A stretch of DNA of 64,000 bases from Selaginella moellendorffii (taxonomy: Eukaryota > Plantae > Lycopodiophyta), in assembly GCF_000143415.4 (NCBI RefSeq), contig NW_003314309.1, forward strand, positions 980,641-1,044,640, given 5' to 3'. Positions within the stretch are counted from its first letter, which is position 1, and the number at the start of each line of letters is the position of its first letter. Position numbers and translations under genes: made by a program. Below are positions 1-64,000 of the stretch, in pieces. The notes beneath the pieces are model-generated. The model was not told where the DNA came from and made no database searches. It saw nothing but the letters and a program-made list of their open reading frames with translations.

Positions 1-1089
1 CCTGCTGAGCATGTCTTTACGGGCACTCTGGTCTTGTAATATTTTAATTAGCGACATTGTGTTTAAGCTTGACTGCAAAACCTAAAGGAAAGGTTGTTCA
101 CACACAATATTAATATGGCTTTAAGTGTTAAAATAAATTTTATTTTTTACTAAAAATTATTTCATGATTAATTTATTTTAGAATAAACATATAAGAGCTC
201 ATTCAAGATGGTTAAACAGAAGTGTGAGTATAGCTTAGAGAATGATGTGCACAAAAAGCTTAAGCAAAGGATGAAATATTTCAATTAACACTCGGTCTTA
301 GATGAGAAACTTTATGACAAATAACTATTATTGAAAATCTTAGGGGGCATTTTATATTTTATTTTATAAAATTTTGTTAAATTAATTATATGAGACATAA
401 TGCTCAATAAGGGATTAAATGGCAAAATGCTAAACGAAAAATCTAATGGGAAGAAAATGTATGTTACTATTATCTTCTTTTATTATTATTTATAATACTG
501 ATAATAAATTTAAATTTAAAAAATTAATAGCAATTACATTAAAATATATAAATTTGAGGAAGAGTTGAAAATGATTCAAACTGTCTGCAATTGATTTATG
601 TAAGTTGAGATGCTATGTTGCATATGATTTAAACAAAATATACTTTGAAGAAATTTAGATAATAATTAATACTTATACATATAGCAATATTAATTAACAC
701 TTTTAATTTTTATTATTTGTTATTATTGAACATTCAAATACAACTCAAAATAAGTCAATTTATCAATTAAATATGAAATATAGGAAATAAACTAATATCT
801 AAAAAATATAAATCCTTTTCTATGCACAACTTTACCCCTAAAAAAATTGTTCAAAACATTTTTTTTTTAATTTCTTAGTCTATACTTCATTACTTCGTTT
901 TCGGTCACAAAAATGCTAACCAAAAAATATTGTTTTGTAAATGTGGCTAGATCCGCCATCCTTTCTTTATATAATCCCCCTCACACAAACAAGAGCTTTA
1001 GCTTATTTGAATAGTCGCAGTGGGAATATTGTCCCCAAAGTTGCCCCTTGAAAAAAAAGACACACTCAAGGAAACCTCAAAAAAGAATA

Positions 1090-1743
1090 TCATAACTCAT
1101 AGTTCCAGGTCTTCTCCAGCAGTAACTTGGGAGGCTTGGAGCTGTCCAGATTCCCAGACGCAGCCACCTTGAAAGGCCCCAGCCTGGGATCATCACTGAT
1201 CCACTCCACACCCAGCACCTTGCGGTGCGCCTCGTAGGCGAGCTTCAAGGTGTGGCAATCGGCCATCTTCTTGGAGGCCGAGAAGCTCCACGACTCGGTC
1301 CCAAAATCATAGGCGGGCTCCAGCGTGAGGCGCGATGGATGCTGGTAGAAGTACTTGAGCTGCCCCTTGCCCGACGCAAAGCTATACTTCGCCGTGAGCT
1401 TGTTGCGCGGATCCACGGCGAGCGTCGCCTCGAGCAGCGTGGCGTTGCGCTTCTGCGGGTGAATGTACGTGAGCTTCACCTGCTTGCCCGCGACATTGGC
1501 GGCGCTCATGAACTGGAAGCGCGTTGACGCCGGCTGGAGCTCGTGGTCGATGATGAAGCAGCCGGGCTTCTCCACGCCCAGGCTCACCCCCGCCGCCGCC
1601 AGGCCGCCTGGCGACCGCGACCCAAATGTGGCATCCGTGCACGACGCCTTGAGCTTGAGATCGCCTACCCCGAGCGCGAGCGTGGCCGTGGCCGCCTCCC
1701 CCGCGGCTCCGCCCTCGTACTTGCTCTTGATCGAGGCCCTCAT
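1090..1743 (-). CDS. OEP24: Chloroplast outer envelope pore protein 24-like
   Basis: Intronless 217-aa ORF. MRASIKSKYE...GDLKLKASCTDATF, VEKPGCFIIDH, RFQFM, YDFGTESWSFS and the C-terminal EKTWNYEL match the plant OEP24 pattern. Confidence 0.85.
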   Translation of the reverse strand: MRASIKSKYEGGAAGEAATATLALGVGDLKLKASCTDATFGSRSPGGLAAAGVSLGVEKPGCFIIDHELQPASTRFQFMSAANVAGKQVKLTYIHPQKRNATLLEATLAVDPRNKLTAKYSFASGKGQLKYFYQHPSRLTLEPAYDFGTESWSFSASKKMADCHTLKLAYEAHRKVLGVEWISDDPRLGPFKVAASGNLDSSKPPKLLLEKTWNYEL

Positions 1744-2322
1744 CCGGGATCCCCTGCCGCGACGAACCCTAAAAATTTACCCCAGCTCACAGATAGAGAG
1801 GGAATGCCACACAAGATATATCATGAAATATAATTATATATCATGAAACTTTGGAGCCACCAGTGGCTGCCATTGTTACAGTTGCTCCAGGCTCTCACAC
1901 TGGCTAGAAAACTTGAGTGGAAAGAAGCCACCAAAATTGTTTGCCTACAAATCTTTTTTAAAGTAGAAACATCCAATCCCTTGTAAATTTCATTTGAGAT
2001 TCCATCTCATGCTTTGTAGACTTCGCACTCACCAAAAAAATGCCACAGACAAGAAACTTTTTCCAGAGGGTTACCTGAAGGAGAAGCTATGGCTGCCATT
2101 TTCACTCTTTGCTTTTTAGAATGTAAACAAGCTCTCAACTTAAGTGGAAAGAACTCGCCGCAACTTTGGGAGAGTCAACAAACTATATCATGAATTTCGC
2201 GCAATGGATTCCTCTTTACAATGGCTGCTTTGCTTGTTGCTTTCCTTCAGCGTTGCATTGGGACAAGCGAAAGGTTTTTGCTTGAAAGGAGAGCCAGCAA
2301 CCACAGTGCCTTTGAGATCAAG

Positions 2323-3652
2323 CTAGACGCATTTCGAGCTGTAGCCGGGTCCTCCGTAGAAGAAGTATGTTCCCCAGCTGGTGTTCCTCCCGGCATCCTG
2401 GATCGTCCCAATATCGTAGCAACCGGGCTTTTTCACCGCCACCCTCGCCATGTTTTGGGCCTGCTGCAAGCGGAAGTTTGCATTGACGATCTGGATGTCC
2501 CGGTGATACGCTGCGTATTTGTAGTGAGCGTTTGGAAATGCCCCGCTTCCCATTTGGGTTCGTGTGTGCCTGTTGGCCTGGAGTACAAGCCAGAGGAGCT
2601 CAAACTTTTCCCACGGAGAAAATGAGTACCTTGACTTCGAGCACCTCTCCTCCGCAAGAAACCGCAGAAGCCCCGTTTGCAAAGTCTGGCAATGCGGAGG
2701 CTTTCCAGTAACCAACGTAGGATCCAGAAACTCGCAGCCACCAATTGCCACTCCTTGGATCCTGTAAAACACACACTACTTTGTGAGACTTTGGACGGAA
2801 GATAATTGCCTGGAAAACGAGGAACTCTGCTTCTACTTGAGTCGAGCCTGCTGTGGAAGTTCTCGAGGAGATTGCTCCGCCTAGCACGATGCTGCTACTA
2901 ACTTGGACGAATCCGTCACAACCCAAGTTATAGCAGCCGGTCGAGTTGTATCCATCGGCCTGTCATGCACAGATATATCAATTCGAAATCTATGCGAGAG
3001 CTATTAACTGTCCAGTAGACGAAGAGCCTGGGATCATCTCCACCATACAAGCTTGGGTAGATCTAAATCCAGTGTTAGAAAGGACAACATCACTCTCGAA
3101 GCTTTAACCTGCCATCCGGCCTCCATTGTGCTGCGAGGAACTCCATGGCGATCGTAAGAGGAGATAAGCCAGAACTGAGAGAGGCTAAACTCGCGTGGCT
3201 GCTCTACGCGAGGCTTCCATATGTTGATGGTTGTTTTGAATCCTCTGAATTTTCCTCGAACAAATGCAACTGCATGCTGAAAACACATGATCAATCGATT
3301 ATCAACTGACAATGCAAGAGATTTCTATGCTACTCGATGGGAACGCGTCGATGATTCGCTCGACATCAAACATGGTGTCTTCGTGTTGTTCCTGGTAGTG
3401 GAGTTGTGAAGAGGTATGCTTCCTCTTGGGCACAAAACAGGCTTGTTTGCTGGTGTCATCTTGAGATCATTGTGATTGTCATGTGGCCACATTGAAGGCT
3501 CCATCTAAGTTAAGGACATAGTTGCCACAGTTCAATTTTGCTAGTTCTACTGGTACCTGCACATCTTGATCTTGAATGCTTATGCATTCTATTGCCTCTA
3601 CACTCTTGAGCATTAGAGCTACAGTCAGTAACAATGTAAAAGTCACTTCCAT
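2323..3652 (-). CDS. Neprosin (DUF239) family secreted glutamic peptidase, multi-exon
   Basis: Signal-peptide-like start MEVTFTLLLTVALML. Exons separated by ~50-nt GT-AG introns give INIWKPRVE..EFSLSQFWL, MEAGWQ, DPRLFVYWT, ADGYNSTGCYNLGCDGFVQ, GNWWL..VGYW, GGEV, QMGSG.FP and YFFYGGPG. Both catalytic Glu motifs (EAGW, GGEV) are present. Confidence 0.85.
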
Positions 3653-5257
3653 TTTATTTGCAAGCAGCAAAGATGCGGGTGTGCTTATATACAATGAACC
3701 GGTTCTCTTTAGTTTTACGTTACCAAATTACAGTTATCTTTTAAATTAATCAATCTAGCAATGCAACAAATTAAAAGATCCTGCTGCTTTCTTGTTTATT
3801 TTGTTTTAAATAAATATACTTAAACTAACATAAAAGTCTCTTATTACTAAAGATTTTCCAGTTTTCCATTATCTACATAACTAACGAAATAAATAATTAA
3901 AAAAATAAATGATTATTAGAATTATTTAAAAATTAAAAATTATATAAAATATATAATATAGAAATATAGTGGAGCTAAGAAAATTACTACTGAATATAAT
4001 AAAAATGCAATATATTATTAATAATTTGTCAAAAAATTAATATTAAAAAATAATGGTATATAAAAATGGACAAAATATATCTTAACAACTCCCACTAATT
4101 TAATAAAATTTAATTTACAATTAATTCATGCATTTTAAAAAATAATTTTTTATACTTCTACAAATATTTATAGTATTTATTATAAAAAATTAAATTATTT
4201 TAACAAAATTATTTAATACTTTTGGAAGGACTTAGTGACTTATAGCATTGACAAGCTCTGCAATCATTTGTTTCTTGGAAAAAACATTTGTAAGAGTGTT
4301 TATTGCATTAATGGCTTCTTCCAAGTATCGCGTCACCATCTTTTGCATGCATTGTTTAATTCCCTTGACGGCTATAAAAAATATGTTTCAATATTGAATT
4401 TAAAAGTGTAGTATTTTTTGTGTGCGAGCAAATGATAGTATATAGAATTGTGTTTTGTGGCACTATAGTAGATTTAATGTCATAAGATTCTTAAGTCGGT
4501 TGTAGAATAAGTCATTAATGACTAACAACACTAGCTTTTAGAGTGTATTATTCTATTAATTTTTATCTTTCACAAAAATATTCATTTGAAAGTTTGTTAA
4601 TTTGAACATTCATTTCTTTTAAATTTTTTTTACTATTGTAATTTACATTTTGAAAGGTATACAAGAAAAAAAGATAAATTTGGATTAATATATTTATTAT
4701 CAAAGTTAAAATTACTTTGATATTTAATTCTAAATTATATACATATATTATATTGGATTGCATCAAAAGTAAAAAGTAGTATAAATTTTAGTTATGTAGT
4801 TTATTAATTTTAATTTTAGTTTTTTATTTGAGTTTACTTAACACATGCATTTTAATAACAATAGTATACAATTTTTAATGTTAAATAGTTTACTTTATAA
4901 GTTCTTTCAACAACTAAATATACAATTTCAATCTTGCAATTCAAATGCTAAATCATGTGATATTTTTTTGTTGCATCAAAAAGGAAAATGACTCATCACA
5001 TTTTAATTACATAATAATGATATTCTTTAGCTTAATATTATATCTGGATTAAATGTAATTTTTTCCCTTGTAAAAGAATATATTATTTTGGCATATAAAA
5101 AAGTAGAATATTTCTAATTTTTAAGAACAATGGGGAAGATGATTATATATCAATGAATATTTTAAATCACATTAGTAGCTTAATTAATATAATTTATAAT
5201 TAAAACATTTCTTAAAATAAGTTACAAATTTGTGAATTAACTAAAACATGCCCTAAA

Positions 5258-7036
5258 ATGGAAAATATAGTGGACATACTTCCTTCTAATATGAAGATTC
5301 AAAAGTATGTAAGGGATGGAAATAATAAAAAAGCTTTTAAAGTCTTTAATGCTATGTCAGTGAAAAATATATTTTCATGGTCTTCTATTCTTTATGCATT
5401 TGTAAAAGATTCAGATGTTGTCCATGCTAAATTGTTATATGAACAAATGCCATACCACAATCTTATCTCAAGCACTATAATGTTACAGGCTTATGTCTCA
5501 GCAGGGCATCTTGAATATGCTAAAATCTTATTTAATTCAATGCATGAAAAGGATTCTATTTCATGGACAGTTTTGTTGTTTGGATACATGAGATTAGGAA
5601 ATATAATGGAAGCCAGATTGTTATTTGAAAAAATGCCTGATAAAGATTTAATTTTTTGGACTACAATGCTGACAATATATACCAGACATGGTTATCTTGA
5701 TGATGCAGAAACTTTGTTCCTAGCGATGCCATTGCAAGATATTGTTGCATGGACATCAATGTTGTCTGCATACTCCATGTATAGCAGCTTTCATAATACA
5801 CAAAAGTTTTTTACTAAGATGCCTGAGTACAATTTGGTTTCTTTAACTACCATGTTAAATGCATATGCCCAAGAAGGCAATATATATAGTGCAAGACATA
5901 TTTTTGATGACATTCAGCATAAAGACCTTTTTTTGTGGAATTCTATGCTAGATGCTTATGTTATTAACAAAGAATTGCATGAAGCAAAAGCAGTATTTTT
6001 AAAAATGCCCAAAGCTGATATAGTATCTTGGAATATTTTGCTTAATGCGCATGCCCAAAATGGGCACTTTCAAGAGACAAGAATGGTGTTTTACAATATG
6101 CCTGCATGGGACATTTGTTCCTTCAACACTATGTTAGCTGCTTGCTGTAAATTTGATAAGCTTCAAGATGCCAAGACTATATTTCAAGCAATGCAAGAGC
6201 AAGACTTGATTTCATGGAACATTATTTTACATATGTACTCCAAACAACAATGGTTTGAACTAGTAAAGAAATTCTTTGAAACAATGCCTTTGCACAATGC
6301 AATCTCAATGACCATTATGCTTATGACATATTCCCAAGCAGGAGATGTAGAAGCTGCAAGATTTGTACTGGATTCAACTAAAGAACACAACCTTACTTTG
6401 TGGAATGCAATGCTCATAGCATATATACAAAATGGGCATCTCTCTGAAGCCACGAAAATATTTAGCAGCACTCTCAGGGAGAAAGACACCTCATCATCGA
6501 ACACAATGGTAACAGCCTATGCCCAAAGTGGTCATGTTGATCAAGCTCAAAAGCTCTTTAATGAAATGCCAGTGCGAGACATTGTATCCTGGACTGCCAT
6601 GCTGTCAGCATACGCTCAAGTAGGACGCCTTGAAGAAGCCCAAAGGATATTCCACTCCATGCCCAAGCATAATTCATTCACTTGGACCGCAATGCTTGCT
6701 GCATATGCCCAGAATGGGCAGAGCATCAAATGCATAGAGTTTTTCCATGAGATGGGCATTGTAGAGAGCCCCAATGATGTATGTTTTACATGTGTTCTTC
6801 AGAGTTGCAGCCATACGGGAGATATGAGAAGGGGTTTGCCTTACTTTCTGTCAATAACCCTTGACTATGCCATTGACTGCCCAAAGAAACAGCACTTTAG
6901 CTGCATGATTGACCTCCTTGCACGAGGTGGGTATCTGGAGGATGCCAAGGATCTCTTGAGTTTTATGCCTTTTGCTCCTTTGGCCTCAGACTGGAGGTGC
7001 TTGTTAAAAAGGCCGGACGTCTCCTTCCAGCAATGA
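5258..7036 (+). CDS. PLS-class pentatricopeptide repeat protein (31-aa repeats, truncated E extension)
   Basis: 592-aa ORF of tandem repeats like SWTAMLSAYAQxGxLEEAxxIFxxMP, ending HFSCMIDLLARGG..MPF..WRCLL. Confidence 0.85.
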   Translation: MENIVDILPSNMKIQKYVRDGNNKKAFKVFNAMSVKNIFSWSSILYAFVKDSDVVHAKLLYEQMPYHNLISSTIMLQAYVSAGHLEYAKILFNSMHEKDSISWTVLLFGYMRLGNIMEARLLFEKMPDKDLIFWTTMLTIYTRHGYLDDAETLFLAMPLQDIVAWTSMLSAYSMYSSFHNTQKFFTKMPEYNLVSLTTMLNAYAQEGNIYSARHIFDDIQHKDLFLWNSMLDAYVINKELHEAKAVFLKMPKADIVSWNILLNAHAQNGHFQETRMVFYNMPAWDICSFNTMLAACCKFDKLQDAKTIFQAMQEQDLISWNIILHMYSKQQWFELVKKFFETMPLHNAISMTIMLMTYSQAGDVEAARFVLDSTKEHNLTLWNAMLIAYIQNGHLSEATKIFSSTLREKDTSSSNTMVTAYAQSGHVDQAQKLFNEMPVRDIVSWTAMLSAYAQVGRLEEAQRIFHSMPKHNSFTWTAMLAAYAQNGQSIKCIEFFHEMGIVESPNDVCFTCVLQSCSHTGDMRRGLPYFLSITLDYAIDCPKKQHFSCMIDLLARGGYLEDAKDLLSFMPFAPLASDWRCLLKRPDVSFQQ

Positions 7037-9000
7037 AATCATTTGCATTGAATAAAGATATGGATCGAAATTCACGGATCCAACTTGTTCGCTCATGCAG
7101 GAGCATTGTAGAAATCACACAAGCCCATGCTAAACTCCAACACTTTCTTCAATGTGACCAGCATTTGTGCAACATGATCCTTCAGAAGTACACAAAATGT
7201 GGGAACCTGGAAGAAGCTTTGAAACTCTTCACCAGCACTGCACACAAGGACAGCTACGCGTGGGTCATAATGCTGAGTGCGTATGCCCGAATGGGGGATA
7301 TTCAGAAATCAAAACGTTTGTTTGATGCTATGCTTGCATGGGATTTAATATCTTGGACTGCCTTGCTATCGGCATACGCCCAAAAAGGACATATCATAGA
7401 GGCGCGGGAAGTCTTTGATGTCATGCAGGAAAAAGACCTCGTTTCATGGACCACAATGTTGCTTGCTTATGCTCGTACCGGGCATATAAAAGAATCAAAG
7501 TCTCTGTTTGATCGAATGCCAGAGTATGACCTCGTGTCAATGACTGCCATGCTTTGTGCGCTTGCCGAGAATGGTCATGTTCAAGATGCAAAGTTGGTAT
7601 TTGATTCAATGCCAGAGAGAGATCTCGTTGCATGGTCTTCAATGCTTGTTGCATTCTCCGAGTCTGGAGAATTTATTGAGGCTCAACAGATGTTTAGCTC
7701 AATTCCGGAAAGAAATCTCGTTTCCTCCACTGCCATCCTTGTTTCTTATGGTCACAGCGGGCACGTCCACAAGGCCAAAGAAATGTTTGATAGCATGCAA
7801 GAGCGGGATTTGATGACATGGAACTGTATGATCACAGCTTTCGCCCAAAGCGGTGACACAGGGAATGCAAGTTATATGTTCAATTTGATGCCTCAGCGTG
7901 ATCTGGTCAGCTGGAATGCTATTATCTCTGCATTTGCTCAAAACAGTTTTCTGGAAAGAGCAAAGTTTCTGTTTGATTCTATGCATGAGATTAATGTGGT
8001 TTCCTGCAATGTTATGCTGGCTGCATTTGCCAAGGCTGGCCTTGTCAAAGAGACAAAGGAAGTGTTTGAAAACATGAAAGAGAGAAATCTCTTGTCCTGG
8101 AATTCTATGCTCTTGGCATATGCCCGAAAAGGAGACGTCAAAGAGTGTAGAGACTTGTTTAACAGGCTTAAAGAGAGGGATGTGGTATCATGGAATACAT
8201 TGCTGGTTGGTTATGCTCTAAACGGGCATCTAAGAGAGGCTGAGGAAGTCTACTCCTTGATGCCCGAATGGAATTTAGTTTCTACAAGCACTATGGTAGC
8301 TTCATATTCCCAGAACGGGCATCTCGAAAAAGCCAAGCATCTCTTTGATCAGGTGCCAAACCACAACATTTTCTCCAGGACAGGGATGCTCTCGGCATAT
8401 GCTCAAAACGGGCATCTCGAAGATGCCTGGAAAATCTTTTACTCAATGAGTGAACGAACCCTTGTCACCTGGACTGCAGTGCTTGCCGCATATGCCCAAA
8501 ACGGCCATACATCCAAAGCAAAGCAAATATTCGACACCATGGGCGAATTGGATGCTGCTGCGTGGAATGCCATGCTTGCAGCATATGCCAAAAACGGGGA
8601 GCCTGAAAGAGCACTGGAGCTCTTCAGTGAGATATGTCTTTGCTCTCAAACACCTGATGAATTCTCGTTCATCGTTTGCCTTCTTTCTTCCAGCCATGTA
8701 GGAGATACTTATATGTCCTGGCTTAGATTTTGCTCCATTAGTACCGATTTCGGGATAAAGCACACAAGGCAGCACTACATTTGCATGATCGATGTCTTGG
8801 GCCGGGCAGGATATGTTGCAAATGCCGAGGATTTGATTGCAACCATGCCGTTTGCACCAGATTCTCTGGAATGGGTGTGTTTGCTTGGGGCTTGTAGAAG
8901 CAACAAAGATGTGAATGGAAGCGCTAGGGTAGCAAAGACATTGCTGGAGCTAGAACCAAGCAATTCAGCTGCCTATGTGATGCTAGCCAACACTTTGTAA
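7033..9000 (+). CDS. PLS-E class PPR protein (organellar RNA editing factor-like)
   Basis: Tandem 31-aa PPR repeats and an E domain (HYICMIDVLGRAG..WVCLLGACR..LELEPSNSAAYVMLANTL). First ATG at 7033 overlaps the upstream stop (ATGA). Confidence 0.9.
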   Translation: MKSFALNKDMDRNSRIQLVRSCRSIVEITQAHAKLQHFLQCDQHLCNMILQKYTKCGNLEEALKLFTSTAHKDSYAWVIMLSAYARMGDIQKSKRLFDAMLAWDLISWTALLSAYAQKGHIIEAREVFDVMQEKDLVSWTTMLLAYARTGHIKESKSLFDRMPEYDLVSMTAMLCALAENGHVQDAKLVFDSMPERDLVAWSSMLVAFSESGEFIEAQQMFSSIPERNLVSSTAILVSYGHSGHVHKAKEMFDSMQERDLMTWNCMITAFAQSGDTGNASYMFNLMPQRDLVSWNAIISAFAQNSFLERAKFLFDSMHEINVVSCNVMLAAFAKAGLVKETKEVFENMKERNLLSWNSMLLAYARKGDVKECRDLFNRLKERDVVSWNTLLVGYALNGHLREAEEVYSLMPEWNLVSTSTMVASYSQNGHLEKAKHLFDQVPNHNIFSRTGMLSAYAQNGHLEDAWKIFYSMSERTLVTWTAVLAAYAQNGHTSKAKQIFDTMGELDAAAWNAMLAAYAKNGEPERALELFSEICLCSQTPDEFSFIVCLLSSSHVGDTYMSWLRFCSISTDFGIKHTRQHYICMIDVLGRAGYVANAEDLIATMPFAPDSLEWVCLLGACRSNKDVNGSARVAKTLLELEPSNSAAYVMLANTL

Positions 9001-9087
9001 ACACAAATGCCAAATTCCCGCGGTTTTTTGAATTTAAAATATACTTTGTGAATATTCTCGAGGGTTTTAGTTGCCCTAAATGGATTC

Positions 9088-11474
9088 ATGAGAAAGTATC
9101 TGGCGAGCTCCACTGCGAGGTAAGATTTTCTGGAATGTAGAACGAGAGAGTGATCTTTCTTTCTAACAGGATCAAACTTGTAAGAGCTTACCGTGCATCG
9201 AGCTTAGCGAATTTCTCCAAATCTTCCAAGGAGAGCAGTGATGTATTTGAGACGATCGTTGAGCGTCGAGACTTGGCGTTTTATACGGTGGCAATGGCAG
9301 CTTGCGCTCGCGAGTGGCGCTCCAAAGACTCTCTGGATCTCTTTCATGCGATGCTTGCCGAGGGCCTCCACTTTGACGCTCTCGGCCTCGTCGTATCTCT
9401 CAACTCTCGCTGCGTTGCCGGGCCTGGAAACCTCTCCATGGTGGAGAGAATCCACTCCTGGTTACTGGAAAACGATCGAAAACTCAGTGCCACAACTGGA
9501 ACAGCGCTGCTAAAGATGTACCTCAAGTGTGGGAGCGTCGAGCGAGCCGAGAAAGTCTTCCAGGAGATGACCCACCGGAACGTAAAGACTTGGACGATTC
9601 TCATCGCGGCACTGGGCGAGAGAGGCTCGATCGAGGAAGCCATGGTAGCTTTCCGAGCAATGCAGCTCGATGGGATCCAGCCAAACAGCTTCACTCTCGT
9701 CGCCATCTTCCAAGCTTGCGCCACACGGCTTGAATCCAGAGAAGACGATCGAGTGAAAGCTCTTTGCAACCAGGCCGTGGAGAGCGGCCTGCTAGCGTCG
9801 AGTTCCTGGAACGTCATCGTCGCCACGGCCGTGATTGGCACCTATGGAAAGTGCGGCAGTGTCGACAAGGCGCTGGAAGTATTCGAGAGAACTCCCAGGG
9901 AGTCGAGGGATGTCGTAGCATGGAACTCGATCATCACAGTCTTCGTGGAGCAAAACAAGCCGGAGCTCGCACTCAAACTCTTCCAGGAGATGCAGCTGGA
10001 AGGCGAGGAGCCGACGAGAATCACGCTCTTGAAAGTTTTAGCAGCAGCCACAGCCTCAAGAGATCTCGGCGTTGGTCGTTTGATCCACCGCGAAGCTCGG
10101 TTTCGATCGATGGACAGAGACTTGGTCGTAGGCACTGCGCTGGCGAGCATGTATAGCAAACTTGGCCGAGTGGAGGAGCTCTTGGAGGTGATGGAGAGGA
10201 TCGAGCAAGGCGGCCGCGACTTGGTGTGCTGGAACATGATAATCTCGGCGCTCGTCCAGCATTCTCGGAGCAAAGAAGCACTGGCCTACTTCCGGGAGAT
10301 GAATCTCCAAGGAGTAAAACCCGATCGAGTGACGCTCGCTCCACTCATCAGCAGCGCCACCTTTCCAGAGAACGAATCCAAGGTGATCCTTTGCGAAATC
10401 TCGCGGAGTGGACTCTCGAGCAACGCTGGTATCAGCAACGCCATCTTGAACTTCCATGCGAAAGGCCGGAGGCTCGAAGAGGCGAGGAGAGTCTTCGATG
10501 GAATCCAAGAGCGAGACCTCGTGTCGTGGAATTCGATGATCTCGGCCTACGCCGCGGAGGGATTCGCAAGAGAGGCCGTGATCCTCTTCCACCGGATGAA
10601 ACAAGAGGGATTCCAGCCGAGTAGCGTGACTTCCACCGTGATCTTCGCTGCTTTCTCGGAGCTCCACGGCTTGGAAGAAGCTTGCCGGGTGGTGACAGTC
10701 GAGGAGAACTTGGAGCCAGCATCGCTGTGGAGCCTCCTGATCTCTACGTGCGCGCAGCAGGGTCGATCCAAGCAAGCGCTGGAAATCTTTCGAGCCATGC
10801 AGCTCCAAGGGATGCGAGTGGACAGGGAAACGCTCGTTCCAGTCATCGTCTCTTGTGGAGCTTGCTCGGCTCTGCGAGAAGGCCGCTTGATCCACCAAGA
10901 ACTCCAAAGATCAGCTCCAACGATCCTGGAGGAGGACACTCGGCTCAAAAACGCGATGATCGACATGTATGGACGTAGCGGCAAGCTCCTCAACGTTGCC
11001 CACCAGATTTTCACCGAGATCAAGCAGCCGAGCGTGATCTCCTGGACGGCGATCGTCGCGGCCTACGCCCAGAATGGCCGCGTCGGAGAAGCCACTCTCC
11101 TCTTCCATCTCATGAAACTAGACGGCTCCTCGCCCGACACGCTCACCTTCACCACGATCCTGTCGCTGTATAGCCATGCCGGGCTCCTGGAAGATGGCTG
11201 CCACTGCTTTGGATCGATCTCCCGGGACCATTTCCTGGCACCAGCCCCGCAGCACTACAACTGCGTGATCGATCTCCTGGGCCGCGCCGGGCGGATCGAG
11301 GACGCGGAGGGTTTCGTCCGGGGAATGCCGTGCGCCACATCGGCGCCCGCCTGGACGGCGTTGCTGAGCGCATGTAAAACCCAGGGTGATGTCGATCGAG
11401 GGAAGCGAATCGCGGACGGCGTAGCGGAGTGCTCCACGGCGTACATCGGACTGATCTCTAGCGAAGAACCCTAA
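9088..11474 (+). CDS. PLS-class PPR protein with E extension
   Basis: P-L-S repeats, HYNCVIDLLGRAG, WTALLSACK. A probable first exon 9088-9119 and a 50-nt GT-AG intron 9120-9169 join in frame to the long ORF. Confidence 0.88.
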
Positions 11475-11871
11475 GTTAAACTTCCCTGTCAATGATAGCA
11501 ATATTTTGGAATAACTCATGTAGAAAAGTATTAAATTAATTACAGATTAGTTAGTTCTGTCCAATTCGCTCAGGAAGAACTTGCTGTGCCGCATGAGAAG
11601 GCTATGCATTGTTACCAGACTCAAGGAAAAACCGGGACCGAGGTTGAGAGCTTGCGTCTCCTCCCGGCTTGCTGTAGGCAGCTATAGGATCCCGGATTAA
11701 CGCTTGGCCTAGAACAATCTGGAGTGATTGGGACCATGGATCAAAGAAGAACAAAAGGTTCCATAGGTGAAAGAGCTAATCGGGAGGATTCTGTTGGAAG
11801 CCATTTTGATGCACGGCGGCATTCTTTTTCCAAAGCGTTTGACTGATGATAGAAGCATTTTCTCATGATTT

Positions 11872-12892
11872 TCACTTGTCTACAGTTATAGGCAGTGACT
11901 TCGGCCTCCATATTTGGGGTTGGTTCAAGCCGTGCGCATCGTCCAAAGCTTTGAGAAGCCGTTTCCAGCCAACATACACGCTTTCCACCGTCAAGACGAG
12001 GAGATCCGTTGGTGGAAACAAGTGAGTGATGGCTGTTTCTTTGCTGAACCGGAATTCCAGATCGCCATTGTCAGAGACAACTTGCTCGAAGGACTGCTCG
12101 CCCCTTGCCCTCTCAAAACACTCACGGTAGTCATCCATGTCCACAAACGGCGGCTCTTCCTTCTTGCTTTCCACAAAAAAATACGAGTGGAACTGGTAGA
12201 ACGCCTTGGAGCAACCTGGCGAGCAGGATGCGTCCAACTCGGCCGTTCCCATCGCAGAATGGGTGGATGCTCTCGAGTTTGAAGAAAAAGGATACGCCGA
12301 GCTTGATCCATTTCTCCGTTCTTTCCACAGGCTCGCGGATGGCACAGACTCGCTGGATTTCAGCATTTGTATCTCGGATGAGCTCTTCTAGAGCGCTTGC
12401 CACTTCAGTCGGCCACATGTACACGCTGGTGACGGCTACCTCCTTCCCCTCCCTGCTGTGGGAAGCTCTGAGCCCAATATGGTCTTGTGCAGCTCTAGTA
12501 TTCCAGTGACAGTCAGCTCCAGAGAGCTTTCTCGAGGTGAAACAGGTCCTTGCTTATCTCACCGGACCCAATTTCCGACTTAAACGAGCTAAACGAGTGA
12601 AAATCTTTGGGACGATTAACGTCGTAGAGGAAAAGGAGACTTCCTTTCCTCGCATAAGTGTTGAAGAGCCACTCTTTTATCGCACTGGCCTCTCTGCTAC
12701 CGTCCAGCCCGCCGCCATCGCCTCTTTGGTCGCCTCAAGCGAATCAATGCCCTCGCCCCAGGCATAGGCGCAGAGCCGAGCATACCTTCTCATGGATTCG
12801 TGGATCCCTTTGAGCATCTGGCTGGTCTGCAGGACGGGATCGCCAACACATACTCGCTCTCGCCTCCAAAACGGTTCTTCTACAAGCTCCAT
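11872..12892 (-). pseudogene. Fic/Doc domain protein pseudogene (paralog of 59797-60867)
   Basis: Fragments in different frames: PFWRRERVCVGDP, HPFCDGNGRVGR, EPPFVDMDDYRECFE..ESVYVGWKRL. They are colinear with the intact copy. Confidence 0.8.
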
Positions 12893-14186
12893 CCTATAGT
12901 CAATCGAAAAATATACCAATAAACTGGTTCATTTTCATAAAAGAATTCCTTTAGGATAATTTTTAATTTAACAAAAAAGTTTATTTAGGTTTTTATACTT
13001 TGGGTTATTTTGGATATTTTTGTTTATTCAAAAAATTTGTTCATGAGGTCAAAATGTACATTTACAATGCGTATACTAATATTAATGTAGTGGGATTTTG
13101 GTAGTTGTAAGATTAGTTTTAATCTAGACCACTTGTTCTTGTATATAAATTAGGGTTTTTGGGCTAATTGATATATATATTTCTATACACTCATTGATAG
13201 AAGTGAAAGCAACTTTAATTGTCATTAAGGAGTGTTTGAATTTGGGATTCTACTTTACATTTAGCTTTTGCATTGTTTAAATCTCCCTTTTATTATAGTT
13301 TTTCTCATCTTTCTTCCTTTTGTTCTTTCCTTTTTATTCATCTTCATGGCAGAGCAATAACCTCTTCTTTTTTGACTTTGGAGTAGATATTGGTGCAATT
13401 ACTCAATGCTATGTAGTTATAATTGAACAATCATATTTAGTTGATGGCAGCATTCACGGTGTGTGGTACAGCTCCTCCTACTCTTGTTGCCAATCATTGA
13501 ATTTGGGCAAAGTTCTTCTGTGGGAATTTTGACGATGATATGTACTATTAGTTTGATCATTTCATGGTGATTGCTATATATCATTCTTAAGATGATGCTT
13601 GGCATTTGCGTGAATTTCCCACATGTCTCCAAAAGACAATATTGCAAAGGTATAATGGTTTGAGCATAACCACTCGTGAGGATTGAAGCATTCTCTCGAA
13701 CATCTTCAAATGTGCATTTGGACATGCTGACGATTGTGACGATGCCTTCTAACAATTACATCGTCTTCGTTAAGGGCCATTTGAGTCTATAATGCAATTT
13801 GGCATTCAGTTCCGAAGCTTCTTGCTTCATGTAGAGCCAAATATGTCAGAGCGGATCAAGTTGGGAATGTTATGGTTAGTATTTCATCAAGATCTTGTAG
13901 AACTTGTGCATGCACTTGCTCCAACCACCTTTAACAATGCTCTTCACTTGGTATAACGTTATAAAATATCATCTCTTCCACTTCTCGTTGCATGTCCTTT
14001 AGCTTCACTTTATGTGGGAGATAGTCCTGTTCTAGTGGAAGTTGATGTTGTTGCTGCTTGAGTTTAAGGACAAGGACAAGGACGTAGTTGTGGCCGTGAA
14101 TATCCGCTACTGGGCATGTGATAAAGTTGGTCATACTTATCGACTTTATTAGTGTTTTCAAAATTGGCAACCTCCATTTCCTAGGT

Positions 14187-14348
14187 TGTAGCGCATGTGA
14201 TCATGGGATGAGATTTGGATATATTGTCACCGTGGATCCTTGGAACTTTGGGGGATAAATGGGGATAAAATAGCCATTAAGGGCTCAATCATTAAGCAAT
14301 TGCCCTTTTTCCAGTTGACTTAAGGGGAGAGAGATAGAGTGTGCTACA
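14187..14348 (+). mobile_element. Solo LTR of the TRIM family at 20202-20861
   Basis: 162 bp, TGTAGC...GCTACA termini, 5-bp TSD TAGGT (14182-14186 / 14349-14353). Reverse complement of the LTR at 20700-20861. Confidence 0.88.
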
Positions 14349-15172
14349 TAGGTGGAGAGCTTAGTATCAACAACGTCTTGTTGGTGTTGTTGCAGTAGAA
14401 GGTTTGGACACCATGATGCTTCCGAGAAACGAAAAGTCACGTAAGTAGTGGAGGGACCTTGCGCAATAAATCAATGACCCCTCCATTTTTTTTTCAGGAG
14501 CATCATCAAGGGGTTCATTCGGCACTAGTTTATTTAGTATTTATTTTTCAAGCTCGTTTAAAGGTCTTCTATTCTTCACTTCATGTTAGTTGATACAGAT
14601 TTGAATATATCTTCTATTGCTCGGCCTGTTGCTACACGTTATTGTCTATATTTGTGTCATGTGGCAAAGTCAGTTTTCATTCTTTATAGCAACAACCATG
14701 TGTATGGGATGAGGCAAACTTGGTTGTGCGTGTAGGTGATCTTGAGTTTGAGTTGAAGTTATTGCGGGTAGTGCTAAGTTAAGCTTTTGACTTCATCCTT
14801 GGTATGGATTAATTGTGGCATAATTATGTTAAGTGTGACTTTAAGACTTCTCCCCCTTATTTCATATTTCTTTATATTTCTTTTATTCCTCTCACTTTTG
14901 TTCCTCTTCGTTTCTTTACTTTTACCTTTTTTTCTATCACTTTTGTCTTCCCATTACTTCATCCTATATTTCCATTTTATTCCTCTTATCCCTTTTCCAA
15001 TCCCTTTGACGGTTTTTGTGTTGTAGCAGTTGACCACTTCATGAAGGAGTTGTAAGCAACCAAAGGGAACGACTCGAGAGACGATCCATAGGGGTTCAAA
15101 TATAGAGGGAAAGGGCCCATGAACAAGAGTGCACCCCCTTTTCCAATTGGTTAAGGGTCTTGGGATACTTGG

Positions 15173-15228
15173 AGTTAAGCGTCCTTGGGGTTGAATAGTA
15201 CTGGGCTGGGTGACCTCCCGGGAAGTCC
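15173..15228 (+). promoter_or_regulatory. 5S rRNA-derived Pol III internal control region (box A, IE, box C); second copy at 15873-15928
   Basis: Matches the central ~56 nt of plant 5S rRNA as recalled; the 5S ends are missing. Confidence 0.85.
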
Positions 15229-15252
15229 AAACTCAAGAGCTTACATTTGGTA

Positions 15253-15706
15253 TCAGAGGGGTCTCGGGTCCGACTCTGTTGGTTGGCTAAGGGAATCGCA
15301 CCACATGTTAATTGACATCTGGCTGGTCCAGTTTGCTCCCGCTGGGCTCTACCCCTCGGGTAGGGTGTCAAGAGAGCGAGGCTCTCGGGAAAGCTGTGGC
15401 TCTCAGAGGGGTCTCGGGTCCGACTCTGTTGGTTGGCTAAGGGAATCGCACCACATGTTGATTGACATCTGGCTGGTCCAGTTTGCTCCCGCTGGGCTCT
15501 ACCCCTCGGGTAGGGTGTCAAGAGAGCGAAGCTCTCGGGAAAGCTGCGGCTCTCAGAGGGGTCTCGGGTCCGACTCTGTTGGTTGGCTAAGGGAATCGCA
15601 CCACATGTTGATTGACATCTGGCTGGTCCAGTTTGCTCCCGCTGGGCTCTACCCCTCGGGTAGGGTGTCAAGAGAGCGAGGCTCTCGGGAAAGCTGCGGC
15701 TCTCAG
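15253..15706 (+). repeat. 3 x 150-bp tandem repeat forming the Cassandra internal region
   Basis: Near-identical units start at 15253, 15403 and 15553. Confidence 0.95.
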
Positions 15707-18700
15707 CTTCCATTCATGAGGGCGTGAACTTGTAGGGAAGCGTGGTGGATTGTAAGCAACCAAAGGGAACGACTCGAGAGACGATCCATAGGGGTTCAAA
15801 TATAGAGGGAAAGGGCTTATGAACAAGAGTGCACCCCCTTTTCCAATTGGTTAAGGGTCTTGGGATACTTGGAGTTAAGCGTCCTTGGGGTTGAATAGTA
15901 CTGGGCTGGGTGACCTCCCGGGAAGTCCAAACTCAAGAGCTTACAGGAGTATGCTGATCTCTTTGAATTTGATATGTCATTTAAGGTCAAGATTGCAACA
16001 TATCATTTTATTTTAACTGGGGATGCTCATTCAATCAAGGTTTTTATTTGTTGTTAGTCACCCAAATAGATTAAGATTTTACTTGCAAATGTCAAGGAGA
16101 TGTTACAAAAGGGTGAAGTTATAGAGTCTTTGGGTGTGTGAACTTTATCTTGTAACGAAGCCTAATGAGAATATTTGTTTCTGCATTGAATATCATTTGT
16201 TAAACAAAATGATAATCCCAGATATGTACCCTCTTCCTTATACTATTGATTTTTTGAATCGTTTGAAGAGAAGTTATTAGTTCACCAAGTTAAATCTTGT
16301 TTTTGGTTACTGACAAGTACTAATGGCTGAAGATGATATTCCTAAAATTGTTTTTTATACATTATTTGGTTTGTATAAGTTCTTAGTGATGCTATTTAGT
16401 TTGAACAATGCTTCAAAAACTTTTTAATAGATGATGGACAAAATTCTTTGCAATATGCTAGAGGTGATTGTTAACTTCATCAATGATGTTTTAATGCACT
16501 CAGAAAGGATATAGGAGGAACAGTTCATAATGTTCGATTAACATTGGGAAGTTAATTTAAAGTTGAAGTGGTTGAAGTGTATGTTTGGGTCTAAAGCCAT
16601 GACTTATCTTGGGTATTATATTTCTCGTGAGGGTTTGCAAATTGATCCTAATAAATTTATAGTTGTTTTAAAATTCCCTACTCCAAAGTGTATGAATGAT
16701 GTGCAACACTTCCTGGGCAAGGTATAGTATCTTGGTTGTTTTGTTAATCATTTTTTTAATCACACTACACCATTGCGAGCATTGTTGAAGTCGTCAACAA
16801 CATCTTTCATTTAGTCTATGGATTATGAGTAGGCATTTACAGATTTTAAATAGCTATTAACGATTCCTCCGGTTTTGGCATATCCTAACTACACTTGACC
16901 TTTCATTTTACATGTGGATGTTTTGATATTGATCTTGGAGGTATTGATGCAAAAAAGCCCGAGTGTGCCTAGCCAGTGCCATCCCATTGTATATATTAGC
17001 CATATATTACTAGAGGTGAAATTCTCCACAATAAAGAAAAAGTGTTTAATAATAGTTTGGGGTTTTGAGAAACTTTATGCATATCTACATGGTTCTCAAA
17101 CATTATTAGAAAGTGATTATGCTGTAGCTACTTTATTAGTCAAGCGGAAGAACTTGGTTGGTCGTACTGCTTAATGGGCTTTGAAGTTTCAAATATATAA
17201 TTTTGATATTGTTTATCGCTCAGGGAGTTTTATGGCTGATGTTGATGCCCTTTTTTGAGCTTCTCTTCCTTCTTTGCTCTCTTCTCATGTTTCTGACGAG
17301 ATTATTTTTTTCACATCTATGGATTTTTTGGATGAGGATTTAATGCTATTTGTAGTTGTTGTGTTTAATGTCTATAAGGTGAAGAACAAGATTTATCTTC
17401 TCTTGAGAGGTTCGCGAGGCTCAAAAGATTGAGCTATAGATTCGAAGGCTTTGTGATGGCTTTGAAAATTTTGCATCACTTATTGATGACTTGCCATTTT
17501 GGCATTTACATTTTCAATATCGCTCTATATGGTCATAATCTAATACTACTAACAGAGTTAGATTTACCTTCATGATTGCCATGAGTTGTTAATGTTTGGT
17601 TGTAGTATTTGGCGAGCATTCTTCCACTTGTCTAAGTAGAGTCTACCAAACAGGTTATATAAAAGTGCGACAACAACGGTATTACAACTTCCATCATCAT
17701 CCATTAGTGAAGTACAAAGTGGATGACTTAGTATTAGTCTATTTTCCCAATTTTAAGGTATATGGTTTCTCTAAGGGGTTCCTTGCTCAATAGAAATGAT
17801 TATATTAAATGTTGCAACAAGTTGAATTGCAAGTTTATGAGGTTCAGTATGATGTTTAGCAAGCCGATCCTCTAGAAATTATGCATGTGCAACGGCTGAA
17901 ATGCTTCATACAAAAGGAGCAAAAACAACAGGCACCACCTATAGATTCAGCAATGCCTTCTTCTGATGTTCCTCTAGATCTTAGCCCATCCACAAGAGAA
18001 CTTTAATGGTCTTCCATCATTCTAAGATTATGTGAGGTCCAAGTGTACAATTATGATGCCATATACTACTATTAGTGTAGTGGGATTTTGGTTAAGTAGA
18101 TCGATTAGGTTGTTTTCAGTACATTCATTTAGGGTGTGGGATCATTTGTTCGATAACCCAGTACCAATCACAACCAAAACAATATCTCCAAACATTTCCT
18201 ATGTCACCTCCTATGGTTTGGGTGTCTAGGGGGTACCTATATCATGGAAGATGAGGATTAGTAATGCAATCTTAGCTAGCTTTGTCTCTCTCTCTTTTCT
18301 TTTTTTTGTAAAAGTATAAAGCTAGGATTCAAGAATGAAATAAGACTTGCATGATTGATGCTTGTAAACCAATATACTTAGGTATAAGTTTGGGAAGTAC
18401 ATCAAAAGTGACTTCCAAGCACTAGATCTAGAGAACATGCTCAACTTAATTGCTTTTTATAACTTCATAAATCTTAGTTGTTGTCATCCTATCTTTTTTT
18501 TATAGGGGCGATTAAATATTATATCAGTCAATATCACAAGCACTACCTAAGCAGAGTTTGTGAAAGCCCCTTGTGTCGCTGCGTTAAGTTTTAGCATTTT
18601 GGCTGTAAAGAGTTCCTATAAGCTAGGGGTGAAGAAAACACAAAAAACAAATCGTTTATACATGTTTATGCATGGCTAGGAAAGTGGTAGTGAGATTCCT

Positions 18701-19689
18701 CACGACCTTAGTATTGGGTGTGAGCTCATTTTGAGTTAGACCCAAGCAAACACTTCATTAGTGTTACTCATTTATGCAATGCACAATGAAGCAGCTATTA
18801 ATCTTAGTGTGGGTGAGAAATGTGCATGGTTGTGCTAGTGCACAACCCTGCAAGTACCTAACCTTGCTCTGCTTATAGATGCACTTTGGGAGAATGTAGT
18901 GGTGGCAAATTCAAGTGAGAACCCTTAATGTTAGGGTTTTCCCCGGCACTTCATACCTTTCTGTGTGAGAGAATTTAGTGCCCACAGCCATGAAGTCAAA
19001 TAGCTATAGTTTGTAATTAGGTTTGCCTAGCCATATAATATGCTTCTCAGCACAAGATTTTGCAAAGAATCTAAAGTTCTATTTTTCACCATGCCACATC
19101 TACTCATATGTCCCATTATCATGGTGATGGGATGAAAGAGTTTTTTTTAAAAATAAGACTTTTTTGTTAACAAAACCTCGTTATCAAATCTTGAAGGCTG
19201 TCCCTTTGTGGGAAAACAAAATTTGTGTTGTATTTTTTAGTTATCAAATAAAACACATTTAATTGATGGTTTGCTTATGCTATTTGTTCTATGTGCAACC
19301 AAGGAATTCATGGTAAATTTGGGGAACTCATCCTTTTATTATTCTCTATTAAAAAAGATATAAAAATTGAATCTATTATGTTTTGATAAAATGCCCAAGG
19401 AGTAGAATGCATTGAATAGAGGACAAAATCTCCTACTCTTAGCCTGAGTTTGCTGAGTTGTCAAACTGTAGTGGGTGATTAGCCAGCTCTCTCCAAATGT
19501 CACAGAGAATGTCAAGCACTGCTTGTATCGGTGTTAATGGGCCAATCAAAATAATCCGGTCTAGACCACAAAGGATAAGTTGTCTTATTGCCACAAAGCA
19601 TTCAATGATATTATCAATCTCGAGGATGACACCACCAGTGATATTAATCAGATAAAAGAGTGTAAAGACTTGTTCTAGGATTACTTTAA

Positions 19690-19837
19690 AAAGATTATTC
19701 ATCGATATGAGATCATCTATGTACCTAAAGGTGTGTTCAAAAAGGCAAAGTGAATCATACTGGCCTAATTATGCAAGTTAAGTAAGAAAGTTGTGCTCAA
19801 AGTAAAAGAGGTACAAGTTACACCACAAAGGCGAGCA
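19690..19837 (-). mobile_element. Penelope-like retroelement RT fragment (Naiad/Chlamys-like)
   Basis: Minus-strand translation CSPLWCNLYLFYFEHNFLT*LA*LGQYDSLCLFEHTFRYIDDLISMNN. The SP..CNLYL..E and FRYIDD motifs fit a PLE RT. Confidence 0.75.
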
Positions 19838-20201
19838 CAAAAGTCATTTCACAAAGTTGTACTAGAAAAGTCGAACTAGAGGACTAAAAGAAAAAAAAAT
19901 GTGGCAAATGAAAGCAGAGTAGAGAGGGAAAGCACCAAGGCAAAGAGAGTGAGTTTAGCTGCATTAGGGGAGTGGAGTGGTTGCTCAAGCATGGCGCTGG
20001 ATGGTTGTGAGGCATTTTGATTGATCTCCTAAGCAATAGTCAAATTTGGGGGTTTTCTTAGTGTCGAAGAAGAATAGATTTAGATGGTTCAAGTGAAGTT
20101 ATGGATGTTTTGAGCATCTTTGGCCAATGGGTCTAGTTCTCTCTCGGTTTCGGTGTGGCTCACAAAAATTACAACAAGAGATTCAAGGTTAAAGCTCATA
20201 A

Positions 20202-20861
20202 TGTGGTCTCTCCCCTTAAGCCAACTGGAAAAGGGGCAATTACTTGATAAGAGAGCCCTTAGTAGCTATTTTATCCCCATTTATCCCCTAAAGTTCCAAG
20301 GATCCACGGTGACAGTATATCTAAATCTCATCCCATGATCACATGCGCTACAATCTTTCCATTGTGTAGACTAGTTATTCCATATGAGGCAACTAGTCAT
20401 CTACTTGTACCGCAGTCCCACGGTGGATACCTTCGTCCGTGGATACTCCACACAAGAGAACATTGTGTAGACTAGTTATTCCATATGAGGCAACTAGTCA
20501 TCTACTTGTACCGCAGTCCCACGGTGGATACCTTCGTCCGTGGATACTCCACACAAGAGAAAGGATGTACGCATGGATGCCCAATACATACAGTTTCAAA
20601 TTTAAAGGTAGGAATATACCTTGCTCAAGGGTATATTATATTTTTAAGTAACCACTAATCAATGGGAATCGAACCCGTGCTATTTGCTCTGATACGAACT
20701 GTAGCACACCTTATCTCTCTCCCCTTAAGCCAACTGGAAAAGGGGCAATTGCTTGATGAGAGAGCCTTTAGTAGTTATTTTATCCCCATTTATTCCCTAA
20801 GGTTCCAAAGATCCACAGTGACAGTATATCTAAATCTCATCCCATGATCACATGCGCTAAA
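20202..20861 (-). mobile_element. Non-autonomous TRIM (second family)
   Basis: LTRs ~20202-20352 (outer end eroded) and 20700-20861. PBS-like TCGTATCAGAGC on the minus strand at 20686-20697. Internal 2 x 101-bp tandem repeat at 20360-20561. Confidence 0.85.
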
Positions 20862-21097
20862 AAGCTGGTATCACATCTTTGGTTAGTTTCTTTTCGTCAG
20901 AAATCTCCAAGCAAAGGCAAAGGATCAAAGTTGGAAGTGAAGCCTCTCCCTAAGCTACAAAGCACTAAAAAAAGAAAGAACTAAAAGCATCCCACTAAGT
21001 CACTTCTACAATGGATTTTTGGCTTGGAGCATATGTTCTCTAATGGCTCTGGCTAACATTCTTTCTACCCCTCCTCCCCCTCCCCCCCCCCCCCCCC

Positions 21098-21574
21098 NNN
21101 NNNNNNNNNNNNNNNNNNNNNNNNNNNNNNNNNNNNNNNNNNNNNNNNNNNNNNNNNNNNNNNNNNNNNNNNNNNNNNNNNNNNNNNNNNNNNNNNNNNN
21201 NNNNNNNNNNNNNNNNNNNNNNNNNNNNNNNNNNNNNNNNNNNNNNNNNNNNNNNNNNNNNNNNNNNNNNNNNNNNNNNNNNNNNNNNNNNNNNNNNNNN
21301 NNNNNNNNNNNNNNNNNNNNNNNNNNNNNNNNNNNNNNNNNNNNNNNNNNNNNNNNNNNNNNNNNNNNNNNNNNNNNNNNNNNNNNNNNNNNNNNNNNNN
21401 NNNNNNNNNNNNNNNNNNNNNNNNNNNNNNNNNNNNNNNNNNNNNNNNNNNNNNNNNNNNNNNNNNNNNNNNNNNNNNNNNNNNNNNNNNNNNNNNNNNN
21501 NNNNNNNNNNNNNNNNNNNNNNNNNNNNNNNNNNNNNNNNNNNNNNNNNNNNNNNNNNNNNNNNNNNNNNNNNN
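21098..21574. other. Assembly gap
   Basis: Run of N after a poly-C tract. Confidence 1.
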
Positions 21575-22829
21575 TGAAAAGTTTTAAAGCCCACGAAAGA
21601 AATTTTCACTGCATGCATGAAAAAGAAAGAGTGCATGCCATGAGATAGAGGTCTAGTCACAATAAGGCAATGATCTAGAGCAAGAGCTAATGTGATATTT
21701 GGCACAACAAAAGTAGATTGATAGGCTGAAATTGGCTTGGACCCAAGACTATAAAAAGTTCTAAGAGTTTTAAAGGACCGCAATCTAGAGCAGAAGTAAT
21801 TGAAAAAAAGGGGAGTTCCACTTGAATTAAAAGGCCAAACTTGCTGGTCTAAAGAACACTCAAGAACAGAAGTGAAAAACTCTAAGCAAAATCATGATGT
21901 TCAAAGGCAAAAAACTGTTGCTCTTGATAGCTAGGATGTGATCGAGTAGAGAGGAGGGGATAGAAGGGAAAGTAGACATATGGCAGAACAAGATGGGAAG
22001 GATGGATTGGAGCAAGAATCTTGAGGCAACGGTCAGGAGACGGAGAAATGGTCATCCTAGCGAATTGACACTAAATCTAGTAGAATTAAGAAATGTAGTA
22101 GGCATGGGAAATCCAAGGAATAATTTGTAGGGAATAAATGCAAATATCTTGGTAAATTAGTGAAAGGATGTGGAAAGAGAAGATCACATAATCATTCAGC
22201 ACATGGGCATTAAAAAGGTTGGACTTATCACTGTCAAAAAAGAGGGAAAGAAAGATGGAATGACATATAGAGGTGTATGGGAAAAGATGTGCATGAAATC
22301 TAAGGAAGGGACATGTGATGGGGTGGCATCCAAGGAGAAGTTGAGGAATTTGATAAACTCATCATGTCAATTGACAATATGGATGGAAAAGGGAGGAGAA
22401 AAACATGGTAAAAATGTCATTAAATTAGGAAACAACATGTGGCATCCAAAGTCAGCACTATTTAAAAGGGACTTGTCAATTTGGAGGGCTTTATTTTCGG
22501 TAGTAGATAAGAGATAGCAAAAAGACAAAAAAAAGGGCATGAGCAAGAGTGAAGCAAAGGTAAGAGAGTAGAGGCAATCCCCACAATGAGTGAAGATCGA
22601 GGGCAACCAAAGGGAGCAGATTGGGGAAAGAACACTAGGGGAAAAAGCACAATAAGAACAAGAGGGGGAGGATCAATAGAGGGAAGTGTTAAGAGGACAA
22701 AAAGAAGGTGAAGGATGGGAGAGCAAACAAGAGGTATAGAGTGAGTTGAGGGAAAGTGAAGACAAAAAGATGCCACAAACAAGGACTATATAGTGGATGA
22801 GCACAGTAGGAGGGAGGGCTAGGGAGTGT

Positions 22830-24042
22830 AGTTGTTGGGCTTGCCGAAAGTTCTTGACCCAAAAGAAGCATTGGTAGGAGAAGTATCATTGGTTAATATA
22901 GAGAATAAAGAGCAAATAGAGTCAAGTGAAGATGAAGGAGTGCCCAAGAGTTACTACATAATCAAATTTCTAGGGAAGGGAGAGGAAAATGTAGCAACAA
23001 AGGGGAAAAAGAAAATAGTAGAAAGGATGCAAAGGTAGCATCTCCAACAGGGATCAAGTGGAGAGTCAAGCAAAACTACCTATTGGACAAAGGCCCTCTA
23101 TGTTTCAAAGCAATTTAGAAAGCAAACAAAAAGAATGAACATGAGGCCAAGCATTTAATAGAGGAGGAAACAAAACAGATGTTGGAAGAGGAAGCATGCA
23201 AAACAAAAGAAAAGGTAAGTGAGGTAACATGGGAAGAGGTGGTTAGACAAGATGGGCTGAGTAAAATGGATACAATGGCACGAACATATGAAGCACTAAT
23301 TGGGTAAGGGATGTTCAAAAGTTTAAGGGAAGAAAAGGGAAAAGGAAAGTGGGAAGAGGAGAAAACGAGTGAGGTATCGTCATCAAAAAGGGTCTAGGAA
23401 GAGGCTATTCCAGAGGTTGTGATATCCCCCAAAAGGAAAAAAGGGCTAAAGATAAAATATCCCAATGTGATGCAAAATACTTGAAAATGTCAGTGTGCCC
23501 AAATGCACCCATAGTCCCATTTAGACCCCTCTAGTAAAGATTGAGGAGATAATGCCGCCAAAGAAGCCAATGAGAATGCCACATAAGCTAGCAAATGATG
23601 TGTTAGAAGTGGACCATAGAAGAGCTAAACAAACTACAAGCGAGAAGAGCCAAAGAAACCATTCATGTGGTAGTTGAAGCAACGGTTCTGGTAGGGTTTG
23701 TGATAGTGGATTGGATATGTGTAACACTAGCATATCATGACGTGATAGCCACTATAGTAGCTGAGAATGTGAAAGACTTTGGGGAAAAATGCTACAACAT
23801 GGTCATCAAGGATGAGAGAGCACGACACAAACTCTTGCAAGTGGATGCATATGCATAACTGAAGTTTTAGCTTTTTTTTAGAGCGTACCACAACTTCACA
23901 CCTCAAAAGAAGTGGATGTTGCTCTTGTCATCAGTGATTATCAATTTTGAGCTTCAAAGAATGGATGTGGCACTAGCAGAGGATAAGATACTAATAGCAA
24001 TACTTCGGTAATACATTCATAAGGATGGAAGGAATGCCAATA
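22830..24042 (+). mobile_element. Degenerate L1-type LINE, 5' part (ORF1), interrupted by the giant DNA transposon
   Basis: Purine-rich decayed coding sequence. Removing 24043-47141 restores the frame IRMEGMPIG-DRVIVKVRIP into the zinc knuckle at ~47270. The 5' boundary is approximate. Confidence 0.55.
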
Positions 24043-24659
24043 GGGAGCGTGGACCATATTTGAGCTCACAAGCTGAAGAGTTGAGCTGAAGAGTTGAGCT
24101 CAATTTTCAATTGTAATTTAGTACAAACATTATAAACTTTAAAATTTTAAAGTTATGGCGAACTTAATAATTTCATAACTCTCTATATATTATATAGATA
24201 AAAATGTTCTAAAGGACACTTCTTGTTCTAATAATTTAAATATTTACTACATGCAATAATAGAGACGTTTGTTAGAATATAAAATAAAATGTTTGCAAAA
24301 AGAGTATTCTTGTCACTTCTTTAAATTTGTACTTTGTGCTTTCTAGCTAGTAAATATCAGGTTTGTCAGAATTTTAAAATTATTAAATTTGAATTAAGAT
24401 TCTATATAAGGCCATATAACCATTTGAAAGGAAAAAAAAACAACTGTGATGGTACATATGCTCTCACAATACATTGTAACATCATACATCCGAAAGACTA
24501 TCACGAAATATTTTTTGAGAAGGTAAAGACAAAAATGGAGACTCACAAATACTATGGGTAGTATTCCGAAAAGAACCTCACAAGTATATGAAATGAAAAG
24601 TGAAATAATAAAATATTTTTATTAATTATATAAGGTATAATTAGTTTATATTATTGATA

Positions 24660-27600
24660 GAGAATAAACATCGATAGTGCTGGAAAATCTAATTAGATCC
24701 AAAAATTTTCTGCAACTCGGCAATAGTAAGGCTTGCTTGGTGTATATGAATATCCACTTTAGGATCCTGGTGCAAGATGTTGATGAAGATGTAGTACATA
24801 TGCTTGCAAGGAGCATATGCCTTCCCATGTTCCTCGCACTTCGTAAAGTCTGGACATGTGCAAGAAGGAAAGTCTTGAATGGCAATTGTGTACTCTCCAC
24901 CTTCTGTTTTGACTATGTACTCCTTTGCGAGCGCAGTGATGTACTTCGTGGAGAGAATCTCACACTCAAGTGTTTGAGCCAAGTTTATTTTACCTTGCTT
25001 CTACTTGGAGATGGTACCAATAAATTTAACTGCCTTACCTTTTCGTGTTAGCCTCCTGTGCATCTTTGTAGGAATAGTCTTAGTTCTGTCACTCATATCT
25101 CCAACTCTCTTCTCAAGATTGAAACCAGATTTCTCAAGGTTTTCAATCTCATCCGAGGTGAGCGCAACCCCATTAGCAACCGGCCATTCTTTAGGTATTG
25201 CATCAGGTTTAGTCACTATAGTGTCTTCAAGCCGTTTTGTATGGTTGACATCAGAGTTGCAATAATATAACCAACACCATCTTGAAAATCCTGCTTGCTT
25301 TCGTTCCCCATAGAAACATGGGGCTGGAACAGAAGTAGACTTATCACCACGGATCCAAGCCCAACACTTGCCCCTTGGAAGCATCCCCACACACTTTACA
25401 TTTGATTTCACTGGCACTCGACGGATTGCCCATTGCTTCGGCTCCACACTACGATAACCAATTTCAACCTGTTGTGATGCACTTTCTTCATCAGCCACTT
25501 GAGGTGGTTCGGTTCTGGGGTGATGTCTTGGAGCAGAATGATACTCAACATCAGGCCTGTGAGAGCTTTTTGCTCCAAGATCCGTGCCAACATCTTCACC
25601 AGCAAAGGAAAATCAACGCTTTGAGTGGACGGTCTTCATATCACTAATAGAAGCCTGAGAAGTGTACTCCATAGATGTGCCGCAGACCACTTCCTCCACT
25701 GCAGTTGCCATTGTTCGTGCTGGTGGAGTCACTTTCTTCTTCATCCGATCGTGTAACATCTCAACTGAAGATCCTGTTCCCATGTATCTTCCTTCCTCAA
25801 ATGCCAAGGCTTTTGAAGACTGCTCTATAACGCATATCAAATCTGATAGACATGCTTCATATAGACTCATCTTCCCTTTCCCTGCCTCACAGGAACGCCA
25901 GCTCCAATGTTTACTCTCTGAGAGATTCACAGTTGGGATGTATGCAAGATCCTCAAGTGGTTGATCCTTATAAAAAAATGATATTAAAAAGCAATAAAAA
26001 GAGAGGAAAAAAAGAAAAACCAACCTGAAAAGAGTGATATCCCCATTGGAACATTCTAACTTCCCACCACCCCAACCATGACTCAAGTTGTGGTAGACAA
26101 CTTACGTCAGTATGGCCATCTTCATGCCACCACATTCAGATCTCATTTGCTTTTGCCTCATGCTCTTTTTCAGAAGGTGCAGCTTGCCATTGTTTGCACA
26201 ACTCCTTAAATGTTAATTGGAAATCTGGCTTGATAAGGTGGCAGTGTTGGTTTAGGCTCTGAGCCCAATGGAACTCACAAGTCCTCTCATGACCTTCTAG
26301 GGGTAGACCATTCCCAAAGACTGCCCGGACACCATTCCAATTAGCCCCAGCCCCATCTGCCATGAAACTGCGAAAGTTGGCAGGCTTACTAGTCCGCTTC
26401 AATACAATGTCGGAGAGGGACTTCCAAAATATTTCTTGAGCCATTTGGTCTTGTACTTTAAACTCTGCCATTGCAATTGTCAAGTTACAACGTAGCCTGT
26501 GAAAAGTGCAATGTTTAAAACCATTTTAAGATAATGAGAAAAAAAACTACCTCGGATCATACATATCAGCTCCCATGGTTGTCCAACCCACCACCCGCTC
26601 CATATGGTTAAAATGTACCCATGCATTAGCAAGGTCACTCGACCCAGACATATCCATTCGGGAAACAAGATCCACACCAGAGGCAGGGCCCATGGTAGAC
26701 ATTTTGAAAACAAAGGGGCGCTCTTGCTCACTAACGACTTGATCTGGAAATAAACTCTCATGGATAAACTCATAGGGACAAGTTCGTTTTAGTTCAAGGA
26801 TTGAGTCGATTTTTTATTGGAGTTTCCCCTCTTGAGATTCACACATCCAAAATTTTATCCTAAATAAAACAAAATGTAAGAGAGATATTATTGAAAAGTA
26901 TGTAATAATATTTTCATACCTGAGGCTAGTTGCAGGTTGCACATGTCGTAGTAACTCCCGCAAGCTAGCCTCATCCAGTTGAGTATTCTTGTAGTCCGGA
27001 TCAAGTAAAGTATTTGCGATAAAATCCTTGAGCACTGTCTTTTGAACATGCTTCGGAGTTGCAAATGAATTTCTCACAGTCTCTATCTACACTGCATCTT
27101 TGAAATGGTTGACTGAACTCCTTTGTATCCCTTCCTGCATTGGATGTGTATGCGTGCCAATATGTACTGCAGCTCTATCAACCTCTCCATCCCGTGGAAG
27201 AAAATAGTACATCTTGGCCCTGCAAATGGCATGACACAATGGAGCATTCTTGCAAAACCGACACTTGAATCCAACACCAATAGTGTCATAGAGGGGAGGA
27301 TTGGTTGCAGATCCTTCAAAAAATATAGAGTTTTTACCGCGCTCTTGATTGCATGCTTTATTCACACAATCCAAATATGCTCTATTTCGTTAAAGTGGGA
27401 TTTATTCAGTAAAATGGGACTAGGTACAAATTTTCAAGTATTTGAAAATGACGTGAAATTATATGTTTTTTGTCCAGGGGCTAGACATATCTGGGGCATG
27501 GTGACTAGCGCGGTGACTTTGTGTCCAGATTGAGTCCATCTGGTTGTATAATAAATCTCATTGTCAAGGTGAACAAGCCGAATCTGAAGCTAAAGAAGAG

Positions 27601-28310
27601 CGATGGCATGCGCGCACACACTATTTGTTTGTTCATTGAGCGTGTGGTGAGCTTTCCAAGATGAACGTCATTCCTATTAGCCAGACATATAACTTAATGG
27701 TGAGAACATTTAGATATTATTCAATGTTATCTTTTTCTAACGAATCTAATTGTGAAGGTGTAGCAAGAGGCATTGCTAGTTTGGAGAAGTCATTTAACTC
27801 ATTTGACCCTTAGTGTATTTTCATGAAACTAAATAACATTCATATTATTAAGGAATTTCTCTAGTACCTTTTTTTTATGACATAGAGGCTTGCATTTCTT
27901 TCAAAGGTGATTTAGTAAAAGGCCTGAGGGCACATGCCATTCTATTTCTCAGACCGGTATTAAGATATACTAGTATCAAAGGGAAAAAGGTATTTGGTGA
28001 TCAAGTAAATGGCATGAGGGCACACGCCATTATAAGCCTAAGCGCTAGTGGACACCTCCTTTTTGGTACTCTCAGCGGTACTATCATCTTTTTCCGGGTC
28101 AGTTGTTTTGCTTTGGATTGTTGTCTCTGACGTTACTGGGGCGTTCTCGATAGTTGTTAATGTTGCCGTTTGTTCAGAAAAATGATCACCTGGAGTATAG
28201 TACGGGGAGTTTGGAAGACTTATATATTCTACATCTTCACCTATCTCCTTCTCCGTCTCCTTTTCTGCCTCATTTACAGATTTTGTGCTTGCCATGAGAA
28301 CGCTCTTCAC
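24660..28310 (-). pseudogene. MULE-related transposase-like gene with GCM-like zinc domain and SWIM finger (multi-exon, disrupted)
   Basis: CVNKAC..CRFC..C..C.AKMYY..AVHIGTHTHP; WVHFNHMERVVGWTT, FMADGAGANWNGVRAVF, RTCEFHWAQSL, PTVNLSESKH; SWIM SCTCPDF..PCKHMYYI. Stops and frameshifts present. Confidence 0.75.
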
Positions 28311-31300
28311 CCTAAAATATGGAGTTCGTTGTGTTATAAAAGGAAACTAACACACACGCTGCAAGGGAATGATGGTACATAAAGCACGTAAGCCCACAAT
28401 ATGGGTTTATGTGCCATTAATATGGGCCACACGCCATATTATTAGATTTATGCACGTGTGATTGGTAAATGCATATGTCACATCATCTTTGTTTTACCTC
28501 ACACACTATATCAGGCCTAATGAACCATATCACATGTGCGCACATGCTATATATATGGAGAAGTATTATGCAAGGATAGAAAAATTCAATGCATGATTGT
28601 GGAGAGCAATGGCATGAAGCCACATGCTAAATAACATTTTAGAGAAAGAATTAAAATAGAAACATACAAACAGTACTGAGTGGACCAAGACTTAGAAGTG
28701 CACAATTGAATGAGGTATTTCTAATAAATATTTCACTCACCTCATATAGGAATGGCTACCACTCTCAAATGGCGTATCGCCTCATGCCATCACCTCGCAA
28801 TTTGTTATAACAATCCAATGAATTTATATTCGGCTTGTTCACCTTGAACTTTAAGTAAGATTTGCTAGAACAACTAAGAATTTATACTTGTTATTTGTAT
28901 CATCTCACCTAGGAATGGCGTAAGGCCACATGCCATCACGCCTCCTCTGATTCAGATTCGGATTGTTCACCTTGAAATAAAATACATTAGAAACTTAGTA
29001 AAGGAATATTAATGAATCTCACCTTGAACCCGGGTTATGAATGCTCTTGCTGCATCTCTTGCATGGTCTGGAAGCATCCAACCATGCACAACATTATCCA
29101 CCGATATGCTCATGCTGGGATCCCTTGGATTCAGCACCCATCTCTTTTCTAGGCAATCCTTCGTATATCCGGAACTTGGCTTAAACCACTCCGCAGTTAC
29201 ATTGAAAGAGTTAGTTTCTGCGTCCTCCTCTGCATCAGTGATGCAGTGCCCCACCCATATCATTTGTTTTTTATTACTGGGTCTGACAAGCACGACCATT
29301 CCTTTGCAGACCTGTACTGGATTAAATGCTGAATCCGGCTTCTTGTTCCTCGGCCCACAATAGTGATCCTCAACATCGTTATCTGTCACTGCATTTCCAG
29401 AGGACATTGTTCCGCTACTATCTGGTGCTCTGGGTTCTAGCCAAAAGGACTCTTCCAATTCCTCATATACAACTGGCCCATTTTGGATAGTAGATATAAT
29501 CTTCTCCCAGTATTCGATCAAAGGTTTGCACCTCTGAAAATAGGATTCTCCACCAAACACCAACCCCCTCTTCCAGAAGGCAATATGCTGTCTAATCCCA
29601 GCCACTATACTTTCCTGGTCTTTGAGTCCATCCGGGTGCATCGGCCGTGGGGAACCCTGAGTAATAATAGGTTCCCCAATTATGGGATCTCTCTTGAAGA
29701 GTTCAATGCCGTCCACTGGCAGCCACACTGTGTCCCATTCTCTCATCTTGTACCTCATCACTGGAGCACCATCACGCATGCTGAAATGAAACTGAAGAGG
29801 CTTGGAGTGGCCAATCAGCGTTTCGGATCCGTCCCTGATGTAGCCTCTTACAAACCCCTTAAAGTCTGGAACCTCTGTCACAAGTGCAGCTTCAACAGTG
29901 CCTTTGATGCAATTTTGGAATTCATCGTAGAGTTGTGGGAGGGTGAGGACATTGGATCGCCGGAGGGACTCTGCTAGGTGACTGAACATGGCATCGACGT
30001 CTTCATGAGTGTGCCCAACCATGAGAAAGCCAAGTGTAACCGTTTCAAATATGCCTTTGGCAACAAGCATCGCCAAGTACGCGAAGACGTACATGTTTTT
30101 GTTCTCACTGCTAGCATTGTCTGTTTGGAGCAGAAGATGGGGTGGAAGGCCATATCGGCCGCAAGAACTTCCTTGAGATTCTGCTTCGTTTGGATGAGGC
30201 TGTGCATTCACCGGGCGACCAGCCTCGTCGGAATGGCATGAGGCCTCACGTGATAACCCTACAATCTGACGGCCAACATATTCACTGGGATGGCATGAGG
30301 CCCCACGCGATACTGCAAGCCTTTGCTCCTCCTCTAGCTGAACCCTGTATGGGGTTCGATCGACAAGGGCCTTATGCAAGGGTTGGCCGTTTAGCTCAGT
30401 CTGCGCACTTTGCAGAGACCTTAAGTGTTTTGCTAGGGACGCAATCATCATGTTTGCACCCCCGACAACCCATAGAGGTACAAAGAAGTTCCCATAGTTC
30501 TGGGCACCATGCCCATGAGCGATTATGCCAAACAGAGACACAGGCAGCTGCATGGATGAAGAGATTGCCTTGGGGGCAGGATTGAGTCGAGGTAAGCACG
30601 TCTTTTTCTGGTCCATTTTGTCGTGGATGATGCAGAGGTAAGAGTCAAGTCTCTCTATGGAGAGAATCCTGTTATGATAATATGCAGTCCTGCAGCTTCT
30701 CTGCTCGATGTTGTGGTCGAGCTACCTTCTAACCAACGTCTCTCGCTCTTGAGCGATGCAAGAATTCTTCGACAAAGCCATTTTGATAGCAATGCACTCG
30801 TCACACTTTGAAAAGCTGGAGTACTTTCCTATACTCACATCCCTGAACCTGTTTCTCCACAATCTACTAAATCTAGATTGGCTCAGCTTCCTGTAGCCAT
30901 TACTCTGGAGTTCCCGATTCACATCTTCCAATATGGCCAACTTGGTATACATGGAAGGGAGAACTCGTTGGGTGTCTCGAGTTCCATCTTCCAAGAGGCG
31001 GGTTTTATGTGGTTGCTGCTCGGTACATGTCTCGACAAACCTCTTGAAGATTGCCTCTCCATATACAACATGACCCCTGGTTTTGTGAGTACCGTCGTTC
31101 CCATGGACTGCCTGTTGAACCCTTTGTTCCTCGAACTCAGTTTTGATTCTGTAGAATGTGGTTCGAGGGACTCCATAAATGATTCTCCATGCCTTCATGC
31201 AGACCAAACCCCTCTGGAAGACCATGCCCCCCACCTGATGTTTTGAAGCATCAACAGATGACCGTAATGCCTCATACACAAAATTGCGAGCTGCCTTCCA

Positions 31301-34300
31301 GGACAATGTCTTGTATCTTGCTCTCTCCTCTTCAATAGCATCCCAATCAGCATGTTGACAGCACCTCCTCTTGCAACAAGCAACTATCGAGACCATTCAA
31401 ACCTCCATCGCCATTTTCTGCCTTTTCGGTTCGTTGCTCAGATCCCTTTGGCTGCGCTTTAGGAAGGTGTAATTTCTTTTCCCATGAAGAGATGTTCTGT
31501 CATCAGTTGTAGTGGTGTTTGATTGTGAATCCTTCACATTCTCAAACACTAAGTGCCTCAATTTCCACCGCACAATGCTTCCAATAGTCAGACTGTTTTC
31601 TTCTGTGTCAACAACCTCTAAAATCGCAACTCCAATATCATCCCAGCCCAATTCTTGATTAGCAACCGCATCTCTTGGATCGACAACTGTGGCTAAGCCC
31701 TCAGCTACCACCTCCCCCTCGGGGTTGTTTAGAAACACCTTTGCCTGAATCCATGTAGCACGGTTCTTAAGATCCACGGAGGGAACATGCGTCACACTTG
31801 CGGAGGCCATTCTGAAAGTGCAGAAAAGAAGTTAAGACCATAAAAAAAATGATTGGAGAATGGCCTAAATCATAACATACCAAACAACCTCAATAGCATG
31901 AGGCCACATGCCATTATTCAAACATGCTATTGACACCCACGTGAAATTTCACATTCACAAAATTGGCATGAGGCCTCATGCCATCTTGATATACACACAG
32001 CTGCAGGCAAGTAAAAACATACATGACAATACACTAGCCATGAAATTGCAAGGGCCCAAGATGGCATGTGGCCTCATGCCATTTCTAAATGTGGTCCTAA
32101 GCCATTCCATGGTGAACATACCAGGAAGCACAAGTGCCGAATATCAAGAGGAAGCGGTAGCCACACCAAAGACAGTGCCGCTTGCAACACCGCAACTACT
32201 CGTAGCGCCGCTCGCAACACCGCAACTGCTCGTAGCACCGCTCGCACAAACTGCCACTCGCATAAACTGCCGCTCGCAATGGCGCTTGCAATGCCGCAAC
32301 CGCTCGTAGACGCATAAACCACAGCTCACAACGCCGCTTACACAAGCAGTGCTCACTACGCTCAGCGGAACCAAGAACACGGCGCACAAAAATGATAGAC
32401 CTAGGAATGAGTTCGAGAATTCAAAAATAACACACGCTTGAACGTCACATCAAATCCTCTGACAAACCAGATCTTATGATTCCTCTGACAAATTTCAAAC
32501 TGAGTAGCTTCTAGACTTTGCTGTCGGAGGTTGAACTTTGTCACATCATGTCCTTGCCTCGATCCAGCTGTGCCATGTCAGTGATTCGAACTTTGCCATG
32601 CCATGTCAGCGATCTGCGCCAAGATTATTCGCCGTGTAAAGGAATAATTATGCTGTGTGTGTACGTTCATTTATGGCAATATAAGGCCACATGCCATTCA
32701 AAGAATAATGCTAGTCGAGCATTTTTTGGTGCATTTTTGGGTTCAAAATTGCATGAGCCCACACGCTATAAAGTTTACCTATACCAAAAATAGAAATAGC
32801 TTTATTTACTTGGGAATTTAAGTGGTTGAGGCATTTTTAAACTTACAAACACATGCCCTACTTACATTCCTTTGGTTGCTTAAAATTCAAAAATATTATA
32901 AACCTTTCTTTTTGCATTTTCAATGTTTTCAATTATGGTTTTTGATTTTCGCAGGACCAACCTAGTAATCTATTTGCATCCCGTCATGTTTATAGCTAGC
33001 TTTCGTTTGTCCCCTTCGCTAGCCTGAGATACATCTGCTCGGCATCTGCCTCTTACAGCATTTGCCCAGAAAGGGCATCTTTCTTCATGCAGCATTTGCC
33101 ACATGTTTAGGGTTTAGGGTTTAGCAATTCAGTAACTTGATAAACATGCAAATACAGAACTTGATGCAAAATCCTTTGATATGTCAGGACCATAAACACA
33201 TTTTAATAGAGAGGGTCCTTTCATTTCATAACTCCTTACGTAGATCTTGGTGAAACCAGAGTTAGTGAAGTTGGTTTCTTGTGATCCCGCATCTGATTGT
33301 GATGTCCCTTTGCAGTGTCGATGGAAAGGTCAATGCACACCAAACTGTAGAATCTTGGAGCAAAATAACGGTCGGATCTATGGGAAATGCCCTTGAAACA
33401 TTGTAAAGCTCGTGTGGTCTCATGTGGTGTCCGATCGAGATGCTTCTTTGCAGGGTCATCAAGAAGGACATTGTATACCATTCTTTATTTAGCTGAACAT
33501 CTGGCATTTTTGGAAATACAAGATGCTTTGGAATATCCAATCATGCATGGTATAAATATAGCGAGGGTATTAAATGATATCCCAATCATGATCTTTCTTT
33601 TGGATTTCGCGTGCATGCAGTCCGAGGAATGATGACGTTGCGGATTTCTTTTGGATTTCACGTGCATGCATGCGCACGGCGATCCAGAAATTAATGGTGG
33701 CGCCCAAGTCCGAGGAATGATGACGTGGCGGGATTACTAACCGTCGTGACATTTCGCGCGTGTGAGGTTAGGTTTTGCATCGTACTCGCGCTCGCACACT
33801 CGCGCTCGCATCGCGCTCCCACTCGCGATCACGCTCACATTCGCGCTCATCTACCTTCTCTACAGGTTTCTCGTGTGCATCGGCGTCCACTCGCGCTTGC
33901 ATCACACTTGTGCTCGCATCGCGCTCGTGTGCATCGGCGTCCACTTCAAAACACACCTAGTTTGTAACTTCGCCGCCAACTCCACCGCCCACTCCGCCAC
34001 CCACACGCAGCCCACTTGGCGTCCCGGGAGATTTCAGCGCCACTCTCAAACTGTAAGTGGCAGAGTAGCCTTGCTGCTACGATCCGCTGCACACATAGTG
34101 CACATTCGCCAGCGAGTCCGGCCTCGATTGTCACGCCTCCATTCGGCTTCAAATGGTAAGTCTTTTAGGCCAAGTAGAAAATGGCATGAGGCCACATGCT
34201 ATTCAGTAGCAACATTGGCATGCACCGATTGGGCTCTCGAGTGCAGTCCGGTTACAGATGGCGTGTAGCCTCACGCCATCTTAGGATGCAACCTCAAGAC

Positions 34301-37300
34301 ATCTGATGCAGTGGTGAATGGTGTGTGGCCTCACGTTATTTCCAGCTGCTAGTTTTTCATCTATCAGCTCTAATTGTTGTGCATTTCTGAACAGGCGAGG
34401 AATTGCGTTCTTCTTCCAGCCACTGTCAATGTGGATGCAAAGAAGGGGGAGGAGCTCACCAGTTGGACTTTTGGGATGGAAGGCGAGGATCTGAGGCTGT
34501 ACAACATAGATGGTGGGAGAAAAGAATGCATAGGGATCCTCATCCAAGTGACAGACACTCCATGCAGTTCCATGCAAGAATATGGACTGGCACTTGTGGT
34601 AGAGACAGCATCCGCCTTCAAGATCCACCTTGCACATCCTAGCGGCTTCCCGGAGGGGGGCAGCGGCTATGAGGAATTCCTAGAGGGAACTAGGGAGAGG
34701 TTGTCCAGGAGGCCCACAATTTCAAAGACGTTGCGGGTCTATGAAGATCACATGGAATCCACGGACCTCACCTACGGCGATGTTCAAAAACTATATTCCA
34801 ACATTGAGCCATTGAGAGTGCCTCCAGTTCGCGAAGCGAAGGGGAAGGTGGTCGATCTGGAAACTACCCCGAAGCAGAAAAGGGTGGTCAAGCTCAAGCC
34901 GACGTCCGACTCTCCTGCTCCAAAAAAGAAGCTACTCGGTGATGCCATTGCCTCGGGTTTGAACACTACACCCACCAAAAAGAAGAGCCGCAAAGAGCAG
35001 AAAGAGCAAGAAGAGGCAGCAAAAATCGTCGCAGATAATAGTACTTGTTACTATTCCAACAAAGTATATACAATCGACGTAAGCCGTATCGACATCCAAA
35101 GCAAATACAACCACAGGCTAGTATCTGATGAGTGGGTGGAGAAACTGAAGCAGAAGATGCTGGCAAGTCCAGTAACACTCGACATCGCAGACGTGATCCC
35201 CTACTACCGAACAATGAAGGGTGAGACGAGGTTTCCAGACTTGATCAATAGGAAGGTGTTGGACGATCAGAACATCTGGTTCTATGCCGTCTCCGGGCAG
35301 CATTCTAGCTTGGTGATGCAAGAGATAGTTGTGGATATTATGGTGGGCGAGGAGGTGAAGAAAGTCTTCAAGACAAGAGTTGTCCGCCTGATAAAAGGCA
35401 ACTCGCCCCTCCGATCTATCATATACATCTCCCACGCACAGAATGTCAAGCAAGAAACGTGCTACAAATTGGGTCTGCACGAGACATTGGCACGAACACG
35501 GAAGCTCTGGGTTCAACTGAAGAAGCCACAAAAACTAGGATAAAGATGTGCACTAGCAACTAGCGCCTAGTAGGTAAGCCTCATTGCATGTGGCATAGCA
35601 TGTGGCCTCACGCCATTTCCATTGCAGGAATTCTCGAGTCTTCTCTCGAAAACACTGGGGGTCAATGACACACTCAGCATCCATAACATTCTACTCGCGA
35701 CAAAAGTTGTTTTTGACAAATGGGTAGATGTGCTGAGGAGGTACCATGATGGGGAGTTGCTAAACTCAATGGGTGTGGAAGACGGCCGGAAGCCCAATGA
35801 TTTGAAGCTCAACGCCTTGTGTTTCTCGTGGTCTCTAGACGACGATGACCTTCTGACAGTGGCTAATGCTCTTCTATGTGGTGAGGTAGTCTTCAACAAG
35901 ACCAAAATGACTCCTGGCCATATTGTGACATACGAGGACTTGTGCACGACTCTGAGAGCTCGTGCGCTATTGAAGGATTGGATCTTCGAGCAAGTGGCCG
36001 TGGAGAGGGTGAGCATCGACACCACGCAAGAGATGATGGAAGAGCTGGAGTTGTCAAATGAAGACATCGACGAGTACGTGAAGGGGGCCCCCAAGTTCAT
36101 CGATCTGCTGCGGGATGCCATGAAAAGTAAAGCTGAGAAGTTGGATCAGTATCCAAATTTCATTAAGAGGGATGTCGACCGCCGGCTTCAGAAACAGCTC
36201 GACCCCACAGCAGAGGCCTATCGAGAACCTTACCGGGTATACGTGAATTCGGATGAGGATCAAAGGTGGAGGAGCATCGTTTCCCGTGAAGATGAGCAGG
36301 TCAAGAACATCTTTTGTGTGATGGACTTCACAAACGAGGAGATCACTCATGCAGACGAAGTCAGCTCCATCATTGACTTAATGGTGGGACTTGCGGAGGT
36401 GGAATCTTCAGTCCACTATATGATCTACGACTCCGAATCCTATCACAAGTTCTGGAAGGCCTTGAACGAGGTGAAGGCTCGGTTGAAAGGCAAGGAGATG
36501 CAGGAGATCCATGGGATAATGGCTAAGAAGAAGATACCAACGAATGTTCGCATCTTCACACTCGCCCTTGTTATTGGTCCTGCAGTAGAGTGGGACTGGA
36601 GTGACTTCCCAGCTTCGTTCGACAAGGCCGATCGAATTGATCTGAGGGAGGTCAATTTACCCGTGCCTGAGGAACTGAAGACGGCTATGGAGCTTTCGAA
36701 TCCAGAGAAAGCTCCAGGTGCAGCATGGGAAATGCTCAGCTGGGTCTTCAATGCAATAGTGGGTGGGTCACCTGCTTCCGACTCCAAGGGCAAATGCGTT
36801 GTCGAGTACAACTGCGGCGGACTATTCTTTCGAGCCGCACTACTCAAGGGTGTCCTGTGTGTTGCGGTGACAAACTCCATTGAAGAGGTGACTTCAATGG
36901 AGCATATAATTACAATTGCCAAAGAAAAACAGTATCTTCTCTGCGAACCTGGTGAGTACGCACTTTAAGTTTAAATGTTATCTCACAAGCTCTGTATGCA
37001 GGAGCGTGGCCACCCCCAGATGCTGAAACGGCGTTAACAGCTACTGTTGAAGATACCCATATTGGGCCGAGCTCACAACCTGCACAAGGTAAGGTCACGT
37101 GAGGCCTCATGCCATTTTGATTATAGATCGTTGTGAATATTCAGACACGAGGACTGAAAAGCGCACTGGTGGCGTGTCGAAGAAGGACAAACAGACAAGC
37201 AATAGGAAAAAAAGGAGGTACAAATTATATTTGCAATGGTGTGTGGTCTCATGCCATTCCTTGCAGGAGACACTTCTTCAAAGGCAAAACAGGCAAGCAC

Positions 37301-38761
37301 CAGCCAAGCTCAAACTGACAGTGGTCATAAAAAGCGAAAGCACGTTGGACAGTCGTCGGGATCAGAGGCGTTTGATTCGAAAAGGAAGAAGGGCAACGAA
37401 AAGATGATAGGTAATGCCTCGCGGTTATGGCGTGTGTGCTCATGCCATTCATTGTAGATCAAGGGCTGAGTGAAAGTAGCCAGTCACCACCTCCTGACTC
37501 AGATTCCTATGGCGGACTCCCCTTCCCTAATCTCAATGGAGAGGTACAATGGATGAGGGATGCTTTTCAAGTCAGGGCCACGTTTTTTTCATCTCGTCGT
37601 CTTCGAAGGGTGCAAGAACGTGCAAAAACCATGTTAAGACAGTCGGGTGAGGATACGGTCCTAGGTCACGCACTAAAACAGGCTATGGATGTCTCGTATT
37701 TTGAGATGGAGACTCGGCCAGATGATTTTCCCAAGATGGTCCTGAAAGAACAAGCCATCCAGCCTGAGCAGCCTATAGAAGAAATGCAGGAGGGGGATGA
37801 GGAGCCAGAGAAAGATAATGAGCAGGAAGAGCAGAAGGACGAAGAGGAGGACAAAGAAGAGGAGGACGAAGAAGAGGAGGACGAAAAGGACTTGGATGGT
37901 CCCCACAATGGTGACGATCACAATAATGACAACGACGATGATGACGACGATGGCCAGCCTGAGGTGGCCAAAGAGCAGCGGAGGAAGGTCATACAAGACA
38001 AACCATCAGGTAAATAATAGTACATCCATTCCTAACCTTTTACCATTTCTAACATTGTCCATGTAGGTTGCAAAGCAAATGGTAAGTAGAGATTATTAAG
38101 TTGAATTAAGATACAAACTCTAGCCTTTAGTGTCGAGGAAGGATAGTGCCAAGCAAGGGTCGAAACGTATGTCCAATCCTTCAGAATCAGCAGTGCGCCC
38201 AAGTGATATCGGTCCTAGTTCCTCAATAGCAGTTGATGGTAAATACAATATAGTCGATTCAATGTGCTAATGAGTTTGTTTTTAGTAGCCAGTAGGAGGA
38301 TACCATCTCAATCGAAGGGAGATATTTGGACATGCATATGGATCCGCCAATGGACTCTACTTACCTGCAAGAGTTATCAGAGCTGGTGGAGGCTACTATC
38401 CATATCAACGCCAAGCAAGTTGACCACGCTCCACTTGATGCTGCCCATACCACTGAGTCAATCTTGTCCACGTATCCAACTGACGGTGACCAGGTGCCAT
38501 TGGATCCACATGAGGCCGCCCCAGCCGCCAAGCCAGTCGTATCCTCATTTCCAACGGACTCAACGTGTGCCCAATCGTCTGACTACACACCGTTGGAACC
38601 TCCCTACACCGCCCCTGCTGCCTGTTCGGTCATGTCCACTTTGCCAACGGAGGCACCAGCTGAAATGGCGTGTGATCACACGCCATCGGAACCACCCCAT
38701 GCCACTGTTGAGCCAGTTGTACCAAAGTCTACAGCTGAAATGGCATGTGCCCACACGCCAT
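27600..38761. repeat. Dispersed 22-bp palindrome ATGGCRTGWGGCCWCAYGCCAT (about 20 copies)
   Basis: Copies start near 27919, 28009, 28609, 28769, 28915, 30233, 30290, 31893, 31963, 32061, 34181, 34258, 34318, 35595, 37094, 37236, 37427, 38665 and 38740, plus more degenerate ones. Confidence 0.9.
29009..31810 (-). pseudogene. Sola1-like DDD transposase, one 934-codon frame with two in-frame stops
   Basis: ORFs 31397-31810, 30722-31396 and 29009-30616 share a frame, broken by TGA and TAG. Motifs FSKCDEC, IIHDKMDQ, LQTDNASSENKN and FLMVGHTHEDVDAMFS. The N-terminus resembles the Tnp1/En/Spm-associated domain. Confidence 0.82.
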
Positions 38762-39938
38762 CGGATGCGATTGACCCCACATTGCAGAGGAGAGTATTTC
38801 CGCCCTTCACGTTTCCTCGACCAAAACCCTCTCAACGACCATCGGGAGCACCATTCGCTAATATTGTAGATGGTAAAATTGACTTGTACCATTTTTTATG
38901 CTGACGCATTTCATTTCAGAGTCACAGCAAAGGTACTGTATCGTTTTTGATCTGAACGGTGTCCTTTTCTCCCATGAGCGTGGCTCGTCCTCGAATGTCA
39001 CTGCACCCTCCAAAGCCTGCGGTCACAAGTTGGTCAAAAGAGACAGATTCACATTAATCACACGGGAGAAACTGCGGGATCTAATAATGACCATGCGACA
39101 CTTAAAACAGAGGGCCGAGTTCAATTTGCAATTGGGAGTTTGGACATCCATGATGCGCCACAATGCATTAACGTTGCTACAGATGATGCACGATCAGACG
39201 CGAGTAATATTACCATTTGACTTTCTCCTAACGCAAGAGGATTGCTTGACTATGGTCCATGTGAGGGGTAGCAAGCCCATCTTGGGATAATGGGATAATG
39301 ACAATTCCCACTTTAACGAAATAGAGCTTAAATACCCACCACAATGAACCATGGACACTGTGCCTTCGAAATGTTGGAAATGTGTAGTCTTGATCTTGCA
39401 CCAGTTGTGGACATCCTGCTTCGTCTCCATCCCCTTTCATTTTGAGCTGACAAGAGGTGGTAGTTCAAAGAAGATATTGCCATTGTATGTAGATGGGAGC
39501 TCGCTAACAGGCCTATGCAGAAAGGAACGAACATTGATAGAGAGGCAGGAAAACTGGAAAGCATTGCAAACAGCTTGGAATATCAGTGAAGTTGAAGTTT
39601 GGAAATTCTTGGCTCGCATTGGACTAACATCTCCACTAGAACTAGAAGAGGAAGAAATGATGACAACCAACTCTTGCTTCACATTCACTTTAGCAGGATC
39701 ACAGCCTCGCACTTTGATTGGAGATCCAAAAACTCGAATCTCTTTCGACTTTGAATGTTGCAAATCCCAATGTTATCCACCTTCACCTACACCCGAAAGA
39801 AGAAACTCCGATCGTTTAACTACACCAATGTTGTTGCGAATCACAGCTTCCAATGAAATAGAACCGAGAGAAAGATCGAAACGTCGGCAAAGAAAACTTT
39901 CTGAAATAAGACTTTGGGAGAAAGAAAGCGGTGGGTGA
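34153..39938 (+). pseudogene. Cargo gene A: ParB/Srx-like domain, degenerate DNA amino-MTase-like domain, acidic/Pro-rich linker, FCP1-like HAD domain
   Basis: NHRLVSDEWVEKLKQKM..FYAVSGQHS (ParB-like); NPEKAP..KCVVEYNCGGLFFRAALLKGVLCVAV (degenerate SAM-binding motif I context); CIVFDLNGVLF..LGVWTS..LTQEDC (NIF/FCP1). Small GT-AG introns; the 38872-38919 intron joins the Pro-rich exon in frame to the HAD exon. Several in-frame stops. Confidence 0.6.
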
Positions 39939-40359
39939 TCTTGGTAATGCAAAAGGAAACCCTCCATTTTGTTGCCTTTAGGTTTTGGAACTTTGAACTT
40001 TTATAACGAAATGTCACCTCACATGTGCTATGCCATTATGTGAAAAGATAGGGGGATTTTATTCTAGGATCTAACATCGAATAATGTTGTTATAATAAAT
40101 TCTGTATGAAGTATATAAGACTATGTTGTACAATATTAAAAGTCTATATACATTGAATTCAAAAACATACTCAAATTTATTATATGCACTAACTTTTGGT
40201 AGAACGGAAAGAAATATCACCTCAAGCATGTGCCATAATATGAAAGATAGGAATGATTTTATTCTAGGATCTACCATCAACCAATTGTTGCCAAATAAAT
40301 TAAATATTGTACATATTTTCAGTACTTCATTAAAGCTAGAAATCATCACATTCTTCTGA

Positions 40360-40625
40360 ACTTGCGTGCCAAGTGCTTGGCCCGGGCATTTGGCCCAAGC
40401 CGGCCTTGGCACTTGGAGGCGGACCGGCGCCCGTACCAAGCGCCAAGGCCAACCGCCCGCGAGCCGGCCTTGGTGTTTGGAGGTGGGCCGGTTCTCTAGT
40501 GAACCGGCCCGCCTCCAAGTGCCAAGGCAAGGTTCTCGGACGGTTGGCCTTGGTGCAGGCTGGCCAAGGTGCTTGGGGGCGGCCTGGTTCGCCAGTGAAC
40601 TGGCGCCTGCACCAAGCCCACGCCC
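40360..40625. repeat. GC-rich island of nested CTTGG/CCAAG inverted repeats with a 60-bp hairpin (40468-40527)
   Basis: CCTTGGTGTTTGGAGGTGGGCCGGTTC-TCTAGT-GAACCGGCCCGCCTCCAAGTGCCAAGG; a further copy of the arm starts at ~40404. Confidence 0.85.
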
Positions 40626-40658
40626 TGTTCCACTCTTCTTATGCATTTATAATTTATA

Positions 40659-43600
40659 ATGAGTTTTTTTTATTTTCAGAAACAGAAGCAACTACAAAAG
40701 GAGAGGGATGTTGGATCAAAGAGAAGACATGAGGAAGATGAGATCCAGGACAACAATCAAGTTGACCTTCAGATAGAGATTTCCACAGTGACAACTCTAC
40801 CGTCTTCCCAACCAGATAGCTCCAGTCCACATGCACCCCCACCACCGCCATCGATGCCACCACCACCATTACCACCGCCACCACCTTCACCACCATTACC
40901 ACCACCGCCACCTTTACCTTCATCACCACCATTACCACCACCGTCATCACCACCATTACCACCACCGTCATCACCACCATTACCACCACCATTACCACCA
41001 CCACTGTCATCACCACCATTACCACCACCACTACCACCACCACTGTCATCACCACCATTACCACCACCACCGCCACCATCATCACCACCACCAGCGCAAC
41101 CATTGTCATCACTACCATTGCTGCCACAACCACAAATGCCACTACTCTTAACATATTCATAAAATATGCCAGAAACAGAGCAGTGCCCAAGTGCGCTTGA
41201 TGGTGGTGTTGGGCCCAAGTTGGGGGCTAGATCTGATAATGGTGCTATTGGAGGTGTAGCTGAAGCTGAAAGAGAAGTGGAGCTACCTGAACACATTGTC
41301 AACAAGCGCTTCCAAGAGACAGTTTTGAAAACTAAAGAGAAGGCCATTCACACGACTCTGGAGTCTCTCAAGTGGGAAGGCCTAGGGCACATGATCCGAG
41401 AAATCCCACTATGTCGATTCACTCAAACAAGCATCGTTCGGTCTGCTTCACCGCACTTCGTCAACATGGACATCTATAGTCTGTACAAACAGAATGGCCT
41501 TGGGACAAACATAGGTATGTTCCTTGTTTCAGTCTTCAAGCCAAGAACGACAAATACCCTCTTGGTGTCACTGGAAATCGAGAGGGATTGGGATGACATT
41601 TGGAAAATGAAGTTCTGTGAATTTGACATCAAGCTTATGAGCCATCCTAAGACTCAACAATTTGTGGGGAAAATGTTCTACATTATCGACGGGAATCATC
41701 GCTGGTGCGCGTGGATGAAGTGCATCCGAGAATGCTTCCGAGACGATCCTGTCTATCACATCAATGTTCCGGTTGGACATGTACACGCGAGAGGATCTCT
41801 AGATGTGGCAAGGCTTGTGATAGCTTGCCAGTCCTCTCCCTCTTCAATCACTTTTAACAATTTGTGTTTTGCAGGCTGGGACAGTTTGCAGTGCAGAAAC
41901 AAAGCCTAGTACATGATATCGAGCAGATCCGGTTTCTTGCCAATCTCGACGAGGATGCAGTCCGCAGCCACTATGGTGATGATTTAGCATCACTTATTCG
42001 GCATCAACGAGGTCATCAGGATGCCAATAGATGGTACAAGAATCTAGTGGCTTTTATGACAACTGTGTGGAGTAAGGTATGTTCTTTCAAGTATACTTCT
42101 TATCATAGAATGTTTGTGTTGTCTTCAGCCATTAGTGAAGGTTAAGCAAGATGCATATGCACAGTCGCATCGAGCTGAAAATGATCAAGAACTCTCAGAG
42201 CATTTAGCTACAATTGACAAAAAAATCAACAACACAAAGAAGACAAAGGTAAAGAAATTACTTAGTGTGGCTGACCCTCGACGCCCAAAGGAGTGGTTCG
42301 ATATTATAACAGAGATTGCTTGTCATGAAAGTAAGTATTGTTTGTGTTTACATGAAGGTTCTCACAAAAGTTATTTTTTCATGGGCAAGACTCCAGATGA
42401 GATTATTTACAACATCTCAAAGTCAAAGCTTACATATGAGGAACAGATACACATTCTGAACGACCTCAATAATAGACTCAGGGAAGGAGAAAAAGGTTTG
42501 GACAGTATGATGGAGATTGTGATGAGGAGGACTGTCTATATTTCACAAACTGTATATGAAGGGGAGATGTTTCTAGTGCCTTTCATAGGGGATGATTCTG
42601 AGCAACTTCCATTTAAGGATTTCGTCACCATTGAGCTTACAAAACTTGGAGAGGACTGACTGCCAAAGAAGGCCACAAGCACGACTCCATTTGATAAACA
42701 ACTTGGCCAACTTTACTTCATGCGTCGAGCGGCTTTCAAGTAACATACAATTTCTCAACTATACTCAATTGTTTATATTCTATTATAGGTATCTCCAATA
42801 TAGAGGCGTTCCTCTCGAAACACCGGTATGCACACGCCTCCTAAGGCATGGTGTGAGAGATGGAGGCATGTACCCGACAACAATGAAGTTTCCAGCAGCA
42901 ATAAAGCACGCTTGTCCTTGGGAATTGGAGATGCCAGATTATGAACCAACCCACCATGAGGCTGCAAGAGGCAACAATGATGGCGAAGATGATGGCCATG
43001 AGAATGTCGACCCTGTTGGTGCCAATGGCGAGCAGAGTAAAGATGGCGGTGAGAACGAGATTCTTCGAGACGAAGTCGAGCAAGAGAACTAGAACGTCCA
43101 AGAAGTTCTACCTCGACGAAAGCATGCAAATCCACATCTGGAGGAATTAGTCAACAGTGATGATGATCGTCCAAGACGTCCCCGTAACCGAGGAACTTCT
43201 CGAGGTATATTTCTTTTAATTCTCTCCTTTTCTTAGTTCCTTAAAATGGTTGTAGCAAAAACTGTCGGGAGTAACTTCATTCCAGCTCGTCTTGATGCTC
43301 GAGAAGAGGACTTGGAGGAACTTACATCTACCACACACCACATGACGGTATGTAAATTTTTCTTAAATTCACATCTTATCTTTGTCTTCTCCCCCTAGAT
43401 TCACCCTGTATCTCCAGTGGCATTCCATGGTGAAGTTGGGATCTTTATTGGCTCCTATAGTTCATTGATGGCATCTTTTGAGGAGGATGCTGAGAATATG
43501 GCTATCCGGCAAAAGTGGGAGCGCTTTTGTCAGAAGATCCAGGCGACCGCTCAAGAGCACAAACTTCATGCTCTTTGACATGCCAGATGGTCTTCCAGAC

Positions 43601-44258
43601 GCTAATGGTGATGTCCCAAGCTGGAACAACCTGACTAAAGACCACTTAAAGGATGCATTCCTTTTGGCAGCAATTCTCCTTCACACAACCGGTCAAGTTG
43701 CCTTCATTCTCCCGAATGACCCCTATTGGATGTCCTGCCTTATGAGGTATGCAACTCGAGTCAACTTCAAGAGGTTCTCTTCCGGATGCATCATGGATAG
43801 TGTTGGGGTCGAGACCAAAGGTGTCCTAGGCATGCCAGAGAAGGTAAGAAATCATTTTCTATTTTGGTTATCTCTAAAGTTTTATTATTCAGGTTATGAT
43901 GTGGACCTACCATGTGTTCTGTAGAAAAGAAATTGACGGTTTTCGTGATAGCAAGCGTGCTGCAAGGGTTTTGCCAGGGTATGATAGCTTTATTGACATC
44001 ATACCAAATCTCATAGACGACGACATCCGCAACACATTGTCTGGGTATCGGCTCCGATCTCCATCGGCGATGCATGTCCTACTTGAGCTTTATTGCCCAA
44101 CTAGGGGTGTTGTCATCGATTGCACAGCAGGTAGTGGTTCGATGGTCGAAGCAGCACGTGACTCTGGTAGATCGGTGTTTGTGATTGAAGAATATGAGTT
44201 CTTCAAACGCCGTCTTCGAGGTTTTCGTCCTTCTCTATCAGTTGCTTCTAGAAGGTAA
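40659..44258 (+). pseudogene. Cargo gene B: poly-proline N-terminus, ParB-like domain, beta-class N6-adenine/N4-cytosine DNA methyltransferase-like domain (multi-exon, with stops)
   Basis: FYIIDGNHRWCAW (~41680-41715). Motif IV-like FMLFDMPDGL (~43565-43594) precedes motif X/I LLELYCPTRGVVIDCTAGSGSMVEAARDSGRSVFVIE (~44078-44190). Confidence 0.75.
40835..41095 (+). repeat. CCA-rich repeat encoding (PPPLPPPSS)n
   Basis: Visible CCACCATTACCACCACCGTCATCA-like units. Confidence 0.9.
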
Positions 44259-44688
44259 TTTATGATGTTTTAAAAACTTATAAATAATATATATTTAGTT
44301 TTCTAGAAGTCTTCCTAGATATGCATGGCACATCATATGCAATGTGTAAATTGAGGAGTGGTATGAAAAATCTATTTATTAATGATACATTAAAAGACAA
44401 TTGAATGCATCCATTTACAATGAGAAAGATGTGTCACATGTCAATGTGATAATGATTGTGACACTGATAGTGTCAATGCAGCAGATAGCGACAATAATAG
44501 TGTCAGTGACAGAGACAGCGTCAGTGTCAGAGATGACAAAGTTACAGTGTCAGTCTGTCAAATTTCATAATTACTAGTATTATCAGTTTATTATCTATAG
44601 GTAATACAATTTTGTTAATAAAAAAAAGGCGAGAGCGGGGGGGGGATGAATAATATCATAGTGTAAGAATTATTAGTGGCTGGAATTT

Positions 44689-45237
44689 TCAGTTGGATGG
44701 CCTAAAAATACCATATTCAGCACTTGTGGATGTAGGATTTACTAATGGAATATTGTTCCTCACCATGAAATGATAATGATTGTGTGTTCTTAACTCTTTC
44801 TTGATTTTCTTATACATCCATTTATGCACACCTTCCACACCAGTTCTTGGGCAGTTGTGACAGTGTTCTAGAAAAGTTTCTAGACCCATACAGCCTTCCA
44901 TTTTATCTAAATAAAAGTAGCAGATGGGACACTAGAGATAATATGTGTTCATTCTTTCAAAAGTTTCAACCATATCAGGAGCAAGATCTTGAAGAAACAT
45001 TTGGCATCGCTCTTGAAGCACATAAGGCAATCCATCTTTAGTAGCAACATCTAGAACATTATCTGGAAGAGGGATCTCTTATTCAGTCACACTTGGGGCT
45101 ACAAAAGAAAAAGCCTCACAACGATTGATGTATGGAGGGAAGGGTGGAATGTTGGTAGAAGTTGGAGATGGAGGTGGAGACTCATATGAAATGCATGGGG
45201 GCCAAGTGCGAGTAGCAATAGCATTTTCCCTAACCAT
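44689..45237 (-). pseudogene. Disrupted tandem paralog of the 45496-46047 gene
   Basis: EGCMGLETFLEHCHNCPRTGVEGVHKWMYKKIKKEL..NIPLVN..SAEYGIF aligns to the neighbouring ORF; the 5' part is disrupted. Confidence 0.75.
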
Positions 45238-45495
45238 TCCTACACTCTAAACAAACTGAAATTTCAATGTTGAAAGCATCCCTTGTTGGTATTTATACTA
45301 AGAAAAGATCTAGGGGTTTTTGAAAGTTTAAATTGTCAGTCTCAAAAATGGGACTTCAGGATTATAACAGTGTAAGAACCACTTGTATATATAATAATAT
45401 CTTTATATATGCTAGAATAATATCATTCTTGAAAATATAAGATTCTCCACTTTACTCATAAAGAATTAACCTTTTGAAAAAACTATGCATGACTT

Positions 45496-46047
45496 TTACA
45501 TTACATTAAAGGGTGGCTTAAATATCCCATATTCAGCACTTACTGATGCAGTGTTCACCAATGGAATATTGTTCTCCACCATGAAATCATAATAGCTGTG
45601 TGTTTTTAATTCTTTTTTGATTTTCTTATACATCCACGTGTGCACACCTTCCAAACCCGCTCTCGGGCATTTGCGACAATGCTCAATAAAATTTACCAAA
45701 CCCATGCAACCATCTATCTTGTTTAAATAAAAGTTGCATATAGGACACTGAAGATAATATGTATCTACATTAAGCTCCCTTGCCATATCTGGAGCAAAAT
45801 CTTGAAGAAAATATTGACATCGCTCTTGAAGCATTGGAGGCAATCCAACTTTTTTAACATCATAAGGAAGGAGTTCTTGTTCAGTTGCATTCGAAGTCGC
45901 AAATGGAAGAGCCTCACAACATCCCTCAAAATGAAAAGGAGGATTGTTGCATAGAGGTGAAGGTGGATTATTGGTTGAGATTGGAGATGGAGGTGAAGAC
46001 TCATATGAGAGGCCTTTGAGACCAAAAGTAAACTTCTTCCTAACCAT
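45496..46047 (-). CDS. Small unknown Cys/His-rich protein (CPIC..HCRKC), transposon cargo
   Basis: Open 183-aa frame from ATG 46047. Amino-acid-level conservation with the tandem copy supports coding status. Confidence 0.65.
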   Translation of the reverse strand: MVRKKFTFGLKGLSYESSPPSPISTNNPPSPLCNNPPFHFEGCCEALPFATSNATEQELLPYDVKKVGLPPMLQERCQYFLQDFAPDMARELNVDTYYLQCPICNFYLNKIDGCMGLVNFIEHCRKCPRAGLEGVHTWMYKKIKKELKTHSYYDFMVENNIPLVNTASVSAEYGIFKPPFNVM

Positions 46048-47137
46048 TGCAACACACAAGAAGAATTAAACTTCTTAGCAATAAGAATTCTCTCATTAAT
46101 ATACTATATTTCAATCTTAGGAATGATGTTTTATTATGACATGACACTATATTGAATGATAATTGTCAGTCTTAGTAATTACAACCTACTATGAGAGACA
46201 AGTGGCTATAGGGTTTCAGAAGCTAAAAACTAGCATATAATTAATATGTAGCCTTATTTTATATAGTTGGCCTGCCATATATAATAATAGCGAATATACA
46301 CAGGCACACGAGTATGCCTTTTTGCAAGATTACCTTTCAATCCCAAAATCATATATAGATTTAATTCTTTGATTTATCCATATCATATATCTTTGCAAAG
46401 ACAAAACATATCAAAAGGAATAAGATATATATAAAAAACTTACATTTTTTTATAATATTTTAGTGGATTACAAAAGCCATTGAAAGGTTTATAGAGTGGA
46501 TTTATTAGTGTTTTCCGCTGTGCTGTCCATTTCTTCTTTTCTCTTGCTCTAGATTGTTATTTCGAAAGTAACAGGAGCATTTTTATCAATAGTGACAGTG
46601 GTCTCCACATTCCCAGATGGGTAATAAGGACCAGGCATGGAATATGGAGATTATGGTAGTGAAACAAAATTAACATTCTCACATTTCTGTATGCTAGAAC
46701 TACTTACAGATTTTTTGTCTTCCTTGCTTCTCTGTAAACCCTAAAAAATGAACAAGTGAATCAGTGTTTCAAATTATTTATATATTTCTAGTCAATTGTT
46801 GAAATGTTAAAATGTTGAAATGTATAATAGAAATTTTAGGTTCATTCGAACTTCAATATTCCCATTTTATTTGGGACCAATAAAGCCCAAAAATTTCTAT
46901 GGGTTCAGACGAACTTCTAATTCTAGAAATTGTATAAACTGCATTAGAAAGATTCAAAAAATAGAAATCTCTGAACCATTGATACTTAAATTCATAAATT
47001 TCAAGTTCACCAAAGAATAATATTTTTCTGACTTAATATTTCCTTATAAAACTTATGGTTGACTATGTTGACTAGCATTGACTTGAGCTGAATTGAGCTC
47101 AACCCGTGAGCTCAACTCAACTTTGGACCATCCCCCC

Positions 47138-47616
47138 AATAGGGGACAGAGTCATAGTCAAGGTGAGAATCCCAAGGGAAGTGCACATTCCATTTGAAAT
47201 CAAACTTAAGCAAAAGAAGGGAGATGAGTCAAGGAGGATTCAAGTCATGTTGCTTTCAAATCCAAACATTTGCATTATCTGCCGAAGGACAGGAGACATT
47301 GGGAAAAATTGCTTGGCAAAAGGAGCAAGCATGGGGGAGGTTTAAGAGCTAATGGAGGAGAGATAAAAGATAACTAGTGGGTTGGAAGGGAAGAAATGGG
47401 GTGTCAAAGTGGAAAGAGAACCAAAGAAGAGATCTACTTCAAGTGGAGAAAGCAAGAAACCTTGAATCAAAGGTCAAAAGTTTTGATTTCCTATATATGC
47501 AAGAGTATAGACTCTCAAGTGTGGATTTGGTTTACAAGTTCACAAAAGGAAAATATTTTTGGAATCCAATAGTTGCATGCAATGGGGGTACACTAATAAT
47601 GGTTAAGGGATCATGG
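47138..47616 (+). mobile_element. L1 LINE middle fragment (ORF1 zinc knuckle, start of APE endonuclease)
   Basis: CIICRRTGDIGKNC; FDFLYMQEYRL..GGTLIMVK. Confidence 0.75.
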
Positions 47617-47849
47617 TGTGAGACACAAAATCCCTAGGCCCCAAAGTGGAGCCGGAAGGGCGCCACATGGTAGTGGCCGAAGCGAGAGCCAAACGAGCGT
47701 AACACGTTTGGACCAAAAGCTCCGACTTGAAAAGTCAAGAGCGGGAGTGGAACTCTCAACGAAGTGCTCGAGGAACGAGCACGAAGAGAGCAAAAGGCGA
47801 GGCTCCAAAAAGGGACCCAAAAGGGCCAACACATGACATGTCGGAGTGT

Positions 47850-48370
47850 CCAAGATGGACTCGAGTTGGAGTCCAAAGTGGAGTCCGAGATGGACCCGAG
47901 TTGGAGTCCGAAGTGGAGTCCGAGATGGACCCGAGTTGGAGTCCGAAGTGGAGTCCGAGATGGACCCGAGATGGAGTCCGAGATGGAGTCCGAAGTGGAG
48001 TCCAAGGTGGACCCGAGATGGACCTGAGTTGGAGTCCGAAGTGGAGTTCGAGATGGACCCGAGATGGAGTCCGAGATGGAGTCCGAGATGGAGTCCGAGG
48101 TGGACCCGAGATGGACCCGAAATGGAGTCCGAGATGGAGTCCGAGATGGACCCGAGATGGAGTCCGAGATGGAGTCCGAGATGGACCCGAGATGGACCCG
48201 AGATGGAGTCCAAGCTGGAGTCCGAGATGGAGTCCGAGATGGAGTCCGAGATGGAGTCCGAAGCCGAGACCGAGACCGAGATCGGGACCGAGACCAAGAC
48301 CGAGGCCGAGGCCGAGACCGAGCCCGAGCCCGAGTCCGAGTCCGAGTCCGAGTCCGAGTCCGAGTCCGGA
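47850..48370. repeat. CCGAG-core minisatellite inside the LTR (copy at ~53705-54220)
   Basis: GAGTCCGAGATG / GACCCGAGATG units grading into (GAGTCC)n. Confidence 0.95.
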
Positions 48371-51300
48371 GCCTGAGAGGGTGAAAGCCCAAAGCGTTCG
48401 TCTCCCAGACCCTGGGGGGTTTGGTGAGCTCCAAAAGTATAGTAGGGGGGAGGACTGCAGTGGAGCCAGTTTGGCCAGGAAAGGCCAGTTTGGCCCAGGA
48501 AGGCCGGACCCAGTGTTGGGTGATGAGCTGCCCACTGGGAAGTCCAAGACTAGAGTGAACACAGACCGACAAGTGGGGTAGCTTGGTGAAGTGTTCAAGA
48601 GCCGGCTCTAGTTCCCCCGGGAGATCGACTGGCCGATGCTCCCAGTCCAAGTGTGGGTGGCACTACCTACTTGGATACCTGGTGTGGCTCAACGGAACCC
48701 GCTCTAAGCCCATGGCTAGAGCACCCAAGGGCAGAAGGCGAGGAGAGTACCCAGGTGGCTCGCGTAAGGCCACGGTGTTCCGAAATGTTGTCCCAAAGGC
48801 CCAGACTGTGGAAAGGAAGAGGAGCAGTCCTCTGGGGTAGTGACCAAGGACACAGTCGTGTGGTGAGGAAGTCCCAGAGGACTGTGGGACTTAGTGGTCG
48901 GGCCTGTGGGTCTCGATCCAGTGGCAGTGTTGGCAAACACGGCCAGGGGCAGAAAGGGACTTAGTGGGGACTGACAGAGGGATATTGGGGAAGGCTATTC
49001 CCCTTGTCGGTGGGCATCCTAAGGATGCTAAGGAGTGGATTTGAGATGACCACTCACGGATGGTTTGCCTAGTCTTGGAGAGCCAAGACGGTGATGCAAG
49101 TGGTATTGGACCACCAGTGTGGCAAAGGTGATTGGGCATGTCCTTAGCGTAATGGGCTGCTATGTCGGTGGTACCTTTGAGTGTCGGTCATGGGATCGGA
49201 CACGTGGAGCACTTGGACCAAGTGCAAATGTTGAGTGGCATGGATGCCATTCTCGGGGCTAGCAAGTCCCAAGTCCTGGATTGGACTTATGGAGGTTGTG
49301 AATGAGACTCCTCCAAGTGGTCAGAGGTGTGGTTAAGTGACTAAAGTAGAATGGAAAATTTAGTCGCTTACAATTTGGTATTGGAGCTGTTCCTTAGTCC
49401 GACTTTTATTGGTGCTCAAGTATATCACCACTAGTGTTGGCATCGGAAGGTCCGAGGAGTGGGCCTATCCTTGAGGAGTAGCAAGTCGGGAAGACATGGC
49501 TCTCCATTACAGTTCATGTGTGAACTTGTAGACGAGGTGGTGGATAGAAAAGGGCCAATAATGGAACGACTTTGGGATCTTGGGAACAGTATATGGTTTT
49601 CCTCAAAGAGTTGAGGATGTGATCCAGATGAGCGTTTGACTTAGCAAACTGACTAATGTAGTTGTGGTAAACAACTACAGTTGGGATCACGGGAAAGATA
49701 AAGACTCCAAAGCAATAAAGGAGTCACAAGATTTTTCTCATATAGTTGAGGTTGGTGCTCATGAATGTGAGACCAGAAGTAATGACCGTGGGAGGTCAAA
49801 TACGGAAGAGGACTCAAGTCCTTGAAAAGGTAGCCGGGGCTACCTCTAATAAATGCTGGAACAACCCAAGGAGTTGGGGGTGTATTAAGTGGATGAGTTG
49901 GTGTTCTCATCACATGGACAAGTAGTCCTAAGGGGCAAAGGTTGCCCCCAGAGAACAAAATCAAGTGTCGGAGTAACACTTGTGAAAATAGTCCTTTTGA
50001 GTAGGACAGGAATGCAAGAAGTGTATTCCAGTGAGCTAGTGCCTCACAAGTAAGACCTTACGGGTCTGTGGATTAACCAAGTCCAAAACTGCTGGATGAC
50101 TCAAGTAGAGTCAACGGATGGTCCTAAAAGGACTGATGGAAGCATTTGGACTGAGGTGTGTTGTACCCCACAAAGGATGGGGGGGGGGATCATAGGATCT
50201 AAGGATGAGAACAGAGGGTATCTCATCGATGGCAAAATGTGCCATGCTAAAGTTATGGGAAAGGTGTTCCCAGAAGAAAACAACTTTGACATAGAGTTGT
50301 GTGTGACCTCTATGGTGCAGTGCTAACTGATGGTTGGCATGAGAAAGAGCGGTGTTGGTCTTGGCAAAGACTTAGACACAAGGGGAAATGTCATAGAGGT
50401 AGGCTCGTGGAGCCGATGGTGTGGAGACACCAAATGTGCCAAGGTGTGATACCTTGAGGCTATGTTGGTGGGTTCATGAGAACCCCTTGCCAAAGGAATC
50501 CCAATGGAAATGGGAATGGCATAGCCTAAGCTGCAGAGCATGCAGTTGGAGTGTGGTGACCCAAATAATGATGGAGGTGTGAAAGCACCAAGCAATGAGT
50601 TGTAGGACTTGACAACTATGAGGCAACTAAGCAAGAGGTGCAAAATAACTGGTTAAACGGGTAGAAAGTAGCTACCCAAGACTTCTTAATAGCATAGGGA
50701 AGTTGGATATACCCTTACGGGGGATAAGTTGCTTGTGTTGCGATATAGTAAGTCAATGTCATAAAAGGAAATACTCATTGTCAAAAAGCCATCATTGGGA
50801 CACCCGAACACTCTAGAACACCAGAAGGTGGTGTTTGATGTCGCGAGGGCAATGGATAAAGCCCAAGGGGCTAAGTCCCTAGCGAATGATGGATAGAAGG
50901 TGCTATCCAAATGTCCAAGGTTACGGAGACAGGAGAGGACTGTCTACCCGAGTTGGACAAAACCAAAAATGGAATTTTGGCAAGGCTAGTGATGGGCATG
51001 CAAAGGCCCATAAGCAACAATGTAATCCCAGTGTGTGGGATTATAAGGTGAGCATACCCGGATTGAGGAACCACTCCCTAGGCTATTGGGTAGGTTCATC
51101 CCTAAGAATACTTGCTAAAGCATGATAGAAAGTGCAAAGCTATCCTCCTGGTCTAGAGGAGAATGACCAAAGGAAAGGTGTGAAGCCAAAAAGCAAGAAG
51201 TAAGGGGATAGAACCGAACCGTAGGAATCAAAGGGCATAACCAAGGTTGGTTATGCCAGTTGGGAGTGGAGAATCAAGTGGGGGCTCGAGGGTGTTGCCG

Positions 51301-51493
51301 CTAGCAACCGTGATGCCATAGAGAGTCTAAAATATGGAATTGTCCATGTTAGACTAGGTGGCATTTAGAAGGCTTGCAAAAAGGGAGGCCTTAGCAAGCT
51401 GAGGGATAGAGTTCCTTCAAGGTTCCCAAAGACGATTCTAGGTAGCTTAGTACCTAGAAAGGCCAAGTGTAAATGGTTCATGGAATGCGCGAA

Positions 51494-51520
51494 ATCAGAG
51501 TGGCGCAGCAGAAGCGTGGT
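51494..51520 (+). other. 5' fragment of initiator tRNA-Met inside the LTR element
   Basis: ATCAGAGTGGCGCAGCAGAAGCGTGGT, 26/27 identical to plant tRNA-iMet nt 1-27 as recalled. Confidence 0.7.
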
Positions 51521-54500
51521 CTTGAAGCTTGCCATGAGGCAAGGTTATCAAGGTTAGGGAAGTAGTTCCCGAGTGTTCAAAGAGAGGGCTTTGAACGAAA
51601 GTCGATGGTCAAGGACTTTCACGCTTATGCAGGAACCATGTTACAGTGGTCGGAGGACTTGCCAAGCGAGATTGGCACGTCGGGGGAACAAATACCCTAG
51701 TTGAAGGTGATAACTTCAAAAAGGGTGGGCCATGGGGCCGAGCATGGAAGAGTCCATGCATGATCACAAACATGTCAAGTGAGAGGACTTGGCAGTGTGG
51801 AGGAACTAGGTTCCTAAACTGTGATCTGTAGCGCGCTTTAAAAATAAGTTGGTGCACCGGCGTGGGGAGTCACGCCAGGCATCTTGTGTGATGCCGTCCG
51901 TAGATGCATATACGGAGGTTGGGTTCAAGTCCCAACCCTCTAGTGCTTGGGTTCGAGTCCCAAATCACTAGGGCGTGGTGATGGTTTGGAATATGAGGAC
52001 ACTCATATTTCGGTGGTCATGGACTCTCAGTGGGGAGACTGGTTTGGGCACACCGCCAAGCGAGGGATGCCTCGGAGTCGTGATGCACGGTTAGATTGCT
52101 TAGTGTGAAAGCTCAGCATATCTAACTTGACCACTTTGGTGCAAGTGGCACCAAGGTCGTGGTGAGTGAGATGGGGACACCTAATCTCAGTTGCTATGAA
52201 CCCTTGGCCGTAAGGGCTAGCTTGGGTGCACCGCCAAGTGTGGGGGATGCCCCCGGGGTTATAGTCAACAACTTGGAGATCTAGAAGACCAAGTACCTCT
52301 TGGCAACTCTGTTAAGGTGCCAAGGTGAGATCACCAGGTGATCTTATGGCCAGATAAGGACAAGGTCCTTGGTTGGCTAAGGAATGAAGTTCCTGGTTCA
52401 AAATGTTGAAATTGAACTGTTTAAGGTGGTGTGGCTTGGTCGTGATGACCAAGTGGGAAGAGCACCTAAGGGAAATAAACTATGTCTGTGCGATGGCATA
52501 GTGAGTCCGAGGAAAGTAGTCTCTATAAAAGACCCATGGGAGGGTCACGAAGTTGGGCCGTGGATAGAGCCCATAGCAGAAGATGCTAAAGAGACGTACT
52601 AGGGGTGAACATCCTTCGGACTTGGCAAAGAAGAGTCTTTGCTATGGAATCGAAACAATACCTCAAGGAGGGAGGTAGAGATTCGATGGTGCTTGGTGCA
52701 ACAATCAACGGATAGGAGCAAAAGATGAGTGGCCAAGATAGGGCTGTGGAATCCCTTGGAAGGAATCCAAGTGACAAAGTTAGGCGAGGAACACTAATGT
52801 GTTGGACGCTAACAAGTTGCGGGAAAGGAAGTGTGTTTCCAAGGAGGGATTCCGAAATGCTCCGATTTGGCGAAAGTGGAAGCTCCAAGGGAGGGAGCGG
52901 TAAGGTAACCAAATGATAGGGCCATGAACAGCCCTAGCACAAAGTATGATAACTGGAACTTTGGCACGAAATAGAAGAAAGGATGATGGTGCCCTCGAGT
53001 AGAGAACTTCCTAGGATGGGAAGTGGAGTTGCACAAAAGGTGCAAGGCAAGATGTCGGAGACACCTAGGAAATTGACTCCAAGAAGTCAAAATTCAAAGT
53101 TCCAAAGTGCAAAGGTTATATCGATGGAAATTGAGACTACTCGAGAAAGAGTAGTGGGATTGACTTAGAGAAGGGTCTCTAAGAGGTTTAGCGAGAACTA
53201 AACCAATAAAAGGAGAGAACCAGTATATGTGGTCCAATCAGTCTCTAAGTTGGAGAGACTACCCTTCTTAGAGGATATGCAAAAGGCATGGTGAGCCTTC
53301 AATGTCCAACCATTGACGAATATGGAGAAGGCATGGTGAGCCTTCAAGGTCACACCATTGACAAATATTGGCTACGCGCCAAGGATGGAAATGGTAACAC
53401 ATGCGGGTGTTACTTTATAAAATGGTTCACCGTTCGATGAGGACATCGAACTTCGTCTATGGGTGGTGGAGTTGTGAGACACAAAATCCCTAGGCCCCAA
53501 AGTGGAGCCGGAAGGGCGCCACATGGTAGTGGCCGAAGCGAGAGCCAAACGAGCGTAACACGTTTGGACCAAAAACTCCGACTTGAAAAGTCAAGAGCGG
53601 GAGTGGAACTCCCAACGAAGTGCTCGAGGAACGAGCACGAAGCGAGCAAAAGGCGAGGCTCCAAAAAGGGACCCAAAAGGGCCAACATATGACATGTGGG
53701 AGTGTCCGAGATGGACTCGAGTTGGAGTCCGAAGTGGAGTCCGAGATGGACCCGAGTTGGAGTCCGAAGTGGAGTCCGAGATGGACCCGAGTTGGAGTCC
53801 GAAGTGGAGTCCGAGATGGACCCGAGATGGAGTCCGAGATGGAGTCCGAAGTGGAGTCCAAGGTGGACCCGAGATGGACCCGAGTTGGAGTCCGAAGTGG
53901 AGTTCGAGATGGACCCGAGATGGAGTCCGAGATGGAGTCCGAGATGGAGTCCGAGGTGGACCCGAGATGGACCCGAAATGGAGTCTGAGATGGAGTCCGA
54001 GATGGACCCGAGATGGAGTCCGAGATGGAGTCCGAGATGGACCCGAGATGGACCCGAGATGGAGTCCAAGCTGGAGTCCGAGATGGAGTCCGAGATGGAG
54101 TCCGAAGCCGAGACCGAGACCGAGATCGGGACCGAGACCGAGACCGAGGCCGAGGCCGAGACCGAGCCCGAGCCCGAGTCCGAGTCCGAGTCCGAGTCCG
54201 AGTCCGAGTCCGAGTCCGGAGCCTGAGAGGGTGAAAGCCCAAAGCGTTCGTCTCCCAGACCCTGGGGGGTTTGGTGAGCTCCAAAAGTATAGTAGGGGGG
54301 AGGACTGCAGTGGAGCCAGTTTGGCCAGGAAAGGCCAGTTTGGCCCAGGAAGGCCGGACCCAGTGTTGGGTGATGAGCTGCCCACTGGGAAGTCCAAGAC
54401 TAGAGTGAACACAGACCGACAAGTGGGGTAGCTTGGTGAAGTGTTCAAGAGCCGGCTCTAGTTCCCCCGGGAGATCGACTGGCCGATGCTCCCAGTCCAA

Positions 54501-55222
54501 GTGTGGGTGGCACTACCTACTTGGATACCTGGTGTGGCTCAACGGAACCCGCTCTAAGCCCATGGCTAGAGCACCCAAGGGCAGAAGGCGAGGAGAGTAC
54601 CCAGGTGGCTCGCGTAAGGCCACGGTGTTCCGAAATGTTGTCCCAAAGGCCCAGACTGTGGAAAGGAAGAGGAGCAGTCCTCTGGGGTAGTGACCAAGGA
54701 CACAGTCGTGTGGTGAAGAAGTCCCAGAGGACTGTGGGACTTAGTGGTCGGGCCTATGGGTCTCGATCCAGTGGCAGTGTTAGCAAACACGGCCAGGGGC
54801 AGAAAGGGACTTAGTGGGGACTGACAGAGGGATATTGGGGAAGGCTATTCCCCTTGTCGGTGGGCATCCTAAGGATGCTAAGGAGTGGATCTGAGATGAC
54901 CACTCACGGATGGTTTGCCTAGTCTTGGAGAGCCAAGACGGTGATGCAAGTGGTATTGGACCACCAGTGTGGCAAAGGTGATTGGGCATGTCCTTAGCGT
55001 AATGGGCTGCTATGTCGGTGGTACCTTTGAGTGTCGGTCATGGGATCGGACACGTGGAGCACTTGGACCAAGTGCAAATGTTGAGTGGCATGGACGCCAT
55101 TCTCGGGGCTAGCAAGTCCCAAGTCCTGGATTGGACTTATGGAGGTTGTGAATGAGACTCCTCCAAGTGGTCAGAGGTGTGGTTAAGTGACTAAAGTAGA
55201 ATGGAAAATTTAGTCGCTTACA

Positions 55223-57130
55223 CATGGGAGTCTTTTTGTGAAGACCATAAAATTCTAATATTGGGCAAAGTATAGTGTGTTCAATTTAGGATTGGGGACA
55301 TGTTAGTGGGCCTTTTGAATGTGTATGTGCCAGTGGGGAGTTAATCCAAAAGGGTAGAGTTTTGGCATGAGTTAGTATGCTATGTACTTGCACAACCATC
55401 GGCATGGATGATCACTAGAGATTTCAACTTTATGGAAGAAGAGCTAGATAAGGAAGGGAAAGAAATAAGAGATAAGAGGACAAGAAAGGAAAAAGCAATG
55501 TGGTTATAAGTAATGCTTGCAATTTGGTTAGAAGATGCATATAACATCCTTGGGTTTGTGCAACACCAATGAAGGTACACATGGCAAAAACACCAACGGG
55601 GAATTCAACAACAATTAGATCCATTCTATGTCACTTGAATTATGTCATAATAGTGGAAAGTTGGATATTGCTACAAGGTACAGAGATTTCTCAAATTATA
55701 ATTTAGTGTTATTGACTCTTCATATCCTAAAGAGATGGGGAATAAAGAGGCTACCTCCAATCTCAAAGAAAAATTTGGATGATGTAGAACTTGATGGATC
55801 CATAAAAGAGAAGTGGTACCAGAAAAAGGGTGGGGATCTCTATAAATTCATGATAAATATAGCCAATGAAATCTGGAAAAAACCATAAAACAAGCAAAAG
55901 AAAGTATTTCATAAAGTGCAAGCAATAAGAAGGAATATCAAAGCTATCAAAAGGTTGGTTAGGCTTAGATTGCAAAACACGTCTCCACCAATGTTTAGGC
56001 TCAAGGACAACCAAAGGGAGATGCATACAAATTTACATAAGATGCATAAGATGGTAGAGATATATTATCAAAAACTCTTTACTGCAAAGTTATAGACTAA
56101 AGACAGGAAAAAGGCAATGAATGAAGTGCTCTAATTTGTGCCTCATAAAGTAGATGACTCATCTGCAAAAGCCTTATATAGAATGTTCACGCTCAATGAG
56201 CTAAAGGAAGTAATAAGGGATTTGAATAATGATAATGCCTGAGGAGGATGGAATGCCACCAGTGTATCATAAAGTAAATTGAGAGTAGTTAGGACTAGAA
56301 GTCTTGAGTACATGGAATGAGGTGATGGAACGGGAAAATGGNNNNNNNNNNNNNNNNNNNNNNNNNNNNNNNNNNNNNNNNNNNNNNNNNNNNNNNNNNN
56401 NNNNNNNNNNNNNNNNNNNNNNNNNNNNNNNNNNNNNNNNNACTGATATTACTAGAAACAATACAATACATAACATGCAAAATGGTTTTATAGAAGGGAG
56501 ATAGTTGGTAGATAATATATTGACAAAGTTGCACTGCTGACATAAGAACAAGTAAAGGATCAAGGTTTGAAAATAGCAATAATACTACTAGACTATGAAA
56601 AAGTATATGATAGACTGGACTAAGAATTCTAAGAATTGGCATCCCAAATAAACATTGAGAACTCAATTAGCAAAGATAAAGGATCAATTATTCACCCTAG
56701 AGGCAAAAAAGATGGAGGTATCCATGGATAGCCACTTTGGTCACAATAGATGGGACAGTGGGTAATACAATTAAATTGCAATGGTCAGTAAAACAAGGGT
56801 GTATATTGGCTTCTTTTTTGTTCTTATTTGTGGTGGATACTTTAGCATATTATTTAGCAAGATAGAAGGGATGGTTTTACCTGGGTGTAAAGACTTATTA
56901 TAGGACATGAGAACAATAGTAGAAAATCAATTGAAATCTAGTGCCTTTGTAGATGACATGAGAATCATAGCAATAGATTCCCTAGAAAACATGAGCAAGG
57001 TTAAGGAGGATTTGGATTTTTTTAATCTAGCAGCAGGCTCTAGAATAAACAAGGGGAAATCAGTGGAAATATGATTGCCAAATTTAGACCCGCCAAACTA
57101 GGGAAAAGAGTGGGACTTCAAGAAAAGTCA
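55223..57130 (+). mobile_element. L1 LINE 3' part (degenerate APE endonuclease and RT)
   Basis: LNVYVP, WMITRDFN, QLDPFY, QNGFIEGR, LLDYEKVYDRLD, AFVDDM; many stops. Confidence 0.8.
56342..56441. other. Assembly gap (100 N)
   Basis: Run of N. Confidence 1.
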
Positions 57131-57249
57131 AATCACTAGCACTAGAATAACAAACTCATCAAGAATACAAGAAAAGAGCAAAAGAGGGAGAGGAACTCAA
57201 GAAAAGGTATCAATATTAGCCATAAAACTCTTTTAACAATAAAAATTTT

Positions 57250-59340
57250 GAAGTTATATATTTGAAGTTTTAAAGCCCATTAATCAATATAAGCAACCAA
57301 CTTTTTTCCACTTCAATAATGGAGTAATTACAATATAATCACCTTCTAACAATGTCCAAAAACCATGCAAGTATAGATGAAGGTTTTTAAAACCCTAAAT
57401 TGTTGCTAAAAACTCTTTTTCTATCATGGAATAATTCATTTCTACTGGTTGTAATATATAATCAATGGAATGATGCTAATCAAGCACATTCATGCTTTTT
57501 GTATCAACACACCTCTAAAACTAATATCAAAAGTACCCACAAACAAAATGAAATGTTAAAATTCACCAAAACTAGAGGAGTTGTCAATAGCTTTTTGAAA
57601 ATCATTTATAATCCTCAAATTAAATGAAAGGCCATATTAACAACTTTAAAAATGCTTATAGTCCTCATACCAAATGAAATGATGTTAATGACTTTAACAA
57701 CATTTGTAATGGTGTAGTATAATAAAAAATATAATCAACAAAATGACTAAAATATTGCACTTTGCTAAGGAAGTACTACACATCATTTACATACTTCGAA
57801 GTAGGGAATTTAAAAATAACTAAAGTTTGTGAGAATTAACTTGTAAACTTTCATGAGAAATGTGGTACCCATAATAAGTTAGTATTTTTAAACTCAAATA
57901 CACATTTTGACCACTTTAACTTCAAACCAAATTCTTGCAGCTAATTCAGTATTTTATAGACATCATGCCCATATCCCCTTTAAGTAGGTCAAGATATCAT
58001 TAATGAAGTTAGTAGTCACCTCCATAAAAACCTCACCCACTATCTACTAAAAAGTTGTCTTGTTTAAATTAAATAGCATCATGAAAAACTCATATAAATC
58101 AAATGATGCATGGATAATAGTTTTGGGAACATCCTTCTCTTGGCCATTGGCACTTATCAGTACCCCAAAGCAAGATTTGGCAAACCAAGAATTTCACCTC
58201 AAATAATCTAGAATATTGGTGGTGTAGGGAAAAGGGTACATATCTAGGATTATCATATCATTTAATAGATAATAGTTGATATAGAAGGAAATACTCATAT
58301 TAAGCTTCATTATAAGATAAGATTCAAATGCTTAAGGAATTTGATACTTTTTTATAACACCTTTCTTCAACATCTTTTAGACATTTCCTTATAAATTATT
58401 AATCTCCTTTGGTGACTGATGCAAAAAAGGAATCTTGATTAAATGAGCAAATAAAATGAAATGTTACAATCTTGACTCTAGACAATAAGTCAAAATCAAA
58501 GATACTCCTACTTAAGATGATAGCACAAAAATTGTTTGAGGGATTCGAAAAGGGAATAAAAGAACAAAAAGGAAAGAAAGTAGGAAATAATAGAGAGATA
58601 AAAATGATAGAAATAGAGGTAAAAGCAAAATAATAAAATATAATAAAAATGAAAAGAATGAAAGAAATGTAAAGGAGTATGAGATAATGGGAGAAGATTT
58701 AAAACCGTATTTGGTATGATTGTTATAGCACACAACAAATCTATATTTGCATAATTGTGTTGTAACCATCTTATACTAAAGATGGTTTAACTTGGCACCA
58801 CCTCCAATGATTAAAACTTAAACTCGAAATCACCTATACATACTGGATCATTGCCATAGAGAATGAAAACTAGCTTTGCCAAATAATGCAAATATAGATG
58901 GCAATATATATAAAGAATAAACTCAAATCTGTATTGACAAGTTTAAAAAGGATAATGGTATACTTTTTGCTATAAAACTGAATTTAGAAAGTGAACATAG
59001 AATGAATTAGTGCCCCTTAATGATATTCTTGAAAGAAGGATAGAAGGGTCACAGATTTATTTGCAGAAGGTCCTTAAACTATTGCAACTCTTTATTTCTT
59101 GAAAGTATTTCAATGTCAAAACCTTCTACTAAAGTAATATAAACAAAATGTTGATCTTAAAGCCTCCACCTAGGAAATGGAGAACATCAATCCAAAAAAC
59201 ATCAATAATGCTGATATATATAATTAACCGCATCACACACCTAACAATAAACATTATTACTACAATTATATCCTCATCCTTATCTTTGAATATGGGTAGT
59301 AGTAGCATCAATCTTTATTAGAATAAATGTACACCAACCT
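57250..59340 (-). mobile_element. Degenerate Gypsy fragment, same family as 13042-18120, inverted
   Basis: Reverse complement of ~58200-58330 (ATGATAATCCTAGATATGTACCCTTTTCC) matches ~16140-16260; ~58750-58900 resembles ~14640-14800. Confidence 0.72.
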
Positions 59341-59796
59341 AACACCAATAGTTACATGTGCTTTAGGTTCATTTCCCATGCTCATTCCCATAGAATTGCT
59401 TATACTTATTGAACATTGTGATTCTCTCAGCTGGGCTAGCTTCTGAAGCCATAATTTTGAGATCACCTAAAGGTCGTCAAGGCATATCTCAGAGGACATT
59501 AATCTTTAAGACTTGATTTGAAACAAACAGTACCTTTACTACTTAGAGGTTCCTGGCTATCCCCGGGCTGGCAAGGTGGGAGCTAGATCTGAGACTCCTC
59601 GATCGATAACAGTTAGAGATTAAGAGGGTTCTGCAGCTCATCTATGGCCTGGAGATAAGTTCAAAAGTTGTTCTTGGCAGAAATTAACAACTTTGCTTCA
59701 AACACCGAGCAGTATTAAGTATTTAAATTATAAGGTCAGAAAAGATAATGTTGATCAATAAAAAAAATTAATTCAACAGAGAGTTGAATAAATTGC

Positions 59797-60867
59797 TTAA
59801 GCCTCGATAGCTCCGAGCTGTCGCTGCTTCCACCACCTCGGTTTCCATGCCGTTGCTTGTTTCAGCTGGAACGCTTGGTCCAGAGCTCGAAACAAGCGCT
59901 TCCACCCCACGTAAACGCCTTCAATCACCAGCGCCGCCAGCTCCCGTGGCGGATCAACCCGGCACACCGCCCCCTCTTTCGTGAAGCTCAGCACTCGTTC
60001 GCCACTGTCACCATAACTCGCATCGAACTCTTGCTCAGCCTGCGCCTTCTCAAAGCACTCCCGGTAGTCGTCCTTGTCCACGAACGGCGGCTCCTGCTTC
60101 ATGCTCTCCGCGAACAGCACGTTTGGAAAGGGGGTGACGCCGCCGTGCATCAAAATGGCTGCCAGGAGTATCCTCCCGATCCGACCGTTTCCATCCTTGA
60201 AGGGATGGATGCTCTCAAACTCGAGGAAAAACCGGGACCCGAGCTTGAGTAGCGTCTCGGCCCAGCTCGTGGCATTCGATTCCCTCATACCTGTGGATGA
60301 GAGCTTTCGGAGCTCTCCGTTGGTGTCACGGACCAGCCTCTCCAGAGCCGCCGGTATGTCCGACGGCCACATGAAGACGTGCGGCAAGCCAATGGTTGTC
60401 GCGGTGAAGGCGATCTCCTCGTCGCGGCGCAGCCTTCCTGCGATGTCCGGTCGCGTCGATCCAAGGAGCCGCTTGTGCACCTCCAGGATCCCCGGCACAC
60501 TCAACTCCTGGCTTCCATTCGCCTGGAGCTGATGGATCAGGGCGCTGTGGAGACAGCGCATGGCCTCTCCGGCCTCGCCGCCAGTGCCGCTACTGTCCAG
60601 CGCGCCCGCTGCCATCGCCACCTCGGTCGCCTGGAGCGTTTCGAAGCCCTCGCCCTCGATGTGATTGACCTGGAACAAGAAATGGCCCAGGCCCGTGCGC
60701 CGGCCGTAGGCTTCTGCCCAGCGCCGCTGATCCCGTGGGAGAAGCGCGTACCTCCTCATGCATTCGTGGATCCCTTTGAGCATCTGGCTGGTCCGCGGCA
60801 CGGGATCGCCAACGCCGACTCGCTCGCGCCTCCAAAACGGGCACTCCTCCACATCAAAATTCTCCAT
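59797..60867 (-). CDS. Fic/Doc (Fido) domain protein, putative AMP-transferase
   Basis: Intact intronless 356-aa ORF with canonical HPFKDGNGRIGR, ILEVHKRLL..AGRLR and an upstream inhibitory-helix-like VNHIEG. Confidence 0.9.
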   Translation of the reverse strand: MENFDVEECPFWRRERVGVGDPVPRTSQMLKGIHECMRRYALLPRDQRRWAEAYGRRTGLGHFLFQVNHIEGEGFETLQATEVAMAAGALDSSGTGGEAGEAMRCLHSALIHQLQANGSQELSVPGILEVHKRLLGSTRPDIAGRLRRDEEIAFTATTIGLPHVFMWPSDIPAALERLVRDTNGELRKLSSTGMRESNATSWAETLLKLGSRFFLEFESIHPFKDGNGRIGRILLAAILMHGGVTPFPNVLFAESMKQEPPFVDKDDYRECFEKAQAEQEFDASYGDSGERVLSFTKEGAVCRVDPPRELAALVIEGVYVGWKRLFRALDQAFQLKQATAWKPRWWKQRQLGAIEA

Positions 60868-61810
60868 TGCCTTGCCCTAGAATAGTTGCCAACTCGGTCC
60901 CTTGGTTGGCGTTGGCGTTTTCTCCTGGAGCTCTTTGATAACACAGGCGGCTTCACGATCTCACTGGTAACGCGTACTCCCTCTCCAGAATGGGAGCAAT
61001 GTCCGAAAGGTCAGCTTTTTCTTCCTCTAAGATGGCTTTCAAGAGCCGAACGAGTCGAGGCCCAACACCGGTCCTTCTGGATTCGTGATCGTTGCACAGC
61101 GAACTCCGAGGGAATCGAGAGCCGGCGGAGGAGCAGAAAGATTCTGGAACATGAGAAAGAAGTTCAGAATCTTAAAAGTCTTCGCTGCTACCTAGCAAGC
61201 TTTGCTCACCAAAGTTCGAGGGTGTTGACAAGTTGAAATTTTGTGGAACTTTACTTACGGCTTGTGGAGAGCTAGCTCTCTGGTCCTGGCAACAGCAGCA
61301 GTGGCTCGCCGTCGGTTTCTTCGAGCTCATCTAGATCCTCGACACCCTCGTCGAAAAGTTCCAACTTTGTGCTAATGTAGATTGGACCCCATCCGTCACG
61401 GAGAACGATCCAGCCGCCTGCCTGCCTGTCAAGCCAAAGGTTAAAGCTGGAGCGACGATCTCTACCTTTAGAGAGCAGGCGATCCTACCATAGAGTTTGG
61501 CAGCTCGTAGAGCGGAAACAAGAGTGCGAGCTGCCGCTTGGCGCAATTCTCCGTGCGTCGGGGCGTCCATGTCCCGAGCTCCTTTGTAGCAAGTGTCGCT
61601 CGGAGGAACAAGGTTCGTCCACCACACCTACAAAAGAAATACCCCGTTGATCATATTCCTAGCTAGCGTGATCATAGAGATCATTCAATACCATTGCGAC
61701 GACGCGAATGGAAGTCCTTAGAATTATCTGGCACGTACTCGGAGATATCCTGCGTTGCGGCATGACTATCTGGATGATATCGGCATGATCCATGAATATA
61801 TTCCGAAGCA

Positions 61811-63930
61811 GTGCCGTGTTTGAGACAATCGTTGAGCGTCGAGATTTGTCGTTTTAATACTGTGGCAATCTTGCGCCCGCGAGTGGCGCTCCAAAGACGC
61901 TCTGGATCTTCCACGCGATGCTTGCCGAGGGCCTCCACTTCGACGCTCTCAGTCTCGTTGTGTCTCTCAACTCTCGCTGCGTTGCCGGGCCTGGAAACCT
62001 CTCCATGGTGGAGAGAATCCACTCCTGGATCCTGGAAAACGATCGAAAACTCAGTGCCGCAACTGGAACAGCGCTGCTAAAGATGTACCTCAAGTGTGGG
62101 AGCGTCGAGCGAGCCGAGAAAGTGTTCCAGGAGATGACCCACCGGAACGTAAAGACTTGGACGATTCTCATCGCGGCACTGGGCGAGAGAGGCTCGATCG
62201 AGGAAGCCATGGTAGCTTTCCGAGCAACGCAGCTCGATGGGATCCAGCCAAACAGCTTCACTCTCGTCGCCATCTTCCAAGCTTGCGCCACACGGCTTGA
62301 ATCCAGAGAAGACGATCGAGTGAAAGCTCTTTGCAACCAAGCCGTGGAGAGCGGCCTGCTAGCGTCGGGTTCCTGGAACGCCATCGTCGCCACGGCTGTG
62401 ATTGGCACCTATGGAAAGTGCGGCAGTGTCGACAAGGCGCTGGAAGTTTTCGAGAGAACTCCCAGGGAGTCGAGGGACGTCGTAGCATGGAACTCGATCA
62501 TCACAGTCTTCGTGGAGCAAAACAAGCCGGAGCTCGCACTCAAACTCTTCTGGGAGATGCAGCTGGAAGGCGAGGAGCCGACGAGAATCACGCTCTTGAA
62601 AGTTTTAGCAGCAGCCACAGCGTCAAGAGATCTTGGCGTTGGTCGTTTGATCCACCGCAAAGCTCGGCTTCGATCGATGGACAGAGACTTGGTCGTAGGC
62701 ACGGCGCTGGCGAGCATGTATAGCAAACTTGGCCGAGTGGAGGAGCTCTTGGTGGAGAGGATCGAGCAAGGCGGCCGCGACTTGGTGTGCTGGAACATGA
62801 TAATCTCGGCGCTCGTCCAGCATTCTCGGAGCAAAGAAGCACTGGCCTACTTCCGGGAGATGAATATCCAAGGAGTAAAACCCGATCGAGTGACGCTTGC
62901 TCCACTCATAAGCAGCGCCACCTTTCCAGAGAACGAATCCAAGATGATACTTTGCGAGATCTCGCGGAGTGGACTCTCGAGTAACGCGGTCATCAGCAAC
63001 GCCGTTCTAAACTTCCACTCCACGCGAAGGGCCGCAGGATCGAAGAGGCAAGGAGAGTTTTCGATGGATTCCAAGAGCGAGACCTCGTGTCGTTACGCCG
63101 CGGAGGGATTCGCGAGAGAGGCCGTGATCCTCTTCCACCGGATGAAACAAGAGGGATTCCAGTCGAGTAGCGTGACTTCCACCGTGATCTTCGCTGCTTT
63201 CTCGGAGCTCCACGGCTTGGAAGAAGCTTGCCGGGTGGTGACAGTCGAGGAGAACTTGGAGCCAGCATCGCTGTGGAGCCTCCTGATCTCTTCGTGCACG
63301 CAGCAGGGTCGATCCAAGCGAGCGCTGGAAATATTTCGAGCCATGCAGCTCCAAGGGATGCGAGTGAACAGGGAAACGCTCGTTCCAGTCATTGTCTCTT
63401 GTGGAGCTTGCTCGGCTCTGCGAGAAGGCCGCTTGATCCACCAAGAACTCCAAAGATCAGCTCCAACGATCCTGGAGGAGGGCACTCGGCTCAAGAACGC
63501 GATGATCGACATGTATGGACGTAGCGGCAAGCTCCTCGACGTTGCCCACCATATTTTCACCGAGATCAAGCAGCCGAGCGTGATCTCCTGGACGGCGATC
63601 GTCGCGGCCTACGCCCAGAATGGCCGCGTCGAAGAAGCCACTCTCCTCTTCCATCTCATGAAGCTAGACGGCTCCTTGGCCGACACGCTCACCTTCACCA
63701 CGATCCTGTCGATGTATAGCCATGCCGGGCTCCTGGAAGATGGCTGCCACTGCTTTGGATCGATCTCCCGGGACCATTTCCTGGCACCAGCCCCGCAGCA
63801 CTACAACTGCATGAACGATCTCCTGGGCCGCGCCGGGCCGCCGAGTGTTTCGTCCGGGCGCCCGCCTGGACGGCATTGCTGAGCGTGTAAAACCCAGGGT
63901 GATGTGGATCGAGGGAAGCGAATACAGCCA
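61811..63930 (+). pseudogene. Near-identical, partly disrupted paralog of the PPR gene at 9088-11474
   Basis: Colinear and near-identical in nucleotides. Frameshifted 5' end, compensating indels at ~63020-63093, and a deletion/frameshift in the E region at ~63835. Confidence 0.85.
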
Positions 63931-64000
63931 AGAACCCTAAATTACAGTGCAGAACCCTAAAAACAGAGTTCCAAGATGAGGAACCCTAAAAACAGGGGAG

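Follow-up and report, generated by a model that had tools for sequence, protein, structure and literature searches.

Multigene Sola2 elements of 10-15 kb have already been described, including the chimeric Sola2-Fanzor elements of dictyostelids, 10-15 kb long (Bao and Jurka 2013, PMC3627910). MULEs with additional, even anti-silencing, genes are also known: MuDR carries mudrB, VANDAL/Hiun elements carry vanB and vanC (anti-silencing), and SET-domain MULEs occur in Phytophthora (PMC6446971; PMC12730594). Fungal DNA transposons carry TET/JBP dioxygenases (Kojima 2025, PMC12730594). Phage ParB-linked methylases have been acquired by eukaryotes (Iyer et al. 2016, PMC4738411), and the same authors noted an inactive methylase domain in DIRS1 retrotransposons.

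We analyzed a 64-kb stretch of Selaginella moellendorffii DNA (the window), in which a first-pass annotation had described the interval between 24043 and 47137 as a single giant 23-kb Sola-like transposon. That description does not hold, as a 12-kb unit with repeats of its own is nested in the transposase gene of the surrounding element. The interval is likely made of two cut-and-paste DNA transposons, which belong to different superfamilies and lie one inside the other; both are now dead.

Results

Table 1. Coordinates of features within and around the two nested elements (positions in the window).
Feature	Position	Strand	Remarks
Left copy of the 9-bp direct repeat CCAATAGGG	24037-24045		Identical 9-mer at 47136-47144
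Left end of outer element: inverted repeat, subterminal TTGAGCT(C) repeats	24043-24110	+	18/26 ungapped against reverse-complemented right end
Outer Mutator-like transposase gene, 3' three-quarters	24692-27376	-	Whole-length alignment to intact L012 gene
Left 4-bp target duplication AAAT, inner element	27373-27376
Inner Sola-like (DUF7869) transposon	27377-39329		11,953 bp; own inverted repeats and AAAT duplication
22-bp palindrome ATGGC[A/G]TG.GGCC.CA[T/C]GCCAT, 20 dispersed copies	27919-38761		Flank each inner-element ORF
DDD transposase gene, inner element	29012-31810	-	~930 codons; PF25273, E 1.4e-43; 43 homologues
Two orphan ORFs, inner element (389 and 464 codons)	34374-36965	+	Earlier called ParB-like and MTase-like
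Acidic ORF, Pro-rich ORF and truncated NIF/FCP1-like fragment	37415-39287	+	Right end of inner element
Right 4-bp target duplication AAAT, inner element	39330-39333
Upstream continuation of Mutator-like transposase gene	39334-39600	-	Severed by inner element; L012 alignment
Region between the divergent outer genes	40074-41160		GC-rich palindromic repeats 40398-40587; Pro-codon tandem array 40798-41160
Accessory gene, first long exon	41163-41906	+	Conserved domain, invariant IPLCR..VR..DGNHR..AW
Accessory gene, last two exons	43469-44255	+	43469-43843 and 43893-44255; 49-nt intron
Cys/His-rich ORF, tandem duplicate	44692-46065	-	Without conservation in related contig
Right end of outer element: inverted repeat containing TTGAGCTCA repeats, plus the right CCAATAGGG copy (47136-44)	47070-47144	-

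The inner element and its insertion site

The termini of the inner element are 26-bp inverted repeats, 22 bp of them perfect, with the sequence A[T/A]GCTCTATTTCGTTAAAGTGGGA at 27377-27402 and 39304-39329. Within the 64 kb the 22-mer has exactly two occurrences, inverted relative to each other, at 27379 and 39327; 0 were expected. L001, an independent copy present in a sequencing run, stops at the same terminus and continues into unrelated DNA; its identity is 97% with 31984-29921 and 99% with 27510-27376, and it lacks 27511-29920.

With 27377-39333 deleted, an ORF on the minus strand grows from 100 to 130 codons. L012, a metagenome contig that comes from a distant eukaryote, has the gene in intact form, and the 34 codons adjoining the insert on the right align with it immediately upstream of the zinc finger (z 8.3). 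None of 500 shuffles reached the score of this alignment, and the extended alignment scores 95. From the lengthened ORF and the 34-codon alignment we conclude that the inner element splits the coding sequence of the outer element's SWIM-bearing Mutator-like transposase gene.

These data bear on the proposal of one 23-kb Sola-like transposon, flanked by an AATA duplication and mobilized by the DDD transposase, with all other genes as cargo. The outer ends, their subterminal repeats and AATA are genuine, and a second organism likewise has a DUF7869 gene close to the accessory gene (3.5 kb away in L012), a proximity that may reflect a recurrent association of the two families. The proposal is nevertheless exceedingly improbable. 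The unit with the DDD transposase is bounded by perfect inverted repeats and an AAAT duplication of its own, its terminus is shared by the independent copy, and it splits a conserved coding sequence. What is more, the DUF7869 gene of L012 sits at a different place, the Mutator-like gene there is unbroken, and the termini of the outer element are unrelated to those of the inner one. The separate 12-kb element includes the DDD transposase and the palindromes, along with the NIF fragment and what had been taken for the first ParB/MTase pair.

Genes and palindromes of the inner element

The DDD transposase noticed earlier is the DUF7869 ORF, clearly recognized by Pfam. In its structural model (pLDDT 75) the Asp-bearing blocks fall on core strand 1, after strand 4 and at the beginning of the next helix, and the GHTHEDxD block is invariant in 24 homologues; on this placement and invariance the protein is predicted to have a DDD fold. 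A BAH-like domain is possible at the C-terminus (weak match). Two nonsense codons disrupt the gene, TGA (31397-99) and TAG (30722-24), where L001 has CGA and CGG; they arose via CpG-type transitions.

The palindrome, already described as element-specific, is confirmed as such, but all 20 copies (≤6 mismatches; 0.04 expected) belong to the inner element. Two of them, at 30233 and 30290, fall in a part of the transposase gene that encodes a linker modelled poorly. Each of the other DUF7869 loci examined (L009, L011, L010 and L002) has a dispersed palindrome of its own around the transposase gene, 20-22 bp long, present in many copies and different at each locus, which suggests that the palindromic sites evolve jointly with the transposase.

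No family matched the ORFs 34374-35540 and 35574-36965, the homologue search returned only one spurious low-complexity match, and the pair showed no similarity to the other "ParB/MTase" pair or to methylase profiles. The FCP1/HAD domain could not be confirmed: the NIF match is below threshold (E 9e-4), covers profile positions 1-92 of 160 and has DLNGV where DxDxT is expected. An intron of 47 nt is possible in this region, at 38873-38919.

The inner element shares with Sola2 an AT-rich duplication of 4 bp, AAAT conforming to AWWT, and inverted repeats of short length (26 bp versus the 12-22 bp reported); its termini are GCTC...GAGC, those of DFa-2 GAGC...GCTC. By eye, HDKMDQ, QTDNASSENKN and GHTHEDVDAMF resemble MDFKEN, SDGAKHFKS and HGKSDVDRHF of Sola2, and on this comparison with published sequences we call the DUF7869 transposase Sola-like. 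The size of 12 kb and the combination of a large transposase with unrelated extra genes recall the Sola2-Fanzor elements; however, there is no Fanzor gene and the extra ORFs are orphans. The 20 dispersed palindromes and the possible BAH-like domain also set the element apart from Sola2.

The outer ends

Positions 24043 and 47137 are genuine ends: the inverted repeats there are imperfect, TTGAGCTCA repeats lie subterminally and a direct repeat flanks both sides. The interval probably arrived as one piece between these ends. The inverted repeats extend over ~30-70 bp and are arranged around the TTGAGCTCA repeats; 18 of the first 26 bases match ungapped (binomial P ~3e-6), in support of the terminal repeats first reported. 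The subterminal TTGAGCT repeats also stand: TTGAGCT(C) is clustered at 24060, 24081 and 24094 on the left and at 47083 and 47093 on the right, where the reverse orientation also occurs, at 47096 and 47109. The terminal pair is the sole internal inverted-repeat pair of the outer sequence. Our search for a second copy of the outer ends found none, and no ends could be defined for the related element in L012.

Two further claims were upheld in part. AATA is present on both sides (24039-42 and 47138-41), but it is contained in a direct repeat of 9 bp, CCAATAGGG, at 24037-45 and 47136-44. The duplication length is ambiguous, as inverted repeats in register permit 4, 6 or 8 bp and 9 bp implies a one-base offset; it is most simply read as 8-9 bp, 4 bp being one of several readings. 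Removal of the interval does join an ORF, as claimed for a restored LINE frame, but the argument is weak, as the left flank supplies only ~14 of the 82 codons of this ORF and no LINE domain could be recognized in it.

If the duplication were 4 bp, the outer element could be a transposon, Sola-like or other and perhaps non-autonomous, that merely carries Mutator-derived and methylase-like genes, the five extra matching flank bases being due to chance or target preference. With a duplication of this length both inverted repeats do begin with GGG and align in register (20/40), and AATA is AT-rich, like Sola2 targets (PMC3627910). We consider this unlikely, given a probability of ~1e-3 that five more flank bases are identical by chance, and an AATA that is outside the AWWT consensus reported for Sola2. 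In addition, the element encodes a transposase-like gene that is full-length, has Mutator architecture and is conserved together with its partner gene in another organism, as expected of an autonomous element.

The outer transposase and its partner gene

Without the insert, the outer Mutator-like element consists of 24043-27376 and 39334-47137 (11.1 kb). Its transposase gene aligns with the uninterrupted gene of L012 (tblastx blocks 4227-1464; scores 548 and 264). An N-terminal C..C..HxH finger (27090-27376) is followed by a D..D..CxxH core (~26040-26813) and a SWIM finger (24692-25000, minus strand; E 0.003, below threshold), and in-frame stops occur at 27087-89, at 26814-16 and around 26526. 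The Pfam MULE, Mutator and KDZ models match neither this gene nor its intact L012 form, and with the SWIM finger below threshold the Mutator-like assignment therefore relies on domain order and motifs. The SWIM-bearing gene previously noticed is present, but as part of the outer element.

In L012 a homologue of the DGNHR exon (10965-11144) is followed by methylase-like exons and diverges from the transposase gene, as in the outer element; the equivalent intergenic position contains palindromic units of ~105 nt. Exon order and divergent position have been kept in this distant organism at 30-40% amino-acid identity. Judged by this gene order, the methylase-like gene is syntenically paired with the Mutator-like transposase and not with the Sola-like one.

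The DGNHR exon has four homologues (E down to 1e-8), and L010/L012 contain a homologue. The domain matched nothing in Pfam or PDB and its model was unusable (pLDDT 35); it is possibly of the ParB/Srx kind, the ParB call being based on the DGNHR motif alone. The C-terminal domain is a degenerate, phage/plasmid-type, beta-class N6/N4 DNA-methyltransferase-like domain. The AdoMet-binding motif I, VIDCTAGSGS, is kept, and the DPPY position is occupied by DMPD (DCLEN in the L010 homologue). PF01555 matched the C-terminal exons with E 5e-4 (20.6 bits; cut-off 26.7) and PRK13699 matched the domain with E 0.005. A plasmid search with the domain matched 2,488 records (best E 1e-3), and among the matches listed, 21 of 25 plasmid records lie under annotated DNA methyltransferases. 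A plasmid-methylase HMM scored 44 bits against the C-terminal part only (shuffles ≤1.7), and the likeness is detectable solely in this AdoMet-binding part. The motif X-I-III region resembles that of orphan beta-class N6/N4 methyltransferases of plasmids and phages (PF01555, PRK13699), with 57% identity over 37 residues between ...CPTRGVVIDCTAGSGSMVEAARDSGRSVFVIE (accessory) and ...CPPRGIVLDPFAGSGSTCVAARQVGRRFFGIE. Unlike these enzymes, the accessory protein has DMPD for DPPY and no hPTxKP motif, and its gene is much longer and has introns.

Two ParB-like plus MTase-like genes had been proposed. One survives as a conserved transposon gene with a methyltransferase-like C-terminus; the second is the orphan pair of the inner element. 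Nor is the survivor a fresh prokaryotic cargo, as its introns and eukaryotic homologues show, and catalytic DPPY is missing from it.

The duplicated Cys/His gene was recovered as described, with 72% identity overall between 44695-45189 and 45511-46008 and ~80% in blocks. MULEs often take up host sequence (PMC6446971), and the methylase-like gene, perhaps with the Cys/His ORFs, could be host fragments captured in Pack-MULE fashion, with no function in the element. The absence of Cys/His ORF conservation in L012 and of DPPY from the methylase domain would fit. For the methylase-like gene, conservation beside the transposase in a distant organism makes such an origin decidedly unlikely; any capture must be ancient and the gene retained since.

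Discussion

The outer element resembles MULEs in its possible 8-9-bp duplication, its inverted repeats of tens of bp, a transposase with an N-terminal zinc finger, D..D..CxxH core and C-terminal SWIM finger, and a conserved second gene that is plausibly chromatin- or DNA-directed. It differs in that the Pfam MULE models miss the transposase and in the nature of the partner gene, a DGNHR domain joined to a degenerate N6/N4 DNA-methyltransferase domain, of which we found no description for MULEs in the literature searched. Like the fungal TET/JBP transposons, it is a cut-and-paste element with its own DNA-modification-type gene, thought to be anti-silencing; however, enzyme family, transposon superfamilies and hosts differ, and activity of the accessory protein is doubtful. 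A role as DNA- or AdoMet-binding helper seems more likely for this protein than one as active methylase, and like the DIRS1 domain noted as inactive it probably does not methylate.

In the order of events that we propose, a Mutator-like element had two genes, transposase and accessory, diverging from a common region. Later the 12-kb Sola-like element would have entered the outer transposase coding sequence, duplicating AAAT, and afterwards both transposase genes would have gained nonsense codons. In the inner element the 20 palindromes may be sites bound by a dimeric DNA-binding part of its transposase, or by another element protein. The outer transposase would have bound the subterminal repeats and moved the outer element, and the accessory protein could serve transposition or counter silencing, as VANC does in VANDAL MULEs.

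Two Transposons in One Interval

The interval 24043-47137, read in the first-pass annotation as a single 23-kb Sola-like transposon with an AATA duplication and a prokaryote-style ParB/methyltransferase cargo, consists of two decayed transposons, one nested in the other and each of a generally known kind. The DDD transposase ORF has its best homologue on L001, a 3.6-kb contig from sequencing run ERR10900155 that carries an independent copy of the inner element. It is 97% identical to the window over 31984-29921, lacks 27511-29920, is 99% identical over 27510-27376 and then continues into unrelated DNA. Since L001 matches up to there and is followed by unrelated sequence, a mobile unit ends at 27377. 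The terminal sequence at this point, GCTCTATTTCGTTAAAGTGGGA, has exactly one further occurrence in the 64 kb, inverted and ending at 39327 (0 expected); with two extra terminal bases, the inner inverted repeats are 26 bp long with one mismatch. A 4-bp duplication, AAAT, lies directly outside both repeats, and the element so bounded measures 11,953 bp. With boundaries at 27378 and 39328, joining the flanks led to no clear outcome for any duplication length from 0 to 5 bp; the correct junction is 27376/39334 with AAAT. An internal block with its own inverted repeats and duplication contradicts the reading as a single giant element.

The inner element interrupts the transposase-like gene of the outer element. 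When 27377-39333 is removed, the minus-strand ORF that encodes the SWIM gene's N-terminal zinc finger grows from 100 to 130 codons, and the 34 codons to the right of the insert align directly upstream of the zinc finger in the intact homologue from a metagenome contig (z-score 8.3, a score reached by none of 500 shuffles; the extended alignment scores 95). Comparison by tblastx and blastn found no common sequence between the inner and the outer element, or between the element and the rest of the window.

The outer ends reported earlier are real, and the TTGAGCT(C) subterminal repeats do cluster within 70 bp of each. The element starts with GGGAGCGTGGACCATATTTGAGCTC, and its right end, reverse-complemented, is GGGGGGATGGTCCAAAGTTGAGTTGAGCTC; 18 of the 26 first bases are identical in an ungapped alignment (binomial P ~3e-6). 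After excision of the insert the outer element measures 11,138 bp, and the terminal pair is its sole long-range inverted repeat. The AATA duplication is present, but the direct repeat flanking the element is longer, a perfect 9 bp (CCAATAGGG). In register, the inverted repeats are compatible with a duplication of 4, 6 or 8 bp, while 9 bp requires a one-base offset. On the one copy of the outer element compared, a 4-bp or 6-bp duplication with GGG...CCC termini may equally apply; under the 4-bp reading, identity at the five extra flank bases would have a chance of about 1 in 1000. The LINE frame said to be restored by excision counts for little: joining the flanks gives an ORF of 82 codons, to which the left flank contributes about 14, and Pfam finds no LINE domain. 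A paralogous empty site was sought in the window, where the duplicated flank (47617-49372 and 53473-55222) stops short of the insertion site.

Features of the window and palindromes of related loci (coordinates without a prefix refer to the window)
Feature	Position	Strand	Description
Outer element	24043-27376, 39334-47137		Mutator-like
AATA	24039-42, 47138-41		outside outer ends
9-bp direct repeat	24037-45, 47136-44		flanks outer element
Inner element	27377-39329		Sola-like
AAAT	27373-76, 39330-33		4-bp duplication of inner element
DDD transposase gene	29012-31810	minus	Pfam DUF7869, E 1.4e-43
Modelled C-terminal beta-rich domain	29012-29400	minus	transposase residues ~475-550
Stop codons in transposase gene	31397-99, 30722-24		TGA, TAG
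Inner palindrome	27919-38761		ATGGCATGAGGCCTCATGCCAT, 20 copies
ORFs first read as ParB/MTase pair	34374-35540, 35574-36965	plus	
Outer transposase-like gene		minus	C..C..HxH finger; D..D..CxxH motif order; C-terminal CxC..CxH SWIM finger
First accessory exon	41163-41906	plus	small family, invariant IPLCR, VR, DGNHR..AW
Last two accessory exons	43469-43843, 43893-44255	plus	49-nt GT..AG intron between
Candidate introns	38873-38919, 42077-42128, 43844-43892		47-52 nt
PPR ORFs	5216-11471		three, consecutive, intronless
PPR genes beside Fic/DOC	9141-11471, 61858-63879		near-identical
Fic/DOC-domain ORF	59800-60876	minus	Pfam E 7e-14, motif HPFKDGNGRIGR
Fic/DOC-related fragment	11875-12387	minus	48 kb away
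Assembly gap	~21100-21570		run of N
1.75-kb duplication	47617-49372, 53473-55222		98% identity
Further repeat family	55979-57122, L001:2350-3513		72-78% identical
L009 palindrome			CCCACGGGTGWWCACCCGTGGG, at least 17 copies
L009 tandem arrays	L009:931-1321		53-bp spacing
L011 palindrome			CCTATGGCTATGTGGCCATAGG, 14 copies
L010 palindrome			GCATCGGGRGATCYCCCGATGC, ~8 copies
L002 (Calypogeia fissa) palindrome			TCACGAACCATGGTTCGTGA, 3-4 copies
DUF7869 transposase and palindromes in ctg125114	L012:18798-20273, L010:2886-7368		3.5 kb downstream of accessory gene

Three consecutive long pentatricopeptide-repeat (PPR) ORFs, the third matching PPR_2 with an E of 5e-83, lie at the left of the window and are a sign of a land-plant source. 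The Fic/DOC-domain ORF and its related fragment each adjoin a near-identical PPR gene and are thus a segmental duplication. The assembly gap lies beside a C-rich stretch coding for poly-proline, the 1.75-kb duplicate contains 12/23-bp tandem repeats (GGAGTCCGAGATGGACCCGAG...) that produce long ORFs in every frame, and the flank of the second inner copy in L001 belongs to a further repeat family.

The Inner Element

The domain of the inner transposase bears the Pfam name DUF7869. The protein collection yielded 43 homologues; besides many metagenomes, their sources are a liverwort, a sponge, a hemichordate, a mussel and a stramenopile alga. A model built from 24 sequences (pLDDT 75) has an RNase H-like core of three strands-helix-strand-helix-strand-helix, in which the Asp positions are modelled in IIHDKMD on the first strand, in QTDN after the fourth strand and in HEDVD at the start of the next helix; GHTHEDxD is invariant in the 24 homologues. 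A Foldseek search with the model returned no transposases among its matches. For the C-terminal beta-rich domain the top Foldseek matches were BAH domains (SHL, EBS, AIPP3 and DNMT1 BAH1), all of them weak, with E values of 4e-3 to 0.03 over ~85 columns. It is possible that this domain of the DUF7869 transposase is a chromatin-reading module.

Both copies of the inner element are dead. The two stop codons in the window stand where L001 has CGA and CGG, and L001 has deletions of 7 bp and 2.4 kb. The differences between the copies are mostly transitions; C-to-T and G-to-A changes at CpG predominate, both stop codons are products of such changes, and copies of the palindrome have either CATG or CGTG. 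Such changes at CpG are the pattern expected of methylated, silenced transposons.

We regard a Sola-like assignment as a well-founded lead. Three acidic blocks of the inner transposase appear similar to those of Sola2_DFa-2 and PPa-1 (PMC3627910), a likeness judged by eye only, and the inner element resembles dictyostelid Sola2 in its 4-bp AT-rich duplication, short inverted repeats and 12-kb multigene size (PMC3627910).

The two plus-strand ORFs of the inner element are far too long for chance, but the ParB/MTase pair once seen in them is not supported: two large protein searches found no homologue, no family matches them, and they resemble neither the outer gene nor methylase profiles. A word-indexed protein search with the ORF at 35574-36965 gave no match, and an exhaustive HMMER search with that at 34374-35540 gave a single low-complexity match, which lay elsewhere than in the supposed ParB region. 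Searched with profiles of the outer pair, the inner ORFs gave no signal, the best score (3.2 bits, against the methylase HMM) being equalled by 2 of 300 shuffles, and the D2 query had no match among phages or in the PDB. When all long ORFs were compared with Pfam and NCBIfam at permissive thresholds, DUF7869 alone was significant. The FCP1/HAD domain fell below threshold: PF03031 (NIF) matches over positions 1-92 of its 160, with an E of 9e-4 and a score of 19.4 against a cut-off of 21.8. The ORF has DLNGV in place of DxDx(T/V) and ends 17 bp short of the inner inverted repeat, and the match looks like a fragment.

Palindromes of DUF7869 Loci

The palindrome of the inner element is specific to it, as had been proposed: all 20 copies lie inside the element and none in the other 52 kb (counted within 6 mismatches of 22; shuffles give 0.04). 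Two copies fall within the transposase ORF; the linker that contains them is absent from the homologues and disordered in the model. Four DUF7869 loci from other organisms each have their own 20-22-bp palindrome, repeated many times in the surroundings of the transposase gene, and L009 also has tandem arrays. The palindromes differ in sequence from locus to locus and share one design, two half-sites of ~10 bp, with the copies scattered among and alongside the genes. Most simply, they would be co-evolving, putative binding sites for a dimeric element-encoded protein, and this protein would most likely be the transposase.

The Outer Element and Its Accessory Gene

The transposase-like gene of the outer element is decayed, as its several in-frame stops show. 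Its conserved blocks are NAW..F[D/N]H..RV..WTTM...YD, FMADxAxANWNxVRxV and then ERTCxFHW, which holds the CxxH motif. The N-terminal finger, typically WRKY/FLYWCH-like in MULE transposases, was recognised here by eye only. The SWIM finger scores below the cut-off in the window (E 0.003, 17.5 bits against 19.6) and has an E of 0.28 in L012, a locus of a metagenome contig with an uninterrupted gene of this type; CxCx..CxH is kept in both. PF10551, PF00872 and PF03108 gave no match to the ORFs of the window or the intact ORFs of L012 at E values up to 1-5, and neither did the Pfam KDZ model to the outer transposase, the intact L012 protein included. MULEs make 8-11-bp duplications, and SWIM fingers and additional genes are known from them (PMC6446971). 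The domain order of the outer element, with a flanking repeat that may be an 8-9-bp duplication, points to an element that is Mutator-like by architecture though not matched by the Pfam MULE models.

In the metagenome contig ctg125114 (ENA sample ERZ25073694; loci L010 and L012), the outer-type transposase gene is uninterrupted, as three long ORFs, and points away from a neighbouring counterpart of the plus-strand gene 41163-44255: a DGNHR exon (38% identity, E 1e-9) is followed, in order, by counterparts of the methylase-like exons. Because this contig pairs both, the association of the transposase gene with the accessory gene is conserved, and the two flanks of the insert are parts of one outer element. 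The accessory-gene homologue is also collinear with a third contig, L003. A search of L012 for the ends of a related element found none.

A DUF7869 transposase with palindromes also lies in ctg125114, so that two of the five DUF7869 loci examined have both transposon families. The DUF7869 gene of L012 is placed differently from that of the window and the Mutator-like gene is intact there, which argues against a conserved composite element. The repeated association of the two families may be mere crowding of transposons.

The accessory protein ends in ...CPTRGVVIDCTAGSGSMVEAARDSGRSVFVIE. N6_N4_Mtase (PF01555) matches the accessory exons with 20.6 bits, under its cut-off of 26.7. A tblastn search of plasmids matched 2,488 records with a best E of 1e-3, and 21 of the 25 matches listed fall within annotated DNA methyltransferases. 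An HMM of three plasmid methylases gave the accessory exon 44 bits, compared with at most 1.7 for 200 shuffles, a score that overstates independent support because those three enzymes were chosen for matching this exon. The alignment is limited to the motif X-I-III part, with the N-terminal half unaligned. The AdoMet-binding motif I region is present; catalytic motif IV, (D/N/S)PP(Y/F/W), is absent, being DMPD in the window and DCLEN in the L010 homologue, and the hPTxKP stretch is deleted. Judged from these motifs, the protein retains the AdoMet-binding half and has probably lost catalysis, as in DIRS1 elements, whose methylase domain is likewise without catalysis (PMC4738411).

DGNHR is invariant in the five sequences of the first-exon family and recalls ParB/Srx and DndB. 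The family has no match in Pfam (the best being DndB, E 0.19, for one member), in the PDB or among plasmids, and the AlphaFold model of this exon from five sequences (pLDDT 35) was unusable. The ParB/MTase assignment of the outer gene thus holds in part: its C-terminal part is methylase-like, albeit lacking DPPY, while ParB found no support in profiles, the PDB or plasmids. Nor is the gene a recent prokaryotic cargo, since it has introns and eukaryotic homologues. The candidate introns in the table have good GT..AG signals and are just 47-52 nt long.

Discussion

One decayed transposon nested inside another is ordinary. Had the interval been a single 23-kb Sola element with a ParB/methylase module of prokaryotic style, it would have introduced a new class of giant transposon; this reading is not supported.

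The outer element invites a broader reading, which we put forward as speculative and on balance unlikely. It would represent an undescribed, ancient Mutator-related lineage of distant eukaryotes, with an obligatory second gene that joins a DGNHR (ParB/Srx-like) DNA-binding domain to a catalytically degenerate methyltransferase of phage/plasmid type, serving self-recognition or anti-silencing as an element-encoded protein that reads DNA methylation or AdoMet or acts as a decoy. As a separate part of this reading, the DUF7869/Sola-like class would use lineage-specific dispersed palindromes as protein-binding sites, and may repeatedly settle in or near this Mutator-like family.

Two features are worth a specialist's look. 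One is that a transposase with the architecture of Mutator, overlooked by standard profiles, is paired in distant eukaryotes with a degenerate-methylase gene. The pairing would extend the short list of transposons with genes of DNA- or chromatin-modification type (VANC, SET, TET/JBP). The other is the presence in five DUF7869 loci from different organisms of a 20-22-bp palindrome of their own, in many copies, which points to a family-wide mode of DNA recognition that is directly testable.
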